Part shown: piece after piece, positions 1 to 64,000 of the stretch
Layout: every line of letters begins with the position of its first letter
How positions within the stretch are numbered: the stretch's first letter is position 1
Program-made: the position numbers and the translations under genes
The notes under the pieces: model-generated
Seen by the model: the letters and a program-made list of their open reading frames with translations, nothing else
Database searches by the model: none
What the model was told of the DNA's origin: nothing
Origin: Candidatus Woesearchaeota archaeon
Lineage (GTDB): Archaea > Nanobdellota > Nanobdellia > Woesearchaeales > UBA10216
DNA length: 64,000 nucleotides
Reading direction: 5' to 3'
NCBI GenBank assembly: GCA_016185705.1
Contig: JACPMZ010000007.1
Span: forward strand, 107,157-171,156

Positions 1-1
1 C

Positions 2-595
2 AACGGCCAGGGAATGGTCAGGCAGGTGCAGCGCATCGCATTCGGCACGTTTGCGACAACCACCACGTGCGGAAAATGCGGGGGAACAGGGCAGTTCATA
101 AAAAAGCGGTGCAGCGCATGCGGAGGAGAAGGCAGGACAGAAAAAAGCAGAACAATAGAAATCAAAATACCTGCGGGCATTGATACAGGAAACAGCCTCC
201 GGATTGCAGGGGAAGGAGAGGCGGGCGAGCGCGGAGCAGCAGCCGGAGACCTTTTTCTGACTGTCCGCGTAAAGCCGCACAAAATCTTTGAAAGGGAAGG
301 CGCAGACCTGCACATACAGCAGCCGCTGCCATTTGCAGCAGCAGCACTCGGAGGGGAAATAGAAGTGCCAACACTTGACGGAACTGCCACGCTGAAAATA
401 CCTTCCGGAACCCAGTCAGACACTGTTTTCCGGATGAAAGAAAAAGGGCTGCCATCGCTGGACAGCGGAGCCAGAGGCAGCCAATACGTCAAAGTGGTAA
501 TCAGCGTGCCTAAACAGCTCAGCAGCAGGCAAAAATCAGCGCTGAAGGAATTTGCCCGGGAAGAAAGGAAAGGCATACTGAAAAGAATATTCTAA
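2..595 (+). CDS. dnaJ: Chaperone DnaJ, C-terminal portion (5' end outside window)
   Basis: CxxCxGxG zinc-finger repeats (CGKCGGTG, CSACGGEG) followed by DnaJ C-terminal peptide-binding domain; frame is open to the window edge. Confidence 0.8.
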   Translation, partial: NGQGMVRQVQRIAFGTFATTTTCGKCGGTGQFIKKRCSACGGEGRTEKSRTIEIKIPAGIDTGNSLRIAGEGEAGERGAAAGDLFLTVRVKPHKIFEREGADLHIQQPLPFAAAALGGEIEVPTLDGTATLKIPSGTQSDTVFRMKEKGLPSLDSGARGSQYVKVVISVPKQLSSRQKSALKEFAREERKGILKRIF

Positions 596-627
596 ATAAA
601 TATAAACAGGCAGCGCTCTCTCACAGC

Positions 628-1437
628 ATGCATGCTGCCATAAACCAGTTCAACCTCAAAGCAACGCTTGAATCAGGCCAGATATTCAGGTGGGAAAAAA
701 TCGGCAGCTGGCACTACATTGTTGCCGGGGACGCAATTGTTAAAATCAGGCAGGACAAAAACAAAATAATCTACAGCAGCAGCAAAGAATTTGACGTTCC
801 TGCTTTCTTTGACCTCAAAAACAAACATTATGGCAAAATAATGAAAGATATCGGCAAAAACAAAAAGCTGGCAGCAGCTGTAGCAAAATACCGCGGCCTG
901 CGCATAATAAAGCAGCAGCCGTGGGAGTGCACAGCATCATTCATCTGCTCATCGTTCTCAAACATCAGGCGCATCAAAGCAAACCTTAATTCCGTAGCAG
1001 AGCAGTATGGGCAGAAAATTGAGTATGACGGGTACAGCAGCCATGCGTTCCCAACTGCCGCAGCCATAGCAGACAATCCCGCCCGATTAGACAGCTGCGG
1101 ACTGGGCTACAGAAAAAAATACCTTGCGGAAACAGCAAAAAAAGTCAGCAGCGGATTTGACTTCAATGCTTTGCCCCGCAGCTATGGCGAAGCAAAAAAA
1201 CAGATAATGCAGCTGGACGGCGTAGGCGAAAAGGTAGCCGACTGCATACTGCTGTTCTCTCTTGGCTTTACAGAGCCGTTTCCAGTGGATGTCTGGATAC
1301 AAAGGGCAGTGGCCAATGCATACTTCAAAAGCAGCAAAATCAGCGCAAAAGCAGCAGCAGAATTCGGGCGCAGAACCTTCGGCAAAAACGCAGGGTATGC
1401 GCAGCAGTTCCTTTACCACTTTGAGAGAAACAAATAG
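628..1437 (+). CDS. ogg: 8-oxoguanine DNA glycosylase / N-glycosylase-DNA lyase (HhH-GPD superfamily)
   Basis: HhH-GPD signature LDGVGEKVADCILLF with catalytic Lys, and Asp in FPVDVW; N-terminal ESGQIFRW motif. Confidence 0.7.
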   Translation: MHAAINQFNLKATLESGQIFRWEKIGSWHYIVAGDAIVKIRQDKNKIIYSSSKEFDVPAFFDLKNKHYGKIMKDIGKNKKLAAAVAKYRGLRIIKQQPWECTASFICSSFSNIRRIKANLNSVAEQYGQKIEYDGYSSHAFPTAAAIADNPARLDSCGLGYRKKYLAETAKKVSSGFDFNALPRSYGEAKKQIMQLDGVGEKVADCILLFSLGFTEPFPVDVWIQRAVANAYFKSSKISAKAAAEFGRRTFGKNAGYAQQFLYHFERNK

Positions 1438-1591
1438 CGCTGCCTTAGTGGAAAGGCATGTAGTCCAAAGCTACACCAAACCTGCAATGCACATTCCCCC
1501 CTTACTCCGAAAAAAGCGGCAGATGCTGCATAGCTCTGGGACAAAAAGACGGGGGATAAAGAAATACTATAAAAAAGTAATGCAAAAAAAT

Positions 1592-2512
1592 TTACTGGTA
1601 AAGCGGTTTCAAAGTTTCACGCACATCTCTTTCAAAACCAGCTCTCGTTGCCTCAGCAACATGCCTCTGACCAGCACCCAGAACAACATTAACAACCTGC
1701 TCAAGCGTAGGCCTAACCAACTGCCCTCCATCAGCGCGCTGCGCCTCCGGCGCTACCCCGACGAAACGCCCATCATCATAGATGACCCTGCCGAAGAGGC
1801 CATCAAAATTGCTGCCGAGGTACACCAGGCGCCCCTTAGCTTGAGCGTCAAAGCCAGCTTCATTGATTCTGTGATAGCTTCCAATATTGCTCCAACCTTC
1901 TCCGCCATCTTCTTTTCTACCAAAGAGCATTTTAGCCAATGCTTCCCTGTTATCAGGAGAACCTACAATCATAAGCACTCGGTCATCCCTCATGAAAGCA
2001 TCATACATTAATTGACCACTGCCATTGATGTTGGCTTTGTCTTTGTCCAATCGTGTAAAAGCAGTATAAGGAGTTCCTGCTGCAGGCACACGGCCTTTCT
2101 TAACGTCATCAAGATGGATTCTTGCAACATCCTGACCGTTGTAATTGCCTTTTCCGACAGCAACCCATTCGTCGTCATCAATCTGCATAAATGTATATTG
2201 TCCAGCTTTGGAAAATACTTTTTCCAGTCCTTCTGGAGTTGCAAAAGACCCTGCTGAATGCCATGTTTCATAAGAACGGTCGCCATCACGCTGACCATGA
2301 TATTCGCCAGTTATTGTGTCTACCCAATCAGGTCTGATTGCCTCACGAACCTCAGGATGATTAGCCATAGCTTGTATTGCCATCGGCATGTCAGCTACTT
2401 TTAAGCCATATTCTGTAGCCAATTTATCGGCCTCTTTTCGAGCATTGACATAGCCAGTCTGATCTGTAACTGCTGCGAGTACAGGGGATTTTATTTGCAC
2501 AATTTGTGACAT
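1592..2512 (-). CDS. Hypothetical protein (306 aa)
   Basis: Long ORF with a GGAGG RBS 7 nt upstream of the ATG; no recognisable motifs. Confidence 0.5.
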   Translation of the reverse strand: MSQIVQIKSPVLAAVTDQTGYVNARKEADKLATEYGLKVADMPMAIQAMANHPEVREAIRPDWVDTITGEYHGQRDGDRSYETWHSAGSFATPEGLEKVFSKAGQYTFMQIDDDEWVAVGKGNYNGQDVARIHLDDVKKGRVPAAGTPYTAFTRLDKDKANINGSGQLMYDAFMRDDRVLMIVGSPDNREALAKMLFGRKEDGGEGWSNIGSYHRINEAGFDAQAKGRLVYLGSNFDGLFGRVIYDDGRFVGVAPEAQRADGGQLVRPTLEQVVNVVLGAGQRHVAEATRAGFERDVRETLKPLYQ

Positions 2513-2634
2513 TTTAAGCGACCTCCATTGTAAAATGTATAACTTTTAATAGGTAAAACTGAGGCGGTATTTAAAAATTTCTGTTTTGAAATCACTGCGA
2601 AGTAGGGTTGTCTGTTTTAATAGGGGAGAAAACC

Positions 2635-2796
2635 TTAATCCTCTTTTAAAGGAAATTTTTCAACAATAACAAATTCTTTGCCATCAGCACGAACAGCAGT
2701 CACCTGCACCCTGGAACCGCTCTTCAACCCTATAGCCTTCGCTTCCCTCGTCACCAGCACGCCAATACCATTCCCGTAAGTGTTCAGCTGCTTCAC
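2635..2796 (-). CDS. Small AbrB/SpoVT-like swapped-hairpin protein (53 aa, putative GTG start)
   Basis: Translation VKQLNTYGNGIGVLVTREAKAIGLKSGSRVQVTAVRADGKEFVIVEKFPLKED resembles AbrB/MazE fold; below the ORF-track size cut-off. Confidence 0.3.
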   Translation of the reverse strand: MKQLNTYGNGIGVLVTREAKAIGLKSGSRVQVTAVRADGKEFVIVEKFPLKED

Positions 2797-2961
2797 CTCG
2801 TTTTTGCATTAACCCTTTTTAGGGCTTTAGCGGAAGCCCGTTCAGGGCGGAGCTAAAGCCAACTCAGTCCCTTGAAGAGGAACGGAGGCTTTAAAGAATT
2901 CTCATCGCTTCAAAGCCCAGAAATCAAAACAAATAAATATGAGTGCCTATTATGAGTACAC

Positions 2962-3177
2962 ATGGCAAGCATGAACATAGCAATCAAGAAGGAAGCGTAC
3001 GACTTTCTGAAAACACTGAAAAGCAGGGACCAGAGCTTCTCGGATATTATTCTGAGCTTTAAGAAGGACAGCAGCTCCCTGCTGAAATATTTTGGCGTGT
3101 TGAAAAACAGCGATTGGAAGACCAAGGAAAAGCGTATGGCTTCGTTACGGGACTCCTTTGAAGCGAGGCTTAGATGA
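2962..3177 (+). CDS. vapB: VapB-like antitoxin (archaeal DUF217-type)
   Basis: 71 aa, IAIKKEAYDFLKTLK...SFSDIIL motif; stop overlaps start of the downstream PIN gene (ATGA). Confidence 0.6.
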   Translation: MASMNIAIKKEAYDFLKTLKSRDQSFSDIILSFKKDSSSLLKYFGVLKNSDWKTKEKRMASLRDSFEARLR

Positions 3178-3566
3178 TAGCCCTTGATACAACCGCCATA
3201 ATTGATTTATTCAGGGGCGATGAGGCTGTTCGTAAGTTCTTTGAGAACAATACAGAACCCATAGCAGCCACTATAATGAACTATGCGGAACTGTTTTTTG
3301 GCCTTGACCCTGATGATTCCAGCCACAGCAAAGAAAGCGAGTACTATAAGGGGCTATTTGATGGCATATACCATTTTAATCTGTCTGAGAGTGCATGCGA
3401 AAAAGCTTCCTCATTATATTGGGAGCTGCAAAAGAATGGCACGCCTATCGGCCAGTTTGACTGCATAATAGCAGGCATACTTGTTGTCAATGGAGTCAAA
3501 AAAATTTTAACCAGAAATGTCAAACACTATTCCAAAATAAAGGAACTGAAAGCGGTGCCATATTAG
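3174..3566 (+). CDS. vapC: PIN-domain ribonuclease VapC toxin
   Basis: N-terminal IALDTTAIIDL with conserved acidic residues; 130 aa; coupled to upstream antitoxin. Confidence 0.75.
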   Translation: MIALDTTAIIDLFRGDEAVRKFFENNTEPIAATIMNYAELFFGLDPDDSSHSKESEYYKGLFDGIYHFNLSESACEKASSLYWELQKNGTPIGQFDCIIAGILVVNGVKKILTRNVKHYSKIKELKAVPY

Positions 3567-3631
3567 CTCCTGAAATCGAAAGCTTTAAATAAAAGCGCAT
3601 ATTTACACAGAGCAAGGTTTCTGGAGCTTTT

Positions 3632-4279
3632 ATGATGGACAATGCACAGTTGCAAATCAAGAAGGGCACAACCACTGTCGGAATTGTTTGCAAAGACGGC
3701 ATAGTGGTAGCTGCCGAGAAGCGCGCCACGATAGGCGGATTTATAGCTGACAAGCGTGCAGAGAAAATAGTGCTCATAACAGACAAGATGGTGCTGACAA
3801 CAGCAGGCACAGTAAGCGATGCGCAGCTGCTTGTAAAGCTCATTAGAGCTGAGCTCAAGCTGAAGCAGGTGCGCACCGGCCGGGAGGCAACAGTGAAAGA
3901 GGCAGCCAACCTGCTGGGCGGAATGATTTACGGCAACATCCGCAAGTTTTCAGTCATACCCGGCATAACGCAGTTTTTGCTTGCAGGCACAGACAATGAA
4001 GGAGAATTTTTGTATGACCTGTTCGTTGACGGCTCAGTGATGAAGATCAGCGATTATGTTTCTTCGGGCTCAGGCAGCATAGTAGTGTATGGAATCATGG
4101 AAGCAATGTACAAAAAAGAGATAGTAGTAAAGGAAGCAACTGACCTTGCGGTGAAAGCAATAAATGCCGCTATCCAGAGGGACAGCGCCTCAGGCAACGG
4201 CATTGTAGTTTTCGCAATAAGGAAGGATGGCATCAAGAAAATACTTGACAAAAACTTTGAATATGCCATCAAAGCGTGA
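3632..4279 (+). CDS. psmB: Proteasome subunit beta
   Basis: Propeptide followed by GTTTVGI with N-terminal Thr nucleophile; Ntn-hydrolase length about 215 aa. Confidence 0.9.
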   Translation: MMDNAQLQIKKGTTTVGIVCKDGIVVAAEKRATIGGFIADKRAEKIVLITDKMVLTTAGTVSDAQLLVKLIRAELKLKQVRTGREATVKEAANLLGGMIYGNIRKFSVIPGITQFLLAGTDNEGEFLYDLFVDGSVMKISDYVSSGSGSIVVYGIMEAMYKKEIVVKEATDLAVKAINAAIQRDSASGNGIVVFAIRKDGIKKILDKNFEYAIKA

Positions 4280-4307
4280 AGGGTTTCTCTGACACGGGAG
4301 AATTCTA

Positions 4308-6200
4308 ATGGCTGACATAATAAAAGAAATCATGAAAAATCTGCCCGAAGACAAGATAAGCGTGGCAGCATTTGAAGGAGCAAACATAGTGCTCTACACC
4401 AAAGACACCTCTTTTTTCCTGAACAACGAAGGCATGATTAAACAGGCAGTTGATGAAGTAAAGAAGCGCATAGAGCTCAGATGCGATCCAAGCATAACAC
4501 TGGAACAGGAAAAAGCAGAAAAAATCATCCGCAAGCTCATACCTGAGGAAGCAAAGGTGTCCAACATACTGTTTGACGAGCAGCGCTCACAAGTAATTAT
4601 TGAAGCTGAAAAGCCCGGGCTGGCAATAGGCAAACAAGGCAGCATACTGCACGACATCAGGAAAGAAACATTCTGGGTGCCCACTGTCAGGCGGACACCC
4701 GCGCTGCGCTCAAAAATCATAGAAAACATCCGGGCAGTGCTCTACCAGTACTCTGACTACCGGCGCAAATTCCTGGACAAAATAGGCCACAGAATCTACG
4801 ACGGCTGGATTCGCGGCAAAAAGAACGAGTGGATAAGGTGCACATACCTTGGAAGCGGCAGGCAGGTAGGAAGAAGCTGTATACTGCTGCAAACGCCGGA
4901 ATCCCGCGTAATGCTGGACTGCGGAGTGGATGTAGCATCCGCGCAGGAGCCTTACCCTTTCCTTGAATCGCCGGACTTCGACATCAATGAGCTTGACGCA
5001 GTCATAATCAGCCACGCCCACCTTGACCACGTCGGATTCCTGCCTTACCTTTTCAAATTCGGCTACCGCGGACCAGTATACATGACCGAGCCAACAAGAG
5101 ACATAGCTGCACTGCTCCTCCTGGACTTCGTAAAGATAATGAACTCAGAAAACAAATCGCCAATATTTGATGTGGAGGACATAAAGGAAATGGTCAAGCA
5201 CACAGTAACGCTTGCATACGAAGAAGTGAGCGATGTAACACCAGACGTGCGCATCACACTCTACAACGCAGGCCACGTGCTGGGAAGCGCGATGGTGCAC
5301 CTGCATGTAGGCAACGGACTCCACAACCTGCTGTACACAGGAGACATGAAATTCGGCAGGACAACCATGCTGGAGCCAGCTGCTACGCAATTCCCCCGCC
5401 TGGAAACGCTCATGATAGAAGCAACGTACGGCGGCAAGGAAAACATAGGCACCCCCCGGGAAGAAACAGACGAAGCGCTGGCAGAGCTGATAATTGATGT
5501 AGCGAAGAACAATGGGAAAATACTGCTGCCAGTACTCGGAAGCGGAAGGGCGCAGGAAATAATGGTTACAGTCCACAACCTGGTAAAAGCAGGGCGCTTA
5601 GAGCCGCTTCCTGTTTACATAGACGGCATGGTGTGGGACATAACGGCCATCCACACAGCATACCCTGAATACCTGAATTCAACTCTCAGGAGGCAAATTT
5701 TCCACAAAGACGAAAACCCCTTCCTGTGGGAGATGTTCAAAGAAGTCGGAGGCCCCAAGGAACGGAAGCAGGTGATAGAATCAACAGGGCCATGCATAAT
5801 AATCGCAACATCCGGAATGCTTGTGGGCGGGCCTTCTGTTGAGTATCTGCGGGCACTGGGCGAGGATTCCAAGAATGCAATGGCGCTGACATGCTACCAG
5901 GGCGAAGGCTCGCTGGGAAGGCGCATTCAGCGCGGAGAACGCGAAATAAGCTTCAGCAACGGGCCAAAGCAGGAAATGCTCTATCTGAAATGCGCAATAC
6001 AGACAATCGAAGGCTTCAGCGCCCACTCAAACAGAAAACAGCTCCTTAATTTTATCTACAAATGCAGTCCCAGGCCGAAGAAAGTCATAGTAAACCACGG
6101 CGAAAGCTCAAAATGCCTGGACCTGGCGAGCGCAATACACAAACTCAACCGAATAGAGACTTCTGCACCAAGAAACCTGGAAGCGGTGAGGATAAAATAA
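4308..6200 (+). CDS. Archaeal CPSF1-type beta-CASP ribonuclease (KH domains + metallo-beta-lactamase + beta-CASP)
   Basis: HAHLDHVGFLP (HxHxDH) motif, N-terminal KH-like domains; 630 aa typical of aCPSF1/FttA. Confidence 0.9.
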   Translation: MADIIKEIMKNLPEDKISVAAFEGANIVLYTKDTSFFLNNEGMIKQAVDEVKKRIELRCDPSITLEQEKAEKIIRKLIPEEAKVSNILFDEQRSQVIIEAEKPGLAIGKQGSILHDIRKETFWVPTVRRTPALRSKIIENIRAVLYQYSDYRRKFLDKIGHRIYDGWIRGKKNEWIRCTYLGSGRQVGRSCILLQTPESRVMLDCGVDVASAQEPYPFLESPDFDINELDAVIISHAHLDHVGFLPYLFKFGYRGPVYMTEPTRDIAALLLLDFVKIMNSENKSPIFDVEDIKEMVKHTVTLAYEEVSDVTPDVRITLYNAGHVLGSAMVHLHVGNGLHNLLYTGDMKFGRTTMLEPAATQFPRLETLMIEATYGGKENIGTPREETDEALAELIIDVAKNNGKILLPVLGSGRAQEIMVTVHNLVKAGRLEPLPVYIDGMVWDITAIHTAYPEYLNSTLRRQIFHKDENPFLWEMFKEVGGPKERKQVIESTGPCIIIATSGMLVGGPSVEYLRALGEDSKNAMALTCYQGEGSLGRRIQRGEREISFSNGPKQEMLYLKCAIQTIEGFSAHSNRKQLLNFIYKCSPRPKKVIVNHGESSKCLDLASAIHKLNRIETSAPRNLEAVRIK

Positions 6201-6233
6201 TAATTTTTTCTGTTCTAATAATTATCGGCCTTA

Positions 6234-6363
6234 TTGACAAGTTCACGCAGCCTCGCTCTGCTGCTGGCTTCCCTCCCTGCTTTTTCCCCCCCTTGAATAT
6301 TCAGGGGAGGGAAAAAGCAGGAAGAACGGCGGGATAAACGCAGCGGTAAAATGAACTTTTCAA
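6234..6363. mobile_element. MITE-like element family A, copy 1 (TIR TTGACAAGTTCAC ... ATGAACTTTTCAA; internal palindrome)
   Basis: Near-identical copy at 46328-46457 that has perfect 13-bp terminal inverted repeats; intergenic. Confidence 0.6.
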
Positions 6364-6382
6364 TAGCACCTAATTATCGGGT

Positions 6383-6522
6383 AATTTCAAGTTAAGTGGC
6401 AAAACCGTCGCATCCTTCCCTGATTTTTTTCTCCCCCCCTTAAAAAATAAGGGGGGAGAAAAAAATCAGCCAAGCAGGCATCGGCAAGCTCAGGATTGCA
6501 GGACACACAACTTGATATTACC
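6383..6522. mobile_element. Repeat element family B, copy 1 (contains palindrome CTGATTTTTTTCTCCCCCCC-TTAAAAAATAA-GGGGGGAGAAAAAAATCAG)
   Basis: Copies at 11585-11688 (same orientation) and 41752-41893 (reverse orientation). Confidence 0.6.
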
Positions 6523-6565
6523 TAATTATCGCAACTTTTATAACCTAAGCATTCAATTTTAGGGC

Positions 6566-7447
6566 ATGCAGCAGCTTATACATTTAGTCGTCCTTGCAGC
6601 TTTAGCGGTGGGCAGCTACACTGACTTCAAAACGAGGGAAGTTCCTGACTGGCTTAATTACGGCTTAATTGTTTTCGGAGTGGGCGTTAACCTGCTGCTG
6701 TCAATAGTTTTCTGGACATGGAGCTACATTGCCTACAGCATTATAGGACTGGCGCTGTTCATTGGCATAGCATGTGCCCTGTATTATTCCGGGCAGTGGG
6801 GCGGAGGGGACAGCAAAATGCTCATCGGCCTTGGAGCAGTGTTCGGGCTGCCAATATCTTTTGCGTGGCCTTATGTCAGCATGAATGCCTTTCTGATAGC
6901 GTTCTGGTTTAACCTGCTTATGGCAGGGGTTGTTTACGCAATGCTGTGGAGCATATACCTTCTTATAAAAAATTACAGGAAATTCCTGAAGGAAGCAGGA
7001 AAAGAAATGGTAAGGAAGAGAAAAATGAGGCGGCTGTCGCTGGCAGCGGCGATAGCAGCGCTGATTGCAGCAATAGCGATAAGCGACTTCCAGCTGAAAC
7101 TTCTGCTGACAGCAGCAGGGCTGCTCACAATCCTTACAATTTATTACACAATCTACTCCAAAGCAATTGAAAAAGCAGGAATGCACAAGCTCGTAACCCC
7201 AGCAGAGCTTACAGAAGGCGACTGGGTGGTGGAAGACGTAAAAGCCGGCAACAAATTAATTGCCAGCCCCAAAGACCTGGGAGTTACGAAAAAGCAGATA
7301 AAAATCCTGAAGCAGCTTTACGCGAAGCGAAAGATAAGAAAAGTCCTAATCAAAGTCGGCCTGCCGTTCGTGCCAAGCTTTTTTGCAGCGATGCTGCTGA
7401 CCATTCAATACGGGAATCTGTTCATGGCGCTGGCCGGGCTGCTGTAG
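6566..7447 (+). CDS. Type IV prepilin/preflagellin peptidase, A24 family, with C-terminal extension
   Basis: Polytopic membrane protein with the two catalytic Asp motifs SYTDFKTREVPD and GGGDSKML. Confidence 0.75.
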   Translation: MQQLIHLVVLAALAVGSYTDFKTREVPDWLNYGLIVFGVGVNLLLSIVFWTWSYIAYSIIGLALFIGIACALYYSGQWGGGDSKMLIGLGAVFGLPISFAWPYVSMNAFLIAFWFNLLMAGVVYAMLWSIYLLIKNYRKFLKEAGKEMVRKRKMRRLSLAAAIAALIAAIAISDFQLKLLLTAAGLLTILTIYYTIYSKAIEKAGMHKLVTPAELTEGDWVVEDVKAGNKLIASPKDLGVTKKQIKILKQLYAKRKIRKVLIKVGLPFVPSFFAAMLLTIQYGNLFMALAGLL

Positions 7448-7566
7448 CTGCAGCAATCTATGCAATGCTCTGGAGCATATATCTGATAATAAAAAATTAC
7501 AGAAAATTCCTGAAGGAAGCAGGCAAAGTTAATGAAGGAGGAAGCCCGCAGAAAAATACCTGCGCC

Positions 7567-8085
7567 CTAAGGCAACCTGTCCAGCTGCCTCATCATGTAA
7601 TCGCCTTCGCTGGAATCCAGTGTTTTGTCTTCGTCGTTAATGGTGAGCGGCTTTTTCTCATTCTTCTGAAACCCGCCGATGTTCCTGGTTTGTTCCTTCA
7701 GCTGCAGCTCAATTGTTGACAAGTCGTCTTCTGACAAGCGCTTGGGAGCCCAGTTGAAGCCCATGCCGTCGTTTTCTGAGCGGGGAATAATGTTTATGGC
7801 AAAATGGGCAATTTTTTGGCCTGCTGCCAGGCCGTTTTCAATTATTATGTTTGTGCCGTGCACCCTTAATGTTTCGAAAATAGACGTGGAAACTGCGTTT
7901 GCCACGCTGAAAAGATGCCCGGCAAGAAAATCAGGAACCTGCTCCAGAATGGTCAGGTGGTCCTTGGGCAGCACCAGAACATGCCCGAGGCTGGCCGGCT
8001 CAGGGCTCAGAGCAACCACTACCCTGTCGTCCTCGTAAATGTGAGTGCCGCTTTCAGCAATTTCGCAATAATCACACTTTGCCAT
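7567..8085 (-). CDS. HIT-superfamily protein, degenerate histidine triad (AHFAINIIPR)
   Basis: N-terminal CDYCEI and GHVLVLPKDH motifs typical of HIT proteins; triad reduced to a single His. Confidence 0.65.
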   Translation of the reverse strand: MAKCDYCEIAESGTHIYEDDRVVVALSPEPASLGHVLVLPKDHLTILEQVPDFLAGHLFSVANAVSTSIFETLRVHGTNIIIENGLAAGQKIAHFAINIIPRSENDGMGFNWAPKRLSEDDLSTIELQLKEQTRNIGGFQKNEKKPLTINDEDKTLDSSEGDYMMRQLDRLP

Positions 8086-8770
8086 CTGCCAGCACCCCTG
8101 TCAGCGAATCCAAATCAAACGGTCCAGGATTTTCAGCATCGCTGCTGCCTTTTTTCTTTTTCTTCGCAGTTTTTTTCAGTTTATTGGCAGCGGTTTTGGC
8201 AGGTTTGTCAGAAGCTTTCGGCTTCCCGGTTTTTGGTTTCCCGTCTTTTTGTTCCTTGGCTGGATTATCCCCAACCACCTCTGCCTCTGCTGCCAATTTT
8301 TTGGCAACAACTTTTTTCAGAACACCGGCGACAGCATCCATGTCCTTTTTGTCAAAAGGCCGCGAAGGAACAGCCATCCTGATGTTGTCGCTGTCATTCC
8401 TCGGAATTATGTGTATCATGAAATGAGGCGCACGCTGGCCAGCTGCAACTCCGTTTGCGATGAAAATAGTGGTGCCTTTGCACTGCAGCCCCTTAAGCGC
8501 AGCCTGCGAAAGCCCCTTAGTAACCATGAAAAGATGCTCAGCAAGCTCCTCAGGCAGCTGCGGCATCACAGAAAAATGCTCCTTCGGCATCAGCAGAATG
8601 TGCCCCTTAGCAGCAGGGTTGATGTCAAGCACAGCTATTGACTCTTCGTCAGAATAAACCTCCTTCGCAGGAACCCTGCCTGAAGAAATCTGGCAGAAAA
8701 CGCAGTTCTGCTTCTGAAAATCAGCGAGCTCCTCAGGACTCATCTGGGAAAGCTCCTCCTCGGTTACCAT
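8072..8770 (-). CDS. HIT-superfamily protein with Lys-rich C-terminal tail, triad PHFMIHIIPR (middle His absent)
   Basis: CVFCQI, GHILLMPKEH motifs; paralog of the downstream gene; 14-nt overlap. Confidence 0.65.
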   Translation of the reverse strand: MVTEEELSQMSPEELADFQKQNCVFCQISSGRVPAKEVYSDEESIAVLDINPAAKGHILLMPKEHFSVMPQLPEELAEHLFMVTKGLSQAALKGLQCKGTTIFIANGVAAGQRAPHFMIHIIPRNDSDNIRMAVPSRPFDKKDMDAVAGVLKKVVAKKLAAEAEVVGDNPAKEQKDGKPKTGKPKASDKPAKTAANKLKKTAKKKKKGSSDAENPGPFDLDSLTGVLADGKV

Positions 8771-9229
8771 AGTGTTATCACTTCTTGCTTATTCTATATA
8801 AATTTTTGGAGTATGTCTGCAAGCACTGTATTGGGCTATGATGTTCCAGGAATCCAAATTCCTTTGAATATGAAAGTTGAGAAGTAGGATAAATTGCCAG
8901 CAGCTTTACGTGAAATGCAAGCATCATCAAAAATATTTCAAGCACACTTTGAATTTAAGCGAGGGGATGTGAGTGGTTGGAGGAAATCGCCAATAAAAAT
9001 TTCCCTTGAAGAACTCTTTAACAAGCACACCATCCAGCCACCAGATACAACTCAATAGCTTCCTTTATGTTCCTTAATGATTCTTCCTTGATATGTCCTT
9101 ATCCTGTCCCGAAGAATACACAATATCTTGTAAGGTCGCTTAGTGGGGAAAAACGAATGTTAGCAGCATAAGTTTGGACTCGGCAAAAGCGAAATGTTTA
9201 TATATGACAATGCATTACAATGCGTTACA

Positions 9230-9505
9230 ATGGAAACGCTGTCAGTCAGGTTTGAGGAAGACTTCATTCACGATATGGAAAAAGTCATGAAGGTGCATAG
9301 GTATGCAACTAAGGCGGAGTTTGTACGTGAAGCGGTCAGGGAGAGAATTAAGGATTTAGAGAAAGAAGCAGCGCTGCTGAGATTAGAAAAAGCTTACGGC
9401 GCTGGAGCAAAAAGAGGCAGGCAAACTACTGATGAAAAGCTTCATAGAGCTGGGGAAGAAGCTGTGAGAGAAATTGCAAAGAGACTTGGTGTGGAGTCAG
9501 AGTAA
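9230..9505 (+). CDS. Ribbon-helix-helix (CopG-like) DNA-binding protein
   Basis: METLSVRFEEDFIHDMEK N-terminal beta-strand pattern followed by two helices; direct repeats TTACAATG just upstream. Confidence 0.5.
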   Translation: METLSVRFEEDFIHDMEKVMKVHRYATKAEFVREAVRERIKDLEKEAALLRLEKAYGAGAKRGRQTTDEKLHRAGEEAVREIAKRLGVESE

Positions 9506-10077
9506 TTCTTCTGGTTTCTTTGCTTCTGTGATGTCTTTGAGTTTATCAAAGTGCGGCGTCGTTGAAAAGTTGCCTTCACCGCTGCTTTTATTCTGCCTGT
9601 CCTGATTTTCCCCTCCCTTGCTATTTAAGGGAGGGGAAAATCAGTAAGCAAGCCAGCAAAACAACCTGCGCACATGAACTTTTCAATATCGCCTGAGAAA
9701 TAGCTGTGCAAACCACCAAAATTATATATCACTGCACATTCACAACGGCAAGGACACCGGTACGTTGGCAGAGCAGCACCGCGGCTCCTTTCGGGGAGTA
9801 GGCAGCTTTGCCCGCACCGTCCAAACATCACTGCCGTCAGCTTATTTGAGTTCTCTTCATGCCTGCTTTATTTCTCCCTTAACCTTGCAGTATCTCCGCA
9901 ACTGGCGTTTTTCCTGCGCAGTTCGGAGAAAACCAAGAGCTGCTGCAGGCAGAGGTGCTGTAAAAAGCAAGTGACGGGAAAGCGGGCATGGTGAAGGCAT
10001 AGAGGCAGCACACGCAAAACTTTAAATATAGCTGAATACAGTTTCTACTGCAATCATTTGGGGCAAAGAGGTGCAAC

Positions 10078-10383
10078 ATGTCTGGGAAAAAGAGGCCTAG
10101 TGAGCTACATGTAAGGATGGTTATTGAGTACTCGCGCATGAACCGCGAGAAGTCGCTGCTTGTTCTGGACAAGTCGCTGCTCATGTATTTTTCCTTTTTG
10201 TTTGTTGGAGTCGTGGGATTTGTAACTGGCTATTTTGATGAAAACTTCCTGAACGTCATGGTAATTCTGAGCTTTGGCGTGCTCGCAGTCGGCATCATCC
10301 CATACCTGGTAACGATGCACAAGGAAGAGAAGCGCATAAAAACGCTTATTAAGAAGTATGGGTTTGGAAAGGAGGAAGCATGA
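10078..10383 (+). CDS. Small membrane protein (2 TM helices)
   Basis: Hydrophobic segments; stop overlaps start of downstream pilin-like gene (ATGA). Confidence 0.4.
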   Translation: MSGKKRPSELHVRMVIEYSRMNREKSLLVLDKSLLMYFSFLFVGVVGFVTGYFDENFLNVMVILSFGVLAVGIIPYLVTMHKEEKRIKTLIKKYGFGKEEA

Positions 10384-10895
10384 GGGGGCTGGATAAGCGC
10401 GGCATCTCACCGCTGATAGCAACTATTCTGCTGATTGCATTTGCAGTTGCCCTGGGAGCTGTCATAATCAACTGGGGCCGCGGGGTAGTGGAGGAAAGAA
10501 ACGCGCAGCATGAGCAGGAGCTTCGCACCAATTGCGCGACTTTTATCCGGCTCCAGGCAAGCAGCATCAATGGCGATTCACAAATCTGCGCTGGCGGCTC
10601 AGGAAGCAGCGGTTATGTTGAGTTCAGTCTCGATAACAAAGGCAATAAAAAGGTGAACGAGCTAAGCCTGCTGCTCGGAGGCAAAAAAAGCGTTTACCAG
10701 ATTGTCAGCCTTGATAACTCAGCCATAATACCCGGCGGCGCATTGCTGAAAAAAATCCCCTACAACATTGATGAGTATGGAGAGCTGCAGTATGTGCGTT
10801 TCGTTCCAAAACTGGATATAGCAGGGGAAAGCACGACGTGCGCAAGCGCAACGCTGCAAATAAACACAGCCCAGATAAGGAGCTGCGAACAGTAA
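10380..10895 (+). CDS. Archaeal type IV pilin-like protein (class III signal peptide)
   Basis: KRG|ISPLIATILLIAFAVALGAVI matches the archaeal prepilin signal cleaved by A24 peptidases. Confidence 0.6.
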   Translation: MRGLDKRGISPLIATILLIAFAVALGAVIINWGRGVVEERNAQHEQELRTNCATFIRLQASSINGDSQICAGGSGSSGYVEFSLDNKGNKKVNELSLLLGGKKSVYQIVSLDNSAIIPGGALLKKIPYNIDEYGELQYVRFVPKLDIAGESTTCASATLQINTAQIRSCEQ

Positions 10896-10899
10896 GAGC

Positions 10900-11250
10900 T
10901 TATTCTTTCTTTGTTCCAGAATTAACCGTTTCAACAATCTTTTTCATGTTGTCATCAGATATGCTTATGACATAGCCCTGCAGTATTGCCTTGAGCTCAT
11001 CAACTGTCCTCGGCTGCATCTCAGCCATCTTGAATATGAACTCGTCCTTCATGCGGGGCACGTTGAGCTTCCTGATGGCGTCTATCAGCGATTTTTCCTT
11101 TGCCGCCTGCATAATAGGGACAGAATTAAGGTAGTCTTCCATCTTGGTAACGCGCACACTTGGCTCCTCGCTGCGCTTCTTAATCTTTTCAATCTCCGCC
11201 TTAAGCTCATTAAGCGAAACAGGCGTTTGATCAATTATTTTTGGTTCCAT
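10900..11250 (-). CDS. rpoF: DNA-directed RNA polymerase subunit F (Rpo4/RpoF)
   Basis: About 116 aa helical protein immediately downstream of rpl21e (conserved archaeal L21e-RpoF gene order); sequence pattern consistent with RpoF. Confidence 0.6.
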   Translation of the reverse strand: MEPKIIDQTPVSLNELKAEIEKIKKRSEEPSVRVTKMEDYLNSVPIMQAAKEKSLIDAIRKLNVPRMKDEFIFKMAEMQPRTVDELKAILQGYVISISDDNMKKIVETVNSGTKKE

Positions 11251-11536
11251 ACAGCCTCACCAGATGAACAGCGTTCACAACGATAATTTTGTCCTTGTTC
11301 CCGTCTCTTATCCTTACGTCGCAGTGGTTTGAACGGACAGCCATTACGCGCCCAGTCTTTCCGTGGAAGCGGCGGTGGTAAAGGCCTTTATGAATGTTTG
11401 GAGCTGCTCTCAATGCCACAGCATCCCCTATGCTGAACTGCTGGAAATATCTTGTTAAAGAAAGCTTCCCTTTCATCTTCTTGGGAACGCTAAAAATGCT
11501 CCTCGTTTTAGTGCGGCCAGTTCCAATATTCTTAAC
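11231..11536 (-). CDS. rpl21e: 50S ribosomal protein L21e
   Basis: MVKNIGTGRTKTRS ... HKGLYHRRFHGKTGRV signature of L21e; start placed at the internal Met. Confidence 0.85.
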   Translation of the reverse strand, partial: VKNIGTGRTKTRSIFSVPKKMKGKLSLTRYFQQFSIGDAVALRAAPNIHKGLYHRRFHGKTGRVMAVRSNHCDVRIRDGNKDKIIVVNAVHLVRLYGTKNN

Positions 11537-11584
11537 CATGCAAAAAGACAAAAAGAAGTATTATAAAAAGCTTGCTATCCTGCT

Positions 11585-11688
11585 CTGATTTTTTTCTCCA
11601 CCCCTTGAAAAATAAGGGGGGAGAAAAAAATCAGCCAAGCAGGCATCGGCAAGCTCAGGATTGCAGGACACACAACTTGACATTACCC
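11585..11688. mobile_element. Repeat element family B, copy 2 (lacks 5' 30 nt)
   Basis: About 95% identical to 6421-6522. Confidence 0.6.
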
Positions 11689-11915
11689 TATCCTGCCGGT
11701 ATCCGCGCAGGTAACTTGCCCGCCTGCAGCCACGCCCTGTTTCCTCGTGTTATTACTTTGCGCTGCTTTTTTCCACACCATAATACAGTAGCCCTGCATG
11801 CGCATGCTCTTGTTTTCTGCCAAAGATGGCAGTTATTGACAAGGGAAGTAGAGCGTTGAAGGAAAAAATAGTCCGGTTGCCGAGACACTGCTTGCGGCTC
11901 TCGCATGAAAAGCGC

Positions 11916-12392
11916 CTATCTTCTTCTCCGTCTCCCGGATTTCCTTTGAATCTTCCGCGATCTAAGCGCTTTCCGGAGTTTCCTGCGCTTCAGCCTTGAC
12001 CTTCGCTGCCTTCTGCGCAGCTTGCCGGACTTCCTGCGCTCAAGCAATGCACGGTGCTTCTTGACAACCTTGCGCAGTTCGTTAACCCGCTCTGTGATCT
12101 TTCTCACTAAAGTTTCCTTAGTCTTAACGCGGGCAATTTCCCTGGCTAATTCCTTGTCGCCAACCTCATCCCTAATCCAAACCTCAAAGTCATTCCTATC
12201 GCGATTCACATGATAACGGAAGGTGTCATCATCCACCTCCTCCAGCACCTTAGCCAGCGAGAACAAATTCCTGAGGTTGTCGTTTGTACAGAGCCAGAAC
12301 GGAATAGAAACCTTGCCTAAAATTCGCCGAGCATCTGAATATTGCACTGGTCTTTTCATCGTCAAAAAATCACTTTCATGACGACGAACCAT
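11916..12392 (-). CDS. Hypothetical protein with extremely basic Arg/Lys-rich C-terminal tail
   Basis: 158 aa; N-terminal globular part (FRYHVNRDRNDFEVWIRDEV), C-terminal 60 aa about 60% R/K. Confidence 0.5.
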   Translation of the reverse strand: MVRRHESDFLTMKRPVQYSDARRILGKVSIPFWLCTNDNLRNLFSLAKVLEEVDDDTFRYHVNRDRNDFEVWIRDEVGDKELAREIARVKTKETLVRKITERVNELRKVVKKHRALLERRKSGKLRRRQRRSRLKRRKLRKALRSRKIQRKSGRRRRR

Positions 12393-12684
12393 TCCATATA
12401 TAAATAACTTTCTTTACAACTAAATGGTGGTTGCATAAGCTTTTAAAGAGCATGCGGGCGGCGCTGCAAATGTCATTGCCCGCGTTCTCCGGCTGACTTT
12501 AAGCTTCACTTCTGCAGGCGCTTCCTTTTTTCCATCCCTTAAATTGCGAGGGAGGAAAAAAGGAAGCGCGAAGAAAAGCAGTCGCGATGTGAGCGGCAGT
12601 CCTATATACTATATATGCTATCAAATCAGCTATAAAACCTTTATAATAAAGCTTAAATAGGCAGACTGCTCAGATGACAATTTG

Positions 12685-12834
12685 ATGGTTCTGGATTTTG
12701 TAAGCGCCGGACTTGAAAGCTATTTGCAGAAGTGTGCAGGCTGCAGCGCCATACTCAACTACGGCACCAACACCAAATTTGACGAAAAGCTCGTGGCGCA
12801 CATATGCACCAGCTGCGGGCAGGTGCTGAGGTAG
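12685..12834 (+). CDS. Small zinc-ribbon protein (49 aa, CxxC...CxxC)
   Basis: MVLDFVSAGLESYLQKCAGCSAILNYGTNTKFDEKLVAHICTSCGQVLR; below the ORF-track cut-off. Confidence 0.35.
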   Translation: MVLDFVSAGLESYLQKCAGCSAILNYGTNTKFDEKLVAHICTSCGQVLR

Positions 12835-12965
12835 AGCTGGTTTCAGCCCACTTTCCTAATCCGTTTTGTCTTACTGAGAGCAAAGTTCCATTATTCTAAA
12901 TAGCGCCACTCGCCACTGGACATGGGTGCGTAAGGATTATAAATAACTTAATATAAGGAGGTATC

Positions 12966-14255
12966 ATGCCAGAATTTATGAGTGTTATCCCAGTAACCAT
13001 TAAGGAAATGCAACGAGATTCTACATGGGACTTTGCTACTGCTGATACTAAGGAATTTACTCATTGCTTCCATTCTTATCCTGCCATGATGATTCCACAA
13101 GTTGCTAGAAAAATGCTGAAAATTTATGGGAAACAGGATAGCTCACTCATTGACCCTTTTATGGGTAGCGGCTCGGTTCTTGTTGAAGGGATGCTACACG
13201 AACCTATCACTAGCGCTTATGGATTAGATATAAATCCTTTGGCTATTTTAATAGCAAAAACTAAAACTACACCAATCAAACCGCAACTTTTGGAAAACAC
13301 GTTTTCTAAAATTTTGTCTGAATTTGATAAAAAAAAGAACACTGATCTTGGTTTCTATAATCTAACTAACATTAAATACTGGTTTAAAGAGCAAGCTATT
13401 AATGACTTATCCAGACTTAAAAGTTCAATTGATGAGGTAGATAACGGCAAGATTAAAAATTTCTTTCTGGTTTGTTTTTCAGAAACAACTCGTAAAGTAT
13501 CAAATACCCGTCCAGGTGAATTCAAGCTATACCGGATTAATGAAAAGAAGTTAGCCAATTATTTGCCAAATACCCTTGAGGTATTTACCCATGTTGTTAA
13601 GCGCAATATCAAAGGTATGCACTCATTTTATAGCGCATTCAACTATTTAGACAAAAAAACTGCCATAAATATTTACAAGGAAGACAGCCGAACAAAGACG
13701 TCAATCCCTTCGGAATCTTGTGACATTTTGGTGACTTCACCACCATACGGAGATTCAAGAACCACTGTAGCTTATGGGCAGTACAGCAGATTAAGCTCGC
13801 AATTATTGGGATATTCTTATGACGAAATAAGGCGGGTGGACCAGAACGGTTTAGGAGGAAAGCGCTCATATAAAGAAAACAATCTTGATTCGCCGCACCT
13901 GCAATCTGCATTGGATAAAATATCTGCGGCTGATGAAATTCGTGCTTTAGATGTGCTTGCTTTTTATGAAGATTTCAATAAGTGCATAACCGAAATAGAT
14001 CGTATTATGAAACCTAATTCACATCTTTGTTTTGTTGTCGGCAACAGAACTGTCAAAGGAGTAAAAATCCTAACTAACGCCATAATCGCAGAATTGTTTG
14101 AGTCTAGAGAAAACTATTCTCATTTGAAAACGATAATCAGAAAAATACCAAATAAGAAAATGCCTAAAATCAATAGTCCAACTAACGTAAAAGGCGTTAC
14201 AGGGCAAACAATGGATGAAGAATACCTCCTAATTCTTAAAAAGCTTAATTGCTAA
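12966..14255 (+). CDS. DNA methyltransferase of a type II R-M system, probably N4-cytosine-specific (motif I DPFMGSGS, motif IV TSPPYGD)
   Basis: FxGxG before SPPY with about 170 aa between them (alpha-class order); strong SD TAAGGAGGT; low-GC island. Confidence 0.8.
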   Translation: MPEFMSVIPVTIKEMQRDSTWDFATADTKEFTHCFHSYPAMMIPQVARKMLKIYGKQDSSLIDPFMGSGSVLVEGMLHEPITSAYGLDINPLAILIAKTKTTPIKPQLLENTFSKILSEFDKKKNTDLGFYNLTNIKYWFKEQAINDLSRLKSSIDEVDNGKIKNFFLVCFSETTRKVSNTRPGEFKLYRINEKKLANYLPNTLEVFTHVVKRNIKGMHSFYSAFNYLDKKTAINIYKEDSRTKTSIPSESCDILVTSPPYGDSRTTVAYGQYSRLSSQLLGYSYDEIRRVDQNGLGGKRSYKENNLDSPHLQSALDKISAADEIRALDVLAFYEDFNKCITEIDRIMKPNSHLCFVVGNRTVKGVKILTNAIIAELFESRENYSHLKTIIRKIPNKKMPKINSPTNVKGVTGQTMDEEYLLILKKLNC

Positions 14256-14537
14256 GACGGGCTGTGTTGAAAACCTCGCTTCCAGTAACTTTGCCAGTCC
14301 GCTGCCTTTTCATCTTCCCCTAATTTTTAAGGGGAGATGAAAAGGCAGCGGTTGAAAATGTAAGAATCGTGGAAGCGATATGTCACATTTTCAACAGAGT
14401 CTGATAAGACGGTACTTACTCAACTGAACTTTTATCCTCAGCGCATATATCCACCCTCCCTTAACTTTCGTAGGGAGGAGGAAATAGAGCGCAGTTGTGA
14501 GCAAGCGAAGTTGAGCAATGCAGGTACTATAAGAAAA

Positions 14538-15245
14538 CTACATTATCTGTTTTCTATGGCTGAAGCATAATTCCAACTTATCTGGAAGCACTCTAAATGC
14601 GGTGCCGTGATCGTGCGTTCTTCCGTTAGAATACTGGCCAATTCTGATATCAACCATTATTGTCCCTTCTTTCAGAAGGTTTAAAAAATTTTCAAAATCA
14701 AAGCCATTCAATAGCCAAGTTTCGTTAAACCAAAACATCTCTTGTTTACCGTCCCCGTTTACATCTGCTTTTACGTACATCAGTCTTGGAAGCTTTCGCT
14801 CAAAAGATTCTCTTAAAGTATTTTTGTCCCAATAACCAAATGATTTCCCATCTGGCGTCACTAGCTCTATTTTGTTGGTACTAATTTTAATCTTAAATCC
14901 TGGTTTGCCTTTCAAATTATTGAAATCAACAGCATTTACTGTTGAATGCAACTTCTTTTTGTTATTGCCTTTTGCAGATGGATAACCAAATTGTTTCAGC
15001 AACAAAGAATTAGCCTTTGGCGGCAAGGGAGATTTTGTAAACAGAGTAAGCAAGCTCTTAGTGTGCTTCCTAGTAGACTTAAGCTCAAGCATTAGACCAT
15101 TTGGGCCAGGCACATTATTTTCCTTTATTTTCAGTTCATCCTCCAAAGTTTTTCCAATACCAGTATTTCCAGCTCTATGCGTCTTAATATATCCCAAATC
15201 TTTAAGTCGCTTCAAATCCTGCACAAGCGCAGCATAACCGATCAT
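14538..15245 (-). CDS. Type II restriction endonuclease, MvaI/BcnI-like (from-memory resemblance)
   Basis: Convergent partner of the MTase; segments GNTGIGKTLEDELKIKENNV, LLTLFTKSP, HDHGTAFRV resemble BcnI/MvaI as recalled. Confidence 0.5.
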   Translation of the reverse strand: MIGYAALVQDLKRLKDLGYIKTHRAGNTGIGKTLEDELKIKENNVPGPNGLMLELKSTRKHTKSLLTLFTKSPLPPKANSLLLKQFGYPSAKGNNKKKLHSTVNAVDFNNLKGKPGFKIKISTNKIELVTPDGKSFGYWDKNTLRESFERKLPRLMYVKADVNGDGKQEMFWFNETWLLNGFDFENFLNLLKEGTIMVDIRIGQYSNGRTHDHGTAFRVLPDKLELCFSHRKQIM

Positions 15246-15518
15246 TTACTTCTAAAAATAAGAGTTCTAAATTTAAAGTTTCTGGTTTTTAATTGTATTT
15301 CCGTTTAAATCCATTTCCAAATATTTAGCCAAAATATAGTTAGGGACATAAATATCCTATCCGCATATTTCCAGTGTCCAGTGGTTTGTATAGAATATAT
15401 AGAGAAAAGTTAATATATATTTGTCCGTATTCGTTGACAACAAAAGAGGTGGGGCTTAAAACTAGCCTAAGATCCTCTTTTGGCTGGTTCTCTACCCCGC
15501 CTTTTTTGGAGGTAAAAA

Positions 15519-15656
15519 ATGGAAATGGGTCTAGTGGGATTTGGAGTTATTTCCCTACTTTTGGGTATTGGGGGAACATTAAGAGTTGGCTTTGGAGGTT
15601 TGGTTGTTGGTGGAACATTAGGAGGTGTTCTTATCGTTTTAGGCTATATATTATGA
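15519..15656 (+). CDS. Small Gly-zipper hydrophobic peptide (45 aa)
   Basis: GGAGGT SD 7 nt upstream; MEMGLVGFGVISLLLGIGGTLRVGFGGLVVGGTLGGVLIVLGYIL; more plausible than the overlapping 99-aa track ORF. Confidence 0.35.
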   Translation: MEMGLVGFGVISLLLGIGGTLRVGFGGLVVGGTLGGVLIVLGYIL

Positions 15657-15680
15657 GGGAAGGAGATGTTTGACCAAATG

Positions 15681-16193
15681 TCATACTGTTAGCGCTTTGG
15701 CAAATGCTCCCAGCAGGTTGTCATCGTTGTTCTGATACTCATATTCAACATTGCTTCCTATAAGCCAGGGCTTTACCTTGATTACCTTTCCGGCTTCGGC
15801 AAAAGCTTCAGGCTTGTCATCAATAGCAATAACGTGGGCAAGGGGCACGTTTGAGTCTTCAGCAACTTTCCTAAGGCTCTTCTTCCCTTCCATAAGATCC
15901 TCATGACCGTAAACCCTTGCAAACTCGCTATCCAGACCGAGCAGCTTAAGCTTCTTGTTTGTTATCTCCTTGCTCACAACCGAAAACGCCACCAGCCTGA
16001 AGTGCTTTCTGGCTTCTGCCACAAATTCCTGAAGCCTCGGCCGGGGAGCTAAGTAATACTCGTTCACAACTCCCGGAAACGTGACAGTATCGCCTTCAAA
16101 ATCCAGATAATTCTTTCTGAACCTTTTCAGAAAAAAAAGAGGCTCAAGACTAAGCATAGTTTCGTCAACGTCAACAACCAACACCTTCATCAT
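15681..16193 (-). CDS. HAD-superfamily phosphatase, NIF/FCP1-like
   Basis: DxDxT motif VVDVDETML near N-terminus. Confidence 0.6.
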   Translation of the reverse strand: MMKVLVVDVDETMLSLEPLFFLKRFRKNYLDFEGDTVTFPGVVNEYYLAPRPRLQEFVAEARKHFRLVAFSVVSKEITNKKLKLLGLDSEFARVYGHEDLMEGKKSLRKVAEDSNVPLAHVIAIDDKPEAFAEAGKVIKVKPWLIGSNVEYEYQNNDDNLLGAFAKALTV

Positions 16194-16295
16194 GCCCCTA
16201 TCGTTATGCAGAGGTATTTAAAGTTTTGTCCACTCCAAACACCCGATAACTTATACGTAAACATAACAAACTATTTAAACAATTCTTCAGCGCCT

Positions 16296-19200
16296 ATGCG
16301 TATGGCTGAGTTTCCACGCGAATACGATTTCAAAAAGATAGAGGAAGAGATGTCTGCTTTCTGGGATGCTGAAAAAATAGCTGAGGAAACGATAAAGCTG
16401 GATGAAAGCAGGCCGCTGTTTTCTTTCCTTGAGGGGCCGCCGACTGCCAATGCGCCTCCGGGGCTGCATCACGTGCAGAGCAGGTTTTACAAGGATTTGG
16501 TGTGCAGGTTCAACTACATGAAAGGGTTTTCTGTGCCGCGGAAGGGCGGGTGGGACTGCCACGGGCTGCCTGTTGAAGTGCAGGTTGAGAAAAAGCTCGG
16601 GCTGAAGACAAAAAAGGATGTTCTGAACTACGGAATAGGAAATTTCAATGAGCTGTGCAGGAAAGACGTTTTTACGTTCATCAAGGATTGGGACAAATTA
16701 ACAAAGCGGATGGCGTTCTGGATTGACATTGAAAACCCTTATGTTACGCTTACAAATGAATACATTGAAAGCGTATGGTGGAGTCTTAAGGAGCTGTACG
16801 GCAAAAAGCTGCTGTACGAGGACCACAAGGTTGTTCCTTACTGCCCGAGATGCGAGACGCCATTAAGCAGCCATGAAGTTGCATTGGGTTATAATGACGT
16901 AACAGAGGACACAATAACTACAAAATTCAAGCTTAAAGATGAAGACAGGTATTTGCTTGCCTGGACTACAACGCCGTGGACTACGCCGAGCAACATAGGG
17001 CTTGCTGTGGGGAAAGATATTGTTTACGTCGTTGTTGAGAAAGAGGGGGTTCAGTACATTCTTGCAAAGGCTGCCGCTGAACGATACTTTACAGAGCCGG
17101 TTATAATTCAGGAGATGGCAGGCGATGAGCTGGTTGGAAAAGAATATGTTCCGCTATTTGACTATTTTGTCGGAAAGCTGGACAAGCCTGCGTGGAGAAT
17201 AGTGGCAGCAGACTACGTTAACACAGAAGAAGGAACAGGCGTCGTGCACCAGGCGCCAGCATTTGGAGAGGAAGATTATGAAACAATAAAAAAGGAAGGG
17301 ATGGCTTTCGTGCAGCCAGTGGACCAAAGCGGCAGGTTCACGAAAGAGGTAAGCGATTTTGAAGGAATGTTTGTGAAGGACGCTGACCCTGAAATTATTG
17401 CAATGCTTGAGAAAAACAACGCGCTTTTCAGTAAAGAAAAGTACACGCACAGCTATCCGTTCTGCTGGCGATGCGACACGCCGCTGCTGTACTATGCGCT
17501 GAAGTCGTGGTTTGTGAAGGTAACTGCAGCCAAGGAACGGCTTATTGAGCTCAATCAGCAGATAAAATGGTATCCTGAGCACATAAGGGACGGCAGGTTT
17601 GGCGAATGGCTGCGAAACGTCAAAGACTGGGCACTAAGCAGGAACAAGTTCTGGGGAACGCCGCTGCCAATATGGAAATGCAGCTGCGGGAAAACTACAG
17701 CGATTGGCAGCAGGGAAGAGCTTGAGGCAGCGTCTGAACGGGATATAAAGGAGCTTGACCTCCATAAGCCGGCTATTGATGAAATAACCATTGACTGCAG
17801 CTGCGGAAAGAAAATGAATCGCGTTCCTTATGTTATTGACACGTGGTATGACTCGGGAGCTGCAGCCTTTGCGCAACTGCATTATCCGTTTGAGAACAAG
17901 GCGCTGTTCAGAAAACTTTTTCCGTACTCATTCATCACAGAGTCTATTGACCAGACCCGCGGCTGGTTTTACACGCTGCATGCACTGGGAACGCTGCTGT
18001 TTGACACATATGCGTACAAATCAGTCGTTGTCGGAGGCCTGCTTGTTGATGAGAAAGGCGAGAAGATGAGCAAAAGCAAAGGCAACACCCTAAACCCGTT
18101 TGATGTTTTTGATAAAATTGGCGTAGATGCTGTGCGGCTGCAGCTGTGCAGCAGCTCTCCGGATAACACAAAGCGCTTTGGGTATGAGCTTGTCAAGGAA
18201 AATGTTTTTCCATTCATGACAACGCTTTGGAACGTGTGCGTTTTCGCCAACAACCGTGCGGGCAGCGAAGGCGTAACAAAACTAAGGGCAGAAGACAAAT
18301 GGCTTATTTCCAGGACGAACACTTTGCTGCAAAAATTCACGCAGGAATTCGAGGCAAACAACTACCACCGCTGCTATGAGGAGCTCAAGTGGTTTGTGGT
18401 AGAGGACTTATCAAGGTGGTATATACGGCTTGTCAGAGAGAGAACTGACGATGCAGTGAGCGACACGCTGAGTTATGCGATTGGAATAATTGCAAAGCTG
18501 CTGGCCCCGTATGCGCCGTACATGGCCGAATACATCTACCTCAAACTGGTGCGGGATGAGGCGAAGAGCGTGCACCACTGCGCATGGCCGCAGGTGGAGA
18601 AAATTGACGCTGACCTGGAGAAAAAAATGAGCACTGCAAGGGCAATAGGCCAAGCCATACTGTCATTAAGGGAAAAAATAAACCGCGGGATAAGATGGCC
18701 CATCAAGCAGGCGGTGATAGCCGCCGAGGACCAGCTGGCAGGCGAAGTGATTGCACAGCTGGGACCTCTAATCGTCCATCAGACCAATGTCAAGAAGCTG
18801 ACTGTGCAGAAAGAATTCACAGAGGCAAAAGTGAAAATCAAGCCGGACTACGCAAAGCTCGGCCCTGTCTACGGAGAGGCAACGCCGAAAATAATCGCGC
18901 ATTTTACAATGAAAGGCCACGATGCGATACTGAAAAGATTAGCTGAGGACGGACACTACGATATGGGCATAGACGGCAAACAGTACAGGCTTGAACGCGA
19001 CCACTTTATTTTCACAACAGAGCTTCCTGACAAGTACGACTCTGCGGATTTCGGCATGGGAGCCGTATACATAGACAAGGAGCTGACTCCGGAAATGGAA
19101 GCAGAAGGGCTTTCCAGAGAGCTCATCCGGCTGATACAGCAGTCCAGAAAAGAAAAAAGCCTGGAAAAAACAGACGCGGTCAGCATCATCGTGAGAGCTG

Positions 19201-19379
19201 ACCCCGAAACAAAGCAAAAACTGCAGCCCCACTGCCTCCAAATAAAAAGCAGGGTAGGAGCGAAGCAGCTGGAAATAACCGATGCACCGCAGGAAAGCGC
19301 AAATCTTGAGTTAGTCAAGGTTCATACGATAAGAAACAGGAAGTTTGAGGTATTTTTCGCAAAAACTACTTTTTTGTGA
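16296..19379 (+). CDS. ileS: Isoleucine--tRNA ligase
   Basis: Class I aaRS HIGH-type region (GLHHVQS), KMSKS motif, editing domain; about 1030 aa. Confidence 0.95.
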   Translation: MRMAEFPREYDFKKIEEEMSAFWDAEKIAEETIKLDESRPLFSFLEGPPTANAPPGLHHVQSRFYKDLVCRFNYMKGFSVPRKGGWDCHGLPVEVQVEKKLGLKTKKDVLNYGIGNFNELCRKDVFTFIKDWDKLTKRMAFWIDIENPYVTLTNEYIESVWWSLKELYGKKLLYEDHKVVPYCPRCETPLSSHEVALGYNDVTEDTITTKFKLKDEDRYLLAWTTTPWTTPSNIGLAVGKDIVYVVVEKEGVQYILAKAAAERYFTEPVIIQEMAGDELVGKEYVPLFDYFVGKLDKPAWRIVAADYVNTEEGTGVVHQAPAFGEEDYETIKKEGMAFVQPVDQSGRFTKEVSDFEGMFVKDADPEIIAMLEKNNALFSKEKYTHSYPFCWRCDTPLLYYALKSWFVKVTAAKERLIELNQQIKWYPEHIRDGRFGEWLRNVKDWALSRNKFWGTPLPIWKCSCGKTTAIGSREELEAASERDIKELDLHKPAIDEITIDCSCGKKMNRVPYVIDTWYDSGAAAFAQLHYPFENKALFRKLFPYSFITESIDQTRGWFYTLHALGTLLFDTYAYKSVVVGGLLVDEKGEKMSKSKGNTLNPFDVFDKIGVDAVRLQLCSSSPDNTKRFGYELVKENVFPFMTTLWNVCVFANNRAGSEGVTKLRAEDKWLISRTNTLLQKFTQEFEANNYHRCYEELKWFVVEDLSRWYIRLVRERTDDAVSDTLSYAIGIIAKLLAPYAPYMAEYIYLKLVRDEAKSVHHCAWPQVEKIDADLEKKMSTARAIGQAILSLREKINRGIRWPIKQAVIAAEDQLAGEVIAQLGPLIVHQTNVKKLTVQKEFTEAKVKIKPDYAKLGPVYGEATPKIIAHFTMKGHDAILKRLAEDGHYDMGIDGKQYRLERDHFIFTTELPDKYDSADFGMGAVYIDKELTPEMEAEGLSRELIRLIQQSRKEKSLEKTDAVSIIVRADPETKQKLQPHCLQIKSRVGAKQLEITDAPQESANLELVKVHTIRNRKFEVFFAKTTFL

Positions 19380-20307
19380 TTGCGTAGACGTAAGTAGCGT
19401 AAATTCTGGACGGCTTGAATTTCTGCTTGAACTGCAGCAGCGGCTTTGGGCTTCCGCCAAAGTCAACCTCGCTGTATCCCATTTTTTTCAGTGTTACAAG
19501 ATCATTCCAGTTGGCATACTCGCCAAGGCATTCTATCCTGCTGTCATAAATGCCAACCGCCGAATAATATGCGCCTAAAGCGTTGGGAACATTCCAGCCG
19601 GCGGTGATGCTCGCAACTTTGCCGTCCACCAAAACACTTTTGGCAAGATTGCAGCCTGCAAAATCCAGGTCAATGAATTTATTGTAAAAATCAGTATCAG
19701 TATAGTTTGAGTTTTTGCGGTGTACATAGTATCCTGTAACCCTGCGGCGCAGCTTCCATTCCTCCACAACAGCCTTTAGGTCATCCTTCTCCACGCTGCT
19801 GCTGTCCACAATTCTAATCCTGTGCGACTTCCTGAACCTGTTGAGAATGTTTCTCATCTTCTTCCACAGCCCGCCCCGGAGCTTATCCCCCTCCCAGCCA
19901 GTCATATCGTAAACAGGCCAATACAAAACGCAGTTTGGATCGCTTATTTTGTAAGATGAACTGACAGCATCGTCAACAATTTTTTTCCTGTCCATAGTAA
20001 GCTCGGCAACAAACTTGTTCAGCTTTCTTTTCTGCTTCAGAAAATCCAGTGCTTCCCTGACCAGCTGCGCCTGCTGGGCTTCCGGCGCAAGCGGAGCGCC
20101 AATCATGCTCCATTTTTTTGCAGCAGCGTTATTTATTGTAAGAAGGCCGTATTTACCTTCCCTAATGTAGATGCACTCATCACCCTTTAGTTCAACGGCA
20201 TTATGCGCAAGATAGTAGCCGAAATTATGCTCAGGAGCGCTGCCATAGGCTGCAACAGCGCTTTCTATCAGCCTGCGTTCGCTTTCAATGTCTTCAATCA
20301 GCTCCAT
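19366..20307 (-). CDS. DUF2156 / MprF C-terminal-like (aminoacyl-tRNA-dependent transferase fold) protein, paralog 1
   Basis: 313 aa; C-terminal VDFGGSP...FKQKFKP motif resembles LPG-synthase C domain; 3' end overlaps ileS by 14 nt. Confidence 0.5.
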   Translation of the reverse strand: MELIEDIESERRLIESAVAAYGSAPEHNFGYYLAHNAVELKGDECIYIREGKYGLLTINNAAAKKWSMIGAPLAPEAQQAQLVREALDFLKQKRKLNKFVAELTMDRKKIVDDAVSSSYKISDPNCVLYWPVYDMTGWEGDKLRGGLWKKMRNILNRFRKSHRIRIVDSSSVEKDDLKAVVEEWKLRRRVTGYYVHRKNSNYTDTDFYNKFIDLDFAGCNLAKSVLVDGKVASITAGWNVPNALGAYYSAVGIYDSRIECLGEYANWNDLVTLKKMGYSEVDFGGSPKPLLQFKQKFKPSRIYATYVYAITKK

Positions 20308-21235
20308 TTTTCACCAGCGAATAACTTTTTTTTATCAGATGCGGCCTGTACGACCTCTTTATGCGCTCAAGGTACTTAACGTCCCAGTCCTCGCCTGCGT
20401 TGACGTACTCACAGTCAAACAGCTTCATAAGCTCGCCGTAGATAAATACTGAAAGCCCCTTGATGCGCAGGTTTGTCTTCTCAAAAAAATCCGTGCAGAT
20501 TATGCTGCTTGTTCGCTCTGCAAAGCTGTAGCCCTGCACCTTGCCGTCAACCAGCACAACCACGCCTTTAAGGCCAAGCGTGTTTGCAAGCTCCAGCGCT
20601 CTTTCATTGGCGGCAACCTCTGCATCAAGCTTCTCCACGTCAGCATCCTCAATTGTTTCGAGTTTCTGCTCTTTCCAGCGGTGAAGCAAATCAAGGCAGC
20701 CTGCCCTGTGCCTGCCAGCGTTGTACTGCTCAACAGCGCAGGAATAGTTTTTCATAAAATAATTTTTAAGATTCCTCTTGCTCTTATAACTGTCTCCTTT
20801 AAGCTCAATGATGTCTGTCCTTTTGTATATGTAGTCCTGGTTCTGCTCCTGCAGCTTAAAGCCGCTGAGGTTTGCGTATGCGTCCTTAAGCTCCTCAGGA
20901 ATGTACATCATGGCAGGATTTTCCGGAATCCCGCGCTCTGCGTTGTAATCCTCGCACATGCTGAAGCACCTGCCCAGAGTGTCAGCGAGCTTTTTTCCGG
21001 GAACAACGGGCCCCCAGATGCAGCGTTTGCCCTCAAAAGTCAGGAACAGGCACAGATTGCCGTTTATCAAAGCCCATTCCATTTCGCCATAACAGCCATC
21101 CCACAGATAAAGCCACGCAAAGCTGTGCTCCGCCAAAGGAAACTGAAGCGAGCCATAAGCTTTGTCAAAAATTTTTTTGTCAGCTGGAGCGAGCTTTTGC
21201 ATTTGACTGAGTATTTGCATCTTTTTTGCCTTCAA
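20294..21235 (-). CDS. DUF2156 / MprF C-terminal-like protein, paralog 2
   Basis: 313 aa; VNAGEDWDVKYLERIKRSYRP C-terminal motif; tandem with paralog 1, 14-nt overlap. Confidence 0.5.
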   Translation of the reverse strand: MKAKKMQILSQMQKLAPADKKIFDKAYGSLQFPLAEHSFAWLYLWDGCYGEMEWALINGNLCLFLTFEGKRCIWGPVVPGKKLADTLGRCFSMCEDYNAERGIPENPAMMYIPEELKDAYANLSGFKLQEQNQDYIYKRTDIIELKGDSYKSKRNLKNYFMKNYSCAVEQYNAGRHRAGCLDLLHRWKEQKLETIEDADVEKLDAEVAANERALELANTLGLKGVVVLVDGKVQGYSFAERTSSIICTDFFEKTNLRIKGLSVFIYGELMKLFDCEYVNAGEDWDVKYLERIKRSYRPHLIKKSYSLVKNGAD

Positions 21236-21358
21236 AAAGCTTTTTTTGCGAAATGAGTTTTTATATTTTGCTATTTTTTGTAATGAAGCGATGAGAATTC
21301 TTTAAAGCTGCAGTTACCAAGGAACTGCTGCTGGCATCCGGCTACAACATAAATTGAA

Positions 21359-22243
21359 TCATTTGCAGTAGAATTCCCCAATCAGCTTGTAGACGAGCTT
21401 TGCAGCGGTGAAGTCAGGCGCATGCATTCCGGGTATGGGCATGAATTCCATGACATCAAAGCCAACAACTTTTTTTGCGGAAAGCTTTCTGAGAAATTTC
21501 AGCAGCGTAAACCAGTCAAAGCCGCCGGGCTGCGGAGTGCCGACAGCAGGCATGATGCCTGGATCCAGAGCATCGAGGTCAATTGTTAAGTAAACTATGT
21601 CAGAAAGCTTTGAAATTGCCTCGTCCATCCATCTGTCATCCTGCTTTGCGAGCGTTTCGTGCGCCCAGAATACCGGAATTTTTTCCTTTTCAATGAACTC
21701 TGCCTGGTCATCAGCAAGACTTCTTATGCCTGCAAGCACAACAGGGCACATCTCGTAGCAGCGGCGGGCCACGCAGCCGTGATCCCATTTGCTCCCCCCA
21801 TTCAGGTCTGCCATGTCAGCATGGGCATCAACATGCAGCACGCTTAAGCCGGGATACTTTTCCTTAAAAGCGCGCACAGCGCCGGAAGTGAGCGAGTGCT
21901 CGCCGCCCAGCATTACAAACTTTTTGCCGTCTTCAAGAATTTTTTTCGTTGATTCATAAACGCGATCTATCGTCTGCCTGGCGTCATCCATAATTTCCAG
22001 CTCGTCAAGCGTGCAAATGCCGACTTCAGAAAAATTCTTCTTTGATTCCTCGTCAAAGAACTCCACGACCCTTGACGCTTCAATGATTGCACGAGGCCCG
22101 TCCCTTGTTCCAGGCTTATATGAAGTTGTGCCGTCATAAGGCACAGGGAAAATCACAACTCCTGCCCTATCATAGTCCGCGAGTTCGTGCGGCAAGCCAC
22201 CAAAGTTGAAGGGAGCATAAAAATGCGGGTTTTTGACTGCCAT
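21359..22243 (-). CDS. speB: Agmatinase (arginase/ureohydrolase family)
   Basis: GGEHS, DAHAD, IDLDALDP Mn-binding motifs. Confidence 0.85.
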   Translation of the reverse strand: MAVKNPHFYAPFNFGGLPHELADYDRAGVVIFPVPYDGTTSYKPGTRDGPRAIIEASRVVEFFDEESKKNFSEVGICTLDELEIMDDARQTIDRVYESTKKILEDGKKFVMLGGEHSLTSGAVRAFKEKYPGLSVLHVDAHADMADLNGGSKWDHGCVARRCYEMCPVVLAGIRSLADDQAEFIEKEKIPVFWAHETLAKQDDRWMDEAISKLSDIVYLTIDLDALDPGIMPAVGTPQPGGFDWFTLLKFLRKLSAKKVVGFDVMEFMPIPGMHAPDFTAAKLVYKLIGEFYCK

Positions 22244-22274
22244 AAGAAAACAAATGTGCGCTCATTTATAAATT

Positions 22275-22727
22275 TTAATGCGCAGCAAGCCTTGAATATC
22301 TGACTCTTTCCCTGAATGCAATCTCAGCAGATTTCTCCGTGCTTCTTGGATAATGCTTTATGAATTCCCTTCCCCTGTTGATGAAATTCTTCTCCACTTT
22401 TACAGCGCCAAGCATCTTTGTCAGCAAATCAACTGCGTACTTTATGTCGAAATCCTTGCAGGAAAATATGTCAAAAGTTGCGTAACCGTCCTCCGGGAAG
22501 GTGTGGATTGCCATGTGGCTCTCAACCAAAATGACAAAGCCGGTAACTCCGCCGCGGTCGAACGAATCTATGCCCTGGGCTGGAACCGAGGTAACCTGCG
22601 GGTCAGAGAACTTACTCATGCCAAGCTTTTCAGGCATTTCATTAAGGACTCTTGTAACAAAGTGAGAATCTGCCAGCTTATTTCTGTCGCATCCATACAG
22701 GTCCATGGTCAGGTGCGGTCCAAACAT
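22275..22727 (-). CDS. speH: Pyruvoyl-dependent decarboxylase of the SpeH family (AdoMet decarboxylase or arginine decarboxylase paralog)
   Basis: VESHMAIHTFPE self-cleavage (ES) motif; about 150 aa. Confidence 0.75.
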   Translation of the reverse strand: MFGPHLTMDLYGCDRNKLADSHFVTRVLNEMPEKLGMSKFSDPQVTSVPAQGIDSFDRGGVTGFVILVESHMAIHTFPEDGYATFDIFSCKDFDIKYAVDLLTKMLGAVKVEKNFINRGREFIKHYPRSTEKSAEIAFRERVRYSRLAAH

Positions 22728-22887
22728 TTTATCATCATTTTGTTATAATTTTTCTACTATTAAGAATCAGTTCCCTCATCTCTTTTTGATTCATAAATTT
22801 TGTAAACATTGCAGTTGCAACAGTCATATTGCTGATGCCATTTATGAAGTATCTTATATTTAAACTTAACTGTTTTTCATATTACTT

Positions 22888-23793
22888 TCAGAAGAATTCG
22901 TTTACAGAAAGGACAAGCAGCGGGAAAATAATCTGGGCGTCTCCGTAAACTGTGACTGCTTTGCCCCTGACTTTTCCCCATGATTTTGCTTCAGAAGTCG
23001 TAGCGCCTGACAGCGAGCCGTGATACGGCGATGAGCTGTTAATGTATACTGCATAGTCAAGGCCGTTCAAAATGTTTGAAATAATAAGGTGATGCTTTGC
23101 TATTCCGCCGCCGAGAACAATGCCCAAAGTTTTTTCTGCTGCCATGCCCAACTCAAGCAATCTCGAGAAATCTTTTACGGCATCTATTTTAAAGTCAGGA
23201 TTTTTTTGCTGAAAAAAAGCAAGCTGCATGCCGAAAGCGCCGTCAGTTATGCCCGGACAAAAAATCGGGACGCTGTTTTTGCTTGCCCAGTGCAGCAGCG
23301 AGCCCTCGCTTCCAATTCTTTTGCCAATTTCAGAAATCAATTCCGAAACTGCAATATCTTTTTTAACAGCGTAAATTTCGCCGATAGCCTTTTCTGAAAA
23401 CTTTTCAAGGAATTCGTAGCGGTCATTGGGAACAAGTATGTTGCCCATCCTGTTAATGCCCCGGCTGCCCAATTCCTCGTCGTCAGACTCAAAACTGCCC
23501 TGCAGGTATGGCAGCTTGCTTCTGTTAATGTCCTCGTCAATGGTTCCGGAAGTCGTAATAATCGCGTCTACCTTCTTCCTCTTTACCAGGTCAACAAAAA
23601 CGCCGCGCAGGCCTGATGCTGCCATGTTGGAAGTGAAACTCAGAAATGTGAAAGCGTTGTTCTTCTTTGCCTCGGAAAGAATTTCAGCTGCCTCTCCCAT
23701 GTTCTGCGCCTGGAAACCTGAGTCCCTGAACTGCGCCACAAGGTCGGCAGCTTTCATGCCATTGGTTAATCGAATGTCCTTTATTTCTCTCAT
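22888..23793 (-). CDS. dys: Deoxyhypusine synthase
   Basis: Length and C-terminal SEAKSWGKV motif; NAD-binding glycine-rich segments. Confidence 0.9.
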   Translation of the reverse strand: MREIKDIRLTNGMKAADLVAQFRDSGFQAQNMGEAAEILSEAKKNNAFTFLSFTSNMAASGLRGVFVDLVKRKKVDAIITTSGTIDEDINRSKLPYLQGSFESDDEELGSRGINRMGNILVPNDRYEFLEKFSEKAIGEIYAVKKDIAVSELISEIGKRIGSEGSLLHWASKNSVPIFCPGITDGAFGMQLAFFQQKNPDFKIDAVKDFSRLLELGMAAEKTLGIVLGGGIAKHHLIISNILNGLDYAVYINSSSPYHGSLSGATTSEAKSWGKVRGKAVTVYGDAQIIFPLLVLSVNEFF

Positions 23794-24037
23794 AAAGCAT
23801 GCCGCAACTGCCTATGGAATAAAAAGTTTGTGAGAAAATGGCAATCTCAGGCAAACTGTTTTTTTCAGCTGCCTGCCCTCACCTTTTATTCCCTCCAACT
23901 TTTAAGGGAGGGAATAAAAGACGAGAGACAGAACAAGCAAAAGCTGTCATCACAGGAAAAAATCAGCAGGGCTGGCGCAAACCGGAAAGTTTACTTTATG
24001 CAAACATATTTATACCAGATTATTAAAAGTTTTAATA

Positions 24038-24511
24038 ATGAAAGTAGTCGCTGAACAGCCGCTGGCTGAAATAATTCTGAGAAAATACGAGCTGCCTGAC
24101 CATATTAAAGAACGGGAGCTTGTGAAAAAGCTTTGCCTTTCCCTTGGCCTGCTGCAGCCGGGAGATTCGAGGGATGTTGTTGTTGATGTGCTGCACGTGC
24201 TGCTGAAAAACAGGAAAAGGCGAAAGCTGCTTACAGTGTCTGAGATAGAGAAAAAAGTTGTGCAGAACCGGAAGCTGCACAAAGTAGCTATGCTTGGAAT
24301 AGCGTCTTCCAATATACGGCGGCAAATCAAGCGCCTGAGGAACATGCTGATTGTTGAGAAAATCAGGACCGGCTACCGAATCAGCGAGTTCATGCCGATG
24401 CAGCAGCTCTTTGCAGAAAAAATACAGGGATTAATGCTGCCCAACATTGTGCAGCGAATAAACGGATATCTGCAAAGGGCTGATGATGTTTTCTCGGTGA
24501 AGAAGAACTGA
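24038..24511 (+). CDS. Hypothetical protein, possible winged-helix regulator
   Basis: 157 aa, helical; no firm family assignment. Confidence 0.4.
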   Translation: MKVVAEQPLAEIILRKYELPDHIKERELVKKLCLSLGLLQPGDSRDVVVDVLHVLLKNRKRRKLLTVSEIEKKVVQNRKLHKVAMLGIASSNIRRQIKRLRNMLIVEKIRTGYRISEFMPMQQLFAEKIQGLMLPNIVQRINGYLQRADDVFSVKKN

Positions 24512-24737
24512 AGATTTCGTTTCTCTGCCTCGCAATGTTTTTTATCGCCAGCTTCCTTTTTTCCTCCCTTCGCAAAGGTGAGAGAGGGAAAAGGGAAGCT
24601 GGTTTGTTGCTGTGAGAGAGGGCTGCAAAGTTTTGTCGTCTACAAAACAAAAAGCTTTAAATACAGGATAATTACATGAAGAGAAGTCACGACGAGAAAA
24701 GCGTCTTGATGATAAAAAAGATAAGGGGGATGCAAAA

Positions 24738-24968
24738 ATGGCTGAAAAAGTAGCAAAGGTTGGAATAAAGAAGGAAGACGGATACCTGTATTTCGTTGAC
24801 AAAAAAGGCAACGTAGGCAGAGCAAAGATGGTTCGCGGTGGAAGAAAGAAAGGGAAACAGAAACAACAGGTAGTTGCCAAGGTTGGCGTAAAGAAAGCCA
24901 AGGGATACCTTTACTTCATTGACAAGAAAGGGGATATTTCCAGGGCAAAGATGGTGCGCGGGAGATAA
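24738..24968 (+). CDS. Small basic protein with internal tandem repeat KVG(I/V)KK..GYLYF(V/I)DKKG..(G/S)RAKMVRG
   Basis: 76 aa; two 30-aa repeats; A-rich RBS-like stretch upstream. Confidence 0.45.
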   Translation: MAEKVAKVGIKKEDGYLYFVDKKGNVGRAKMVRGGRKKGKQKQQVVAKVGVKKAKGYLYFIDKKGDISRAKMVRGR

Positions 24969-24982
24969 GTCCCGCTTTTTTT

Positions 24983-25624
24983 TTATTTCTTCAGCGATTT
25001 AATCGCAGCCGCAGGATTAGGGCTGCCATAAATGTAGGAGCCTGCCACCAGAATATCAGCGCCTGCTGAAACGGCAAGCTTCGCAGTTTCCTTGTTTATG
25101 CCGCCGTCAACCTGAATTTCTGCGTTTAGATTTTTTGAATCAATCATTGAACGCAGCTCGCGAATTTTCGGCAACACTGACTCAATAAACTTCTGGCCGC
25201 CGAAGCCGGGGTTGACGGTCATGAGCAGAATCATATCCACATTTTCAATGATGCTTTCTGCGCTGGAAATTTCGGTGGACGGATTAATGGCGATTGCAGC
25301 TTTTTTTCCGCTGCTGCCAACCTGCTTAATAGCCGCGTATAAATTCCGGGCTGCTTCAACATGAATTGTAATTGAATCTGCGCCTGCAGCAGAGAACTCA
25401 TCAATGTATTTTTCCGGCTGCTCTATCATCAGGTGGACGTCAAGCTGAAGCTTTGTCACTCTGCGGATGGCCGCCACTGCAGCAGGGCCAAAAGTTATGT
25501 TTGGAACAAAATGGCCGTCCATGACGTCAATGTGCAGCAAATCAGCGTGCTTCTCAACCTTTTTTATGTCGCGCTCAAGATTTGCGAAATCTGCAGACAG
25601 AATGGAAGGCGCAATTTTTACCAT
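24983..25624 (-). CDS. rpe: Ribulose-phosphate 3-epimerase
   Basis: MVKIAPSILSADF start, HIDVMDGHFVPN, MTVNPGFGGQ motifs. Confidence 0.85.
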   Translation of the reverse strand: MVKIAPSILSADFANLERDIKKVEKHADLLHIDVMDGHFVPNITFGPAAVAAIRRVTKLQLDVHLMIEQPEKYIDEFSAAGADSITIHVEAARNLYAAIKQVGSSGKKAAIAINPSTEISSAESIIENVDMILLMTVNPGFGGQKFIESVLPKIRELRSMIDSKNLNAEIQVDGGINKETAKLAVSAGADILVAGSYIYGSPNPAAAIKSLKK

Positions 25625-25705
25625 TCTGCAAATTTCATCACGTCGGTATTTAAAGTTATTGCTTTCAACCCAGTATCTCCGAAACTGCCTTAGTTCCATC
25701 CACTG

Positions 25706-25757
25706 CGCTCTATTTCCTCCTCCCTCGAAATTTTAAGGGAGGAGGAAATAGAGCGCC
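25706..25757. repeat. Perfect 52-bp palindromic hairpin (GCGCTCTATTTCCTCCTCCC-loop-GGGAGGAGGAAATAGAGCGC); right half repeated at 14467-14490
   Basis: Direct inspection; member of the intergenic GC-stem hairpin family. Confidence 0.7.
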
Positions 25758-25881
25758 GCAGCACGAACCGCCCCGGATGCAATCGGAGATGCTGTTCAAA
25801 TATCATGGCGATGAAACACGGGAAAGCTGACGTTGCCCAAATCAGCAAAATTTATAAATAAGCCGTGGTAGCTAACGAAGC

Positions 25882-26577
25882 ATGTCTGAAGCTAAGCACA
25901 TCGCAATCATTCTCGACGGTAACCGGAGATTTGCCAAACGGCTGATGGCAAAGCCATGGAAGGGGCACGAGTTCGGAAGGGAGAAAGTCGGGAAGCTGCT
26001 GGAGTGGTGCATGGAACTGGGGATAAGGGAAGTTACGCTGTACGCGTTCTCTGTCGATAATTTCAACAGGCCGAAGAAGGAATTTGATTATCTCATGAAG
26101 CTATTCAGGGAAGCGTTTGAGAGCGTTAAGGACGATGCAAGAATTCACGAGAAGAAAGTTCGCATCAATTTCCTCGGCAGGATTGGCATGTTTCCTGAAG
26201 ACGTTGCGAAAGCAATGCGGGTTTTAATGGAGGCGACTAAAACTTATGATGAGTATGTAGTTAATTTCTGCATGGCCTACGGCGGCCGAGAAGAAATCGT
26301 GGATGCGGCTGCTAAGATGATAGCTGATTTGGAGAAAGGCGCGATAAAAGCTGAGGACATAAATGAGGAAAAGTTCAAGTCATACCTGTATTCTCCGCGG
26401 GAGCCAGACCTTATTATACGCACAGGCGGAGAGAAAAGACTCAGCGGATTTCTGTTATATGCTTCCTCGTATGCAGAGCTGATATTTCTTGACAAAATGT
26501 GGCCTGAATTTGAGAAAGGTGATCTTGTGGCCTGCTTGGAAGACTTCAGGCAGCGCGAAAGAAGATTCGGGCGTTAA
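25882..26577 (+). CDS. uppS: Undecaprenyl/tritrans,polycis-polyprenyl diphosphate synthase (cis-prenyltransferase)
   Basis: HIAIILDGNRRFAKR and RTGGEKRLS motifs. Confidence 0.9.
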   Translation: MSEAKHIAIILDGNRRFAKRLMAKPWKGHEFGREKVGKLLEWCMELGIREVTLYAFSVDNFNRPKKEFDYLMKLFREAFESVKDDARIHEKKVRINFLGRIGMFPEDVAKAMRVLMEATKTYDEYVVNFCMAYGGREEIVDAAAKMIADLEKGAIKAEDINEEKFKSYLYSPREPDLIIRTGGEKRLSGFLLYASSYAELIFLDKMWPEFEKGDLVACLEDFRQRERRFGR

Positions 26578-27605
26578 TGCTTCCTCGCAACCATGAACCT
26601 TCCCAGCTCGCTTAATGTCTTTTTTGCGGCAGTATCGGGAAGCAGAGGCTCTAATCTGCTCCATGAGCGCTCTACAATTTTCGCAGCCACAGCTTCAGAG
26701 TAATCCAACGCTTTGTGTTTCCTTATTATTTCAATAGCCGCATTTATTTCGTCTTTTTCCTTGGTGTGCTTTTTCAGAATGCCAATCAGCATGCGCCTGT
26801 CCTGCGGATTAGCCAGCGATAAAGTTCTCAGCAGAGGGAAACTTATTTTTGCCTCAGTGATGTCTTCTCCATAATCTTTGCCCAAGCTGCTTTGCAGGTT
26901 TAGAATATCGTCCTGAATCTGGAAGGCAATGCCTATGGATTCTGCAAAGCTGCCTAACGCAGCTGCCTGCTGTTCTGAGCCGCCGCCAAGGATTGCCCCC
27001 ATCTTGGCAGACAGCCTGGCAAGCGTGCCAGTTTTATTGGCGCACATCGCAAAGTACTGCTGCTCTGTAATTCTTTTGAGATGGCTGTGCCAGTGGATGT
27101 CTGTTCCCTGGCCGAGGTGCAGTTTCAGCAGTTCCTGAGAAATAAGCTCATGAATCTTCAACTTTTGTGCTGCATTGAGACTGCGAAGGACTGTCAGCGG
27201 CAAAAAATACAGCATGCTGCCAAGATTCACTGCCACGTCAGTGCCATAGCGCACGTGAATTGCCGGCTGGCCGCGCCTGGTCAAAGAGCTGTCCTCAATG
27301 TCATCAGCGATAAGACTGCCGGTATGTATCAGCTCAGGGATGACAGCAAATTTTCTTATTCCATCAGGATTGCCGCCAACTGCGCTGCAGGAAAGGAACA
27401 TGAGCAGCGGCCTCCATCTTTTGCCGCCCCTGCCAAGCAGGTCCCAAACAGGATTTGAAAGAGACGCATTGACTGCCCTGACATCCCAGCTTCCGGCGCC
27501 GAAAACCCCGCTGAGCCATTTATGATTTATCCTCTCCGGCAGAAATTCCCTAAGCGCAGAATCTACGGTTTTGGTGTTAGCTTCCAGGATTCTTTCAATG
27601 CCCAT
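26574..27605 (-). CDS. idsA: Geranylgeranyl diphosphate synthase / trans-polyprenyl synthetase
   Basis: FARM LIADDIEDSS and SARM QIQDDILN aspartate-rich motifs. Confidence 0.85.
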   Translation of the reverse strand: MGIERILEANTKTVDSALREFLPERINHKWLSGVFGAGSWDVRAVNASLSNPVWDLLGRGGKRWRPLLMFLSCSAVGGNPDGIRKFAVIPELIHTGSLIADDIEDSSLTRRGQPAIHVRYGTDVAVNLGSMLYFLPLTVLRSLNAAQKLKIHELISQELLKLHLGQGTDIHWHSHLKRITEQQYFAMCANKTGTLARLSAKMGAILGGGSEQQAAALGSFAESIGIAFQIQDDILNLQSSLGKDYGEDITEAKISFPLLRTLSLANPQDRRMLIGILKKHTKEKDEINAAIEIIRKHKALDYSEAVAAKIVERSWSRLEPLLPDTAAKKTLSELGRFMVARKH

Positions 27606-27677
27606 ACGGAATGGAAGCGCAAATTGCTATAAAAATTTATGCAAACTTTAATAAACCAATAGCCCGTAAACTGGCGC

Positions 27678-28751
27678 ATGAAAGAGATTGTAAGGCTGAC
27701 TTCAGATATGATAAGGTTCGAGACAACAGCGGACAAGCCAGAGGAGATAAGAAAATGCGCAGATTACATAATGGCTTACCTGCGCGGGCACGGAATAGTT
27801 GTGAAAAAGTTTGAGAAAAACAAAAAGATTTCCATAGCTGCAACCTACAGGCGCACGAGGAGCCCGAAAATATTCCTGAACGCGCATTTCGACGTTGTGC
27901 CTGCCAGCAGACGCCTCTTTTCGCCAAAAGTGAAATCAGGAAAGCTTTATGGCAGGGGAAGCGAAGACTGCAAAGTGCAGGTTGCGGTGCTTATGAAGAT
28001 AATGAAGGACATGGCCGCTCTGAAGCCCGACATCGGAATAATGCTGACATCTGACGAGGAAGTGCACGGCCATGACGGAGTGCGTTATCTGCTTTCTGAG
28101 AATGGCTATTCGGCAGAATTCGCAATAGTTGCAGACGGCGGAGATAATTTTGACATCGTAACAAAGCACAAAGGCGTGCTGCAGGTAAAGCTTTCTGCGA
28201 AAGGCAGGTCTGCGCACGCTTCCCGATACTGGGAAGGAGGGGAGAACGCAATTGAAAAGCTGATAGCTGCCTACTCCAAGGTGCAGAAAATTTTCCCGAA
28301 ACTCACAAAGCCGGAATGGAAAACAACTGCAAACCTCTCAAAAATAAGCGGAGGGGATGCATTGAACAAAGTGCCTGACTACGCTGAGCTGTATCTGGAC
28401 ATCCGCAGGACAGAAAAAGACGCCCCACAGGATATCATGAAAAAGCTGCAAAGCATAGAAGGAATACAGGTTGAAAAAGTAGCTGACGCAGACATGCTGA
28501 TAACAAACGAAAATAATCCCTACATCAGGCAGCTCCAGAAGTCAGCAGAAAAAATACTGAAACGCAAGGTCCGCACGTACCATGAGCACGGAGCAACTGA
28601 TGCAAGATACTTCTGTGAAACCGGAATACCTGCGGTTCTGTTCAAGACAATAGGATTCGGGGCGCATTCGGAAAATGAGCACGTTGTAATATCAAGCATT
28701 GAGCCTTACTACAATATTCTGGCGGATTTTATACGGGCAACGGCAAAATAA
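27678..28751 (+). CDS. M20-family metallopeptidase (ArgE/DapE-like)
   Basis: Length, HFDVVP, metal-binding D/E/H pattern typical of M20 deacylases. Confidence 0.75.
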   Translation: MKEIVRLTSDMIRFETTADKPEEIRKCADYIMAYLRGHGIVVKKFEKNKKISIAATYRRTRSPKIFLNAHFDVVPASRRLFSPKVKSGKLYGRGSEDCKVQVAVLMKIMKDMAALKPDIGIMLTSDEEVHGHDGVRYLLSENGYSAEFAIVADGGDNFDIVTKHKGVLQVKLSAKGRSAHASRYWEGGENAIEKLIAAYSKVQKIFPKLTKPEWKTTANLSKISGGDALNKVPDYAELYLDIRRTEKDAPQDIMKKLQSIEGIQVEKVADADMLITNENNPYIRQLQKSAEKILKRKVRTYHEHGATDARYFCETGIPAVLFKTIGFGAHSENEHVVISSIEPYYNILADFIRATAK

Positions 28752-29119
28752 AGCTTTTTGCCATTCCCTGCGGCGCGCTACCTGATTTTGTACTCGGCAT
28801 CAATTATAGCGGAAGACACAAGTAATTATACAAAATAGTTGTGTCTTCCTGATATAGCGACTGACAAACATGTACAAAAACTAATGTCAGTCGCTATATT
28901 TTGGAAGGATTTCTGCCTGTTTTTCTTTTTAATTTTCCGGCGAGAAGAGCGATAACGCCAATGGTTGCCCCCACTGCCAGCAGCGCAAATATGAGCACAG
29001 GCATAAATATTATGAGGAGGAGGCTTATTGGCAATAACAGCATTGCTGCTATCCTGCTATTCGCTACAAAACGCAATTTGGGCATCAGAATGCACAAAAC
29101 ATACTGCTTTTAATATGTT

Positions 29120-29344
29120 TTACCTTTTATACCTGTACATGTACTGGTTTGCCCGGCCAGTGGGCCTGTACAATACCTGCTTGGACTTGCGCAGCTTGGA
29201 CAGGTTGTTTATTACAGAGCCTGTAGAAACCTTCAGGTTCTTGGCTATCTCCTTGGAGGTAAACCACTTAACCCTGAACTTTTTCAAAAAATCGCTGACT
29301 TCCTGTTGTCCCATTTTTTCTTCCCCTAAAGAATGTCTGGACAC
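29120..29344 (-). CDS. Small winged-helix DNA-binding protein
   Basis: 74 aa; FTSKEIAKNLKVSTGSVINNLSKL HTH-like segment. Confidence 0.4.
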   Translation of the reverse strand: MSRHSLGEEKMGQQEVSDFLKKFRVKWFTSKEIAKNLKVSTGSVINNLSKLRKSKQVLYRPTGRANQYMYRYKR

Positions 29345-29947
29345 TGGAGACTAGTATTTAAACCTAACGATTTAGGGGGTGCCGAAAAATGCCACTATCA
29401 GTATCGCAACCCCCAGAAATATGCCATAAATAATCAATGTTGCAACAGTCTGATAGCCCAGACATGCAAATGCCCTTTTAAGAAAACTATCGGAATTCAG
29501 CCATCCTTTGTAGCTGTGCGTGTCTGCTTTCGGCTTTTTCTCAGGCATGGGCTGGAAAATATGTTCTTATTTATAAACCTTTTTGCTGCAAAGGAGTTTG
29601 TCGACTAATTCACCTTGCTGCCTCTTGCGCTGCTTTTTCTCCCCCTTAACTTTCGAAGGAGGGCAGATAAGCAGCGCGGCAGTGAACAGGTGCGCAACAC
29701 CAAATCGACAAACTCGCTGCAAAGGATGGCTGAAGATGAAATGGCTCAAGCCGGGAAGGAACAATAGGGAAGAAAGGATAAATTTTGTTGAATACCGGGC
29801 ACACTATGTCAGAACACATCCCTGCAAGGAATGGAGCCGCCAGCAGAAAGTTCTCATCAACAGCATCATACAAAGCGCAAGGAGCGTCAGGCTCACACCA
29901 AGGCAGTATCTTGGGATAAAGGGCGAGGTTTGCAGGCGGCAGGCTGC

Positions 29948-30415
29948 TCAGGTGGTAAGCTTGGCGAGAATTTCCGTAAGATACCTTGGGCTGATGTAAT
30001 AGCCGGCTTTGACAAGCTGGCTTATTAACGTGACAGCCTCTTTTTTTGTTATAATTTTCCTTCCAACAGCCCTAATAAGCACGCTTGTTGTTCTGAGAAA
30101 ATTTATGCCTAACGCTTTGGCAGCCCTGATTGCTGCTGCATCGTCAATCAAAAGATCGTCATTACTTTCTTTCGCAAGGCTGAGTGAGGAATTCTCGCCT
30201 TTACCAAGCCCCAACTCAACAATTTGCTTAGGGTTGGCAACCATTATCCATCCTTCGTTAATGGCATCGCTTATTGAAGAATGTCCTGGTTTTCCTTCAA
30301 CCAAAACCTCATCCTTAACCACTTCTGTTACTGTAACACTGCCAAACAGCGCTTTTAGCAGCCTCAGCCGGCCAATTTTTGCAAGGCAGATGAGCGGAGT
30401 GGAATTGGCTATCAT
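29948..30415 (-). CDS. DUF3368 PIN-like nuclease toxin
   Basis: 155 aa, paired and overlapping with upstream UPF0175 gene. Confidence 0.6.
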   Translation of the reverse strand: MIANSTPLICLAKIGRLRLLKALFGSVTVTEVVKDEVLVEGKPGHSSISDAINEGWIMVANPKQIVELGLGKGENSSLSLAKESNDDLLIDDAAAIRAAKALGINFLRTTSVLIRAVGRKIITKKEAVTLISQLVKAGYYISPRYLTEILAKLTT

Positions 30416-30723
30416 TTTAGCAGCTTGAGGTCATTTTCAAGGTCTTCTTCAGAATAGCCTGTCCAGTCCAGGTTTCTTTCCTTAACGAGCTCAAGCATTT
30501 CCCACAGAGAAACACCGCATTCTTCTGCTGCCTTCCCAATCGACTTCTTATGCGCAGCAACGTCCTCAAGCGCAGCTTTTATCTTCAATTCATGTATGGA
30601 ACTGACCAGTAAACGACGCACAACTTCGCTCCTGTCAGTCTGCCATCTATTCTCCACTTCGGCCAAGTCCTTCAGGACTGATTTGTCCAGCCTAACTGAT
30701 ATTGTCGCTGCCATTGTATTCAA
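30412..30723 (-). CDS. UPF0175-family antitoxin
   Basis: 103 aa; C-terminal helix-turn-helix AAEECGVSLWEMLELVKERNL typical of UPF0175. Confidence 0.55.
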   Translation of the reverse strand: MNTMAATISVRLDKSVLKDLAEVENRWQTDRSEVVRRLLVSSIHELKIKAALEDVAAHKKSIGKAAEECGVSLWEMLELVKERNLDWTGYSEEDLENDLKLLK

Positions 30724-30797
30724 TATAATATATTGTACACATATTTAAGCTTATCGCTTTTAATGCTCTTTTGCCATAATCCGGTATCATTGAAATG

Positions 30798-32708
30798 TCA
30801 GAAACGCTGATGCGCAATCTCCTTCTTCAGCTGCTGCAGGAACGCGTCTGCTTTCACTGCGCCGAGAATCTTGTTGTCGCGGGTTCTGACAGTTACGGTG
30901 CCTGCTTTTTGCTCCCTTTCTCCAGCAACGAGAATGTAGTTTACCTTGGCTATCTCTGCTTCCCTTACCTTGTAGGGTATGGACTCTGCCCTTGTGTCGG
31001 TTTCTGCCCTGATGCCATTGTCCTTGTAGCTGGCCGCAATTTTTTCCGCGTAGCTGTTGAATCTGTCGGAAACTGAAAGGATTCTGACCTGCACAGGACT
31101 CAGCCAAAGCGGGAACTTGCCGCCGTAATGCTCAATCAGCAGGCCTATGAAGCGCTCAAAGCTGCCAATCAGTGCGCGGTGGAGCATTACAGCAGTGTGC
31201 TTCCTCCCGTCTTTGCCTTCATACTCTGCACCCATCCTGGAAGGCATCTGGAAGTCAAGCTGGATGGTGGCAAGCTGATGCTCCCTGCCCAAAGCATCCT
31301 TAACGTCAATGTCTATTTTCGGGCCGTAAAATGCGCCCTCTCCAGGCTTGATTTCGTACTTAATCTTATTCTGCTTCAGAACTTTCTCAAGGGCTGCCTC
31401 TGCCTCGTCCCACAGCTTTTTGTCTCCCATTGACTTCTCCGGCTTTGTTGACAGTTTTGCCGTGAACGGAAATTGGAAAGTGTCTGTAAAAATAAATTTG
31501 GTGAATTCAATCAGCGCATTGAGCTCAGCCATAATCTGCTCGGGCGTGCAGAAAATGTGGGAATCGTCCTGTGAGAATTTCCTCACTCTCGTGAGGCCGC
31601 CAAGGACGCCGCGCAGCTCGTTGCGGTGCAAATAGCAGAAATCAGCGTAGCGAATAGGAAGCTCCTTGTAGCTCCTTGCCCGGGAATTAAAGATAAGCAC
31701 GTGGCTGGGGCAGTTCATGGGCTTCAAACTAAAATCTGCGTCATCAACCTTCAGCAAAAACATGTTCTCGCGGTAGTGCTGCCAGTGGCCTGACTGCTCC
31801 CACAGCTCTTTGTTGAACATTTGCGGAGTAATAACCTCCTGATAGCTGCGTTTCCAGTATTCGCTGCGGATGAAGTCCAGCAGCAAATTGTAGATAACAG
31901 TGCCTTTCGGCAGGAAGAATGGGCTGCCGGGGCTCCAGTCGTGGAACATAAAGAGCTCAAGCTGCTTGCCGAGCCGGCGGTGGTCGTTTTTTTCTGCAAG
32001 CTCAAGCTGCTTATTGTAGTCGTTCAGCATCTTTCTGTCAGGAAACGCAACGCCGTAAATTCTTTGCAGCTCATCGTTCTTCTGATTGCCGCGCCAGTAA
32101 GCAGAGGAAAGCTTAGTCAGCTTTATTGCCTTAATGCTGCCGGTAGAAGGCGCATGCGGACCGCGGCAAAGGTCAACGAATTCGCCCTGCCTGTAAGCTG
32201 TTATGCTTTTGCCCTTTGCTTCCTCATCAATGATTTCCAGCTTGTACTTGTTGTCCCTGAACAGCTTTTTCGCTTCAGCAACTGATAATTCCGTCCTCTT
32301 TACCTGATGGTTTTCCACAGCAATTTTATGCATCTCACCCTCAATCTTTTTCAGGTCGTCAGGATGAAAGGGGTCGTGGGCTATGTCGTAGTAAAAGCCG
32401 CCCTCTATGGCCGGGCCTATTGTCAGGCGCGATTTCGGGTATAAGCGCAATACTGCCTGAGCCAAAAGATGGGCTGCAGAGTGCCAGAAAACCTGCTTTC
32501 CCTGGGCGCTGTCAAAAGTGTGCACCTTAAAAGCAGAGTCTTTCGTGAGAGCAGAGGACAAGTCAACAAGAACGCCATCCACTTCAGCAACTACAGCATC
32601 TGCAGCCAAGCGCCTGCCAATGGCCTCGGCAACCTTCATCGCAGTGATTCCGGAAGGGAACTGCTTTTTACTGCCGTCAGGCAGTGTTATTATAATTTTT
32701 TTTGGCAT
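30798..32708 (-). CDS. thrS: Threonine--tRNA ligase
   Basis: TGS/editing N-terminus, class II motifs, anticodon-binding C-terminus; 636 aa. Confidence 0.95.
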   Translation of the reverse strand: MPKKIIITLPDGSKKQFPSGITAMKVAEAIGRRLAADAVVAEVDGVLVDLSSALTKDSAFKVHTFDSAQGKQVFWHSAAHLLAQAVLRLYPKSRLTIGPAIEGGFYYDIAHDPFHPDDLKKIEGEMHKIAVENHQVKRTELSVAEAKKLFRDNKYKLEIIDEEAKGKSITAYRQGEFVDLCRGPHAPSTGSIKAIKLTKLSSAYWRGNQKNDELQRIYGVAFPDRKMLNDYNKQLELAEKNDHRRLGKQLELFMFHDWSPGSPFFLPKGTVIYNLLLDFIRSEYWKRSYQEVITPQMFNKELWEQSGHWQHYRENMFLLKVDDADFSLKPMNCPSHVLIFNSRARSYKELPIRYADFCYLHRNELRGVLGGLTRVRKFSQDDSHIFCTPEQIMAELNALIEFTKFIFTDTFQFPFTAKLSTKPEKSMGDKKLWDEAEAALEKVLKQNKIKYEIKPGEGAFYGPKIDIDVKDALGREHQLATIQLDFQMPSRMGAEYEGKDGRKHTAVMLHRALIGSFERFIGLLIEHYGGKFPLWLSPVQVRILSVSDRFNSYAEKIAASYKDNGIRAETDTRAESIPYKVREAEIAKVNYILVAGEREQKAGTVTVRTRDNKILGAVKADAFLQQLKKEIAHQRF

Positions 32709-32940
32709 TGGCGAATCACCGTTTAAGTCAGTATAAATATGTTTTTGTCAAGAACACCTCACCAATGGCTGGGTCGTGTTCTTGAGCATGCTCAGAAACC
32801 GCTTCTGGCGATTTCTGACATGTCAGAAAAATGAATGGCTTACGCTGTGGTGGTAGAAGTCTGGATTTGGATGCAATTCATCTTAATCGCAGTAGAAGCT
32901 GTTGGGGTTTTTATGCATTGCTATATGCTTTATATGCGAG

Positions 32941-33756
32941 CTATTTGTGTGCGGCTTCTGCAGGTTCTCTTTTTCTAGAATATCCTCTTTCCCGCATGTC
33001 GCCTGATTTAAGGTATGTTACGATATCGGCAATAAGTACACTAGTGTCCTTAGTGTAAGGATGATCAGGGTGCTTCAAGCCAGCTTTGTCGAATTTTGGC
33101 TTAAGAAGGTCTGCCAGTTCCATTCTGTCATCTTCTGTGAACAAATCCTGTGTAGCACGTTGTTCAAGGTTTGTGCGGTACATGGTGCGCGAATTATCTG
33201 CTAAAGTACGCATCCTGCTCAAAGCCTGCGCTTTGGTTTTCCCCCTAAAGCTTCTAAGATAAGTATCCTCAAGCGGATTCAGTCGTCTTCCGGTCTGAGG
33301 GTCAATGTGGTGTTGTGCGAATAACTGACCTTTTAGGCTTCTTATTTCATCTTCCGTAAGTCCCGCTTTCTTTGCTTTCTCAATGCGCTCCTTGAAATCA
33401 GTGATTATTCTGCTAAGCGCTTTATCGACATAATGTTCCATAATGCTAGTAGCTTCGTCTTTCGTCAGCTTGGTGCTTGACTTCTTGTCTTTAAAAACCT
33501 CCTCGATATGGGCCACTCCTGCATGGTAAGAACCTGTTTTCTCATCGTCCGATTTCCCTGTTGGGTTACCGTTTACGACATGCTCAGCGTGCTGTTCAAA
33601 AAGCTCGTCAATTTCGTTTTCAGGATCAGTCTTTTCCTCAAGAGCTTTCATGCGCTCCTCAAGTGGCTCATTAATGTAGCTGCGCATGTACTTAATAACC
33701 TCATGCGCACCCTTTTCCCTTGCTGCCTCAATGGTCACTTTCTTTTCCTTAGCCAT
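32941..33756 (-). CDS. Hypothetical charged helical protein (271 aa)
   Basis: Long ORF, divergent from the NTase-fusion gene. Confidence 0.45.
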   Translation of the reverse strand: MAKEKKVTIEAAREKGAHEVIKYMRSYINEPLEERMKALEEKTDPENEIDELFEQHAEHVVNGNPTGKSDDEKTGSYHAGVAHIEEVFKDKKSSTKLTKDEATSIMEHYVDKALSRIITDFKERIEKAKKAGLTEDEIRSLKGQLFAQHHIDPQTGRRLNPLEDTYLRSFRGKTKAQALSRMRTLADNSRTMYRTNLEQRATQDLFTEDDRMELADLLKPKFDKAGLKHPDHPYTKDTSVLIADIVTYLKSGDMRERGYSRKREPAEAAHK

Positions 33757-33873
33757 GCCCTGCTTTTATCCTATCGCATTTATAAACTTTTTTGCTCTGC
33801 GCAGGTTGGATGCGTCTCCAGCCGGTTGTGAACAGCGTTCTGCAAAGCTTTATAAACATCTGCTGACCACGTT

Positions 33874-35880
33874 TTGTTGTTAAAAATGGCCAAAAAGAAG
33901 AGCAAGGATTACGCTGCTCCTGAGCCGGGCAAAGCAAATGTTCAGGACGAGTTTTCCAGAATTGCTGCGAACCTGCCGAAGGATGCGCAGGCCAAGCTTA
34001 AAGAGATTAAGAAAAGTCTGGACAAGTTCAAGGAGCAGCTTCTGAAGAAGTTTGACAAATACATTATTGGCATTGCATTGCTGCCTCCGAAGCTGAGCGA
34101 GCAGCAGCTTGCAGCTTTGCCGCCGGAGATGCAGATGGCAGCAATGCAGCAGCCGCAGCACGTTTCCCTGCAGCCGCAGATGCCTCAGATGCCTGCAGCT
34201 CCTGTTTCCGGATTACCTACAACAGCTGCGCCTCTGCAAATGCCGGCTCCAGCAGCTCCGCCAAAAGATGCCATTAATATAGTTGTCCTTGTAGATGACT
34301 CAGACAGCAAAAAGATGGCGAAGTTTGAACTGAAGAACAAGCTTACCGCCATAATAATTGAGATTGCGAAGGGCATTGACAAAAAAATAATCCCGCAAAC
34401 CCTTATCCTGTCCGAGCTGTGGCAGAGCTGCTATGATACAAAATATGATTTGCTGAGAATGATCGCCTACTCAGCGCCGTTCTACGATACAGGAATGATT
34501 GCGGCAATAAAAATATCTGAAGTGCACAAGGAAATGGTGCTGAAAAAGTTTGAGAAATACATCGTAAGTTACGTATTGGCAGGCTCGCTGATTCAGGGCA
34601 AGGCAACTGCAAAGTCAGACATTGACGTATTTATCGTAGTGGACGATACTGATGTCAAGCGCATGACGCGCGCTGAGCTCAAGGACAAGCTCCGGGCAAT
34701 AATAATCGGCATGGGCATAGAAGCAGGGGATGCGACAGGCATCAAAAACAAATTAAACGTGCAGGTTTACATTTTAACAGACTTCTGGGACAGCGTAAAG
34801 GAGGCAAACCCGATAATATTTACGTTCTTAAGGGACGGCGTTCCACTGTACGACCGCGGAACGTTCATGCCGTGGAAGCAGCTGCTGCAGATGGGAAGAA
34901 TCAAGCCGAGCAGCGAAGCAATTGATTTGTACATGAGTTCAGGCGACCAGCTGATAAGCAGGGTGAAGTACAAGCTCAAGGAGATTGGCATGGAGGACAC
35001 ATTTTGGGCAATACTGACGCCAACGCAGGCAGCCATAATGCTTTACGGAGTGCCGCCGCCAACTCCGAAAGAAACTCCGGACGTGCTTCGCGATATTTTT
35101 GTAAAAAAGGAAAAGCTGCTGGAGGAAGAATACGTCAAAATACTGGAAAGAAACATCCAGCTTCGCAAGGATTTGGAGCACGGCGACAAAAAAGAGCTGA
35201 CAGGAGCAGAAGCTGATAAGGTGCTGAGCGATTCTGAGAAATACCTGAAGCGGCTCGACAAGCTGTTCAAAGACCTGCAGAAAATAAAGGAGGAGGAAGG
35301 CGTTGTGCAGACCTACGACCGAGTAATAACCGTAATCAGGGACGTGCTTCGGCTGGAAGGAATAGAAAAGGTGAGCGACGTTGAGCTTATAACGATATTC
35401 GAGGACGAGCTCATCAGCAAGGGCAAAATGCCTGCCAAATTCCTGAGGATGCTGAACGGCATACTGAAGGCAAAGCAGGACTACGATGCAGGAAAGCTGA
35501 CGAAAGCAGAGGTGCACAAAATAAAAAAAGACTCGGACGAGATAATCCGCTACTTAATAGAGCACATGCAGCGCAAGCGCGGCAAAGAGCTGGAAAAAGC
35601 AAAGATTCGCGTAAAGCACGGCAACAGGTTCGGAGAAGTTATGCTGATAGGGAGCGACGTGTTCATTATCCACGATGTGGACCATGAAGAAAAAGAAATA
35701 TCGAGAGGCAAGCTCTCTGAGTCTGGCGCAATAACTTCTGTAAAGCGCTCCACCCTCGACGAGCTGGAAAAAGTGCTTGCAAACACAGAAATACCTCCCA
35801 AAGTTTTCATCAAAGAAAAAATATTTGAAGACCTGAAAGCAATCTTTGGGAAGGATGTAGAGATACTTGTAAACAACTAA
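33874..35880 (+). CDS. Large fusion protein: tandem minimal nucleotidyltransferase domains (first degenerate, with Q/P-rich insert) + helical HEPN-like region (R-x4-H)
   Basis: GSLIQGKATAKSDIDVFIVVDD (canonical Pol-beta NTase motif) preceded by a diverged repeat KYIIGIALLPPK...DAINIVVLVDD; LRKDLEHG motif downstream. Confidence 0.6.
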   Translation: MLLKMAKKKSKDYAAPEPGKANVQDEFSRIAANLPKDAQAKLKEIKKSLDKFKEQLLKKFDKYIIGIALLPPKLSEQQLAALPPEMQMAAMQQPQHVSLQPQMPQMPAAPVSGLPTTAAPLQMPAPAAPPKDAINIVVLVDDSDSKKMAKFELKNKLTAIIIEIAKGIDKKIIPQTLILSELWQSCYDTKYDLLRMIAYSAPFYDTGMIAAIKISEVHKEMVLKKFEKYIVSYVLAGSLIQGKATAKSDIDVFIVVDDTDVKRMTRAELKDKLRAIIIGMGIEAGDATGIKNKLNVQVYILTDFWDSVKEANPIIFTFLRDGVPLYDRGTFMPWKQLLQMGRIKPSSEAIDLYMSSGDQLISRVKYKLKEIGMEDTFWAILTPTQAAIMLYGVPPPTPKETPDVLRDIFVKKEKLLEEEYVKILERNIQLRKDLEHGDKKELTGAEADKVLSDSEKYLKRLDKLFKDLQKIKEEEGVVQTYDRVITVIRDVLRLEGIEKVSDVELITIFEDELISKGKMPAKFLRMLNGILKAKQDYDAGKLTKAEVHKIKKDSDEIIRYLIEHMQRKRGKELEKAKIRVKHGNRFGEVMLIGSDVFIIHDVDHEEKEISRGKLSESGAITSVKRSTLDELEKVLANTEIPPKVFIKEKIFEDLKAIFGKDVEILVNN

Positions 35881-36224
35881 ATTTCCAAATCGCTATCCTG
35901 CACGTATTCTTTCCCAAGCTTAATGGAAACTTCCGCTTTCAGCGTTTCCCTGCCGAGATAAGCTGCGTGGTCAAGTCTTGAAACTGCGCCTGATTTCAGG
36001 ATTGCCTGGCATAATTGTTTTGCGCCATCTCCTGCCCACTTCTTCAGAATTACGTTGTTCTGCCTGCAGAGGCCGACTTCTATCCTCTTTGTTTCAGGAT
36101 TTATGCGGATGAGAAAATATCCCTTCGGATCGTAATTAAATTCATCAGCATCATACGCTTTGGCTGCGTCTATTTCCTCCATGCCGCTGCTGAAAGAGAC
36201 TTCCGGTTTTGGTATTTTTGCCAT
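35877..36224 (-). CDS. Hypothetical protein (115 aa)
   Basis: ORF with 4-nt overlap to upstream gene end; GYFLIRINPETKRIEVG motif, family uncertain. Confidence 0.4.
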   Translation of the reverse strand: MAKIPKPEVSFSSGMEEIDAAKAYDADEFNYDPKGYFLIRINPETKRIEVGLCRQNNVILKKWAGDGAKQLCQAILKSGAVSRLDHAAYLGRETLKAEVSIKLGKEYVQDSDLEI

Positions 36225-36341
36225 GAAAATGGGAAATTGAAAGCGTTAATAAAGATTGCTGCTTTGAAGACGCTTGGCCGCTTTTTTTCCCCCCATTAAA
36301 AATCATGGGAGGCAATAAAAAGCACAGGTGCGAGAAAAACA

Positions 36342-36815
36342 TTAACCCTTAGAACCATAATCCTTGCTTGATGGGCCTGAAACAGAATAATCCTGCTGCC
36401 CCTGCCCTGATGCCGAGTAAGTTTTTGCCGGCGAGCCGTCTGCTTCGTACGCTTTCAGCTGCACGCCTTCCTTAAGGCCTGCAGCTGTTACTGAAAACAG
36501 CTGCCCGCAGCTGCAGCCGGCCATAACCGGCTTCTTTTTTTCTGCAGGTTCGTCCATGCTTTGTTGCCGGGGAGAATCGCTGCTGCTGCTATTCTTATTA
36601 GCATCCTCATTGGAAAAATTAGCAGTAGCTGCGTTGCTCTGAGTTTTCATCTTCCACTCCTGCTCTTCCTCAATTATTCTGCGCTCAAAATCGCTTTCGC
36701 TAATCGGAGCTATGACCACGTCTGTGCCGTCATCATGGTGGTGGCGGGTTTCAATAAGTTTAATGGTATCCTTAAGCTGCTTTTCCCTTATTGCGTCAGA
36801 GATTCCGTCTTTCAT
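36342..36815 (-). CDS. Hypothetical protein with Ser/Gln-rich low-complexity C-terminus
   Basis: Translationally coupled (TAACATG) to upstream zinc-ribbon ORF. Confidence 0.4.
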   Translation of the reverse strand: MKDGISDAIREKQLKDTIKLIETRHHHDDGTDVVIAPISESDFERRIIEEEQEWKMKTQSNAATANFSNEDANKNSSSSDSPRQQSMDEPAEKKKPVMAGCSCGQLFSVTAAGLKEGVQLKAYEADGSPAKTYSASGQGQQDYSVSGPSSKDYGSKG

Positions 36816-36816
36816 G

Positions 36817-37002
36817 TTACAAGTCGCTGCAGTCAGTTTTGAAACCGCAGTTAGGGCAGATGTAAGTGCAGTGCACCCTCTTAATTGTCGTTCCGCACAT
36901 AATGCATTCCTCAGGGCTCACGCTTAAAACATTTTGCACATATAAAGCCAATATGCGGAGTTTTATTAATTTATCGCTGGACCGCTTAAGCACTCGCCGC
37001 AC
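36817..37002 (-). CDS. Zinc-ribbon protein (61 aa, CxxC...CxxC)
   Basis: ECIMCGTTIKRVHCTYICPNCG. Confidence 0.4.
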   Translation of the reverse strand: MRRVLKRSSDKLIKLRILALYVQNVLSVSPEECIMCGTTIKRVHCTYICPNCGFKTDCSDL

Positions 37003-37113
37003 TCCTTATTTTCTCCCTCCCCTGACTTTAGGGGAGAAAATAAAGAGCAATGAAGTGCGTTTTTGGATACGGACAGCGAAAGTTTTATATAAGCTCTTCC
37101 CCCTTTTTGCTGC

Positions 37114-37758
37114 ATGGCTGAAGGTGCGAAAGGATTATTTGCGCGGTTCCGAAAGAAGAAAGAGGAAAAGCCCGCTGATAAAAAAGGGCCAATTGAGATT
37201 CATGAGCCGCACGCACCTGCTTACAGCGAAAGCATTGGCAAGCTGTTCCCTACAAGAATAAAATACCGCGGGCTTTATGACCTGGATGGCCTGTACAGGC
37301 TGATGTCAAACTGGCTGAGGCAGAGGCGCTACCGCGTATATGAAACTCTTTACAAGTCCAAGCCGCCTGAGCTTGAAATAAGGTGGACTGCTGAAAGGGA
37401 AAAGTCAGGGTTTGTGATGGAAGTCATTACAATTTACTACCACAGCTACGGGGAATATGATGTTGACGTTGTAATCAACGGCAGGAAGAAGAAGATGACA
37501 AACGCTAGGATGATTCTGACCTTGGGCGGTGACATAAAGGCGCCTTACGAAGACATATTCGGAAGGCCCCGGTGGACTGCAAACGCAACTGAGCGAAGAC
37601 TGCTAAACCTCTTCCGGAACTGGTTTGTCAAAAGGGATTTGGAATCAGTTTACTGGGATACATTGTATTATGAACTGCAGAAATTCCAGGGAGCCATAAA
37701 GGATTTCCTCAGAATGGAAGCAAAAGGAAACATTTACGAATCCAAGCCGAGTGAATAA
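37114..37758 (+). CDS. Hypothetical protein, paralog 1 of a tandem pair
   Basis: Shares Y.GL....L..L...WL...., KK(M/I)...R / G.V.M motifs with downstream gene. Confidence 0.5.
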   Translation: MAEGAKGLFARFRKKKEEKPADKKGPIEIHEPHAPAYSESIGKLFPTRIKYRGLYDLDGLYRLMSNWLRQRRYRVYETLYKSKPPELEIRWTAEREKSGFVMEVITIYYHSYGEYDVDVVINGRKKKMTNARMILTLGGDIKAPYEDIFGRPRWTANATERRLLNLFRNWFVKRDLESVYWDTLYYELQKFQGAIKDFLRMEAKGNIYESKPSE

Positions 37759-37760
37759 AA

Positions 37761-38300
37761 ATGTCGGAAAGAAGATTGGTTGTGGACCACATGCGCCTGA
37801 AGTACGAAGGGCTGTTCAGCGCATTCGAGCTGTACAAACTTATTGATAACTGGCTGAGGGAGAAAGCGTTTGACAGGAGAGAGCTGCGAAACGAGGAGCA
37901 TGTGCGTCCTGATGGAAAATACGTTGAGCTTGTGCTGATGCCGTGGAAAAAGATAACTGACTACGCACGCCACGTAATACGGCTGGAGATAAGGATGCAT
38001 AAGCTGAAGGAAGTCGTGGTTGAGAAAGACGGCCAGCGCATGAAAATGAACCAGGGCAGGGTGGACATGATAATAGATGCGTACCTTGATACGGATTATG
38101 AGGACCGGTGGGAGCAGAAGCCGTTTTACTTCTTCATGCGCACGCTGTTTGACAAATTCATATACCGGACGTACTCAACCCAGTTTGAAGAATTGCTTGT
38201 GGAGAATGTTCATCAGCTGCACACAGCCATCAAGTCGTTTCTGAACCTGTACAAATACGAGTTTGAGCCGATGACATTGCCTGAAATGACTAAGCTGTGA
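37761..38300 (+). CDS. Hypothetical protein, paralog 2 of tandem pair
   Basis: 2-nt spacing from paralog 1; homologous core. Confidence 0.5.
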   Translation: MSERRLVVDHMRLKYEGLFSAFELYKLIDNWLREKAFDRRELRNEEHVRPDGKYVELVLMPWKKITDYARHVIRLEIRMHKLKEVVVEKDGQRMKMNQGRVDMIIDAYLDTDYEDRWEQKPFYFFMRTLFDKFIYRTYSTQFEELLVENVHQLHTAIKSFLNLYKYEFEPMTLPEMTKL

Positions 38301-38472
38301 TTGTTTTTTCTATTGCATGTCAGTAGGGCAATGCTGTTCTTAACAGCAACGGCTTTGCAAGCAGAGGGGAAGCAAAAAGAAATCTGGAGATATTTAAAAT
38401 GCTGCACAAGTTGGCGTAAGAATGCGGGCAGCGGAAATCCGATGGTTTCCTGGTCTGCATTTAGTTCGTAAA

Positions 38473-38569
38473 TGCGGGGGACGTGATTCGAACACGCGCA
38501 ACCACTAAGGTACAGGATTGCTTCTGAAACTTAAGTCCTGCGCTTTTGACCAGACTCAGCCACCCCCGC
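38473..38569 (-). tRNA. tRNA-Leu (anticodon UAA) with putative 11-nt intron at canonical 37/38 position
   Basis: 7-bp acceptor GCGGGGG/CCCCCGC, 3-bp D-stem, anticodon stem CAGGA/TCCTG, long variable arm, T-arm GCGTG-TTCGAAT-CACGT. Confidence 0.6.
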
Positions 38570-38792
38570 ATAGCGGCATTGCTTCAGGCATTGTTTATAA
38601 ATTTTTGTGGTGTGTGAAGTCAGCTCCTCAAGTATCTGCCTTTATCCTGCCAACTCAAATTCCAATCCCCCAACTCAATTTCACGCTGCGCTGCTTTTTT
38701 TCCCTCCCCTAAAATTTAAGGGGAGGAAAAAAAGCAGCGGGGACCCTTACATTTGCGAAAGTCTAATAAGCCAGTGCAGTAATTGTGTGTGA

Positions 38793-39332
38793 ATGGCAGA
38801 TATTCTCGGCTGGGGCTCAGGGACTTTGATTGTTATTGCAGTCCGGCTTCTCGTGCCTTTAACAATATTCTGGAAACCGCTTCCTGGCGCAATACTGTCT
38901 GTGCTGGCAGACACTTTTGACGTGGTCCTGCTTACACTTATCGGCAGAGGCTTTTTCCCTGACTACACCAAATTTGACAAGGCGCTGGACTGGTACTTCA
39001 TGCTTTTTATGATGGTGAAGTCGTGGCAGTGGGAGCCGCTGGCAAAATGGACGGCTGCTGCACTGTTTGGCTGGCGAACAGCTGGAGTGGCACTGATTGA
39101 AGCAACAGGAACGCGGCAGCTTCTGTTTGTTTTTCCCAACCTTTTTATCCTGTGGTGGTTTTTCAACCAGATAAGGATGCAGTATGCGCCTAATTTTAAG
39201 CTTACACCCAAGCGCGTCATTGCTGCGCTGCTGATACTGCTCATTCCAAAACTTGCCCAGGAATATTACCTGCACATTTTCCAAGCACAGCCCTGGACAT
39301 GGATTCAGGAGCACATTTTAAGAATTAAGTAG
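38793..39332 (+). CDS. Hypothetical membrane protein (Trp-rich, 4-5 TM)
   Basis: Hydrophobicity pattern. Confidence 0.5.
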   Translation: MADILGWGSGTLIVIAVRLLVPLTIFWKPLPGAILSVLADTFDVVLLTLIGRGFFPDYTKFDKALDWYFMLFMMVKSWQWEPLAKWTAAALFGWRTAGVALIEATGTRQLLFVFPNLFILWWFFNQIRMQYAPNFKLTPKRVIAALLILLIPKLAQEYYLHIFQAQPWTWIQEHILRIK

Positions 39333-39755
39333 CCGAATTTTATCTCCCTCAGCAATGCCGTAATGCTTTGTTAAGTTGCCGTTAATCTCCAGCACATACT
39401 TTACAGGAACGCCTGACTGGTATGTTGGGCACGGCTCTGCTGCGCATGGCGCGGCTTGATGAATTTTCCTGATAACAAACTTTTCATCAATAAATATGAT
39501 GTCCAGCGGAATCAAGGTGTTTTTCATCCAAAAACTTCGTTGGGCAGAGTCGGGGAATACGAAAAGCATACCCCTGTCAGCTGCAAGCGATTCGCGGAAC
39601 ATCAAGCCCTGCCTGAACTCTTCCTGCGTTTTGGGCAGCTCAACTTCAAATTCGTAGCTGTTGATTGATACAATTGCTGTGTTATCAGATGCAGAACTAT
39701 TACTTGTGCAGCTAACAGTTGTTATAAGCAGTAACAGCAGCAAAAGCCTTGGCAT
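39318..39755 (-). CDS. DUF192-family secreted protein
   Basis: Signal peptide MPRLLLLLLLITTVSC, GLMFRESL...GMLFVF...FWMKNTLIPLDIIFID motifs. Confidence 0.65.
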   Translation of the reverse strand: MPRLLLLLLLITTVSCTSNSSASDNTAIVSINSYEFEVELPKTQEEFRQGLMFRESLAADRGMLFVFPDSAQRSFWMKNTLIPLDIIFIDEKFVIRKIHQAAPCAAEPCPTYQSGVPVKYVLEINGNLTKHYGIAEGDKIRLLNS

Positions 39756-39810
39756 CCCAACACAATTTATGGCAATATTTAAAAACAATTCTAAACCTTT
39801 GCATTGAAAT

Positions 39811-39893
39811 GCCTCTGTAGCTCAGTGGTGGAGCGTTACCTTGGTATCCATACAAAAAGGTAGAGGTCGCGGGTCCAATTCCCGCCAGAGGCT
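39811..39893 (+). tRNA. tRNA-Thr (anticodon GGU) with putative 11-nt intron at 37/38
   Basis: Acceptor GCCTCTG/CAGAGGC, D-arm GCTC-AGTGGTG-GAGC, anticodon stem TTACC/GGTAG, T-arm GCGGG-TCCAATT-CCCGC. Confidence 0.6.
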
Positions 39894-40013
39894 TTACATA
39901 CAAAAACATTATTTACAATATTGTACATTTTTTAGCTGACAACTACTGTAAAATTAATAATTTATTTTTGGCTGTTCTTTTTACAAAGGTTTATAAGTTT
40001 CCTGTTCCAGTAA

Positions 40014-40811
40014 TTGCTTATGAAGCTTTTTTTGCTGCTGATGGCTGCACTTGTTGCTGCTGCGTGCCAGGTTCCTCAGCAAACAGCGCCGCCCGGGACT
40101 GACACTGCTCCTGCAGCGCAGCCGACTGAGCAGGAGCAGACTGTGCAGCGCGAACAGGATGAGGCTGATGACGTCACTGTGCCTGAGCCTGAAGTTTCCA
40201 AGCAGCCAGATTTTCAGTATCCCTTTTTAGGCAGCAGCCCAGTAAGCATAGTAATCTATGGAGATTATGCATCCGGCACTGATACTCAAGTGAATAATTT
40301 CCAGGTTGCTGCGCTGGAAAGGGACTATGTTAAAAGCAATAAGGCGAAGATTGTGTTTAAGCCTTATCCGCTGGGAGGGGATGATTCGTGGCGGGCAGCA
40401 CGCGCATCCTTATGCATGTGGGAGCAGGGCAGCAAGCAGTTCTGGAACTACCACGATGTTCTTCACACCTTTTACCTGCGCCTTGACGAGGAATCGCTGA
40501 ACAATTATGCAGGAAGGGTTCCAAATGCAGACAAGGAAAAGTTTGCTGAGTGCCTTGCTTCAGAAAAATATAAAGACGTGATAATAGCGACTCGGGCATA
40601 CGGGGACTCAATCGGCATAGGCAAGACACCAAGCTTTGTTATTGGCGAAGAAACAATAATAGCTGACGTCAACGTGCCTTACAAAACTTTTAAGGATGCT
40701 GTGGACAAAGAATTGAAGCCAGACCAAAACCTTTTCACCGGCTCTGTTGTCTTCAACGCTGTATCTGCTACGAGAAGCCTTGTCGGCTGGCTTCTGGGAC
40801 AGTTCTCATGA
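40014..40811 (+). CDS. DsbA/thioredoxin-fold lipoprotein lacking the CxxC active site
   Basis: Lipobox LVAAAC; Thr/Pro/Gln-rich linker; DsbA-like core but YASG in place of CxxC. Confidence 0.5.
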   Translation: MLMKLFLLLMAALVAAACQVPQQTAPPGTDTAPAAQPTEQEQTVQREQDEADDVTVPEPEVSKQPDFQYPFLGSSPVSIVIYGDYASGTDTQVNNFQVAALERDYVKSNKAKIVFKPYPLGGDDSWRAARASLCMWEQGSKQFWNYHDVLHTFYLRLDEESLNNYAGRVPNADKEKFAECLASEKYKDVIIATRAYGDSIGIGKTPSFVIGEETIIADVNVPYKTFKDAVDKELKPDQNLFTGSVVFNAVSATRSLVGWLLGQFS

Positions 40812-41134
40812 ATTTTATAATTGGCGCTTTTACCGCTTGCATCCCCCCTTAATGTTCAGGTGTAGATGAAAGGGCAGCGGATTTGCGGCTGGTGTTTTGC
40901 TTGGCTTGTTTCCTGATTTTCCCCTCTCTCAATATTTAGGGAAGGTAAAAACAGGGCAGCTTGGAATTAGTTTCGAAGGCAACTTTTCAATTATGCAGTT
41001 TATTTTGTGCTGTTTTGAAAATCTTACCTTCAGGCGCCCATGAACTTTTCATCGCTTCATGACCAAAATAAACGATAGATTTAAATAGTGAAATATGCAA
41101 TACCCCTCCTAATTACAAAAAGAGGTGTTTTATA

Positions 41135-41551
41135 ATGGCTAAAAAGAGGAAAGTTCCTGTTGTAAAGAAGAATGGCCTTGTTCCGCAAAGAGGAGGCGGA
41201 GGAATAAATCCGGGCTCATTTGGAAGTTTGGCATTCCTGTTTGGAGCGGTTATAGCAATAATTGCAGGACTTGTCAGCCCAACGTCGCCCAACCCTGTCC
41301 TGACATCACTCTTAATATCGCTTGGTATCGTTGTCGGCCTGCTCAACATAACAACGAAAGAAACAAGTCTGTTCATCCTGTCAACAGTGTCGCTGGTCAT
41401 TGTATCAGCGCTTGGCGGTGCAGTGCTTGGCCAAGTAGCGTTTGTCGGCCAGTACCTTGAGGGAATATTAAGGTCAATACTGACCTTCGTCATCCCGGCA
41501 ACCATAATAGTTGCATTGAAAACCGTAGCTGCGCTTGCTGAGAACAAATAA
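41135..41551 (+). CDS. Small membrane protein (138 aa)
   Basis: Basic N-terminus then 3 TM segments; followed by long T-tracts (terminator-like). Confidence 0.45.
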   Translation: MAKKRKVPVVKKNGLVPQRGGGGINPGSFGSLAFLFGAVIAIIAGLVSPTSPNPVLTSLLISLGIVVGLLNITTKETSLFILSTVSLVIVSALGGAVLGQVAFVGQYLEGILRSILTFVIPATIIVALKTVAALAENK

Positions 41552-41751
41552 TTTTTTTTGTTTTATCTTTTTTTTCTTAAATTTTTTTTATAATTTTTTT
41601 CTGCTCTGCCTTATTGTTCACTGCGGTGGTGGCGGCAGTTAGCGAAGATGCAGCAGGTTAGCGTCTTTGCACCTGCTATTATCGCTGCTGCGGAATGCCG
41701 GATGCCTGAAATTTTTAATAACGCCCGATAACTTAAAAATACGAAAGTCCC

Positions 41752-41893
41752 GGGTAATGTCAAGTTGTGTGTCCTGCAATCCTGAGCTTGCCGATGCCTG
41801 CTTGGCTGATTTTTTTCTCCCCCCTTATTTTTTAAGGGGGGGAGAAAAAAATCAGGGAAGGATGCGACGGTTTTGCCACTTAACTTGAAATTA
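41752..41893. mobile_element. Repeat element family B, copy 3 (reverse orientation, full length)
   Basis: Reverse complement of 6383-6522; ends 12 bp before a tRNA gene. Confidence 0.6.
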
Positions 41894-41905
41894 TTCTTGC
41901 TGACA

Positions 41906-41990
41906 GGGCCTGTGATCTAGCGGCTATGATGCTTCCTTGACTTGGAAGATGTCCCCAGTTCGAAACAAAGCGAGAGTCTGGGCGGGCCCA
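41906..41990 (+). tRNA. tRNA-Val (anticodon GAC)-like gene with 12-nt insertion after T-loop position 60
   Basis: Acceptor GGGCCTG/CGGGCCC, anticodon stem CTTCC/GGAAG, loop TTGACTT (U37 unusual), T-stem CCCAG/CTGGG split by CAAAGCGAGAGT. Confidence 0.4.
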
Positions 41991-42044
41991 TAGAAAAAAA
42001 GCAGGTGAGCCAAAATCAAAATCGAGCTGAAGCCGGTATACGTT

Positions 42045-43073
42045 GTGGTGCTGATTCTGGCAGCTTTAGCCCTGGCCCTGCTCAAACCCTTCATACCTAC
42101 TATTCTGACTGCCATTGTCATTAGCTACATCAGCTATCCGCTGTACAACTGGCTGAGCAACAAATTGCACAAAAAGACCATATCGGCATTTGTTACGCTG
42201 TTCGTGGTGCTTCTCATCATAACAGTGCCAACAATCTTTGCAGTAAATGCGTTGTCAAAGGAAATATTTGCAGGATACCTGGTTGCCAAGCAATACCTTG
42301 CAACAGGCGCACAGACAGTCAGCTGCCAGGGCAATTTCATGTGCGGCATAATGAAGTCCATAGGCTTAAGCGACCCTGGGGTAGCCAATTTCATCTCAGA
42401 CTCGCTTGGCAAAGCGACAGCATTAATCTTTGGAGCCCTGACAAACTACATCCTCGCGCTGCCAAAAACCTTGGCGAACATCTTCATAGCAATATTCCTC
42501 ACATACTACCTGCTTAAGGACGGAAAGCAGCTTGTGTCATACGCAAAAAGAATAATCCCTCTGAAGTCAACAAGGCAGGAGATGCTGATTAAAAGGCTGA
42601 ACGACGTCACTTACGCAGTGGTGTACGGCAACGTAATAGTAGCTGTCATCCAGGGCATACTTCTTTCCATAGGATTCTTCATATTCGGAGTGGGTTCGCC
42701 GCTAATCTGGGGTGTTGTAACAGCATTCACCTCCCTGATACCATTCCTGGGGGCGTTTGTCGTGTGGCTGCCTGCCTCGCTGTTCCTGATAATAAGCGGC
42801 TACAGTTCAGGAGACGGAGTAACCCTGCTGAAAGGAGTGGGGCTCATGCTTTACGGGTTTATCTTCGTAAGCAGCATTGACAATATCCTGAAGCCAAAGA
42901 TTATTGGAGACAGGGCCAAGCTGCACCCGGCGCTTGTTCTTCTCGGAGTTATCAGCGGGCTGGCAGCATTAGGAATAGTCGGCGTCATAGTAGGGCCTGT
43001 TCTGATTGCGCTGGCAGCCACAGTGATACAATTAGTTTCCAGAAACAGGAATTCTAACTCGCATTCACAGTAG
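42045..43073 (+). CDS. AI-2E family transporter (UPF0118/PerM)
   Basis: 8-TM topology and C-terminal ILKPKIIGDRAKLHP motif. Confidence 0.8.
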   Translation: MVLILAALALALLKPFIPTILTAIVISYISYPLYNWLSNKLHKKTISAFVTLFVVLLIITVPTIFAVNALSKEIFAGYLVAKQYLATGAQTVSCQGNFMCGIMKSIGLSDPGVANFISDSLGKATALIFGALTNYILALPKTLANIFIAIFLTYYLLKDGKQLVSYAKRIIPLKSTRQEMLIKRLNDVTYAVVYGNVIVAVIQGILLSIGFFIFGVGSPLIWGVVTAFTSLIPFLGAFVVWLPASLFLIISGYSSGDGVTLLKGVGLMLYGFIFVSSIDNILKPKIIGDRAKLHPALVLLGVISGLAALGIVGVIVGPVLIALAATVIQLVSRNRNSNSHSQ

Positions 43074-43782
43074 CAATTATCTGCTCGTTAACCGATTGCC
43101 TGCAAATATCAATAACAGACTTTACCCCAATCAATTCGCAGATTCCAGCATCCTTCTTACTCTTGGCAACGCGCTGGAAACAGGTCCAGCGGTTCTCCCT
43201 AATGCCCAGCTCGTTGCACAAATCCGCGTCCTGAGTTGATACAGCCACAGCCAGAAAACAGCGCTCCCTTTTAGTGCTGTCTGATATGTAAACGCAGCTC
43301 GCACCGTAATTAATCTTCTTGGCAAGAGTGTCGTAGCATAAGTCAGCGAAGGAGTCCCGCTCAATCTTGCTGCAAATCTCACTCTTATTAGTGGCTTCTG
43401 CCACATTTGAGTAGCACACATCCTTCCAGTCAGCGTCATCAATGTTTTCGCATACAGGCAGCTCGGCCCTAAGCCCGGCAATCCTTGCCAGACAATAGCC
43501 CTGCGCCTTCTCATCCTTAATGTCCTGGCAGCCAAGCCTGTCATCAGCACTGATGCTGACTTCTGCCCTGCAAGAGCTTTCCAATGCCGAATTTTCCTGG
43601 ATGAAGCTGCACGGGTCAGAATTATTCAGCGAGACAGCAAGCTCAGCATAGCAGCTATTTCTTTCAGCAGTCTGATTAATTTCGCTGCACGCATCATCAA
43701 AGGTTTTCTCCTTAACAATCCCGCCGGTAGTGCATGCAGCAGCAAAAACAGCTACAGCAGCCAGCAGCAGCACCCATCTCAT
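43054..43782 (-). CDS. Secreted lipoprotein built of eight about 23-aa Cys-pair repeats
   Basis: Signal/lipobox MRWVLLLAAVAVFAAAC; repeats C-x10-11-C-x3-(A/V); start placed at internal Met. Confidence 0.55.
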   Translation of the reverse strand: MRWVLLLAAVAVFAAACTTGGIVKEKTFDDACSEINQTAERNSCYAELAVSLNNSDPCSFIQENSALESSCRAEVSISADDRLGCQDIKDEKAQGYCLARIAGLRAELPVCENIDDADWKDVCYSNVAEATNKSEICSKIERDSFADLCYDTLAKKINYGASCVYISDSTKRERCFLAVAVSTQDADLCNELGIRENRWTCFQRVAKSKKDAGICELIGVKSVIDICRQSVNEQIIATVNAS

Positions 43783-43861
43783 AGCTTCAGAGCGAAAAAA
43801 TAGGGGTATAAAAATATTGTGTTGGGTTTCCAATGCCTGCAAAGAATTAGCCGTTTGGCGC

Positions 43862-44572
43862 TCACAGCATCGCCTTAACCATCCTGTTGCCCAAAGCTTT
43901 AACCGGCCTGGGCAATGAGAGCTGCCCGGCAAAGGAGTAGATTGATGTGAGCAGCAGAACATACAGATTCCTGAATTTGTCAAATATTGATAAATGGCTG
44001 GTCTTGGTAGCGTACGTTATTCCCTCCACAAAACCTATGTTCCTGAACCTGCTGCCGAAGTACAGATGCCTGTTGACGACCTTTTTCGGCCCTCCTTTCT
44101 GGCTGTCGTGGAAAGCAATAACGCCGCCATCTATCAGATGCGGCTCCCACAGCTTATAGTCAAGCAGAACCATTTCGTACTCATGAGCGCCGTCAATCCA
44201 CAAAAAGCCGATTTTTTTGTCCCAGTTCCTGGCTGCGGCTTCAGAGGTTTTCACAATCGGCTTTACCAAACCGTCAACTTTGGCAGCTTTGACATTTTGC
44301 TTAAATTCCTCAAAAGTCCACACTTTGCCAAACATCTTCTTGTGCTCGGATGAGCCGGTGTGCGGGTCAATAGCATAAACGGCAGCATGGTTTCCGTCCT
44401 TAGAACCGCTGGCAAGCCAGACAGTTGACTTGCCCTTCCAGCTGCCAATTTCAACTATTGCAGCGCTTTGCGGACATTTCCTGGCAGAATTGTAAAGAAA
44501 TCTGCCCTCAGCAGGCGAAAGCCAGCCGTCAATAGATGCAGCGGTTTTCTGCAGTTCGCCTAATCTGTCCAT
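43862..44572 (-). CDS. Class I SAM-dependent methyltransferase (O-MTase-like)
   Basis: IVEIGSWKGKST glycine-rich SAM motif; GFLWIDGAHEYE. Confidence 0.7.
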   Translation of the reverse strand: MDRLGELQKTAASIDGWLSPAEGRFLYNSARKCPQSAAIVEIGSWKGKSTVWLASGSKDGNHAAVYAIDPHTGSSEHKKMFGKVWTFEEFKQNVKAAKVDGLVKPIVKTSEAAARNWDKKIGFLWIDGAHEYEMVLLDYKLWEPHLIDGGVIAFHDSQKGGPKKVVNRHLYFGSRFRNIGFVEGITYATKTSHLSIFDKFRNLYVLLLTSIYSFAGQLSLPRPVKALGNRMVKAML

Positions 44573-44809
44573 GAAAACACACCAACGCGGCAATATATAA
44601 ATTTTTTTGGCAATTCAGCATAATAAGATCGCTTTTGTAATATCTATTCTTTACCTCGCACAATAGCGCTGCTTTTTTCCCTCCCCTTAAAATTTAGGGG
44701 AGGGAAAAAAAGCAGCGGTTATCAGCGCAAAGAGGACAGCAGCGTGAATCATTGGCAGGGGAATCAAATACCCAAAAGCTTTATATTTGCATAAAACGCT
44801 TATTAAGGC

Positions 44810-46309
44810 ATGGATGATGCTACTAAGAAGTATCTGATAATAGGGGGCATACTGCTGCTTGCAGTTGCTGTGCGGCTGTACGGGCTGACTGCTGAAAGCA
44901 TATGGTTTGACGAAGCATTTTCCATATACGTTGCGCAGCAGCCGGCTTCCACTATTATGTCGCTGCCTGACACCAATCCGCCGCTGCACATACTTGGAAT
45001 GTCTTTCCTGGTAAAGCTGTTTGGAGCAACTGCCTTCTGGGCGCGGCTGCCGTCTGTGCTTTTCGGAGCAGGAGCTGTGCTGTTCTCCTACCTTGTATTC
45101 AAAAAAATATTTGGAGAGAAAACAGCTGTAATCTCGGCGCTGATAGTCGCATTATCCAGCTACCACATAATCTTTTCGCAGGAAGCAAGGATGTATGCCA
45201 TGCTTGGATTCATGGCGCTGCTTTCAATGCACGCATACATATCCTATCTCCAGACTCCGACGAGAAAAACAGGCATGTACTATACTGCAGCAACCATCCT
45301 TCTTGCGTTTACCCACGTTTACGGGTTGCTCCTTATCCTGACGCAGAACATCTTCTACTACATGATATACCGCAAATACCAGCGCAGCATGAAGCACTGG
45401 GCGCTGATGCAAATCATAGTATTCATTTTTTACCTCCAGTGGCTGCCAACCCTGCTGCAGCAGGCAGCCCTTGTGCAAAACAGTTTTTGGCTGTCACACT
45501 TCCAGACAGCCAGCGCCATATTTTTGCCGCTGATATTCTCCGGGGAGCTGCTGCTTGGGGCAGTGCTGACAGCGCTTGCAGCGCTCGCAATATGGAAGCT
45601 TTTCAGGACGCAAAGAAACCCTGAAGCAGAGCTGCCAAAACTGGTGCTGCTGTGGATGACAGTTCCTGCGATAGTAGCAGTCGCTTACTCAATACTCGCA
45701 ACCCCTGTGTTTTTGCATAAGTACGTCATGTACAGCTCCTTCCCATTCTACGCATTTGCTGCGCACGCAGCCGGCAAACTGCCCCAGCCAAAGAAGTGGG
45801 GCGTTATGGGAATAATAATCGGGCTGTCATTTTTTGCAATACTTTACCAAGCGCAGAACACAGACAACGACAACTGGAGCGCAGCGCTAAGCCACGTGCA
45901 GTCAATAGACGACGGCAGCACCGTAATAGTAAACCCTCCGTTCCAGCTCGTGCCGTTCATGTATTATTACGACAAGGAATGCTTCAGCCAGAGCTACCTT
46001 TACAACTGCGCGCGGGACAAAAGAATATTCACGTCAAGGGACTGGACTACTGCCACAGACACCCTTAGCCATTCCGAGAAGATAGTTGTTGTTGATGTGA
46101 CGTTCCCGGGAGCGCAAGAGCCTGATATTGCTGGAAATCTCAGCAAGACGCATGTATTAACATCCGAGCAGCGATTTGAAGCGCTGCCAAGCGGCTCAAT
46201 GTACTACAGCCTCAAGCTGGCAAACGGCGTGCTTCCTGACGTAATAAAATCAATAAGGGAGCGAAGCACATCCACCATAACCGTAAGGGAGATGTACAGC
46301 GTGAACTAA
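44810..46309 (+). CDS. Glycosyltransferase family 39/83-like (ArnT/PMT-type) membrane protein
   Basis: N-terminal RLYGLTAESIWFDEAFS loop motif and multiple TM helices. Confidence 0.7.
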   Translation: MDDATKKYLIIGGILLLAVAVRLYGLTAESIWFDEAFSIYVAQQPASTIMSLPDTNPPLHILGMSFLVKLFGATAFWARLPSVLFGAGAVLFSYLVFKKIFGEKTAVISALIVALSSYHIIFSQEARMYAMLGFMALLSMHAYISYLQTPTRKTGMYYTAATILLAFTHVYGLLLILTQNIFYYMIYRKYQRSMKHWALMQIIVFIFYLQWLPTLLQQAALVQNSFWLSHFQTASAIFLPLIFSGELLLGAVLTALAALAIWKLFRTQRNPEAELPKLVLLWMTVPAIVAVAYSILATPVFLHKYVMYSSFPFYAFAAHAAGKLPQPKKWGVMGIIIGLSFFAILYQAQNTDNDNWSAALSHVQSIDDGSTVIVNPPFQLVPFMYYYDKECFSQSYLYNCARDKRIFTSRDWTTATDTLSHSEKIVVVDVTFPGAQEPDIAGNLSKTHVLTSEQRFEALPSGSMYYSLKLANGVLPDVIKSIRERSTSTITVREMYSVN

Positions 46310-46327
46310 TAGTAAAACGCATTAATA

Positions 46328-46457
46328 TTGAAAAGTTCACGCAGCCTCGCTCTGTTGCTGGCTTCCCTTCCTGCTTTTTCCCTCACCTGAATATTTAAGG
46401 GAGGGAAAAAGCAGGAAGAACGGCGGGATAAACGCAGCGGTAAAGTGAACTTTTCAA
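46328..46457. mobile_element. MITE-like element family A, copy 2 (perfect 13-bp TIRs TTGAAAAGTTCAC/GTGAACTTTTCAA)
   Basis: About 93% identical to 6234-6363; between convergent genes. Confidence 0.65.
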
Positions 46458-46557
46458 TAGCACCTGCGCTTTGCCAAACAGCAATTGAACAGCCCTTTTG
46501 CAATTTGCTGTTTACGCATTCTGCGCTGTCCGATTCTGCAATACGCCATGCGGCAGT

Positions 46558-46809
46558 TCACCGAGAATCTGGAGGTTTTCCATAAATCCTTACAAGTTTG
46601 TTCCTTGAAGTGCCGCCTTTGACAATCTCAACATCCGCTTTTCTTACGCTAAAATAATCAGCCAGCAATTCAACAAGCTCCTTATTAGCCCTGCCCTTAA
46701 CAGCAGGCCTGGTTAAGCGCACTTTCAATCCGCTGCTTTCCGCAGACACGCTACTGTGTTTTGCGTTGGGAACTGCCCGTACCCTGACTTCTGTGAAATC
46801 ACCGTTCAT
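46558..46809 (-). CDS. DUF167 (YggU-like) protein
   Basis: MNGDFTEVRVRAVPNAK...LKVRLTRPAVKGRANKELVELL family signature. Confidence 0.65.
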   Translation of the reverse strand: MNGDFTEVRVRAVPNAKHSSVSAESSGLKVRLTRPAVKGRANKELVELLADYFSVRKADVEIVKGGTSRNKLVRIYGKPPDSR

Positions 46810-46883
46810 AACCAACACCAGCACTAACTACAACTATACAAATATTTGCATTTTGAGAAAGACGCCGGGACTGGACTTTTAAT

Positions 46884-47228
46884 TCAAATTGTTTTGTATT
46901 GATCCTGGCTCAAGGGAAAGTAGACTGCACTATAGATGTCAACTAATATGTTTCTGGATGGCGGAGTTACTAGGACAGCGATTTTTTCTTCGCGATACAT
47001 TTGTTCATTCAAATCGGAAAGAAAATACGCCCACGTAAGCCCAACTGCTGCAATCACATGATTCCTGATATTTTCACCATGTGCTAAAATAGCAGTCAAA
47101 TCTGAAATCTGTATGGAGCTTCGACTATCATCTCGAATAATAGTGACTCCTCGTCCCTCATCTTCTACTTTGTCGATAGGATACGATTCGCCACCCATCG
47201 AAAGCATGTACAAATTAGGATTGTTCAT
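46884..47228 (-). CDS. Hypothetical protein, possibly a truncated remnant, on low-GC island
   Basis: 114 aa ORF; small 45-aa ORF (47252-47389) directly upstream. Confidence 0.35.
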   Translation of the reverse strand: MNNPNLYMLSMGGESYPIDKVEDEGRGVTIIRDDSRSSIQISDLTAILAHGENIRNHVIAAVGLTWAYFLSDLNEQMYREEKIAVLVTPPSRNILVDIYSAVYFPLSQDQYKTI

Positions 47229-47588
47229 ATAAAATCGGTTATTGCCGGAGTTTATAAATCTTTCGAATTTTTTATCACTCTGAAGTTATTAATATTGTGG
47301 ATTCCTCGGTGAGGATTTGCACGAATGTTTTCCATTCCGCGCTCAATGGCTTTGAGCAGCTGTTGGTTGAACCACGGATATATTAGCATATTACGGCTTT
47401 TGGCAATGAGAAAAACGCCGGGACAGGACGGCGGACGAGCAGTGCGACGCCTTGCCCTTTTTGACCGCCATCAGAGACCAATGCCCTGCTTCTTTAATAT
47501 ACATTCTCGGAGAACGGATATATAAAGCTTGTCCGAAAGATTTATATAAAACTTGTTGTAATATTACTATGCGTAGTAGGTGATGTAA

Positions 47589-47864
47589 ATGGAAATGTCA
47601 ATAACAAAAATATCAAGAAATGGGCAAGTGGTTATTCCGGCAGAAGTGAGAAGCGATGCCGGTATTGGGCCAGATGCCAAATTTATTGTTTTCAACGAAG
47701 GTGGCAACATCATGCTCAAGCCGTTGCGGAAAGAAATGCTTGCAAAGGACATGAAACTCATAGAAAAAATACATCGTAGCGAGGAAGAGATTAAAGGCGG
47801 AAAATTTGTGAAGGCAGACAGCGCGATGAATGAAGAGGAGATTGACGACCTTTTGATGGCCTAA
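47589..47864 (+). CDS. AbrB/SpoVT-family antitoxin
   Basis: MEMSITKISRNGQVVIPAEVRSDAGIGPDAKFIV swapped-hairpin motif. Confidence 0.65.
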   Translation: MEMSITKISRNGQVVIPAEVRSDAGIGPDAKFIVFNEGGNIMLKPLRKEMLAKDMKLIEKIHRSEEEIKGGKFVKADSAMNEEEIDDLLMA

Positions 47865-47865
47865 C

Positions 47866-48111
47866 ATGGAGATTCTTTTTTCTGAAGAGTTTAGGAAAGA
47901 GTTTAAGAAAATAAAGGACAAGGAAACGCGATTGAGAATCATCAAGCAGGTAAAGAAACTTGCAGAAACTCCTGAAGCGGGGAAACCACTCAAGTACGGG
48001 CTTAAGCAGCACAGGAGCGTGCGCATTTCTCCATACAGGATAATTTATCGCATAGAAAGCGATAAACTTATCATCAACTGTTTTGACCACCGCAAGGATG
48101 TGTACAAATAA
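47866..48111 (+). CDS. relE: RelE/ParE-family toxin
   Basis: 81 aa; C-terminal SPYRIIYRIESDKLIINCFDHRKDVY typical of RelE/ParE. Confidence 0.7.
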   Translation: MEILFSEEFRKEFKKIKDKETRLRIIKQVKKLAETPEAGKPLKYGLKQHRSVRISPYRIIYRIESDKLIINCFDHRKDVYK

Positions 48112-48180
48112 GATAGACGTTCTAAAATGTGCCACATTTTGAGCACATAACTTTAAATAGCAATTGACTAATGATCGATT

Positions 48181-48711
48181 ATGGAAATTCGTAAGATAAC
48201 AAAAACTGATAAAAGAGGAAAACGACTCTTTGTAGAAATTGGGAAAAAAATGAAATCAGAAGCTGACCTTCCAGCCCTGAAAAAGGGAGACCAAGTTTTA
48301 GTGATGACCCAAAGAAAGCTTACTCCAACTCAAATGCAAGCACTTGTTGGTAAATATGTAAAATTTTTTGACATTTCTGATGAAGACTCATATGCTTTGA
48401 GTTTTGAAGGTATTGTTGCTATCAACAAACCTGATTTTTGGGGTAGGGATGATGATAAATCTGCCAAGTTCAAGTACGCCCTTTTAGAACAAGAATTAGG
48501 GCCAATAGATGCATTTGACGACCTAAATTATGTATTTGATTTGCAAGTAATCCCTGGCAGAGAGCGGCATGTAAACAAGGTTTCTTGTTACAAGTGTAAA
48601 AAACAATTTTTTGAAGCATATAGATATTGTCCACACTGCGGAAAACATAATCAATTATTTAGGGATGAGATAAAAAATGGCAAAATGGTTTATAAACAAA
48701 AAGGGTTATAG
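48181..48711 (+). CDS. Hypothetical protein with C-terminal zinc ribbon
   Basis: CYKCKK...YCPHCG; low-GC island. Confidence 0.45.
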   Translation: MEIRKITKTDKRGKRLFVEIGKKMKSEADLPALKKGDQVLVMTQRKLTPTQMQALVGKYVKFFDISDEDSYALSFEGIVAINKPDFWGRDDDKSAKFKYALLEQELGPIDAFDDLNYVFDLQVIPGRERHVNKVSCYKCKKQFFEAYRYCPHCGKHNQLFRDEIKNGKMVYKQKGL

Positions 48712-48913
48712 GCGTTTTAGCGATTCGGGGAACAGTGTACATCGCTGGGTTGCCGGTAAAAAGCTAGGAAGACCACTTCGAACGGAGGAACGTGTGCATC
48801 ATATAAACAGAGATAAACTAGACAATAGACCAAGTAATCTGTGGGTATTCAAAAACCAAACGGAACACACCAAAGCTCACAGAAGGGATAAGAAACGATA
48901 CGGATTTTGGTAA
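48677..48913 (+). CDS. HNH endonuclease
   Basis: VHHINRDKLDNRPSNLWVF...HTKAH core HNH motif; overlaps previous gene in another frame. Confidence 0.7.
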   Translation: MAKWFINKKGYRRFSDSGNSVHRWVAGKKLGRPLRTEERVHHINRDKLDNRPSNLWVFKNQTEHTKAHRRDKKRYGFW

Positions 48914-48935
48914 TTAAAAAAAGGAGGTGACGCAA

Positions 48936-49050
48936 ATGGGAAAAACGTATTATTGCATACAGTGTAATAGAGAAATAAAACAGAAAGGCAGATGCCTTCC
49001 TTGTAATATGGAAGCAAAAAGGAGAAGAGAAGCACAAGAAAGAAAATATT
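48936..49050 (+). CDS. Mini zinc-ribbon protein (38 aa)
   Basis: AGGAGGTGA SD; MGKTYYCIQCNREIKQKGRCLPCNMEAKRRREAQERKY. Confidence 0.3.
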
Positions 49051-49124
49051 AAATCTCCTTTAACTGATTTTTTTACTATTTATTGGAACCACGTTCTTTT
49101 TCATTTTTTGTTCCTCCAGAAGAA

Positions 49125-49410
49125 GCAGGCCCTTGTATTTAAGCCGGGTTGCCTTTATGTGGCCACAAAGCACGGGCTTGACTTTCAAAGACCACGCCCA
49201 AACACGGACGTGACTTTGAAAGGTTACGCCGGGACTGGGACATACTCACTGCGGTTCGTAGCCCCAGTCCCGGCTCTGTTCGCTTCGCTCACTACGCCGG
49301 GACTGGGACTTTCATTGACTCTGATGTTGTTCAGCCAGTCTTTTTTGAACCCAGACACCCTTAACGGGAACAGCCTCACTTGATTGTTCCAGGGCTGCGC
49401 GATGCCAGAT
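49125..49410 (-). ncRNA. Candidate structured ncRNA; carries RNase P RNA-like motifs GAAAGUCC (5' region) and AACCCGGCUUA (3' region)
   Basis: GC-rich, ORF-poor, 12-bp hairpins, 17-nt direct repeat; motif order and strand fit RNase P RNA P4 strands but the fold is not confirmed. Confidence 0.25.
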
Positions 49411-49760
49411 TACGCGATCCCGGCACAGGCATAAGCTGTTTGGCAGTTTATTTAAATGTGATGATTTGGGCGGGGTTGTTGCGAAAACAGCTTTTCATGC
49501 CCGCTGCTGTTCACTTTATCCAAACTTCTTTTATTTCTCACAGCGATAATTAGGGGGAGAAGAAAAGAAGCTGAACTAAGCTTTGGCACAATTGACCTAT
49601 AGGAAATAACCTTAATTTTCGTATGTTTTGAAATGATTGCAAGGTTATTTCCTAATAAGCAAATCACCTATTCGTTAGGAACAAAATTCCGATTATTAAA
49701 GTGATTTGCTATAATTACGCAACAACCCCTATTCGTATAATGAAAAAATGTTCCAATAAA

Positions 49761-50066
49761 TTATATTTCAACAAAAACCCCGTCATTTTCTACAATTACC
49801 TTGTACGCAGGCACCTTGGCGCCGGGCTGGGTCTGGGATTCGCCAGTTTCCAGGTCATATTCCCATGCGTGCAATGGGCAGGTAACTGTTTCCCCGGCTA
49901 CAAATCCTTCGCCTAAAGAACCGCCCTGATGGGCGCAGATGTTTGAGATGGCAAAAAACTTTCCTTTAATGTTGAACACCGCTATTTCTTTGCCGGCAGC
50001 TTCCACTATCTTTGAGCTGCCTTCTGGAATTTCGTTCACGTTTGCTACTTTGATTTTTTGCGGCAT
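49761..50066 (-). CDS. Rieske [2Fe-2S] domain protein (NirD-like small subunit)
   Basis: CAHQGGSL ... CPLHAWEYDL (CxH...CxxH). Confidence 0.8.
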   Translation of the reverse strand: MPQKIKVANVNEIPEGSSKIVEAAGKEIAVFNIKGKFFAISNICAHQGGSLGEGFVAGETVTCPLHAWEYDLETGESQTQPGAKVPAYKVIVENDGVFVEI

Positions 50067-50267
50067 TTTAAATTCGTCTGAAATACCTCTAATTTTCCCA
50101 CCATGCTCCTCTGCTTCTTAACCACCATCCGATGATTTTTTCCCTACCCTGAAATGTCAGGAGAGGGAAAAAAGCAGCGGGAATAAAAAAGTCCCTTGGA
50201 GCGCTTTGTGCTTAGCGAACAAACAGAAACGGAAAGTCTTATAAATATTTTGCCACGCACTATTGCT

Positions 50268-51236
50268 ATGATATGCCTTGGAATTGAGTCAACTGCACAT
50301 ACTTTCGGAGTTGGGATAGCCAATAGCAGCGGCAAAGTGCTGGCTAATGTCCTTAAGCCGGTCGTTACAAAAAAGGGCGGAATAATTCCTGCAGAAGCAT
50401 CTGACCACCACGTTAAAGTTTGTGATGAAGCTATAAAAGAGGCGCTGGCAGCTGCTAAATTTAAGCTTTCTGATGTTGGCTTAATAGCTTTCGCGCAGGG
50501 ACCGGGAATAGGGCATTGCTTAAGAGTTGGGGCAATGGCAGCAAGGAGTTTGTCATTGCTGCATAAACTGCCTTTAGTGGGAGTTAATCACTGCATAGCC
50601 CATCTTGAAATCGGCAAGCTGCTGACTGCAGCGAAGGAGCCTGTGCTTCTTTACGTTTCCGGAGCAAACACGCAGGTGATAGCGTTTGAAAGCGGAAAAT
50701 ACAGGGTGTTTGGAGAAACACTGGACATCGGAGTGGGAAACATGCTTGACGTATTCGGCAGGGAAATCGGCTTCGGCTTTCCTGCCGGGCCTAAGATAAT
50801 GGAAACTGCAGCCAAAGGAAAAAAATACGTTGAGATTCCGTACGTCATCAAAGGAATGGATGTCAGCTTTGGCGGAATCCTGACAAACGTTTCAGAGAAA
50901 GCAAGAAGCGGCAAATACAGCAAGGCAGATTTGTGCTACAGCCTGCAGGAAACAGTTTTTGCAATGCTTGTGGAAGCAGCTGAGCGCGCAATGGCCCACA
51001 CTGGCAAAAAAGAGCTGCTATTGGGAGGCGGTGTTGCTTCTAACATAAGGCTGCAGGAAATGTGCAGAATCATGTGCAGGGAAAGAAATGCGAAGATGTT
51101 TGTTCCTGAAAGGCAGTTCCTTGTGGATAATGGCGCAATGATAGCATGGCTTGGAATACTGGAACACAAAAAAGGCAAACAGACGAAAATCAAAGACTCG
51201 GGAATAAAGCCGTACTGGCGGACGGATGAGGCCTAA
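50268..51236 (+). CDS. kae1: tRNA N6-adenosine threonylcarbamoyltransferase Kae1
   Basis: MICLGIESTAHTFGVGIA N-terminus, His-pair metal site, ASKH-fold length; ORF could start as early as 50196. Confidence 0.9.
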   Translation: MICLGIESTAHTFGVGIANSSGKVLANVLKPVVTKKGGIIPAEASDHHVKVCDEAIKEALAAAKFKLSDVGLIAFAQGPGIGHCLRVGAMAARSLSLLHKLPLVGVNHCIAHLEIGKLLTAAKEPVLLYVSGANTQVIAFESGKYRVFGETLDIGVGNMLDVFGREIGFGFPAGPKIMETAAKGKKYVEIPYVIKGMDVSFGGILTNVSEKARSGKYSKADLCYSLQETVFAMLVEAAERAMAHTGKKELLLGGGVASNIRLQEMCRIMCRERNAKMFVPERQFLVDNGAMIAWLGILEHKKGKQTKIKDSGIKPYWRTDEA

Positions 51237-51439
51237 GCGGCTGCAGCAGCTTCAATAACCTTTTTTGAGTCACCAACAAATATCAGGCTCGCATTAACTA
51301 TTTCAATTGCAATCACTTTCCCGTTCTTCGCAATATCAACAACAATGCCATTAGGCAATTCCACACTTTTCCAATAATCAGCGGACTCAAGCTGTATGTT
51401 CAATATATCGTGGTTCTTATCGTAAATAGTTTCAACCAT
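51233..51439 (-). CDS. DUF2283-family small protein
   Basis: TIYDKNHDILNIQLESADYWKSVELPNGIVVDIAKNGKVIAIEIVNAS matches DUF2283 pattern. Confidence 0.55.
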   Translation of the reverse strand: MVETIYDKNHDILNIQLESADYWKSVELPNGIVVDIAKNGKVIAIEIVNASLIFVGDSKKVIEAAAAA

Positions 51440-51764
51440 TTTAATCTAAGCAAGAGGTTATTGCTTCTATATTATGCTTCCCCTTTCTTCGGTAAACTAT
51501 ACTCACGGACAATAGTTTTCATACAAATAGTTGTCCGTTCGTAATAAGCAAATGACATATCCATGTATAAAGATTTGTGTCATTTGCTATACTTTTAGCA
51601 ATCTGCCAGTTGCCGGAACTCTTGCTATAGCGTTGAATAGGCCTTCCCATGCTCTGTCTTTCAAAATTTTTGAGTTCTGTAGCGCAAACTCAATAAAATC
51701 ATCAGTCCTGCCGAAACTTTCTTTTTTTGCTCCAGTAATCACTATGCTCTATCGCCATATTAGC

Positions 51765-52103
51765 CTACCTGATTATTTTTTCCGCAACAATTTCCTTCTC
51801 GCCCCTGTAGTCCTTAACCTCTCCGACAACAGTGACGTCATCCCCGACACCGAACGTCAGCATGCTCTTGTCAAAAACAACAACTTTCGCAGTTCTCATT
51901 TCAGCGATTTCAACCAGCGCCATATTTTCAAATTCCTCAACTGCAATTACCTTTCCCCTGATTTTCACGTCTTCCAAATCAGCTCCATTCAATTCAGAAA
52001 TGCTTATCTCTTCAGCGTCTGCAAACAAAGAAATTACAAACAGCAGGAACAAGCCGATAAAGCTTGCAATAAGCGACAGTTTAACCAGCGAGCGCTCATT
52101 CAT
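51765..52103 (-). CDS. Membrane-anchored OB-fold (tRNA_anti-like) protein
   Basis: N-terminal TM helix then OB-fold-like beta-rich domain. Confidence 0.5.
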   Translation of the reverse strand: MNERSLVKLSLIASFIGLFLLFVISLFADAEEISISELNGADLEDVKIRGKVIAVEEFENMALVEIAEMRTAKVVVFDKSMLTFGVGDDVTVVGEVKDYRGEKEIVAEKIIR

Positions 52104-52149
52104 GCAATTTACTTATGCTTTGAGATTTATAAGCTTAGCCCCAAAAAAG

Positions 52150-52262
52150 CCGGAAGATATCCGGAACTTCCGAAAATTGTCCGGGCGGTTTAAAAACTTT
52201 CTGCCGAAAATTACGGCGAAAACCGGAAGATTTCCGGCTTTTCCGCAAAGTTTCCGGAAAAA
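52150..52262. promoter_or_regulatory. Three spaced palindromic CCGGAA-n5-TTCCGG-type sites in a divergent promoter region
   Basis: GCCGGAAGATATCCGGAA, ACCGGAAGATTTCCGGCT, TTTCCGGAAA at about 37-bp spacing. Confidence 0.4.
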
Positions 52263-52305
52263 ACAGGGCAAGGCATATTAATCCTAAAAACAAAAAAGAA
52301 GATGT

Positions 52306-52471
52306 GCCGGCGTTGGATAGTTTGGTAAGCCGCTGAGTTAAGAGCTCAGTGCCTGTAAAGGCTCCGGGGTTCAAATACTTTTCGGTTTTGCCGCTGGGTT
52401 GGAATTGTCAGAAATCAAAGATTTCTGAACATGGTCAGGAATCTTCGATTCCAGACATCCCCTCGCCGGCG
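52306..52471 (+). ncRNA. tRNA-like element (type II, Leu/Ser-like) with about 86-nt insertion after T-loop position 60
   Basis: Perfect 7-bp terminal pairing GCCGGCG/CGCCGGC, anticodon-like hairpin CTGAG-TTAAGAG-CTCAG, variable-arm hairpin GCCT-GTAA-AGGC, GGGG-TTCAAAT T-arm half. Confidence 0.3.
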
Positions 52472-52482
52472 CGTTACTTAAA

Positions 52483-53685
52483 ATGATGCTGGAAATTTTG
52501 GCGGCAGTGGCAATTGGAATCGTATTGGGCATATTTACGGGCTTGATTCCAGGCGTTCATGTTAATTTAGTAGCGGCAGTTATGCTAACTATTTCTCCTT
52601 TTCTGCTTCAGCACTTTTCGCCGTTGTCGCTGGCAGCAGCGATTATTGCAATGTCCATCACGCATGTATTCCTTGACTTTGTTCCGTCAATTTTTCTGGG
52701 TGCGCCGAGCGATGCTACTGCGCTTGCCGTGCTGCCCGGGCATCGGCTGTTGCTGCAGGGCAGGGGTTATGAAGCTGTGTTTTTGTCTGCGGTTGGCGGG
52801 TTTTTTGGAGTGGCTGCAATTGTCGGGCTTCTGCCGCTTATAATTCTGGCTGTGAAGCAAATTTTTGCGTTTGTAAGCCCGCATATCGGATTGATACTGC
52901 TGGGCATAGTCTTGTACAATATTGTCCGCGAAAAAGGATTCGCAAACAGGTTTTGGAGTTTTGCCGTAATTGCCCTGGCAGGAATGCTTGGAGTTTTAAC
53001 ACTAAGCATTCCCAACCTGGAGCAGCCGCTTCTTCCGCTGCTGGCAGGGCTGTTCGGGATAAGCACGCTGATGGCAGGCACCATGAGGCATGCTGCAGTG
53101 CCGATACAGCTTTTGGAAATAAAAGCAATGAATAAAGCTGCAGTAGCCAAATCAGTTGCAGCAGGAAGCTTTGCAGGCGGGCTGATGGGCATATTTCCTG
53201 CATTAGGCCCTGCGCAGGCAAGCATGCTTGCCCGCGATTTAATAGGCAAAGCAGGAAACAGGACGTATCTGGTGACGTTAGGCGCTGTAAGCACCTCATC
53301 AATGCTATTCGGGCTTGTAACGCTGTTCACAATCAACAAAGCAAGGAACGGCTCAATAGCAATGATGGCTGAGCTTGTCGCTGTCGGCAAAACAGAATTT
53401 ATTTTTTTAATAGCAGCAGCAGTAGCAGCAAGCGGAGCAGCATTAATTCTGACAATTGCCATCGGCAAATTCTTTGCAATGAACATACACAGAATCAGCT
53501 ACGAATACATCTCCTGCGCAATAATCTTTCTGATAGCTGCAATGACATTTTACTTCTCACAGCTGACAGGGCTGATAATACTTGTTACAGGCACAGCCAT
53601 AGGGCTGCTGGCAATAACAAAAAACGTAGCAAGGCACAACCTGATGAGCTGCCTTATGATGCCGGTGATATTTTATTATCTGTGA
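52483..53685 (+). CDS. TctA-family (DUF112) membrane transporter subunit
   Basis: GxxxGxIPGV motifs, about 10 TM helices, 400 aa. Confidence 0.65.
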   Translation: MMLEILAAVAIGIVLGIFTGLIPGVHVNLVAAVMLTISPFLLQHFSPLSLAAAIIAMSITHVFLDFVPSIFLGAPSDATALAVLPGHRLLLQGRGYEAVFLSAVGGFFGVAAIVGLLPLIILAVKQIFAFVSPHIGLILLGIVLYNIVREKGFANRFWSFAVIALAGMLGVLTLSIPNLEQPLLPLLAGLFGISTLMAGTMRHAAVPIQLLEIKAMNKAAVAKSVAAGSFAGGLMGIFPALGPAQASMLARDLIGKAGNRTYLVTLGAVSTSSMLFGLVTLFTINKARNGSIAMMAELVAVGKTEFIFLIAAAVAASGAALILTIAIGKFFAMNIHRISYEYISCAIIFLIAAMTFYFSQLTGLIILVTGTAIGLLAITKNVARHNLMSCLMMPVIFYYL

Positions 53686-53838
53686 CTGCTGCGCAGCTTA
53701 CTGCCTCTGTCCTTTGCTCTCAGCATATGCGGATAGGAAGAAAAAGTGCAAAAGCTGCGCCAGGAAATAAGCGCAGAGTCATCTGGCTTTGGAGACTCTC
53801 CAATAATTATTTAAATAACTTCTGAACAGCAATGCCTT

Positions 53839-54096
53839 ATGGAAGGCACAATATCAAACTTCAGAAGAGGGCGCCACACTATTCATACAAGCCAGATGAT
53901 AGTGCAAGTCAAGGGCGTTGACACCAAAGAAAAAGCAGCTGAACTTCTCGGCAAAGCCGTTGTATGGACGTCTCCGGCCAAAAAAGAGCTGAAGGGAAAA
54001 ATTATCGCTGCCCATGGCAGCAGCGGCGCGGTAAGAGCAAAGTTTGAAACCGGAATGCCCGGCCAGGCTGTTTCCCAGAAAGTCAGGATTGAATAA
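53839..54096 (+). CDS. rpl35ae: 50S ribosomal protein L35Ae
   Basis: ISNFRRGRHTIHTSQMIVQVKG...HGSSGAVRAKF signature. Confidence 0.8.
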   Translation: MEGTISNFRRGRHTIHTSQMIVQVKGVDTKEKAAELLGKAVVWTSPAKKELKGKIIAAHGSSGAVRAKFETGMPGQAVSQKVRIE

Positions 54097-54939
54097 TTAC
54101 GCTAATTTAACCCCGCCGCTGGGCAAAGCCCTTATGATTTCGTCAAGCTCTCCACCAATCCTATGCTGAATTTTTTTTGCGGCTGCAGAGGTTTTTTCGC
54201 TGCCCTGCCTTATCTCCACAAAATTTTTGCACTGCTTTCTGACAGCAGCGACCGGGCCGCACATAATTGAGCCATCATCAGCCATTCCAACTGCCAGTTT
54301 CAATTCAGCAAGCATATCAGCTGTTTTCCCCTTAATTATAAACGAGCCCTTTTCCAGGTATTCTCCGGGCTTAGGGGATCGCGATAACTGTTCAGGCTTA
54401 ACATAAAAAACGTCTGCATGCGACAATCCAAGCTTCCAAGCCCTTGAAAATGCAGCGGTTGCAATGGCAGCTTCCTCCAGCGTATTCTGACCAACCTTTT
54501 TGTTCTCAGCCTTGACAACAAAGAAGGGCGAGCCCTGCATCTGCGCATGAAAAACAATGTCATTATTTTCAGCGTGCTTCTTAACAACAATCTCATTCGT
54601 AGCAGCGTCCCGGCCGCCAACGCACAGAAAGCCCTCGCTTGAAACAAACCACCTGAACTTTTCATACCACTTCTTTTCCCTGGCGCTTTTACCGGATTTT
54701 TCAACAGCAGCAAGCCCCTTTTTTTGCAACAACAGCTCCAGCTGCTGCTGACTCTTTTCCAGAGCCTTCTCAGCGCCAGCAAGCTTTCTTTTGGCTTTTT
54801 TGGCAGCTTCAAAGTAAGATGCAGCGTTTTCATCAATTGTTTTGCGAATGTCTAAACTAATTTCCATAGCTGATAAAACTGCGGAGCGCTTTATAATTTT
54901 TTCTGCATGAGGTGGGGAAATTAATCCTGCACCAGCCAT
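54097..54939 (-). CDS. NFACT-family protein with DUF814 (NFACT-R) domain
   Basis: Coiled-coil N-terminus; VGGRDAATNE and IVFHAQMQGSPFFVVK motifs. Confidence 0.6.
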   Translation of the reverse strand: MAGAGLISPPHAEKIIKRSAVLSAMEISLDIRKTIDENAASYFEAAKKAKRKLAGAEKALEKSQQQLELLLQKKGLAAVEKSGKSAREKKWYEKFRWFVSSEGFLCVGGRDAATNEIVVKKHAENNDIVFHAQMQGSPFFVVKAENKKVGQNTLEEAAIATAAFSRAWKLGLSHADVFYVKPEQLSRSPKPGEYLEKGSFIIKGKTADMLAELKLAVGMADDGSIMCGPVAAVRKQCKNFVEIRQGSEKTSAAAKKIQHRIGGELDEIIRALPSGGVKLA

Positions 54940-55019
54940 TTATTTAATGAACCATTCTGAAACCCCTTTAACGCAATACAACCCAATATACAAACGTTTA
55001 TAAACATCCCAGCTTTTGC

Positions 55020-55622
55020 ATGCATAAAATGTTAATGGAAGTGGAGAAAATGGAGGAGCGCGAAGTTAAAAGGTCCCGGGAAGAGCATGCAATAGTGCTT
55101 GATTTCCTGCCGAACGGCTATCCGTTCCAAAGCAGGCCGGGACAGATGAGCATGCCCATAGTGCAAGCTCTCGGAAAAGAGCACATGATACTGTTGGAAC
55201 TGGTTCCCAAGAAGGATGTAAAGCTCCAGCCCCACGAGGAAGTCTACATAGGCGAGGGCAAGCGCGAGCAAATCCATCACATAAACGGAAAGCTCGCTCC
55301 TGAAAAGCTGACTTCAACAGCAAAAGCCGAGCTGGAATTTGTAGTAATGAACCTTGTCAGGAAAAAGGAGAAAGATTTCATAGACTTCTTTAATAAAGCC
55401 CAGCCGTTAAGCACAAGAATGCACAGCATTGAACTGATCCCAGGCATGGGCAAGAAAAGAATGTGGGAAATCCTGGATGAACGGCAAACAAAGCCATTTG
55501 AAAGCTTTGCGGACTTCAAAAAGCGCGTAAAGCTGCTGCCTGACATAGAAAAAAGCATCATACGCAGAATAATGCTGGAAATAACCACAGAGCAGAAGCA
55601 CTACCTTTTTGTGGACAGATAA
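55020..55622 (+). CDS. DUF655-family RNA-binding protein
   Basis: HAIVLDFLPNGYP...VYIGEGKREQIHHINGKL pattern. Confidence 0.6.
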   Translation: MHKMLMEVEKMEEREVKRSREEHAIVLDFLPNGYPFQSRPGQMSMPIVQALGKEHMILLELVPKKDVKLQPHEEVYIGEGKREQIHHINGKLAPEKLTSTAKAELEFVVMNLVRKKEKDFIDFFNKAQPLSTRMHSIELIPGMGKKRMWEILDERQTKPFESFADFKKRVKLLPDIEKSIIRRIMLEITTEQKHYLFVDR

Positions 55623-55684
55623 CCTGTTTCTGTATAGCGGCTGCAGAAAAGATTTAAATACCGAATCACGCAATATTACAAAAA

Positions 55685-56065
55685 ATGGTGACGAAATCTT
55701 TGAGGCAAATAATTGAAGAATACCGGCTGGTGCCGTATCACGTCGTTTCCGAAGGTGGCGCCGCGACATTACCTTCCCCGAAGCAGCCAGGAATAAGCGA
55801 AATATACAGCTACATCAAAAATCTGCCTTTAGAACAGCTTGAAAAAATTGCAGATAATTTTCTCGGCACAGAACACGGAGGCATAATATCCGCTCAAGCT
55901 GAAGAAATTTTTACCGTAAAGCACGAATTGGAATTTCTCGGCGTCAATTCGGTAAGTCTGCAGGCGTCAGGATACGACAAACTGGACGCAGGAGAAAGAA
56001 TTAAAATAGCCAACCACCGGGTACTTCTGTTAGCTGCTTTTTACCTTGGCCTGTATAGTAAATAA
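55685..56065 (+). CDS. Hypothetical protein (126 aa)
   Basis: ORF overlapping start of downstream PCMT-like gene. Confidence 0.4.
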   Translation: MVTKSLRQIIEEYRLVPYHVVSEGGAATLPSPKQPGISEIYSYIKNLPLEQLEKIADNFLGTEHGGIISAQAEEIFTVKHELEFLGVNSVSLQASGYDKLDAGERIKIANHRVLLLAAFYLGLYSK

Positions 56066-56951
56066 CTTTAAGAAACCGTCCCGATTCGCTGCTTCTATGC
56101 CATCAGAAATTGCGGAGACTGTTAGCGATCCGTTTGCTCGCCTGTTCGCTGAAACGATATCTTTAGGAAACGCCCGTGATAGTCATCTTTTTGGCCTTTT
56201 CGCCATTTCGCCGTTCAACCCCCTTATTCTGCGAAGATTATATCCCGAAACTGTCTTTACAGACATAAACGCGCTTCTGGAAGCGTTTAGGGAAGTTCCG
56301 CGGGATTATTATTTGCATCCTGAATTCCGCACCCTATCGCTGACAGACATAGTTATACCAATCTGGCACACTGCTGAAGCAGGCAGCATAGCAGAACAGG
56401 CGTGGGACGCATTTCAACGGCAGGATTTGGATGCAGCAGCCAAATATTGCGTGCAAATTGGGAAACTTTCTGGCGGCGTGATAAATACTTCACAACCATC
56501 CATTATGCAATTTGCCCTCGCACTGGCAAATATAAAACCAGGCTCAATCGTCAGAGAAGTGGGATCAGGATGCGGCTATAACCTGGCTTTAATGGCAAGA
56601 CTGGCTTATGATGGCCAAGTTGAGGGTATGGAAATAAATCATGCCCTGGCAAAGTATTCACAAGAAAAAATAGCGCTAACCGGATTGAAGAATATAACCG
56701 TGCAGTGCGGAGATGCCAAGGAGATTGCTCCAGCTCAGCCTTTAGACGCCATAATTGTAAGTGCAACCACTACCGAAGCAGTGGCGCTTCAAATGACAAA
56801 CCACCTAAACAACGGAGGGCGGCTGGTGGCTCCTATACAAAACGGCGATTCTCCGGGCAGTGCCAGATATCATGTTTACACGAGAGAAAATGGGCAAACA
56901 AGCCTGTTGATAACAACAACTCCTGAGGTTAATTTTGTTACCTTAAGCTGA
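56046..56951 (+). CDS. pcm: Protein-L-isoaspartate O-methyltransferase-like protein with about 120-aa N-terminal extension
   Basis: TSQPSIMQFALALANIKPGSIVREVGSGCGYNLALMA ... GGRLVAPIQ. Confidence 0.7.
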   Translation: MACIVNNFKKPSRFAASMPSEIAETVSDPFARLFAETISLGNARDSHLFGLFAISPFNPLILRRLYPETVFTDINALLEAFREVPRDYYLHPEFRTLSLTDIVIPIWHTAEAGSIAEQAWDAFQRQDLDAAAKYCVQIGKLSGGVINTSQPSIMQFALALANIKPGSIVREVGSGCGYNLALMARLAYDGQVEGMEINHALAKYSQEKIALTGLKNITVQCGDAKEIAPAQPLDAIIVSATTTEAVALQMTNHLNNGGRLVAPIQNGDSPGSARYHVYTRENGQTSLLITTTPEVNFVTLS

Positions 56952-57343
56952 TTGTTACGATACTGAACTCACTTTCTCTCATGGTGCCTAAACTTTTCCG
57001 GCTGTTCTGGCGCTGTCAGCTGAAAAACCGCCCTTTTTGCTCTCCCTGCTTTCCAACGCTCTTCCAGACCCTGAAACAAAAAATGAAGCGTTTGGGTATT
57101 GAGCAATGGCAGATGCTGCTGCCTGCTGCCCCCTAAACTCTCACTTTTGAAAATCAAGATTTATTGATTACAATATTGTAAATAATTTAATAAAAACGCT
57201 TAAAATTTTTAAGCGATATTTATTGTTAATAATTTAAGAAATAATTAAATCTTTTAATAACTTCATTACTGTATATTTTAGTAAATTATTGAAACTTTTA
57301 GTAACAATTTTATGAATCTTTCCATCAATTTAAGCTGCAATTT

Positions 57344-58153
57344 TCACAAATCATCAAGCGGGCTCTTGACTTTTTTCAGCTCTTCCGTCGAGACTCTGGT
57401 GTAAATTTGCGTGGTTTGGAGGTTGGCGTGGCCCAGCAGCTCCTGTATTTTGCGGATGTCGGTGCCTGATTCAAGAAGGTGCGTGGCAAAGCTATGGCGC
57501 AGCGTGTGCGGGCTTACCTTTTTCCTTATGCCTGCTTTCAGAGCTGCCCTGGCAACTATTTTCTGCACGTTCCTTGCTGTCATCGGCTGCCCTTTTTTGT
57601 TCGTCAAAAGCAGCCGGTTTTCACTCATATCAGGCATGTAATCCTTAATAGCTGAAATAAGCCCGTCTGAGAGTATTATCAGCCGGTCCTTGTTGCCCTT
57701 GCCTTTCCTCACCCAGCCAATCTTTTCGCTCAATTCAAGGTCATTTAAGCGCAGATTAAGGCATTCTGAGAGCCGAAGCCCGGATGAGTACAAAAGCTTG
57801 ATAATAAGCCTGGATTTGGCGCTTTTAGCGTGTTCTATGAGCCTCCTGACCTCTACCTTTGTTAATACTGCCGGAAGGCGCTTATCGACTTTTGGGGTCT
57901 TCAGGTTGACTATATTTTTCTTAAGCAATCCGTCGTAGAAGAATTTCAATGCAGCTTTCACAAGCGCCACTGATCTGGCAGACAGCTTCCTGTCACCAAT
58001 AAGGTAGCCCAGATAGTACTTTATGTCTTCCTCGACGACAAACTGGGGCTCTTTTTTGATGAATTGGAGAAACTTTTTGTTGTGCAATACGTATGCCATA
58101 ACTGTCCTTTCGCTGAAGCCGCGAAGCTTAAGCTCTGAAACAAGCTCATCCAT
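57344..58153 (-). CDS. xerA: Tyrosine recombinase XerA/XerD-like
   Basis: R..HTLRHSFATHLLESGTDIRKIQELLGHANLQTTQIYTRV with catalytic Tyr. Confidence 0.9.
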   Translation of the reverse strand: MDELVSELKLRGFSERTVMAYVLHNKKFLQFIKKEPQFVVEEDIKYYLGYLIGDRKLSARSVALVKAALKFFYDGLLKKNIVNLKTPKVDKRLPAVLTKVEVRRLIEHAKSAKSRLIIKLLYSSGLRLSECLNLRLNDLELSEKIGWVRKGKGNKDRLIILSDGLISAIKDYMPDMSENRLLLTNKKGQPMTARNVQKIVARAALKAGIRKKVSPHTLRHSFATHLLESGTDIRKIQELLGHANLQTTQIYTRVSTEELKKVKSPLDDL

Positions 58154-58238
58154 GAAACTTATGCGAACCTTTCACTATTTAATTGTTTTCAAAGAAGAAG
58201 AAAGAAGAAGAAAAAGGAAGCAAAAGCTTCCCACAAAA

Positions 58239-58457
58239 TTACTTCATAAACTTGCCCTTAAGCACCCACAAAGCGCTCAAGCCAACCAGCACATATACAA
58301 CGTTTGCGACTGCCCCGTCGGCAAAACTGCCGAGGGCAATGTCAACAACGTTCAGGTTGGGGCCTATAAAGTTGCCAACGCCAGCCAGACCCCAGTTAAG
58401 GGCTCCAATCAGCACCAGCCAGTCAGCAACCTGGTTTATTTGTTCTGTACCTGCCAT
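58239..58457 (-). CDS. DUF378-family small membrane protein
   Basis: VLIGALNWGLAGVG ... VVYVLVGLSAL. Confidence 0.6.
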   Translation of the reverse strand: MAGTEQINQVADWLVLIGALNWGLAGVGNFIGPNLNVVDIALGSFADGAVANVVYVLVGLSALWVLKGKFMK

Positions 58458-58555
58458 TAAAATACACCTCTTGCATAGTTTTTATGCGCTTATGGAAGAA
58501 CTAGTATTTAAAACTAACGGTTTTTTCAGAGGAGAGCGGGAGGCTTTCATAAGCC

Positions 58556-59161
58556 CTATGTTTCACGTAGCTCCATATACTCGGCAGCAATTTCAGAATG
58601 CATGCTTATAGGCACCAATGTTCCTTCATTAAGTCTTTCAGTCACCTCACCCATTGTTAGACAGGTGCATTGTATTCGCTGCTCTACCCGGATCCCCATC
58701 TCTATACCACCACCCCGCTTTTTTTTAACCTCAAAGTTAAATGAAGCATACGAAATGTCTTTATATTCGGTTGGTATCGGGACATCTACTATTGTTAAAT
58801 GATCCTTGTAACCATCCCTTGCTAGTTGTGTGGGTAGCCAAGGATTTCCATCAAGGAGTCTAGCTGCCACTGAATCTGCCTTAGTTACTTTTTTTACCTT
58901 CTCTGGCGTAAGCACAGCTCCTTCCAAAGTTTCAATAATAATCCTGCCCCCATCATTAGCAACTATTTTAAATTCGTTGGGAGTGTAACTTCCTTCAACA
59001 ACTGCAACTGCTGATACTCGGAAAGCATTACGGTCGTACACTTGCGCAAGGAGCGCACCAGGCACTATGCCTGGAGATTCTTTATCCCTGTTTTCCTCAA
59101 GGAATTGTTTTATTGCGTTTTCAATTTCCATTTTCTCACACAATTTGAGGTTACTGGGCAT
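58556..59161 (-). CDS. Hypothetical protein (201 aa)
   Basis: Long ORF, no recognisable motifs. Confidence 0.4.
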   Translation of the reverse strand: MPSNLKLCEKMEIENAIKQFLEENRDKESPGIVPGALLAQVYDRNAFRVSAVAVVEGSYTPNEFKIVANDGGRIIIETLEGAVLTPEKVKKVTKADSVAARLLDGNPWLPTQLARDGYKDHLTIVDVPIPTEYKDISYASFNFEVKKKRGGGIEMGIRVEQRIQCTCLTMGEVTERLNEGTLVPISMHSEIAAEYMELRET

Positions 59162-59258
59162 TATATAAGCTTTTTGTTTCTTCTGAGTAGTGACCTGCTG
59201 GAGTGCACAAAGCTTTTAAAACACCTCCAAACCGCTACTGACTAAATCCTGGTTGTAG

Positions 59259-59708
59259 ATGATGAAAATGCAAAAATTTGAAGAAATAGTGGCGAGCATT
59301 GAGAATACTCTGGCAAAGGCCGGTGTGCAGATGCGTCTGGTTAACGGCCCATACATATCAGACAGCGGTCGCGAAGTCAATTTAGTGCATGGCGGCGAGG
59401 TGGGTGGCGGATTAATAAAGGTTATCCAGGGCCTTAGCCCGGTAATATCTTATGTGCCCTGGCTAACCTTTCAGGAAATGCAGCTGGACAAAATCTATCC
59501 GCTGTCAAGGCTTCCTGAGGATGCCGGACTCCCCAACATATTTACGCCGCGTGAAGAATTTTACCCCGGACTGACTGTAACATTCACCATGCCTGATGGC
59601 AGAGAAGCAGATTTTGACGTTTCCCCTGATGGAATAACACAAAGCTGCTCTAACTTCAGCGATAATTATCAGGAAGCCTTACGCCAGATTCTGAAGTTAC
59701 AACTGTAA
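59259..59708 (+). CDS. Hypothetical protein (149 aa)
   Basis: Long ORF, no recognisable motifs. Confidence 0.4.
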   Translation: MMKMQKFEEIVASIENTLAKAGVQMRLVNGPYISDSGREVNLVHGGEVGGGLIKVIQGLSPVISYVPWLTFQEMQLDKIYPLSRLPEDAGLPNIFTPREEFYPGLTVTFTMPDGREADFDVSPDGITQSCSNFSDNYQEALRQILKLQL

Positions 59709-59783
59709 CTGCGCTTTGCCGATTCTCCTTGCCTATAAGACGGTCAAACAGGGAGTTTATAAGATTAAAATGGTGATGGTGAA

Positions 59784-60116
59784 ATGATACGAGACAAGTG
59801 TGATGAGTGTGGCGGCAAGCTGGTTGATAGGCAGGTTGACTTCGGCATGTTCGGCGTTAGCTTGGGCAAGTTCCCTGCTGAGGTGTGCACCAAATGCGGC
59901 GAGGAAGTCTTCACAGAGGAAACCTCTGCCAAGATTGACGGAGCAGCTAAGGAAAAGGGCTTGTACGGACTTGCAGCGTCTACTACTGTTGGCAAGTCAG
60001 GCGACTCCCTCGATATCCGCATCAGCAAGAAGGTTGCCGAGTTTGTCAACCTCCAGAAAGGCCAGACTGTTATGGTGCATCCTGAAGGCAAGAACAGGAT
60101 AGTTATCACGTTTTAG
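59784..60116 (+). CDS. Zinc-ribbon + AbrB/SpoVT-like domain protein (antitoxin-like)
   Basis: CDECGG...CTKCGEEVF then ISKKVAEFVNLQKGQTVMVHPEGKNRIVI. Confidence 0.5.
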   Translation: MIRDKCDECGGKLVDRQVDFGMFGVSLGKFPAEVCTKCGEEVFTEETSAKIDGAAKEKGLYGLAASTTVGKSGDSLDIRISKKVAEFVNLQKGQTVMVHPEGKNRIVITF

Positions 60117-60124
60117 CTAGGTCC

Positions 60125-60200
60125 CCCCGCCCGGAAAGGGGAAAAAGAGGGGTTCCTGGCGGGTTTTGCGGCAGCGATATGTTTTTATAGTAGCTAACCT
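60125..60200. promoter_or_regulatory. Repeated promoter/operator module 1 (GGAAAGGGGAAAAAGAGGG ... GGCAGCGATATGTTTTTATAGTAG, TATA about 25 nt before ATG)
   Basis: Near-identical modules at 60655-60733 and 61193-61255. Confidence 0.45.
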
Positions 60201-60211
60201 TTAAACAGGAT

Positions 60212-60391
60212 ATGACTGTCACTATAACTATCAACAAGGAAGCAATTGCTGACCTTGTAAAGCTGAAAGACGAGTTTAATTCTGTAGTTGAATCCCTTGA
60301 ACTTATGGCTGACAAGGAATTTATCGACTCCTACCAAAGGTCAAAGGAGCAGATAAAAAAGAGGGAGTTTGTCGATTGGAATGCCCTATAA
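60212..60391 (+). CDS. Small antitoxin (59 aa) of RelE cassette 1
   Basis: Leaderless-type ATG after TATA; stop overlaps toxin start. Confidence 0.5.
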   Translation: MTVTITINKEAIADLVKLKDEFNSVVESLELMADKEFIDSYQRSKEQIKKREFVDWNAL

Positions 60392-60629
60392 GATTCTGCC
60401 GACTAAAGAGTTCTCTAAGGACTTTGGTAAGCTTGATGCGCACCTTCAGGATAGAATAAAGAGGAAAATTGAGGAGGTTGCGGAAGACCCGACAAGATAC
60501 AAGCATCTTCATTACGACCTTGCCGGCAGCTGCCGCCTGTGGATAGGCAAGCTCAGAATCATCTTTTCCTACAACGCAAGCAAACAGGAGCTGTATCTTG
60601 AAAAGGTAGTAGTCGGGCACGAGTATTAA
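60381..60629 (+). CDS. relE: RelE/ParE-family toxin, cassette 1
   Basis: MPYKILPTKEFSKDF...CRLWIGKLRIIFSYNASKQELYLEKVVVGHEY. Confidence 0.7.
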   Translation: MPYKILPTKEFSKDFGKLDAHLQDRIKRKIEEVAEDPTRYKHLHYDLAGSCRLWIGKLRIIFSYNASKQELYLEKVVVGHEY

Positions 60630-60734
60630 GCGAAAGTTGATTTCTACGTGTTCCAGCCGGCTCCGGAAGGGGAAAAGAGGGAATTCACGACGGCAGCGAT
60701 AGGTTTTTATAGTAGGACGCGTTTAAATACGTGT

Positions 60735-60929
60735 ATGGAAGCACTAACGTTAGAGCGGGTGTATGAGGACGTCAAGGAAATAAAGCAGCAGCTTAAGAGG
60801 TTAAACCTAATGCTTGAAGAAGACTTTGAACTAAGCGAGCACGCTAAAAAGGAGCTGGCAGAGTCCAGAAAAATGCCGCGGGCAGAATACGTCAGCCAAA
60901 AAGAGATGGAAAAAGAGTTCTTAAGATGA
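60735..60929 (+). CDS. Antitoxin (64 aa) of RelE cassette 2
   Basis: Start at internal Met after TATA module; helical; stop overlaps toxin start. Confidence 0.55.
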   Translation: MEALTLERVYEDVKEIKQQLKRLNLMLEEDFELSEHAKKELAESRKMPRAEYVSQKEMEKEFLR

Positions 60930-61186
60930 CTTACTCTGTTGAGTGGCATCCTAAAGTCAGAAAGTTCCTGCGCAAATTGCCAGAAGAAATGTCAGCCAGG
61001 ATTGTGCTTAAAGTAAAGGAATCCGCAGGAGACCCTTTCCGCTACCTTGAGCATTATGAAGGCAAAGACCACTACAAGCTCAGGGTTGGCGACTACAGAC
61101 TGCTGATTGATGTTGATTTTAAAAACAAAGTTCTGCTGGTGCAGGTAGCTGGCCACAGGGGAAACATCTACAAACATCCTCAATAA
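60926..61186 (+). CDS. relE: RelE/ParE-family toxin, cassette 2
   Basis: MTYSVEWHPKVRKFLRKLP...DYRLLIDVDFKNKVLLVQVAGHRGNIY. Confidence 0.7.
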   Translation: MTYSVEWHPKVRKFLRKLPEEMSARIVLKVKESAGDPFRYLEHYEGKDHYKLRVGDYRLLIDVDFKNKVLLVQVAGHRGNIYKHPQ

Positions 61187-62035
61187 TGGCCTGCTCAGCG
61201 GCTCCGAAATGGGAAAAGAGGGCAAAAGAAAGCGGTTTATGGGTTTTATGCGCAAGCGATCAAACGAATTAGTTTATGACTTAGGCAGCTTTGGCGCCTC
61301 TCCAGGTTTAGAGAATTGACCTGTGCGCAAGTCGAGTATAACGCCATCGGGTGCTCGAATTATACCTTCGAGTCCTGCTCTTATTATGGCAGCATTGTTG
61401 AAGTGGAAACTTACTTCCCCGCCAAGGGCTGATAATCGCTCAACTTCATTACGTATCCAATCTCGGATACCTTCCAGGCTTGTGAAAGGACCAGTTCCTA
61501 CATACTCGCCCTTTAAAGACGGTGCCTCACTACCTTGAACCCCTACTGAGATAAGGTAAGACTTAGGACCTGTTTGAAAAATCTCTCCTGTGTAGGTTGT
61601 ACCCCTAATAGGCGGGGTGGGTACTGTTTGTCAGGCATAATCGAAGGTAATTCAAGCATAGCCGAAGGTAATTTACCTACGCTTATAAAGTTATCGCTAC
61701 AATCAAACTGCGAGGGGCAAAATACGTATAATACTTCTTATAAGAACCTTTTTGGCTGTTTTCTGGAAAAACCTTCGAAAATGGCGGATTTCTTGCCGGG
61801 ATGCAGGGGCCAGCGGCCAAATATTATCCACAAAACAACCAACAAACCTGCCACGATTACTATTCCCGCTTTAATTGATTTTGGTAGTGACTCTAACGCT
61901 GACATAATTCGATAGAAAGTGTCAAAATTACTTAAACCTTTCGCTCAGAAAAATGGCTGGTTTGGGGTTTTTGGATAGTTTGCAGCTGCGCAGCCAAGCA
62001 AAAACATCAAATCTGCAGGGCATCACCAGCCTAAT

Positions 62036-62539
62036 TTAGAAGCCGAGGTCGTTGAGTGAAGTACCATGAGGCACTGCCCTTCTCGGAAGGATGCTCATGG
62101 GCAGTTTAAGCTGCTCATTTCCTGCAATTCTCTTGAAAATAATGAAACGCAGAGTTTGGTAACCTGCAGCGGCAGAAAACACACCCCTTTTTTCGGGCGT
62201 GCTTGTGATAAGATATTCCCGCAAAATGGCGTTTCCTCCTAAAGCGCCATCTACAGCCCTGGTTAAATTGAATACATGTTCTTGTCCTTTATAATCATCA
62301 TCTTTAGGTTTTCCCAGAAGCTGCCGGGCATATGTGTCAGATCCCTGGGCATGGTGTGCCATAAGCAGGAAAACAGACTCAAGGGTGGCTGTTTTACGGG
62401 ATAGCACGCCAGTTTTTACCAACCGGTTCAGCAGTTGTTTAACGAACTCCTCAACGCCCGGCTGCTCGTAAATCAGTTCTCCTCTGTGAAGGAATTTCTG
62501 CTCGTCTGAAAGCTGTCTGAGCCATTCGTCAAGAGCCAT
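62036..62539 (-). CDS. Hypothetical protein (167 aa)
   Basis: Long ORF; family not recognised. Confidence 0.4.
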   Translation of the reverse strand: MALDEWLRQLSDEQKFLHRGELIYEQPGVEEFVKQLLNRLVKTGVLSRKTATLESVFLLMAHHAQGSDTYARQLLGKPKDDDYKGQEHVFNLTRAVDGALGGNAILREYLITSTPEKRGVFSAAAGYQTLRFIIFKRIAGNEQLKLPMSILPRRAVPHGTSLNDLGF

Positions 62540-62685
62540 GCAAAGCAGGAACTTCAGTCAATATTTAAGTTTTTTTGTCCTCGGACTGCCGTAGAAAATC
62601 TCCTTCGCCAACCCATTCTCGCACGGCTCTCCTGCTTATTGAATGGTGACACAAAATAAGCCGGGAAAAAGAGCATTAATTTTTA

Positions 62686-63150
62686 CTACACAGCCAGCCG
62701 GCTGAATTCTTTGCGCGCCTTGACTGTAAGGAGCATGCTTCCGCTCTCCGGCAGCTTCTTATGCCTGAACCTCGGAGGATGGGGCAGCGTTTTCCGACGG
62801 AGAATAAAAGTCAGGGCAGCCAAAAAAGGCGGATACACTGCATGAATCAGCAGATTGAAAGTCCTGCCGATGAAGGAGGAGTAGCTTTGCCTCGTGATTT
62901 CTGCGGCTGCTGCGCTGCCCCAATAAACTTTTTTATCGGTAAAAAGCATCAATGCAAAGCCGTAATCCTCTCCGAACTGGGCTGCCATCAGTTTCTTAGC
63001 TGCTTTCGTGCTGTAGCCGATGCCTTTAAGCCTGCCCCACGTCCCGAAAGCCGTGCAAGCGCTGCACTTGTCGTCGTAAACAACAATTCCTGCCATAAAG
63101 CGGCATAAAGCTGCGCCAGATAAAAACTTAACTGAAAAAGCCAGGTGCAT
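62686..63150 (-). CDS. DCC1-like thiol-disulfide oxidoreductase family (DUF393) protein
   Basis: IVVYDDKCSACTAF CxxC motif near N-terminus. Confidence 0.6.
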   Translation of the reverse strand: MHLAFSVKFLSGAALCRFMAGIVVYDDKCSACTAFGTWGRLKGIGYSTKAAKKLMAAQFGEDYGFALMLFTDKKVYWGSAAAAEITRQSYSSFIGRTFNLLIHAVYPPFLAALTFILRRKTLPHPPRFRHKKLPESGSMLLTVKARKEFSRLAV

Positions 63151-63429
63151 GCAGCAGCCGCTGATTTGGACAGGGCCGGACTCATATCATAATATTTAAT
63201 TATATCTTAAAATATTTAATAAAAATAACTATTATAACTTTTAGTTATTTACTATACTTTTTAGTAATATCAAAGTGCAGATTTTTTACGGTTTTTAATG
63301 ATTCAATGACCGAAAAATCCCAATTTTTCCAAAAAACATTTTAGGCACCATGCGAGAAAGTGAGACCTTTCCGGTTTTATAAATACAAAACAGAAATATT
63401 TAAATATTTACTGTTTCTACATACTATCT

Positions 63430-63675
63430 ATGGCTACAATAACCGTCAACGTGGATGATGAAGTGTATGAGCGCTTCAGAAGGATTGCCGCTAAGGAAAG
63501 AAATGGAAAAAAGGGATTTCTTGGCGACGCAATAACTGATAATATGAAAAAATACGTTAGGGAAAAGGAGCAGGACTCTATTAAGAAACGGCTGCTTTAT
63601 CGAATAAGGAAAGGATACAAGTTAGGCGTTTGGAAAGGCGGGTTCGATCGTGATGCGCTCTATGACAGGCACTAA
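63430..63675 (+). CDS. Ribbon-helix-helix antitoxin (VapB/CopG-like)
   Basis: MATITVNVDDEVYERFRRIAAKE N-terminal strand-helix pattern; followed by PIN gene. Confidence 0.55.
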   Translation: MATITVNVDDEVYERFRRIAAKERNGKKGFLGDAITDNMKKYVREKEQDSIKKRLLYRIRKGYKLGVWKGGFDRDALYDRH

Positions 63676-64000
63676 TCTTTGCATGCTTGACTCAAACGTG
63701 TTGGTGTATGCCTTTGAGGCTGCAGAGAGTCTTAAGCATCAATCGGCATCGGAACTGCTTGAGAATATTGTGGAAGGAAAAGTTAAGGCGGCGTTGTCAA
63801 CGCAGATACTCTCGGAATTCTTCGTGAATGTAACTGCAGAGAAAAAACACAGCGTAGTCGCTACGCCGCTTTCAGTTGAGGAGGCAGGGGAAATTATCAG
63901 CGAGTTGACATCGCTACCAGAGCTTGAAATATTCGGAATTAAGGTCAATAATGTCCTTGACGCGCTGGAAATTAAAAAATCGTCAAAAGCAAGCTACTGG
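63662..64000 (+). CDS. vapC: PIN-domain VapC toxin, 3' end outside window (start may be internal Met at 63683)
   Basis: MLDSNVLVYAFE... PIN N-terminal motif; open to window edge. Confidence 0.6.
   Translation, partial: MTGTNLCMLDSNVLVYAFEAAESLKHQSASELLENIVEGKVKAALSTQILSEFFVNVTAEKKHSVVATPLSVEEAGEIISELTSLPELEIFGIKVNNVLDALEIKKSSKASYW

What the first reader, a model, noticed from the sequence alone, without database searches (positions are those of the whole stretch)
6234..6522. Two families of miniature inverted-repeat-like elements, one with perfect 13-bp TIRs, in at least five copies
Element A (about 130 bp) occurs at 6234-6363 and 46328-46457 at roughly 93% identity. The second copy is bounded by perfect terminal inverted repeats TTGAAAAGTTCAC / GTGAACTTTTCAA and has a central palindrome CCTGCTTTTTCCCCCCC-loop-GGGGAGGGAAAAAGCAGG. 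Element B (about 105-140 bp) occurs at 6383-6522, 11585-11688 and, reverse-complemented, at 41752-41893; it carries the palindrome CTGATTTTTTTCTCCCCCCC-TTAAAAAATAA-GGGGGGAGAAAAAAATCAG. A and B abut at the first locus. Degenerate solo-terminus remnants (ATGAACTTTTCAAT) sit at 9676-9692 and 41046-41060, and 9596-9692 is a diverged composite copy. All copies are intergenic, and one ends 12 bp before a tRNA gene. The ORF track places spurious ORFs inside them. I do not recognise them as a described element.
Basis: seen in the sequence. Interest (0 to 1): 0.7.

Follow-up and report, generated by a model that had tools for sequence, protein, structure and literature searches.

The report
Active hairpin-cored MITEs in a Woesearchaeote
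The repeats are real miniature transposons of about 143 bp in an uncultivated DPANN archaeon: they make 9-bp target duplications, some copies are present or absent between strains in the wild population, and they belong to a much larger family (19 copies in 64 kb) that shares one conserved central hairpin.

Summary
The window comes from a Candidatus Woesearchaeota MAG.

- **Element structure.** A, B and three further subfamilies (C, D, E) are 122-143-bp non-coding elements. They have 11-18-bp terminal inverted repeats. A1, B1, B2, B3 and E are flanked by 9-bp direct repeats and C by an 8-bp one; no such repeat was found around A2, A3 or D.
- **Empty sites.** I found three. A syntenic relative lacks A1+B1. 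Independent assemblies of the same population lack B2 or B3, each with a single copy of the 9-mer that is duplicated in the filled allele.
- **Other copies.** A fourth B copy truncates a GNAT gene on another contig. A C-type end sits at a contig end in a second species.
The central palindrome is shared. A covariance model finds 19 such hairpins in this window and none in 1.13 Mb from 80 relatives. The hairpin has the form variable outer stem-T(4-7)-CCCYCCCC-AT loop-GGGGRGGG-A(4-7)-outer stem. Its arms co-vary.
- **Likely transposase.** The termini of C, A and E resemble the IS903 inverted repeat (up to 14/18), and the 9-bp duplication matches that IS5 subgroup. No transposase lies in the window.

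These are new families of a known kind. The role of the hairpin is unresolved.

The parts
6219..6227 (.). First copy of the direct repeat TAATTATCG (left target-site duplication of A1)
   Evidence: TAATTATCG(G) at 6219 and 6371, spacing 152 = 143 + 9.
6228..6370 (+). Element A1, 143 bp. TIR 6232-6245 / 6352-6365, central hairpin 6273-6324.
   Evidence: Absent from the orthologous FttA-peptidase spacer of L064 and from L002.
6371..6379 (.). Second TAATTATCG: right duplication of A1 and left duplication of B1
6380..6522 (+). Element B1, 143 bp. TIR GGTAATTTCAAGTT / AACTTGATATTACC, hairpin 6415-6474.
   Evidence: Absent from L064.
6523..6531 (.). Third TAATTATCG (right duplication of B1)
   Evidence: The L064 empty site reads ...ATCAATCG|CAACTTTTATAA.
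9555..9693 (+). Element A3, a diverged A-type copy of 139 bp with both termini. Hairpin 9600-9646. No TSD found.
11575..11583 (.). Left target-site duplication of B2 (CTATCCTGC)
   Evidence: It is present once in the empty allele L089.
11584..11687 (+). Element B2, a one-armed B copy of 104 bp: the hairpin plus one arm and its TIR. The other arm is deleted at the base of the hairpin.
   Evidence: 97% to B1. L089 lacks it exactly; L090 has the full-length B end at the same site.
11688..11696 (.). Right target-site duplication of B2 (CTATCCTGC)
11758..11780 (.). Half-core remnant (GCGCTGCTTTTTTCCACACC)
12516..12571 (.). Core-only hairpin h12518
   Evidence: 68 bits. Fixed in Logan contigs L089 and L102.
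14260..14404 (+). Element C, about 143 bp. Termini GGCTGTGTTGAAAACCTC / GACTCTGTTGAAAATGTG (reverse complement), hairpin 14299-14351. Flanked by TAAGACGG at 14253 and 14405.
   Evidence: 14/18 to the IS903 IR. The same terminus occurs at the L064 contig end.
14439..14494 (.). Decayed D-type core h14455
   Evidence: (D8, I9).
23875..23928 (.). Core-only hairpin h23876
24547..24603 (.). Core-only hairpin h24548
25663..25801 (+). Element D, about 139 bp. TIR ..CAGTATCTCCGA / TCGGAGATGCTG.., hairpin 25703-25758. No TSD found.
29594..29715 (+). Element E, 122 bp. Perfect 11-bp TIR GAGTTTGTCGA, core 29625-29679. Flanked by GCTGCAAAG at 29585-29593 and 29716-29724.
36273..36329 (.). Core-only hairpin h36275 (degenerate)
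   Evidence: Present in L107 and L108, judged from unchanged gene spacing.
37000..37049 (.). Core-only hairpin h37000
   Evidence: Present in L107 and L108, judged from unchanged gene spacing.
38686..38742 (.). Core-only hairpin h38689. It is 96% complementary to h44667 over 51 nt; the flanks are unrelated.
   Evidence: (I3).
40860..40990 (-). Decayed A3-like element. Core 40906-40961; terminus match at 40975-40990.
   Evidence: (I5).
41034..41051 (+). Solo A3-type right terminus (GCGCCCATGAACTTTTCA)
41753..41893 (-). Element B3, 99% identical to B1. Its right end and 37 nt of flank (CC + AAAGTCCCG + 26 nt) are deleted in this allele.
   Evidence: The empty allele is L092; the full insertion with the 9-bp TSD AAAGTCCCG is seen in L095 (right junction) and L093/L094 (left junction).
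44664..44720 (.). Core-only hairpin h44667, the closest copy to the consensus
   Evidence: Present in L092 and L095.
46326..46464 (+). Element A2. Perfect 15-bp TIR, hairpin 46367-46418. The left outermost bases differ from A1 and no TSD was found.
50127..50182 (.). Core-only hairpin h50128
   Evidence: Present in L111-L114, judged from unchanged gene spacing.

Best explanation
These are non-autonomous DNA transposons (MITEs) of a Candidatus Woesearchaeota genome.

Anatomy. A full element is about 143 bp: an 11-18-bp terminal inverted repeat, a poorly structured arm, a 50-60-nt central hairpin, a second arm and the second inverted repeat.

Mechanism. A DDE transposase supplied in trans by an autonomous insertion sequence elsewhere in the genome binds the two termini. 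It inserts the element at a 9-bp staggered cut, and repair of that cut produces the 9-bp direct repeats. This step is inferred. The partner is most likely from the IS5 family, IS903-like group, judging from the 9-bp duplication and from the termini of the C, A and E types.

Activity. Subfamily B is currently or very recently active, because copies are 97-99% identical and present or absent between strains of the same population.

Decay. After insertion the elements lose ends by deletion. B2 has lost one arm exactly at the hairpin base. B3 has lost its last two bases plus 35 nt of flank. Many loci are reduced to the bare hairpin.

The hairpin. It is the one module shared by all subfamilies, and its two arms co-vary. 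I infer that it is retained because it helps the element. Two possible ways are folding that brings the termini together, or acting as an orientation-independent oligo-T stop for archaeal RNA polymerase that makes insertions less harmful. Neither role is shown.
For: Shown by tool results:
- **Host.** Archaeal gene content (FttA/aCPSF1, L21e, Rpo4/RpoF). The FttA protein equals MBI2664355.1 of a Candidatus Woesearchaeota archaeon.
- **Dispersed near-identical copies.**. A fourth B copy forms the C-terminus of GNAT protein MBI2663787.1 on another contig and is not in the window. The GNAT domain is cut at profile position 122 of 138.
- **TIRs and folding.**
- **Flanking direct repeats.** TAATTATCG (A1, B1), CTATCCTGC (B2), TAAGACGG (C), GCTGCAAAG (E). 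Spacing is 152 = 143 + 9 for A1, B1 and C.
- **Empty sites.** L064 (FttA 87% identical, syntenic) has a spacer of about 56 bp where the window carries A1+B1, with the right flank ATCGCAACTTTTATAA conserved. L089 lacks B2 and has a single GCAGGATAG. L090 carries a full-length B end at that site. L092 lacks B3 and has a single AAAGTCCCG. L095 together with L093/L094 shows the full insertion with AAAGTCCCG duplicated.
- **Lineage-specific expansion.** The hairpin covariance model finds 19 loci in 64 kb and none in 1.13 Mb of 80 relatives. There is one weak hit among the 7 nearest relatives with filters off. A C-type end lies at a contig end of L064.
- **Hairpin arms co-vary.** 89% of cells are paired against 72% in shuffles. 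Eighteen of 22 pairs show changes on both sides.
- **IS903 lead.** I retrieved the IS903 IR, GGCTTTGTTGAATAAATC. The C left end matches 14/18, the E left end 13/18 and the A ends 11-12/18. Only 64 of 127,964 18-mers in the window reach 12/18. The IS903 subgroup duplicates 9 bp (PMC8431375).
- **Age pattern.** Core-only hairpins are fixed in all population contigs examined, whereas B copies are polymorphic.
Against: - No transposase is present in the window (Pfam on 60 ORFs). The rest of the genome could not be read, so the partner is unidentified.
- The B terminus GGTAATKTCAAGTT matches the IS903 IR at only 6-8/18.
- A2, A3 and D show no TSD.
- The C 'TSD' is uncertain. GACGG also precedes the C terminus in L064, so it may be part of the element or a preferred target.
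- The deletion junctions of B2 and B3 are seen only in the MAG-derived window, not in an independent contig.
- h38689 and h44667 share 96% over exactly the 51-nt hairpin with unrelated flanks. This fits arm loss less comfortably than it fits independent spread of the hairpin.
- The covariation counts come from a model-fitted alignment that includes both strands.
Confidence: 0.88

Rival explanations
1. The 50-60-nt hairpin is itself the primary repeated unit: a REP-like or IS200/IS605-type palindrome-associated element spread by a Y1 (HUH) transposase. Alternatively it is a module captured repeatedly. The TIR-bearing 143-bp elements would then be composites that carry it.
For: The hairpin is the only part shared by subfamilies with unrelated arms and different termini. 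h38689 and h44667 are 96% alike over exactly the hairpin, with unrelated flanks and no TIR or TSD. About ten loci are hairpin-only.
Against: Every element with demonstrable insertion junctions has a TIR plus a 9-bp duplication, which Y1 transposases do not make. No empty site was found for any hairpin-only locus; all are fixed in the population contigs. B2 shows that an arm can be lost exactly at the hairpin base, which gives a route to hairpin-only remnants. No TnpA_Y1/RAYT gene is in the window.
Confidence: 0.15
2. The hairpins are host regulatory elements, chiefly bidirectional transcription terminators (an oligo-T run on both strands). Selection, not transposition, placed and kept them after genes.
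For: Each hairpin has T(4-7) on both strands, which archaeal RNA polymerase reads as a stop (established knowledge). Several lie 14-60 nt after stop codons. The arms co-vary.
Against: Five of 17 intergenic sites lie between divergently transcribed genes with no 3' end to terminate (ORF-based gene calls). The hairpins are absent from orthologous positions in the nearest relatives and from 1.13 Mb of relatives overall. Filled and empty alleles coexist in one population. FttA already has its own T6 run immediately after the stop, upstream of A1. Terminators do not come with TIRs and 9-bp duplications.
Confidence: 0.05
3. The repeats are assembly artefacts or a local segmental duplication in a metagenome-assembled genome.
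For: The window comes from a MAG. Contigs of independent assemblies break at these elements.
Against: Independent Logan assemblies from several runs reproduce the junctions: the B3 left junction (L093, L094), the B right junctions (L090, L095), and the C, h12518 and h44667 loci. The copies are 5-40 kb apart and on another contig, in both orientations, with unrelated flanks.
Confidence: 0.02

Closest known systems
Prokaryotic MITEs in general, for example the archaeal MITEs counted in the census of PMC11602168. That census lists 'a Woesearchaea genome' at 105 MITEs/Mb among the densest archaeal genomes.
   Same: Small non-coding elements with TIRs, target-site duplications and many dispersed, mostly intergenic copies. 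They fold into long hairpins and are specific to a narrow taxon.
   Different: The census gives counts only. These sequences, their 9-bp duplication, their population polymorphism and their shared hairpin core are not described there. I could not check whether the genome is the same one, because no supplements are held.
IS903 (IS5 family, IS903 subgroup) and its non-autonomous derivatives
   Same: A 9-bp target duplication (PMC8431375). The 18-bp terminal repeat GGCTTTGTTGAATAAATC resembles the C terminus GGCTGTGTTGAAAACCTC (14/18), as well as the E and A termini.
   Different: IS903 is a bacterial, autonomous element of 1057 bp. No cognate transposase has been found here. The B terminus is not alike. 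The resemblance covers 18 bases only.
Correia/NEMIS elements of Neisseria and ERIC/IRU elements of enterobacteria
   Same: Intergenic imperfect palindromes of 100-160 bp with TIRs, at high copy number. Their insertion can add terminators or processing sites (my own knowledge, not tested here).
   Different: Correia elements duplicate TA rather than 9 bp. Neither family has a conserved central hairpin shared across subfamilies with different termini. Both are bacterial.
REP elements with RAYT transposases, and IS200/IS605 palindrome-associated elements
   Same: Short extragenic palindromes at high density. The hairpin-only loci look like this.
   Different: Those families have no TIRs and make no target duplication. 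The elements here have both wherever junctions can be read.

Membership tests
MITE (non-autonomous DDE-transposon derivative) | Short (under about 300 bp) and non-coding | tested here: met
   Length is 122-143 bp. Six-frame translations give only short incidental frames. Those frames have no homologues apart from a GNAT fusion.
MITE (non-autonomous DDE-transposon derivative) | Terminal inverted repeats | tested here: met
   A 15 bp perfect (A2), B 13/14, A3 14/17, C 13/18, D 10/12 over its clearest stretch, E 11 bp perfect.
MITE (non-autonomous DDE-transposon derivative) | Target-site duplication of fixed length | tested here: met
   9 bp at A1, B1, B2, B3 and E; 8 bp at C. None found at A2, A3 or D.
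MITE (non-autonomous DDE-transposon derivative) | Empty sites that hold one copy of the duplicated target | tested here: met
   L089 for B2, L092 for B3, L064 for A1+B1.
MITE (non-autonomous DDE-transposon derivative) | Multiple dispersed copies in the genome | tested here: met
   19 core-bearing loci in 64 kb, and a B copy on another contig. A whole-genome count was not possible.
MITE (non-autonomous DDE-transposon derivative) | An autonomous IS with the same termini in the same genome | not testable with these tools
   None in the window. Exact 22-mers of B gave no hit in genome contigs or metagenome contigs, so the source assembly is not held there (the A 22-mer was scanned only against viral contigs).
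IS5 family, IS903 subgroup (as parent) | 9-bp target duplication | tested here: met
   The subgroup property is taken from PMC8431375.
IS5 family, IS903 subgroup (as parent) | Termini like the subgroup's inverted repeat (GGC...GTTGAA) | tested here: inconclusive
   C 14/18, E 13/18, A 11-12/18, but B only 6-8/18, against the IS903 IR read from L106. This is a post-hoc comparison with one reference element.
IS5 family, IS903 subgroup (as parent) | A DDE_Tnp_1 transposase bounded by these termini | not testable with these tools
REP/RAYT or IS200/IS605 palindrome-associated elements | No TIRs, no target duplication, insertion next to a fixed 4-5-nt target | tested here: not met
   TIRs and 9-bp duplications are present at A1, B1, B2, B3 and E (8 bp at C). 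This is undetermined for the hairpin-only loci.
REP/RAYT or IS200/IS605 palindrome-associated elements | A Y1 (HUH) transposase gene in the genome | not testable with these tools
   None among the window ORFs scanned with Pfam. The rest of the genome is unavailable.
Transcription terminators (host-encoded) | Placed at gene 3' ends and conserved at orthologous positions | tested here: not met
   Five of 17 sites lie between divergent genes. Absent from the orthologous L064 and L002 spacers and from relatives in general.
Transcription terminators (host-encoded) | Transcript 3' ends map to the T-runs | not testable with these tools
   No transcriptome data.
Described structured RNA (Rfam 15) | Match at or above a family's gathering score | tested here: not met
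   Only tRNAs pass in the window. On the elements the best hits are generic miRNA-precursor models at 35 bits or less against cut-offs of 48-230 bits.

The most novel reading that the evidence does not exclude
The conserved 50-60-nt hairpin (outer stem-T run-CCCYCCCC-AT loop-GGGGRGGG-A run-outer stem) is an independent functional or mobile module. On this reading it is an archaeal REP-like unit or a selected portable bidirectional terminator or insulator. It would have been recruited repeatedly by MITEs with unrelated termini, or would spread on its own without target duplication. MITE families would then be held together by their cargo rather than by their ends.
Probability: 0.2. Interest if true: 0.6.

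Novelty: new member of a known kind. Interest (0 to 1): 0.4.

Why it matters
DPANN archaea have small, streamlined genomes and cannot yet be grown alone, so direct evidence of ongoing transposition in them is scarce. In this case filled, empty and partly deleted alleles of the same sites coexist in natural groundwater populations. That gives natural markers for strain tracking and for estimating transposition and deletion rates in an uncultivated lineage.

The elements also have practical effects:
- They break short-read assemblies; contigs end inside them.
- They create false ORFs and false protein C-termini. One example is a GNAT protein in NCBI nr whose last 44 residues are element sequence.
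- In one allele, a deletion next to an element removes the TATA-like box of a tRNA-Val gene.

The hairpin shared across subfamilies with different termini is unusual for MITEs. It points to a selectable function that Term-seq could test.

Tried and rejected
- **Collection scans for more copies.** An exact 22-mer of B gave nothing in genome contigs, metagenome contigs or viral contigs, and an exact 22-mer of A gave nothing in viral contigs. A family-specific gapped hairpin pattern in metagenome contigs gave one chance hit that is not a hairpin. A looser hairpin pattern in viral contigs gave three unrelated phage hairpins. BLASTN of A1+B1 against phages and plasmids gave no match.
- **Finding copies through spurious ORFs.** A concatenated translation of A and B found one protein, the GNAT fusion, which was useful. 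The same trick for C, D, E, A3 and the core-only loci found nothing.
- **Terminator hypothesis.** Rejected as the primary explanation, because of the gene contexts and the absence from relatives.
- **Promoter hypothesis (AT loop as a TATA box).** Considered and rejected from the sequence. Downstream gene starts lie 40-420 nt from the hairpin centres, not at the expected spacing of about 25-35 nt.
- **A retroelement-like 5' truncation for B2.** Rejected, because a full-length B end occupies the same site in L090.
- **ORF 1592-2512 as a hidden IS.** No termini flank it.
- **MAFFT alignments of the hairpins.** They were out of structural register. I used an ungapped six-sequence seed for the covariance model instead.
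- **Ungapped positional comparison of A, B and C.** Uninformative, because the hairpin sits at different offsets in each.
- **One wasted script.** A first tblastx run accidentally hit many loci at once and was redone.

Full report
**1. Observation**

The repeats exist as described. A1 (6232-6370) and A2 (46326-46464) are 93.5% identical over 139 nt. B1 (6380-6522) and B3 (41753-41893, reverse strand) are 99% identical over 141 nt. B2 (11585-11687) is 97% identical to B1 over 103 nt. A2 carries a perfect 15-bp terminal inverted repeat, and B carries GGTAATTTCAAGTT / AACTTGATATTACC. The remnant near 41046 matches A3's right end. Full elements fold far better than shuffles, with z-scores of -6 to -10 on both strands.

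**2. Host**

The window encodes FttA/aCPSF1, ribosomal protein L21e, an Rpb4-like RNA polymerase subunit, aminoacyl-tRNA synthetases and intron-bearing tRNAs. The FttA protein is identical to MBI2664355.1 from a Candidatus Woesearchaeota archaeon, on a 250,522-bp contig. The nearest species representatives share 87-89% FttA identity.

**3. A larger family**

The central palindrome is not private to A and B.
- Repeat finding and a palindrome scan showed the same design at many sites. The design is a variable GC-rich outer stem, T4-7, CCCYCCCC, an AT-rich loop near TTAAAATTTA, GGGGRGGG, A4-7, and the complementary outer stem.
- A covariance model built from six copies finds 19 loci in the window at E below 0.05, each on both strands as expected for a palindrome.
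- On the model-fitted alignment, 89% of cells pair against 72% in shuffles. Eighteen of 22 pairs show changes on both sides, and slid controls fall to 56-68% paired. The fitting and the inclusion of both strands inflate these numbers, but each individual copy is visibly a near-perfect palindrome.

**4. More subfamilies**

Several other hairpins sit in the middle of elements with their own termini.
- C (14260-14404): GGCTGTGTTGAAAACCTC and, reverse-complemented, GACTCTGTTGAAAATGTG.
- D (25663-25801): CAGTATCTCCGA / TCGGAGATGCTG.
- E (29594-29715): a perfect 11-bp GAGTTTGTCGA.
- The locus at 40860-40990 is a decayed A3-like copy.
- About ten loci are reduced to the hairpin alone.

**5. Evidence of transposition**

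*(a) Flanking direct repeats.*
- TAATTATCG lies left of A1, between A1 and B1, and right of B1.
- CTATCCTGC flanks B2.
- TAAGACGG flanks C.
- GCTGCAAAG flanks E.
- Start-to-start spacing is 152 (143 + 9) for A1, B1 and C. An exact 8-mer repeat anywhere in these flank windows occurs around 14% of random centres, so the evidence lies in the fixed spacing and the position directly outside the termini, not in the repeats alone.

*(b) Interspecies empty site.* In L064 (RIFCSPHIGHO2_02_FULL_45_15; syntenic from the proteasome gene to the HIT gene) the spacer between FttA and the peptidase gene is about 56 bp. It reads ...CATCAATCG|CAACTTTTATAA.... The window has TAATTATCG-A1-TAATTATCG-B1-TAATTATCG followed by the same CAACTTTTATAA. 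L002 also lacks the elements.

*(c) Population empty sites.* Logan contigs from the same groundwater runs encode identical flanking proteins.
- At the B2 site, L089 has a single GCAGGATAG and no element. L090 has a full-length B end (...CCACTTAACTTGAAATTACC) abutting GCAGGATAG. The window has a one-armed B2 between two copies of the 9-mer.
- At the B3 site, L092 is empty, with a single AAAGTCCCG followed by TAAAGCTTATATAC.... L095 shows ...ATTACC|AAAGTCCCG|TAAAGC.... L093 and L094 show AAAGTCCCG|GGTAATG.... Together these give a 9-bp duplication. The window allele has lost the last two bases of B3, the right-hand copy of the duplication and 26 nt of flank.

*(d) A copy elsewhere.* A translated-element search found GNAT protein MBI2663787.1. 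Its last 44 residues are B sequence, and its acetyltransferase domain stops at profile position 122 of 138. Its N-terminal part is not encoded in the window, and the gene lies on a different contig of 238,850 bp. Its accession number falls in the same series as that of the window's FttA protein, which I take to mean the same assembly.

*(e) A second species.* The L064 contig ends inside a C-type element, GGGCTGTGTTGAAAATGCGCTTCC...CGCTTTTTTCTCCCCCTC.

**6. Lineage specificity**
- The hairpin model finds nothing in 1.13 Mb from 80 relatives. With filters off it finds only one 21-bit hit in the seven nearest.
- Long palindromes are about 20 times denser here than in relatives.
- The half-core motif is about 9 times denser.
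- Contigs of independent assemblies repeatedly stop inside the elements. This means short-read MAGs under-report them.

**7. What they are not**
- No Rfam family reaches its threshold.
- There is no similarity to phage, plasmid or viral-contig collections.
- They are not primarily terminators. By ORF-based gene calls, 5 of 17 sites lie between divergent genes. Orthologous sites in relatives lack them, and filled and empty alleles coexist.
- They are not IS200/IS605- or REP-type elements wherever junctions can be read, because those families make neither TIRs nor duplications.

**8. Mechanism**

*Shown.* The elements have TIRs and 9-bp duplications. Insertions are precise. They were recently active. 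They decay after insertion by terminal deletion.

*Inferred.* They are mobilised in trans by a DDE transposase. From memory, the C terminus resembled the IS903 inverted repeat. I checked this by retrieving IS903 from a Klebsiella plasmid. Its ends read GGCTTTGTTGAATAAATC.
- The C left end matches 14/18, the E left end 13/18, and the A-type ends 11-12/18.
- Only 64 of 127,964 window 18-mers reach 12/18. Two of the ten positions reaching 13/18 are element termini.
- The IS903 subgroup of IS5 duplicates 9 bp (PMC8431375).
- This makes an IS5/IS903-like partner the best guess. It is not a membership claim. The B terminus does not fit, and no transposase was found in the window. The rest of the genome is not in the searchable collections.

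**9. The hairpin**

Its conservation across subfamilies whose arms and termini differ is the least ordinary feature.

*Arm loss.* B2 lost an arm exactly at the hairpin base. Core-only loci are fixed in every population contig examined, while B is polymorphic. Both points fit the view that core-only loci are old remnants.

*Independent spread.* h38689 and h44667 are 96% alike over just the 51-nt hairpin, with unrelated flanks. This keeps open the reading that the hairpin spreads or is recruited on its own.

I put that reading at about 0.2. A role as an orientation-independent oligo-T stop is plausible from archaeal termination biology but untested.

**10. Novelty**

MITEs are a known kind. A census has already listed 'a Woesearchaea genome' among the archaeal genomes densest in MITEs, at 105 per Mb (PMC11602168). 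That paper gives no description of such elements in its main text. I found no paper describing these sequences.

I therefore file this as new families of a known kind. They come with unusually direct population evidence of activity and an unexplained shared core. Interest is moderate, at 0.4.

Noticed in passing
window 41906-41990 (+): A tRNA-Val(GAC) gene that ARAGORN and Rfam both miss. It carries a 10-12-nt insert in the T-loop. Deleting the insert in silico gives a clean tRNA-Val call.
   Followed up: yes
window 41890-41905, compared with L092 and L095: In the window allele the deletion next to B3 removes TAAAGCTTATATAC.... This includes a TATA-like box at about -32 to -26 upstream of the tRNA-Val gene. 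The box is present in both the empty allele and the full-insertion allele, so the tRNA may have lost its promoter in this strain.
   Followed up: partly
L089 about 985-1025 (corresponds to window ~11821): One population contig carries an extra 41 nt, CAGCTGCTTTTTTCCCTCAACTGAAACCAGTATCTCCGCAG. It is made of a half-core plus the D-type terminal motif and is absent from the window. The same intergenic region also holds a half-core at 11758-11780 and an A1-like TATTGACAAG at about 11822.
   Followed up: partly
window 9888-9914: A solo copy of the D-type terminal motif (CAGTATCTCCGCAACTGG...), 81% identical to 25671-25697, with no hairpin nearby.
   Followed up: no
window 6935-7004 and 7459-7528: A 70-nt direct repeat at 89% identity. 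Part of the type IV prepilin peptidase gene is repeated in the next small ORF (7465-7719).
   Followed up: no
window 24749-24838 and 24872-24961: Two 90-nt direct repeats at 76% identity, 123 nt apart, inside ORF 24738-24968 next to hairpin h24548. This may be a repeat-containing small protein.
   Followed up: no
window 12966-15245: A convergent restriction-modification pair: a DNA methylase and an MvaI/BcnI-family endonuclease. Element C and the decayed core h14455 fill the 282-nt gap between their stop codons.
   Followed up: partly
window 29585-29608: Element E inserted inside the last codons of ORF 29333-29608. The present C-terminus ...EFVD* comes from the element. Removing the element restores ...DG*.
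   Followed up: partly
window 25638-25699: The annotated start of the ribulose-phosphate 3-epimerase ORF (25699) lies inside element D. The Pfam domain starts at residue 28, so the true start is probably the ATG at 25638.
   Followed up: partly
window 57344-58153 (-): A XerA-like tyrosine recombinase (Phage_integrase plus an N-terminal SAM-like domain). It shows no evident link to the elements.
   Followed up: no
L064 5947-5993: The related species has a different 47-nt palindrome with a CCTCC/GGAGG core (gctcacttagttccctcct...aggaggaggctaagtgagc) in an intergenic region. It also has a weak core-like hairpin at 12214-12269.
   Followed up: no

What the first reader, a model, noticed from the sequence alone, without database searches (positions are those of the whole stretch)
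7567..8770. Overlapping pair of HIT-like proteins that both lack the nucleophilic middle histidine
Both proteins carry the N-terminal Cys motif (CDYCEI / CVFCQI) and the GH(V/I)L(V/L)(L/M)PK(D/E)H motif of HIT hydrolases. Their histidine-triad positions read AHFAINIIPR and PHFMIHIIPR, so the central His that forms the nucleotidyl-enzyme intermediate is replaced by Ala or Met in both. The second protein also has a 90-aa Lys/Ala/Pro-rich tail. This points to a non-catalytic nucleotide-binding role or an unusual mechanism.
Basis: partly seen in the sequence, partly recalled or inferred. Interest (0 to 1): 0.5.

Follow-up and report, generated by a model that had tools for sequence, protein, structure and literature searches.

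The report
Paired dead HIT proteins in Woesearchaeota
Two adjacent genes of a tiny uncultivated archaeon encode a matched pair of "histidine triad" nucleotide-hydrolase look-alikes that have both lost the catalytic histidine. The pair is kept, and sometimes fused, across hundreds of related species, so it most likely works as a nucleotide-binding adaptor rather than an enzyme.

Summary
Gene B (8072-8770, minus strand, 232 aa) and gene A (7567-8085, minus strand, 172 aa) overlap by 14 nt. Both are clear HIT-fold proteins. Their triads read H-F-M-I-H (B) and H-F-A-I-N (A), so neither has the nucleophilic middle His.

This is not an error or a one-off.
- Relatives of B occur in 477 species-level Woesearchaeota/Nanoarchaeota genomes.
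- B is followed directly by A in 78 of 80 loci examined; the other two are cut by the contig end.
- At least five natural B-A fusions exist.
- The middle position of B is Met in 118 of 120 close homologues, or Leu/Ile/Val in more distant ones. Every other nucleoside-, phosphate- and zinc-binding residue of B is invariant.
- A has lost the ribose-binding Asp, and its triad varies.

Each protein ends in a disordered spacer followed by its own conserved C-terminal peptide: LDDI(A/S)xLF in B and EDYLLRQLRRIP in A.

Best reading: a non-catalytic heterodimer in which B holds an adenylate-type ligand and the tails dock partner proteins. The only PDB match to the B tail is the ribosomal stalk aP1 C-terminal peptide (E=0.22). 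This is suggestive, not proven. I rate it a new variant of a known kind, apparently undescribed.

The parts
8072..8770 (-). Gene B: HIT-fold protein of 232 aa. It has an N-terminal helical extension, a HIT core, a disordered spacer and a C-terminal peptide.
   Evidence: ORF. Pfam HIT E=1.3e-18. PDB HIT proteins E=7e-20. 100% identical to an NCBI 'HIT domain-containing protein [Candidatus Woesearchaeota archaeon]'. AF2 core pLDDT is above 90.
8708..8770 (-). B residues 1-21: conserved N-terminal extension, consensus '..EE.L..MSPEEL.EFQK.N', just before the CxxC motif.
   Evidence: Conserved in the family. Predicted as helices 4-8 and 12-22 with pLDDT 90-93.
8693..8704 (-). B C23-V-F-C26: CxxC zinc motif. 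F25 corresponds to adenine-pocket residue F19 of HINT1.
   Evidence: C23, F25 and C26 are invariant in 120 of 120 homologues.
8411..8425 (-). B degenerate triad H116-F-M118-I-H120. The nucleophile position is Met.
   Evidence: Codons CAT TTC ATG ATA CAC. Alignment to solved HIT proteins. Met in 118 of 120 homologues, Leu in 2. Among distant representatives the triads are HMH 95, HLH 19, HIH 13, HVH 2.
8126..8275 (-). B residues about 166-215: disordered charged spacer. It is Lys/Ala/Pro-rich in this genome.
   Evidence: pLDDT below 50. Length and charge are not conserved in the family.
8090..8119 (-). B residues 218-227, F-D-L-D-S-L-T-G-V-L: the conserved C-terminal peptide. Family consensus is (V/S)-L-D-D-I-(A/S)-x-(L/F/M)-(L/F)-(G/K).
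   Evidence: The motif lies within 12 residues of the C-terminus in 310 of 367 B-type proteins. It is predicted as a short helix, 220-229. The only PDB hit of its profile is the aP1 stalk peptide 5yt0_B, E=0.22.
7567..8085 (-). Gene A: paralogous HIT-fold protein of 172 aa, 34% identical to B, with a degenerate pocket.
   Evidence: ORF. Pfam HIT E=1.6e-15. PDB E=3.9e-16. B versus A BLASTP E=2e-31.
8072..8085 (-). 14-nt overlap of the B stop region with the A start. This suggests translational coupling in one operon.
   Evidence: Coordinates. B is directly followed by A in 78 of 80 related loci.
8065..8076 (-). A C4-D-Y-C7: CxxC zinc motif.
   Evidence: Both Cys are present in all 66 homologues that cover this position.
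7792..7806 (-). A degenerate triad H94-F-A96-I-N98. Both the nucleophile and the third His are lost.
   Evidence: Codons CAT TTT GCC ATA AAC. Alignment. In the family the middle residue is A 34, S 18, M 14, I 4, V 3, with the remaining few other residues; the third residue is N 49, H 19, E 4, D 3, S 1.
7570..7608 (-). A residues 160-172, E-G-D-Y-M-M-R-Q-L-D-R-L-P: conserved extreme C-terminal peptide. Consensus is (D/E)(E)(E/D)(N/D)-Y-L-(L/I)-(K/R)-Q-L-R-R-I-P.
   Evidence: From 129 unique tails selected for an R-[ILVMT]-P terminus: Y in 117 of 129 at position -10, and Q in 92 of 129 at position -6. Independently, the last three residues are 'riP' in the 76-homologue family consensus. The peptide is found only in A-family proteins among 4173 ORFs scanned. 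No meaningful PDB match.
8795..8802 (-). Putative archaeal TATA box TTTATATA, preceded by an A-run. Its centre lies about 28 nt upstream of the B start codon, which implies a leaderless or near-leaderless B-A transcript.
   Evidence: Read directly from the sequence. The function is inferred.
7552..7556 (-). T5 run 11-15 nt after the A stop codon. It is a possible archaeal oligo-T terminator for the operon.
   Evidence: Read directly from the sequence. The function is inferred.

Best explanation
B and A are a two-gene operon, fused into one gene in some relatives. They encode two paralogous HIT-fold proteins that assemble as a HIT-type heterodimer and have given up covalent catalysis.

B keeps a complete, invariant adenosine/ribose/alpha-phosphate pocket and the structural zinc site. 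A hydrophobic residue (Met, or Leu/Ile/Val) sits where the nucleophilic His should be. An Arg/Lys sits where HINT1 has Ser107. B should therefore bind an AMP-X type ligand, such as a nucleoside monophosphate, a dinucleoside polyphosphate, an aminoacyl- or acyl-adenylate, or an adenylated end, and hold it rather than cleave it.

A has a degraded nucleoside pocket. It most likely serves as the structural partner and scaffold.

Each subunit carries a disordered spacer ending in its own conserved short peptide, which acts as a docking handle for other proteins. The complex would thus link ligand occupancy to partner binding.

Shown here: fold, loss of the nucleophile, conservation pattern, obligate pairing and fusion, disordered spacers with conserved end peptides.

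Inferred: heterodimerisation, ligand binding, the adaptor or sensor role. The identity of ligand and partners is unknown.
For: Fold and triad loss.
- Pfam and PDB alignments.
- Foldseek of the AF2 model gives TMt 0.75-0.90 to zinc-bound HIT proteins.

Conservation under selection.
- 1068 homologues of B.
- 727 clusters at 50% identity with E<=1e-30.
- 477 species-representative genomes.
- In B, F25, D49, H57, H65, N106, G111, Q112, H116 and H120 are 120/120; M118 is 118/120; R/K113 is 119/120.
- In HINT1 the equivalents are the adenine pocket, the ribose-binding Asp43 and the nucleophilic His112. H112N is stable but inactive. The central His is the nucleophile in the family mechanism.

A is degenerate.
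- The Asp43 equivalent is kept in 10 of 76 homologues, and the middle and third triad residues vary.

The two act as a unit.
- B is followed by A on the same strand in 78 of 80 loci; the other 2 are cut by a contig end.
- They overlap by 14 nt here.
- Five B-A single-chain fusions exist, always in that order. One was verified as a continuous ORF in an NCBI MAG.
- The AF2 model of a fusion has pLDDT 80 and pTM 0.79 with both domains confident. It superposes over about 300 columns on GalT-type proteins, which are two HIT halves in one chain (TM 0.45-0.57).

Tails.
- The spacer is disordered and variable in length and charge.
- The end peptides are conserved.
Against: - No biochemical data exist for any member.
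- Heterodimerisation is inferred from operon structure, fusions and a single-chain model built from only five sequences.
- Ligand binding by B is inferred from residue conservation only.
- A direct-attack (non-covalent) hydrolysis or phosphorolysis using His120 and Arg/Lys113 cannot be ruled out from sequence.
- A few relatives keep a His at the middle position. P0322 has H-A-H-I-H in its B domain at the same genomic position. One A protein in L025 has H-F-H-L-N. The ancestor was therefore probably an enzyme, and some members may still be.
- The partners of the two end peptides are unknown.
Confidence: 0.55

Rival explanations
1. The pair is still an enzyme but uses an unusual, non-covalent mechanism. 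Water or phosphate attacks the alpha-phosphate directly, activated by the retained third His (H120) and the new Arg/Lys113 of B. A acts as a regulatory or substrate-binding subunit.
For: B keeps the whole pocket, including H120, H65 and H57, and gains an invariant basic residue at the Ser107 position. Such strict conservation of phosphate-contacting residues would also be expected of an enzyme. A relative with an intact triad occupies the same locus.
Against: In all characterised HIT branches the central His is the nucleophile, and its loss inactivates the enzyme. The replacement is a non-polar Met that is interchangeable with Leu, Ile or Val, so it was not selected for chemistry. No new polar or nucleophilic residue appears at or next to the position.
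Confidence: 0.15
2. The pair is an aprataxin-like reader of adenylated or damaged nucleic-acid ends. It would be tethered to the sliding clamp PCNA by the B end peptide read as a non-canonical PIP box, with the basic tail binding DNA.
For: The B peptide has the 1-4-7-8 hydrophobic spacing shared by PIP boxes and sits near the C-terminus, as in many archaeal PCNA clients (PIP consensus from general knowledge). The tail is basic in this genome. Some relatives carry an extra Cys/His-rich module 'KFH...CPF...C.C' in the tail.
Against: The defining Gln of the PIP box is Leu in 286 of 310 tails, and the aromatic pair is usually LF, LL or FL. Tail charge is not conserved: 55% of tails are net negative, down to -70. 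This argues against a general DNA-binding tail. The extra module is not recognised by Pfam and is present in only a minority. No DNA-repair genes are conserved next to the pair.
Confidence: 0.12
3. The pair is a purely structural or moonlighting relic. The HIT fold is retained as a scaffold or chaperone-like module, with no ligand in the former active site.
For: Both nucleophiles are lost. A's pocket is clearly decaying. DPANN genomes contain many reduced or repurposed proteins (general knowledge).
Against: A scaffold-only role does not explain why nine pocket residues of B are invariant in 120 of 120 homologues while the surrounding surface and tail vary freely.
Confidence: 0.08
4. The finding is a sequencing, assembly or annotation artefact, such as a frameshift or a mis-called start, that hides an intact triad.
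For: None found.
Against: The same residues are encoded in hundreds of independent assemblies from different sources. The triad codons read cleanly in frame.
Confidence: 0.01

Closest known systems
Zinc-binding Hint-branch HIT proteins (e.g. B. subtilis Hit 1Y23, B. anthracis 3IMI, M. smegmatis 3O0M, S. tokodaii ST2152 2EO4)
   Same: Same fold and size: E down to 7e-20, about 30% identity, TMt up to 0.90. They share the CxxC + GH + first-triad-His zinc site. B has the same nucleoside and phosphate contacts.
   Different: These enzymes have H-x-H-x-H and form homodimers. Here the nucleophile is Met (B) or Ala (A), and the Ser107 equivalent is Arg/Lys in B. There are two diverged paralogues in an obligate pair or fusion, with added disordered tails and end peptides.
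Nucleophile-dead HIT mutants that still fold and bind substrate (Fhit H96N, PDB 2FHI; HINT1 H112N)
   Same: These are functional analogues. A HIT protein without the middle His is stable, inactive and can still hold substrate (2FHI appears among the structural hits; H112N is stable but inactive).
   Different: Those are laboratory or disease mutants of active enzymes. Here the dead state is the natural, conserved state of a whole lineage, in both subunits.
GalT / GalT-like ADP-glucose phosphorylase (1HXQ, 1Z84, 2H39): two HIT-like halves in one chain
   Same: The natural B-A fusions have the same overall plan of two HIT halves in one polypeptide. The fusion model aligns over about 300 columns with TM 0.45-0.57. 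One half is more degenerate than the other.
   Different: GalT keeps a nucleophilic His (HxHxQ) and is a transferase. Sequence identity is only 12-14%. Here neither half has a nucleophile.
CwfJ C-terminal HIT-like domains (CWF19L2 / Drn1; Pfam PF04677)
   Same: A weak Pfam match of B to CwfJ_C_1, E=5e-6, and a structural hit to CWF19L2 in the spliceosome, 6id0_U. These are double HIT-like modules in one chain that sit in a ribonucleoprotein complex rather than acting as free-standing hydrolases.
   Different: The relationship is distant (11% identity). CwfJ proteins are eukaryotic, have a different architecture and lack the two end peptides.
C-terminal tail of the archaeal ribosomal stalk protein aP1/aP0
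   Same: Both have an E/K-rich disordered spacer followed by a short amphipathic helix at the C-terminus, with hydrophobic residues at -8, -5, -2 and -1. These correspond to aP1 L100, L103, L106 and F107, which bind aEF1A. The B-tail profile finds only the A. pernix aP1 peptide in the whole PDB (E=0.22).
   Different: 108 metagenomic aP1 tails have an invariant Gly at -6 and end strictly in LFG. B has an invariant Asp at -7 and a looser ending. Individually these aP1 tails all score below zero on the B motif matrix. The globular domain is HIT, not the P1 dimerisation domain.

Membership tests
HIT superfamily (Pfam PF01230), Hint branch | HIT alpha+beta fold | tested here: met
   Pfam E=1e-18 (B) and 1e-15 (A). 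PDB sequence hits. AF2 plus Foldseek TMt up to 0.90.
HIT superfamily (Pfam PF01230), Hint branch | H-phi-H-phi-H-phi-phi motif with the central His as nucleophile | tested here: not met
   B has H-F-M-I-H and A has H-F-A-I-N. The loss is conserved in the families.
HIT superfamily (Pfam PF01230), Hint branch | Nucleoside and alpha-phosphate contacts (HINT1 F19, I22, D43, H51, N99, Q106, H114) | tested here: met
   Met for B: all equivalents are 116-120 of 120. Not met for A: Asp43 equivalent in 10 of 76, adenine pocket variable.
HIT superfamily (Pfam PF01230), Hint branch | Structural zinc site (CxxC + His + first triad His) of the zinc-binding subgroup | tested here: met
   All four ligands are conserved in both proteins by sequence. 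Metal binding itself cannot be tested here.
HIT superfamily (Pfam PF01230), Hint branch | Dimer | tested here: inconclusive
   A heterodimer is suggested by the obligate operon, natural fusions, a fusion model with pTM 0.79 and GalT-like superposition. No multimer prediction or experiment is available.
HIT superfamily (Pfam PF01230), Hint branch | Nucleotide hydrolase or transferase activity | not testable with these tools
   Needs enzyme assays.
Ribosomal P-stalk C-terminal tail (aP1/aP0) | Disordered charged spacer plus a C-terminal amphipathic helix with hydrophobic residues at -8, -5, -2, -1 | tested here: met
   aP1 contact residues are.
Ribosomal P-stalk C-terminal tail (aP1/aP0) | Consensus ..(E/A)-G-L-(S/G/A)-(A/S)-L-F-G at the C-terminus | tested here: not met
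   102 of the 108 metagenomic aP1 tails end in FG, and in all 102 G at -6, L at -2, F at -1 and G at 0 are invariant. B has D at -7 and D/K/S at -6, and ends variably in LFK, LFG, LLGG and others. As a population, aP1 tails score above random C-termini (Mann-Whitney p=1e-27), but each scores below zero. Only the A. pernix type 'VDLSGLSGMFG' scores well, at 12 bits.
Ribosomal P-stalk C-terminal tail (aP1/aP0) | Binds aEF1A, aEF2, aIF5B | not testable with these tools
   Needs binding assays or complex prediction.
PCNA-interacting PIP box | Q-x-x-(L/I/M)-x-x-(F/Y/W)-(F/Y/W) | tested here: not met
   Position 1 is Leu in 286 of 310 tails. The last two positions are mostly L/F/M and L/F.
Aprataxin | Active HIT triad plus C-terminal C2H2 zinc finger | tested here: not met
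   There is no nucleophile and no zinc-finger domain was detected in the window proteins.

The most novel reading that the evidence does not exclude
The B tail is a mimic of the ribosomal stalk (aP1/aP0) C-terminal tail. A catalytically dead HIT heterodimer that senses an adenylate-type metabolite (Ap4A, aminoacyl-AMP or similar) would use this stalk-like handle to capture translational GTPases (aEF1A, aEF2, aIF5B) or ABCE1 away from the ribosome. This would couple nucleotide or aminoacylation status to translation in genome-reduced DPANN archaea. The A peptide '..EDYLLRQLRRIP' would recruit a second, unknown partner.
Probability: 0.2. Interest if true: 0.8.

Novelty: new variant of a known kind. 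Interest (0 to 1): 0.55.

Why it matters
HIT proteins are studied as nucleotide hydrolases. Several, such as Fhit and HINT1, have long been suspected of signalling through the substrate-bound state rather than through turnover.

Here nature appears to have fixed that state. A whole archaeal lineage keeps a paired, sometimes fused, nucleophile-free HIT module with one intact ligand pocket and two conserved docking peptides.

This gives a clean system for three questions: what a HIT pocket 'reads' when it cannot cleave, how enzyme-derived heterodimers become adaptors, and what regulatory links exist in DPANN archaea with minimal genomes. These genes are currently annotated only as 'HIT family protein', which would wrongly suggest hydrolase activity in metabolic reconstructions.

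Tried and rejected
1. Frame or indel rescue of the triad. Rejected: the codons are clean and the substitutions recur in hundreds of homologues.

2. Met118 as a metal ligand in an H-x-M-x-H site. Rejected: Met is replaced by Leu, Ile or Val in 34 of 141 distant representatives.

3. The basic tail as a conserved nucleic-acid-binding element. Rejected: tail charge ranges from -70 to +27.

4. Functional clues from gene neighbourhood. Only a convergent A24 prepilin peptidase recurs widely (42 of 80 loci). UPP synthase (21) and an upstream NFACT-R gene (16) recur less often. None is in the same transcription unit, so this is lineage synteny and not a functional link.

5. Fusion model with a deep alignment. 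MAFFT split the single-domain sequences across both halves, so I used only the five fusions.

6. A-tail profile against the PDB. It gave only two unrelated chance hits, E 0.5-0.8. This also shows that E=0.22 for the B tail is not significant on its own.

7. Looking for the lineage's own stalk protein. No aP1 gene lies in the window or in the 80 related loci. A metagenome scan gave 108 aP1 tails of unknown taxonomy, all of the generic GL(S/G)xLFG type. Whether Woesearchaeota aP1 resembles the B tail remains open.

8. The extra Cys/His module in some B tails. Not recognised by Pfam.

9. Literature. No paper in the library combines 'histidine triad' with 'pseudoenzyme' or with 'DPANN'.
Full report
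**What is there.**
The window is from a Candidatus Woesearchaeota (DPANN) genome. Both proteins are 100% identical to NCBI entries of that taxon on a 250-kb contig. On the minus strand, gene B (8072-8770, 232 aa) is followed by gene A (7567-8085, 172 aa) with a 14-nt overlap. Other assemblies carry the same two gene calls.

A TTTATATA box lies with its centre about 28 nt before the B start codon. A T5 run follows the A stop codon. This fits one short, probably leaderless, operon. The promoter and terminator roles are inferred.

**Checking the observation.**
Both proteins match Pfam HIT (E=1.3e-18 for B, 1.6e-15 for A) and solved HIT proteins (best E=7e-20 and 4e-16). The gap-free alignments put B 'PHFMIHIIPR' and A 'AHFAINIIPR' under the canonical 'H-x-H-x-H-(I/V)-(I/V)-P-R'.

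B is therefore H116-x-M118-x-H120, and A is H94-x-A96-x-N98. The codons read cleanly. In the family mechanism the central His is the nucleophile and the C-terminal His donates a proton. In HINT1 the nucleophile is His112, and H112N is stable but inactive. A has additionally lost the third His.

**This is a conserved state, not an accident.**
- B has 1068 database homologues. Of the best 120, 118 read HxMxH and 2 read HxLxH.
- A profile search of 1.84 billion cluster representatives finds 727 clusters at E<=1e-30. Among the 141 newly returned proteins of the best 150, the triads are HMH 95, HLH 19, HIH 13 and HVH 2.
- The middle residue is thus a hydrophobic filler. This also argues against a metal-ligand role for the Met.
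- A has 76 homologues with a variable middle residue (mainly A, S, M, with a few I and V) and a variable third residue (N, H, E, D, S).
- A scan of one genome per species found relatives in 477 genomes. The best 80 are nearly all labelled Woesearchaeota, Nanoarchaeota or Nanoarchaeia, or simply 'archaeon', or carry the 'uncultured Methanosarcinales' label, which I take to be a placeholder. One is labelled Binatia bacterium, probably mis-binned.

**The two genes are one unit.**
- In 78 of the 80 loci, B is immediately followed by A on the same strand. The other two loci end at the contig edge.
- Five distinct proteins (P0014, P0024, P0197, P0198, P0199; 43-48% identical to P0014) are B-A fusions in that order.
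- P0014 is a continuous 1065-nt ORF in an NCBI MAG.
- B and A are paralogues, 34% identical over 131 residues.
- An AF2 model of the P0014 fusion has mean pLDDT 80 and pTM 0.79, with both domains confident.
- Foldseek matches each half to zinc-bound HIT proteins (TMt up to 0.90). It matches the whole chain over about 300 columns to GalT-type proteins, which are two HIT halves in one chain (TM 0.45-0.57).

A HIT-type heterodimer is therefore the most economical reading. It is not directly shown.

**What is kept and what is lost.**
B aligns to HINT1 with a constant offset of six residues across the N-terminal part and the triad region, with a one-residue shorter loop between Asn106 and Gln112. 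I used this to tabulate the known ligand contacts (roles) across both families.

In B, the following are 120/120:
- adenine-pocket Phe25
- ribose-binding Asp49
- His57 and His65
- Asn106, Gly111 and Gln112
- His116 and His120
- both zinc cysteines

Ile28 is 116/120. Only two pocket positions differ from active enzymes: Met118 at the nucleophile (118/120) and Arg/Lys113 at the Ser107 position (119/120).

In A, the Asn, Gly, Gln, first-His and zinc-site positions are kept. The ribose Asp is present in only 10 of 76, and the adenine-pocket residues vary.

This asymmetry is the main basis for proposing that B still binds an AMP-X type ligand without cleaving it, while A is a structural partner. 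The new basic residue could contact an extra phosphate or carboxylate of the ligand. That last point is speculation.

**Tails.**
The AF2 model of B shows these regions:

| B residues | Model feature |
|---|---|
| 1-130 | Confident core, including the conserved N-terminal helices |
| 141-165 | Helix |
| about 167-215 | Disordered stretch |
| 220-229 | Short helix |

Across 356 homologues the spacer is 21-248 aa long, E/K-rich, and has a net charge from -70 to +27.

What is conserved is the end. In 310 of 367 B-type proteins the motif L-D-x-I-(A/S/T)-x-(L/F/M)-(L/F) lies within 12 residues of the C-terminus. Some tails carry it twice.

A ends in an equally conserved peptide, (D/E)(E)(E/D)(N/D)-Y-L-(L/I)-(K/R)-Q-L-R-R-I-P. 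This peptide occurs in no other protein among 4173 ORFs scanned.

**Who binds the tails.**
Before searching, I noted that the B ending has the same hydrophobic spacing as the archaeal ribosomal stalk tail. There, aP1 residues L100, L103, L106, F107 and G108 bind aEF1A. The P. horikoshii tail sequence was verified against 3wy9_C.

Evidence for a resemblance:
- A profile of 24 B tails, searched against all 177,635 distinct PDB sequences, returned exactly one hit. It was the A. pernix aP1 C-terminal peptide KKKKKKEEEVDLSGLSGMFG (5yt0_B, E=0.22).
- A position-specific score matrix built from the B tails gives the A. pernix tail 12 bits. Only 3 of 657 other C-termini beat it.

Evidence limiting it:
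- The E-value is not significant by itself. The control profile of A tails gives unrelated hits at E 0.5-0.8.
- The P. horikoshii tail is not distinguishable from background (p about 0.09).
- 108 aP1 tails retrieved from metagenomes are of the generic (E/A)GL(S/G)(A/S)LFG type. They score above random C-termini as a population (p=1e-27), but each scores below zero.

The resemblance is therefore real at the level of architecture and spacing but fails the strict stalk consensus. A PIP-box reading shares the same spacing but lacks the defining Gln. I could not obtain the Woesearchaeota stalk protein itself. I keep 'stalk-tail mimic' as the most novel reading not excluded, at about 0.2.

**Context.**
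The only widely conserved neighbour is a convergent A24 prepilin peptidase (42 of 80 loci; in the window at 6566-7447). UPP synthase (21 loci) and an upstream, divergently oriented NFACT-R gene (16 loci) recur less often. None is co-transcribed with the pair, so I treat this as synteny only.

**Exceptions.**
P0322 is a B-A fusion whose first domain reads H-A-H-I-H. It lies next to an A24 peptidase gene on its contig, as the pair does in this window, with one extra gene between. One A protein, in L025, reads H-F-H-L-N. The ancestor was probably an active enzyme paired with a degenerate partner.

**Comparison and novelty.**
The proteins belong to the HIT fold superfamily and are closest to zinc-binding Hint-type proteins. 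They fail the defining catalytic motif, so they should not be filed as HIT hydrolases.

They work most like nucleophile-dead Fhit or HINT1 mutants, but as a natural, lineage-wide, two-subunit or fused module with docking peptides. No paper in the searchable library links 'histidine triad' with 'pseudoenzyme' or with DPANN archaea. Public annotation is only 'HIT family protein'.

I rate it a new variant of a known kind, with interest 0.55. The function rests on inference.

Noticed in passing
window 6935-7004 and 7459-7528: A 70-nt direct repeat at 89% identity. An internal piece of the A24 prepilin-peptidase gene (6566-7447) is duplicated just after that gene's stop codon, in the short spacer before the end of gene A. 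It creates a spurious 84-aa ORF at 7465-7719 that begins with the same peptide, 'MLWSIYL.IKNYRKFLKEAGK'.
   Followed up: partly
window 6405-6484: A strong palindrome: 34-nt arms, 82% complementary, 12-nt loop, with C6/G6 and T7/A7 runs. It lies in the gap between the FttA/aCPSF1 gene (4308-6200) and the A24 peptidase gene. It could be a terminator or a regulatory hairpin.
   Followed up: no
window 54097-54939 (-), and 16 related loci (e.g. L040 1993-2781): A protein with an NFACT-R RNA-binding domain, of the ribosome-quality-control family (Pfam E=4e-32). It carries '..GG(D/E)LDEIIRALP(A/S)GG..' about 10 residues from its C-terminus. These were the only non-HIT proteins to score high on the B-tail motif matrix. 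In 16 of 80 related loci this gene sits just upstream of the pair. Whether this is a shared docking motif or a chance match inside a folded domain is open.
   Followed up: partly
homologues P0081, P0090, P0115, P0284, P0329, P0336, P0359, P0379 (tails of B-type proteins): Some B tails carry an extra Cys/His-rich module of about 45 aa, '..KFH...CPF......I.F.S..EA...G..PC.C..', either inserted in the spacer or at the very end. Pfam does not recognise it.
   Followed up: partly
L204 166-1164 (protein P0322); L025 1567-2094: Rare relatives keep a middle His. P0322 is a B-A fusion whose first domain reads H-A-H-I-H and whose second reads H-V-C-A-H. It lies near an A24 peptidase gene, with one extra gene between. 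One A protein, in L025, reads H-F-H-L-N.
   Followed up: partly
window 3632-6200: A proteasome subunit gene (3632-4279) and the transcription termination factor FttA/aCPSF1 gene (4308-6200) lie next to the A24 peptidase gene. The same order, peptidase then FttA then proteasome, is seen in several related loci.
   Followed up: no
loci L003, L006, L008 and others (titles): Many species-representative MAGs that carry this Woesearchaeota-type operon are titled 'uncultured Methanosarcinales archaeon', and one is titled 'Candidatus Binatia bacterium'. These look like placeholder or mis-binned taxonomic labels.
   Followed up: no

What the first reader, a model, noticed from the sequence alone, without database searches (positions are those of the whole stretch)
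12519..50178. Pervasive family of intergenic GC-stem / T-tract palindromic hairpins related to the MITE cores
At least 14 intergenic sites share the architecture (GCAGCGG)-TTTTTT-CCCTCCCC-AT-rich 8-10 nt loop-GGGGAGGG-AAAAAA-(CCGCTGC). They lie at 9602-9645, 12519-12568, 14300-14351 (perfect 22-bp stem), 14448-14490, 23883-23920, 24549-24603, 25706-25757 (perfect 52-bp palindrome, half-copy at 14467-14490), 29627-29678, 36285-36325, 37003-37047, 38689-38740, 40911-40955, 44667-44717 and 50132-50178. Most sit in divergent promoter regions rather than between convergent genes, so they are not simply terminators. Being palindromic, they would present an oligo-U tract on either strand. They may be regulator binding sites, bidirectional terminators/insulators, or decayed MITE cores.
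Basis: seen in the sequence. Interest (0 to 1): 0.6.

Follow-up and report, generated by a model that had tools for sequence, protein, structure and literature searches.

The report
Mobile palindromic repeats in a Woesearchaeote
The hairpins are real, but they are a lineage-specific family of small palindromic mobile repeats (MITE cores plus about 50-bp solo copies) scattered between the genes of a DPANN archaeon, not a dedicated set of terminators or regulator sites; this is a fairly ordinary kind of genomic parasite whose T-runs probably also stop archaeal transcription from either side.

Summary
**Observation:** confirmed and extended. The window holds 19 hairpins of one architecture (GC clamp, T4-7, CCCTCC, AT loop, GGAGGG, A4-7, clamp). 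Shuffles give 0-1. None overlaps a gene.

**Organism:** the window is archaeal, a Candidatus Woesearchaeota MAG that encodes FttA/aCPSF1, Kae1, IleRS and ThrRS. Bacterial terminator logic therefore does not apply.

**Distribution:** Seven hairpins lie in divergent, nine in tandem and three in convergent spacers, at roughly equal density per kb. All lie outside the core promoters.

**Link to mobile elements:**
- Eight hairpins are the centres of two MITE families with terminal inverted repeats.
- Three of these MITE copies have 9-bp target-site duplications.
- One MITE-B copy has an empty site in a sister-strain contig. A second is replaced there by 26 nt.
- Eleven hairpins are solo units of about 50 nt with unrelated flanks. 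Two of them are 96% identical.

**Relatives:** syntenic regions in related species lack the hairpins. The exception is one site 3' of one gene, which carries a hairpin in the nearest relative and a decayed one in a second relative.

**Best reading:** a non-autonomous palindromic mobile repeat family that expanded in this lineage. Its T-runs on both strands would also act as bidirectional archaeal terminators. That step is inferred, not shown.

**Verdict:** new member of a known kind, modest interest.

The parts
6228..6370 (.). MITE-A copy 1 (143 nt). Its TIR is about TATTGA(C/A)AAGTTCAC. It is flanked by the 9-bp TSD TAATTATCG (6219-6227 and 6371-6379). The hairpin core lies at 6276-6321.
6380..6522 (+). 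MITE-B copy 1 (143 nt). Its TIRs are GGTAATTTCAAGTT and AACTTGATATTACC. It is flanked by TAATTATCG (6371-6379 and 6523-6531). The hairpin core lies at 6420-6469.
9602..9644 (.). Hairpin with a perfect 18-bp stem. It is the core of a diverged MITE-A-like element of about 9560-9688. The right TIR GAACTTTTCAATA at 9676 is perfect. The left TIR at 9560 has 3 mismatches.
11584..11687 (+). Left-truncated MITE-B copy 2. It begins at the hairpin (11585-11634). It is flanked by the 9-bp TSD CTATCCTGC (11575-11583 and 11688-11696). It is absent, leaving an empty site with one TSD copy, in sister-strain contig L004.
11760..11779 (.). Left arm (GCGCTGCTTTTTTCC) of a split hairpin. The right arm (GGGAAAAAAGCAGC) lies about 79 nt downstream in contigs L001, L003 and L004. 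In the window it is removed by a 41-nt deletion at 11826/11827.
12518..12569 (.). Solo hairpin in the divergent spacer between 11916-12392(-) and the methyltransferase gene 12966-14255(+).
14299..14351 (.). Hairpin in the convergent spacer of the restriction-modification gene pair. A weak MITE-A-like TIR remnant lies at 14265.
14448..14490 (.). Decayed hairpin. Its right arm is identical to that of 25705-25756, and its left arm is degenerate.
23883..23920 (.). Solo hairpin in the divergent spacer between the deoxyhypusine synthase gene (-) and 24038-24511(+). It is absent from the 88-nt orthologous spacer of L005.
24548..24602 (.). Hairpin 36 nt 3' of gene 24038-24511. This is the only site with a positional counterpart in relatives: L005 16761-16803, and a decayed copy in L135.
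25705..25756 (.). Solo hairpin with perfect 21-bp arms. It lies upstream of the true promoter of the ribulose-phosphate epimerase gene, whose real start is 25624.
29627..29678 (.). Partly decayed solo hairpin in the spacer between the 64-aa gene 29119-29313(-) and the PIN-like gene 29948-30415(-).
36277..36330 (.). Weak or decayed solo hairpin, 16 nt 3' of 36342-36815(-). It accounts for the extra 59 nt of this spacer relative to L005.
37002..37047 (.). Solo hairpin in a divergent spacer, upstream of the canonical promoter (CGAAAGTTTTATATA) of 37114-37758.
38689..38739 (.). Solo hairpin between tRNA-Leu(-) and 38793-39332(+). It is 96% identical, in inverted orientation, to 44667-44717, and the flanks of the two are unrelated.
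40911..40955 (.). Hairpin with a MITE-A-like right TIR (CAACTTTTCAATT) at 40980.
41753..41893 (-). MITE-B copy 3 (141 nt, 99% identical to copy 1), with its hairpin core at 41806-41855. In sister-strain contig L139 a 26-nt promoter-like sequence stands in its place.
44667..44717 (.). Solo hairpin in the divergent spacer between the methyltransferase gene 43862-44593(-) and 44810-46309(+).
46322..46464 (.). MITE-A copy 2 (94% identical to copy 1), with its hairpin core at 46367-46418. It lies in a convergent spacer.
50129..50180 (.). Solo hairpin in the divergent spacer between the Rieske gene (-) and Kae1. The real Kae1 start is 50268, with its promoter at about 50230.

Best explanation
The hairpins are copies of a lineage-specific family of small, non-autonomous, palindromic mobile DNA repeats in a Candidatus Woesearchaeota (DPANN archaeon) genome.

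**Architecture.** The conserved module is a palindrome of about 45-55 bp: GC clamp, T4-7, CCCTCC, AT-rich centre, GGAGGG, A4-7, clamp.

**Two settings.**
- It forms the centre of two 143-nt MITE families with terminal inverted repeats, still active in the sampled population. Three of their copies carry 9-bp target-site duplications.
- It also occurs as solo units with unique flanks.

**Spread (shown).** Copies spread in this lineage after it split from its nearest sampled relatives. They survive only in DNA between transcription units.

**Function (inferred).**
- Archaeal RNA polymerase, together with FttA/aCPSF1, terminates at oligo-U without needing a hairpin. Each copy presents a T-run first to a polymerase arriving from either side.
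- An inserted copy should therefore behave as a bidirectional terminator or insulator.
- This would explain why copies are tolerated only outside promoter-to-stop units. It would also explain why one copy 3' of a gene has been kept across species.

**Open point.** The enzyme that moves the elements is not in the window. A DDE-type transposase is inferred for the MITEs from their TIRs and 9-bp duplications. The way solo copies disperse is unresolved.
For: **Organism and setting.**
- The window is archaeal. Pfam finds FttA KH plus beta-CASP, Kae1, IleRS and ThrRS.
- The nearest loci are Woesearchaeota MAGs.
- An identical protein is named HYX10_03475, Candidatus Woesearchaeota.

**A real repeat family.**
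- 19 copies against 0-1 in shuffles.
- Motif count 24 against 1.28 expected.
- None overlaps genes that cover 75% of the window.

**Link to MITEs.**
- Eight hairpins sit at the centre of MITE-A or MITE-B frames.
- TAATTATCG occurs three times, bracketing MITE-A and MITE-B in tandem.
- CTATCCTGC brackets copy 11584-11687.

**Mobility in the population.**
- Contig L004 has the empty site AAGCTTG-CTATCCTGC-CGG.
- Contig L139 has 26 nt where the window has MITE-B copy 41753-41893.

**Dispersal of the solo unit.** 38689 and 44667 are 96% identical, yet their flanks are unrelated.

**Restriction to this lineage.**
- Syntenic spacers in L005-L020 and L135-L138 lack the hairpins. ThrRS identity to these is 62-78%, and g24038 identity is 78-82%.
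- The L005 spacers are shorter: 88 against 244 nt, 58 against 117 nt, and 186 against 298 nt.
- The MITE and solo sequences hit only same-species contigs.

**No preference for gene ends.** Density is 1.39 per kb in divergent, 1.40 in tandem and 0.77 in convergent spacers.

**Position relative to promoters.** In every case read, hairpins lie upstream of the AAAnnTTTATAAA promoters, which sit about 23 nt before the ATG.

**Termination inference.**
- T >=4 is present on both strands in 16 of 19 copies, and T >=5 in 10 of 19.
- Many genes have T5-9 runs right after the stop codon.
- FttA is encoded at 4308-6200.
- U-tract plus aCPSF1 termination without a hairpin is established in archaea (PMC8716108, PMC7515710).

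**Census context.** A Woesearchaeal genome is among the most MITE-dense archaeal genomes (PMC11602168).
Against: - No target-site duplication flanks any solo hairpin.
- No solo copy is polymorphic among the near-identical strain contigs sampled. Mobility of solo copies therefore rests on the 38689/44667 pair and on absence from relatives.
- No transposase or HUH/RAYT-like gene is present in the 64 kb.
- Stems remain about 92% paired while arms are only 57-61% identical among copies. Simple neutral decay of transposon copies does not predict this. It hints at selection for pairing or at a hairpin-based copying step.
- One site keeps a hairpin in three species, which suggests function at least there.
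- It is unexplained why two MITE families with unrelated arms both carry this module at their exact centre.
- No transcript data exist, so the terminator effect is untested.
Confidence: 0.62

Rival explanations
1. The hairpins are host-selected bidirectional terminators or insulators. They would be kept because they stop read-through and upstream antisense transcription between closely packed, leaderless transcription units. The MITEs would merely have captured such a module.
For: - T-runs are present on both strands in 16 of 19 copies.
- All copies lie outside transcription units.
- The copy 36 nt 3' of gene 24038-24511 is retained in L005 and, decayed, in L135.
- Stems stay paired despite sequence turnover.
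- T/A and C/G runs are the most conserved alignment columns.
- The TATA box TTTATAAA is itself palindromic, so divergent firing is plausible.
Against: - Seven of 19 copies sit between divergent promoters, where no gene needs a terminator. Density is no higher at 3' ends: convergent spacers have the lowest.
- Native T5-9 runs already follow many stop codons, including genes that also have a hairpin, such as 4308-6200 and 24038-24511.
- Related species manage without the hairpins at the same spacers.
- MITE copies are polymorphic within the population.
- Archaeal termination does not need a hairpin (PMC8716108).
Confidence: 0.17
2. The hairpins are palindromic binding sites, or cruciform sites, for a dimeric DNA-binding protein such as a regulator, a nucleoid protein or a recombinase.
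For: The CCCTCC / GGGAGG half-sites are symmetric around an AT-rich centre and are nearly invariant. Many copies lie near promoters.
Against: - Flanking genes are functionally unrelated.
- Distances to promoters and start codons vary from about 40 to more than 400 nt.
- Copies occur equally in convergent and tandem spacers.
- The sites are absent upstream of the same genes in relatives.
- Loop length varies from 3 to 14 nt, which changes half-site spacing.
Confidence: 0.08
3. The hairpins are transcribed structured RNAs, either small hairpin RNAs or 3'-end stabilisers acting at the RNA level.
For: The predicted hairpins are very stable. Many bacterial MITE and REP transcripts act this way (PMC10969869, PMC3733652).
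Against: - No Rfam family matches at gathering threshold.
- Stem mismatches are T:G and C:A in similar numbers, so no strand is favoured.
- The T-run precedes the stem, so an archaeal polymerase should often stop before transcribing the stem.
- No promoter was noticed directly upstream of the hairpins in the sequences read.
Confidence: 0.05
4. The hairpins are bidirectional promoters, with the AT-rich loop acting as the TATA box.
For: Loops such as TTAAAATTTAA resemble a TATA box, and seven copies are in divergent spacers.
Against: - The real promoters (AAAnnTTTATAAA, about 23 nt before the ATG) are separate and lie between the hairpin and the gene, for example at 37114, 38793, 24983 (true start 25624) and Kae1 (true start 50268).
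- The distance from loop to start codon ranges widely.
- The sequence upstream of the loop is C-rich, unlike the A-rich BRE seen here.
Confidence: 0.03
5. The hairpins are bacterial-type intrinsic (Rho-independent) terminators.
For: They have GC-containing stems and T-runs in intergenic DNA.
Against: - The organism is an archaeon.
- On both strands the T-run lies 5' of and inside the stem, and an A-run, not a T-run, follows the stem.
- Seven of 19 copies are between divergent genes.
Confidence: 0.01

Closest known systems
Prokaryotic MITEs (TIR/TSD non-autonomous transposons; for example Sulfolobus SM1-4, the Neisseria Correia element, QMITE of Coxiella)
   Same: - They are small (143 nt), non-coding, multi-copy and intergenic.
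- They have terminal inverted repeats and 9-bp target-site duplications.
- They show insertion and empty-site polymorphism.
- The whole element is an imperfect long palindrome.
- High MITE density has already been reported for a Woesearchaeal genome (PMC11602168).
   Different: - Most copies here (11 of 19) are bare palindromes of about 50 bp, with no recognisable outer TIRs or duplications.
- Two families with unrelated arms share the same central module.
- No autonomous partner was identified.
REP / BIME elements mobilised by RAYT tyrosine transposases
   Same: - They are short extragenic palindromes, dispersed singly in both orientations.
- They have no target-site duplication.
- They vary strongly in abundance between related lineages.
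- Roles in termination or mRNA ends have been proposed for them.
   Different: - There is no GTAG or CGTC tag at either end.
- The stems are longer (14-25 bp) and AT-containing, with homopyrimidine/homopurine arms.
- No RAYT gene was seen.
- The host is an archaeon.
[quoted passage not shown]
   Same: It is a mobile small repeat whose sequence mimics the host's termination signal, and it clusters with other repeats (PMC10969869).
   Different: SPRITE mimics the bacterial stem-then-U signal. Here the relevant signal would be the archaeal oligo-T, present on both strands, with the stem irrelevant to termination.
Archaeal U-tract / aCPSF1 (FttA) terminators
   Same: T4-7 runs lie on the non-template strand. 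FttA with KH domains is encoded in the window. Native T-runs follow many stop codons.
   Different: Native terminators need no palindrome, are not repeated sequences and sit at gene 3' ends. The hairpins are palindromic repeats found equally between divergent promoters.
Mobile palindromic GC clusters of yeast mitochondrial DNA
   Same: They are short, self-complementary dispersed elements with no known dedicated transposase. They are lineage-specific and polymorphic (PMC4478555, title and abstract only).
   Different: The host, composition and sequence are all different. The resemblance is by analogy only.

Membership tests
MITE (TIR/TSD non-autonomous DNA transposon) | Short, non-coding and present in multiple copies with unrelated flanks | tested here: met
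   MITE-A has 2 copies (94% identical) plus 2-3 diverged ones. MITE-B has 3 copies (92-99% identical). Flank homology stops at the element ends.
MITE (TIR/TSD non-autonomous DNA transposon) | Terminal inverted repeats | tested here: met
   MITE-B has GGTAATTTCAAGTT / AACTTGATATTACC, matching at 13 of 14 positions. MITE-A has TATTGA(C/A)AAGTTCAC / GTGAACTTTTCAATA. In solo copies the only inverted repeats are the hairpin arms themselves.
MITE (TIR/TSD non-autonomous DNA transposon) | Target-site duplication | tested here: inconclusive
   Three MITE copies have 9-bp duplications: TAATTATCG (three times) and CTATCCTGC (twice). None was found at MITE-B copy 3, MITE-A copy 2 or any solo hairpin.
MITE (TIR/TSD non-autonomous DNA transposon) | Presence/absence polymorphism with an empty site | tested here: met
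   L004 has the empty site for 11584-11687. L139 lacks 41753-41893. No polymorphism was seen for solo copies.
MITE (TIR/TSD non-autonomous DNA transposon) | An autonomous element with matching TIRs that encodes the transposase | not testable with these tools
   No transposase domain was found in the window ORFs scanned.
REP / RAYT elements | GTAG or CGTC tetranucleotide tag at one end of the palindrome | tested here: not met
   The ends read (G)CGCTGC...GCAGCG(G), CTGA...TCAG or CCTGC...GCAGG. No GTAG or CGTC is present at the palindrome ends.
REP / RAYT elements | Associated RAYT (IS200/IS605-like HUH) gene | not testable with these tools
   None is present in the 64-kb window. The rest of the genome is unavailable.
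Bacterial intrinsic terminator | Stem-loop immediately followed by a 3' U-tract on the transcribed strand | tested here: not met
   On both strands the T-run is the 5' part of the stem, and an A-run then the clamp follows the loop.
Bacterial intrinsic terminator | Located downstream of genes, and depleted between divergent genes | tested here: not met
   Seven of 19 lie in divergent spacers, and density equals that in tandem spacers.
Archaeal oligo-T (U-tract/aCPSF1) terminator | Run of >=4-5 T on the non-template strand | tested here: met
   T >=4 is present on both strands in 16 of 19 copies, and T >=5 in 10 of 19.
Archaeal oligo-T (U-tract/aCPSF1) terminator | Transcript 3' ends map to the tract | not testable with these tools
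   No transcriptome data are available.
Archaeal BRE/TATA promoter | TATA box about 23-27 nt upstream of the transcription or leaderless translation start, preceded by an A-rich BRE | tested here: not met
   Genuine promoters (AAAnnTTTATAAA, about 23 nt before the ATG) are separate from the hairpins. Loop-to-start distances vary widely, and the sequence upstream of the loops is C-rich.

The most novel reading that the evidence does not exclude
The palindrome of about 50 bp may be a self-propagating module in its own right: an archaeal counterpart of REP elements. On this reading it moves, or is copied, through a single-stranded hairpin intermediate in which one arm corrects the other. This would explain near-perfect stems despite about 40% divergence among copies, the absence of target duplications, and the truncated MITE-B copy that starts exactly at the hairpin. 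The module would also have been domesticated in this streamlined DPANN genome as a compact bidirectional oligo-T insulator between leaderless transcription units.
Probability: 0.15. Interest if true: 0.6.

Novelty: new member of a known kind. Interest (0 to 1): 0.3.

Why it matters
- It shows that a small, streamlined DPANN archaeal genome can carry an actively transposing family of palindromic mini-elements at about 300 copies per Mb. These elements account for much of the difference in intergenic length from its relatives.
- Because the copies carry T-runs on both strands, they are a natural test case for how mobile repeats reshape transcription-unit boundaries in Archaea, where termination needs only oligo-U plus FttA.
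- Practically, these palindromes break short-read assemblies, since contigs end inside them. They could also be misannotated as terminators if bacterial rules are applied.
- None of this overturns current understanding.

Tried and rejected
- **Giant-virus 'hairpin rule' (Mimivirus-type polyadenylation hairpins).** I considered this after the first neighbours looked viral or eukaryotic (methyltransferase, MvaI/BcnI nuclease, NIF phosphatase). I dropped it once Pfam showed an archaeal core gene set.
- **Bacterial terminator reading.** Rejected on anatomy and host.
- **Loop as TATA box.** Rejected after mapping the real promoters and correcting two start codons.
- **Metagenome pattern scan.** It gave 71 single hits in unrelated contigs with GC-rich loops. 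Some look like organellar GC clusters. None came from this lineage, so the scan was uninformative and is now spent.
- **Two viral-contig scans.** One used MITE-B internal sequence and one the solo hairpin. Both gave 0 hits.
- **MAFFT/RNAalifold covariation.** The alignment is out of register because of stem indels, so the result is not usable. I replaced it with per-copy stem statistics.
- **TSD search at solo hairpins.** Nothing consistent was found.
- **Relaxed regular-expression search for decayed copies.** It added none.
- **Strain contigs around the solo hairpins they cover (12518, 14299, 14448, 23883, 24548, 36285, 37002, 40911, 50129).** No solo polymorphism was seen; 25705, 29627, 38689 and 44667 were not fully covered.
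- **Supplementary MITE tables of PMC11602168.** They are not held.

Full report

Yes. All 14 listed intervals contain the palindromes described.

An unbiased scan for ungapped hairpins (score >=12, loop 3-14 nt) returns 15 hits in 64 kb. Every one has the same polarity: a pyrimidine-rich 5' arm (71-100% C/T), with T-run then CCCTCC-like tract, an AT-rich loop, and a purine-rich 3' arm. Twenty block-wise dinucleotide shuffles give 0 or 1 hit.

The arm motif TTTTTYCCCTCCCC (<=2 mismatches) occurs 24 times against 1.28 expected. Twenty-two of those lie in the hairpins, always as facing pairs, so there are no lone arms.

Nine of ten tested copies fold, as single-stranded DNA, at -13 to -26 kcal/mol with z-scores of -5.5 to -11.5. 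The tenth (36277-36330) is weak, z -1.8.

The five are 6276, 6420, 11585, 41806 and 46367. There is also a split one whose left arm is at 11760.

- The clamp is CGCTGC...GCAGCG, not the reverse.
- 14300-14351 has a bulge.
- 25706-25757 has perfect 21-bp arms around a 10-nt loop.

**2. What genome is this?**

It is not a bacterium.
- The large ORFs are FttA/aCPSF1 (KH plus beta-CASP), Kae1, IleRS, ThrRS, deoxyhypusine synthase and similar.
- The closest loci in species-representative genomes are Candidatus Woesearchaeota MAGs. ThrRS identity is 78% to L005 and 62-67% to a groundwater group.
- A window protein is 100% identical to NCBI HYX10_03475 of a Candidatus Woesearchaeota archaeon.
- Near-identical contigs (98.7-100%) occur in Logan assemblies of SRR121133xx-1134xx.

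Upstream regions show a clear promoter consensus, AAAnnTTTATAAA, ending about 23 nt before the ATG. Transcripts are therefore mostly leaderless. Many genes have T5-9 directly after the stop codon.

**3. Where do the hairpins sit?**

No hairpin overlaps the gene set, which covers 75% of the window. I corrected the gene map in two ways:
- I added three small conserved genes: 24738-24968, 29119-29313 and 36817-37002.
- I moved two start codons: Rpe to 25624 and Kae1 to 50268.

After these corrections the counts are:

| Spacer type | Hairpins | Spacers occupied | Density per kb |
|---|---|---|---|
| Divergent | 7 | 7 of 16 | 1.39 |
| Tandem | 9 | 8 of 21 | 1.40 |
| Convergent | 3 | 2 of 9 | 0.77 |

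So 'mostly divergent' is not correct. There is no enrichment at gene 3' ends either.

Where promoters can be read, they lie between the hairpin and the gene. This holds at 37114, 38793, 24983, Kae1 and 35877. The hairpins therefore occupy the untranscribed gaps between transcription units.

**4. Relation to MITEs, and evidence of mobility.**

Two repeats of 143 nt carry a hairpin at their exact centre:
- MITE-A: 6228-6370 and 46322-46464, 94% identical.
- MITE-B: 6380-6522, 11584-11687 and 41753-41893, 92-99% identical.

Both have terminal inverted repeats.

At 6219-6531 the 9-mer TAATTATCG occurs three times and brackets MITE-A and MITE-B in tandem. Copy 11584-11687 is bracketed by CTATCCTGC.

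Sister-strain contig L004 reads AAGCTTG-CTATCCTGC-CGG, which is the empty site with a single copy of the duplication. Contig L139 is 100% identical on both sides but has 26 nt (TAAAGCTTATATACTTACAAATCAGC, promoter-like) where the window has MITE-B copy 41753-41893. MITE-B is therefore active in the sampled population.

MITE-A-like TIR remnants at the expected offset also flank hairpins 9602, 40911 and, weakly, 14299.

The other 11 hairpins have flanks with no similarity to each other or to the MITEs. They show no flanking duplications. Even so, 38689 and 44667 are 96% identical, in inverted orientation, over 51 nt with unrelated flanks. The unit of about 53 nt has therefore been dispersed by itself at least once.

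A 41-nt indel at 11826/11827 removes one arm of a split copy.

**5. Comparative evidence.**

The window is syntenic with L005 over 19.4-43.4 kb, and with several other Woesearchaeota loci.
- None of the orthologous spacers in L005-L020 carries a hairpin of this type.
- The L005 spacers are shorter by roughly the size of the inserts: 88 against 244 nt, 58 against 117 nt, and 186 against 298 nt.
- Three further relatives, with 78-82% identity of g24038 (L135-L138), also lack them.
- MITE and solo sequences hit only same-species contigs.

The exception is the copy 36 nt 3' of gene 24038-24511.
- L005 has a hairpin of the same type at the same position, TTAATTTCTCCTCCC...GGGAGGAAAAATTAA as read in window orientation.
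- L135 has a decayed one.
- L136 and L138 have none.

So the family predates the split from L005 and L135, and it expanded in the window's lineage.

**6. Structure versus sequence.**

Across copies, 92% of stem positions are Watson-Crick paired, while 5' arms are only 57-61% identical between copies.

Mismatches are mainly transitions. T:G and C:A occur in similar numbers, so no transcribed strand is favoured.

The most conserved alignment columns are the T/A runs and the C/G runs. Clamp and loop vary.

This pattern fits any of three explanations, and I could not separate them:
- several palindromic master copies;
- arm-to-arm correction in a hairpin intermediate;
- selection for pairing.

**7. 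Mechanism.**

*Shown:* this is a repeated, palindromic, lineage-restricted family. Part of it transposes, with TIRs and 9-bp duplications.

*Inferred:*
- The MITEs are moved in trans by a DDE-type transposase that is not in the window. No transposase domain was found.
- Solo copies are either minimal elements or surviving cores of eroded MITEs.
- In Archaea, termination depends on U-tracts together with aCPSF1/FttA and needs no hairpin (PMC8716108, PMC7515710). Each copy offers a T-run first to a polymerase coming from either side: T >=4 on both strands in 16 of 19 copies. An inserted copy should therefore act as a bidirectional terminator.
- That would explain tolerance only between transcription units, and possibly the retention of the copy 3' of 24038-24511.

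*Against a primary host function:*
- The distribution across spacer types is even.
- Native T-runs are already present at the same 3' ends.
- The hairpins are absent from relatives.
- There is polymorphism within the population.

**8. Comparison with known systems.**

The MITE copies meet the MITE criteria: small, non-coding, with TIRs, duplications and empty sites. A census paper already lists a Woesearchaeal genome among the most MITE-dense archaeal genomes (105 per Mb, PMC11602168).

The solo copies work like REPs, as short dispersed palindromes without duplications. However, they fail the defining GTAG/CGTC tag test (PMC3733652), and no RAYT gene is seen.

The closest functional analogy is SPRITE, a mobile repeat that mimics the host's terminator (PMC10969869). 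Here that idea is transposed to the archaeal oligo-T signal.

They are not bacterial intrinsic terminators, because the T-run is on the wrong side of the stem. They are not promoters either.

**9. Verdict.**

This is a new member of a known kind, of modest interest.

The unresolved points are:
- why two MITE families share this central module;
- how solo copies spread;
- what keeps the stems paired.

Together these leave a small chance of a REP-like, hairpin-templated archaeal element.

Noticed in passing
window 24738-24968 (+): A 76-aa small protein with an internal duplication (…VAKVGIKKEDGYLYFVDKKGN… appears twice). It is conserved at about 76% nucleotide identity in relatives and was called as a gene in sister contigs. 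The 80-aa ORF filter missed it.
   Followed up: partly
window 29119-29313 (-): A 64-aa protein that looks like a wHTH protein. Its DNA is about 80% identical in all Woesearchaeota relatives, which is higher than the neighbouring enzymes. At first it looked like a conserved non-coding segment.
   Followed up: partly
window 36817-37002 (-): A 61-aa Cys-rich ORF (weak C1-like hit) whose DNA is conserved in L005. It is probably a real small zinc-binding protein gene, directly abutting hairpin 37002-37047.
   Followed up: partly
window 41753-41893 vs L139 3057-3082: A sister strain carries a 26-nt promoter-like sequence (TAAAGCTTATATACTTACAAATCAGC) exactly where the window has MITE-B. The insertion therefore replaced or deleted a likely promoter upstream of the AI-2E transporter gene.
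   Followed up: partly
window 11826/11827 vs L001/L003/L004: A 41-nt indel polymorphism. The window lacks TGCTGCGGAGATACTGGTTTCAGTTGAGGGAAAAAAGCAGC, which holds the right arm of a split hairpin.
   Followed up: yes
window 12966-15245: A restriction-modification pair: an N6/N4 methyltransferase and an MvaI/BcnI-family endonuclease, convergent. Its codon score is low, which suggests horizontal acquisition. Family hairpins bracket it.
   Followed up: no
window 29948-30723 (-): A toxin-antitoxin-like pair (UPF0175 plus a PIN-like protein), followed by about 630 nt of non-coding DNA. No match to either gene was found in L005, whose corresponding spacer is shorter.
   Followed up: no
window 2902, 21284 (-), 41049: The box TCATCGCTTCA lies next to a TATA-like CTTTAAAGAATTC at two sites (2902, 21284) and near promoter-like sequence at the third (a 32-nt inverted repeat, 91%). 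It may be a shared regulatory or leader element.
   Followed up: no
window 38472-38570 and 39811-39893: tRNA-Leu(TAA) is 99 nt long. A second tRNA is found by Rfam (56 bits) but not by ARAGORN. They may be intron-containing or atypical archaeal tRNAs.
   Followed up: no
Logan contigs L139-L143, L148, L149, L140/L141 ends: Short-read contigs start or stop inside the palindromes (38697, 38728, 25736, 25761, 41781). The repeats are assembly breakpoints.
   Followed up: partly
window 6935-7004 and 7459-7528; 60169-60205 and 60691-60727: Two local direct repeats (89% and 84% identical). The first duplicates part of the prepilin-peptidase gene region. The second repeats a promoter-like CGGCAGCGATAnGTTTTTATAGTAG.
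   Followed up: no
window 46.9-49.7 kb and 59.7-62 kb: Stretches where ORFs have poor codon scores and no Pfam hits. They may be foreign, decayed or non-coding DNA. No family hairpins lie there.
   Followed up: no
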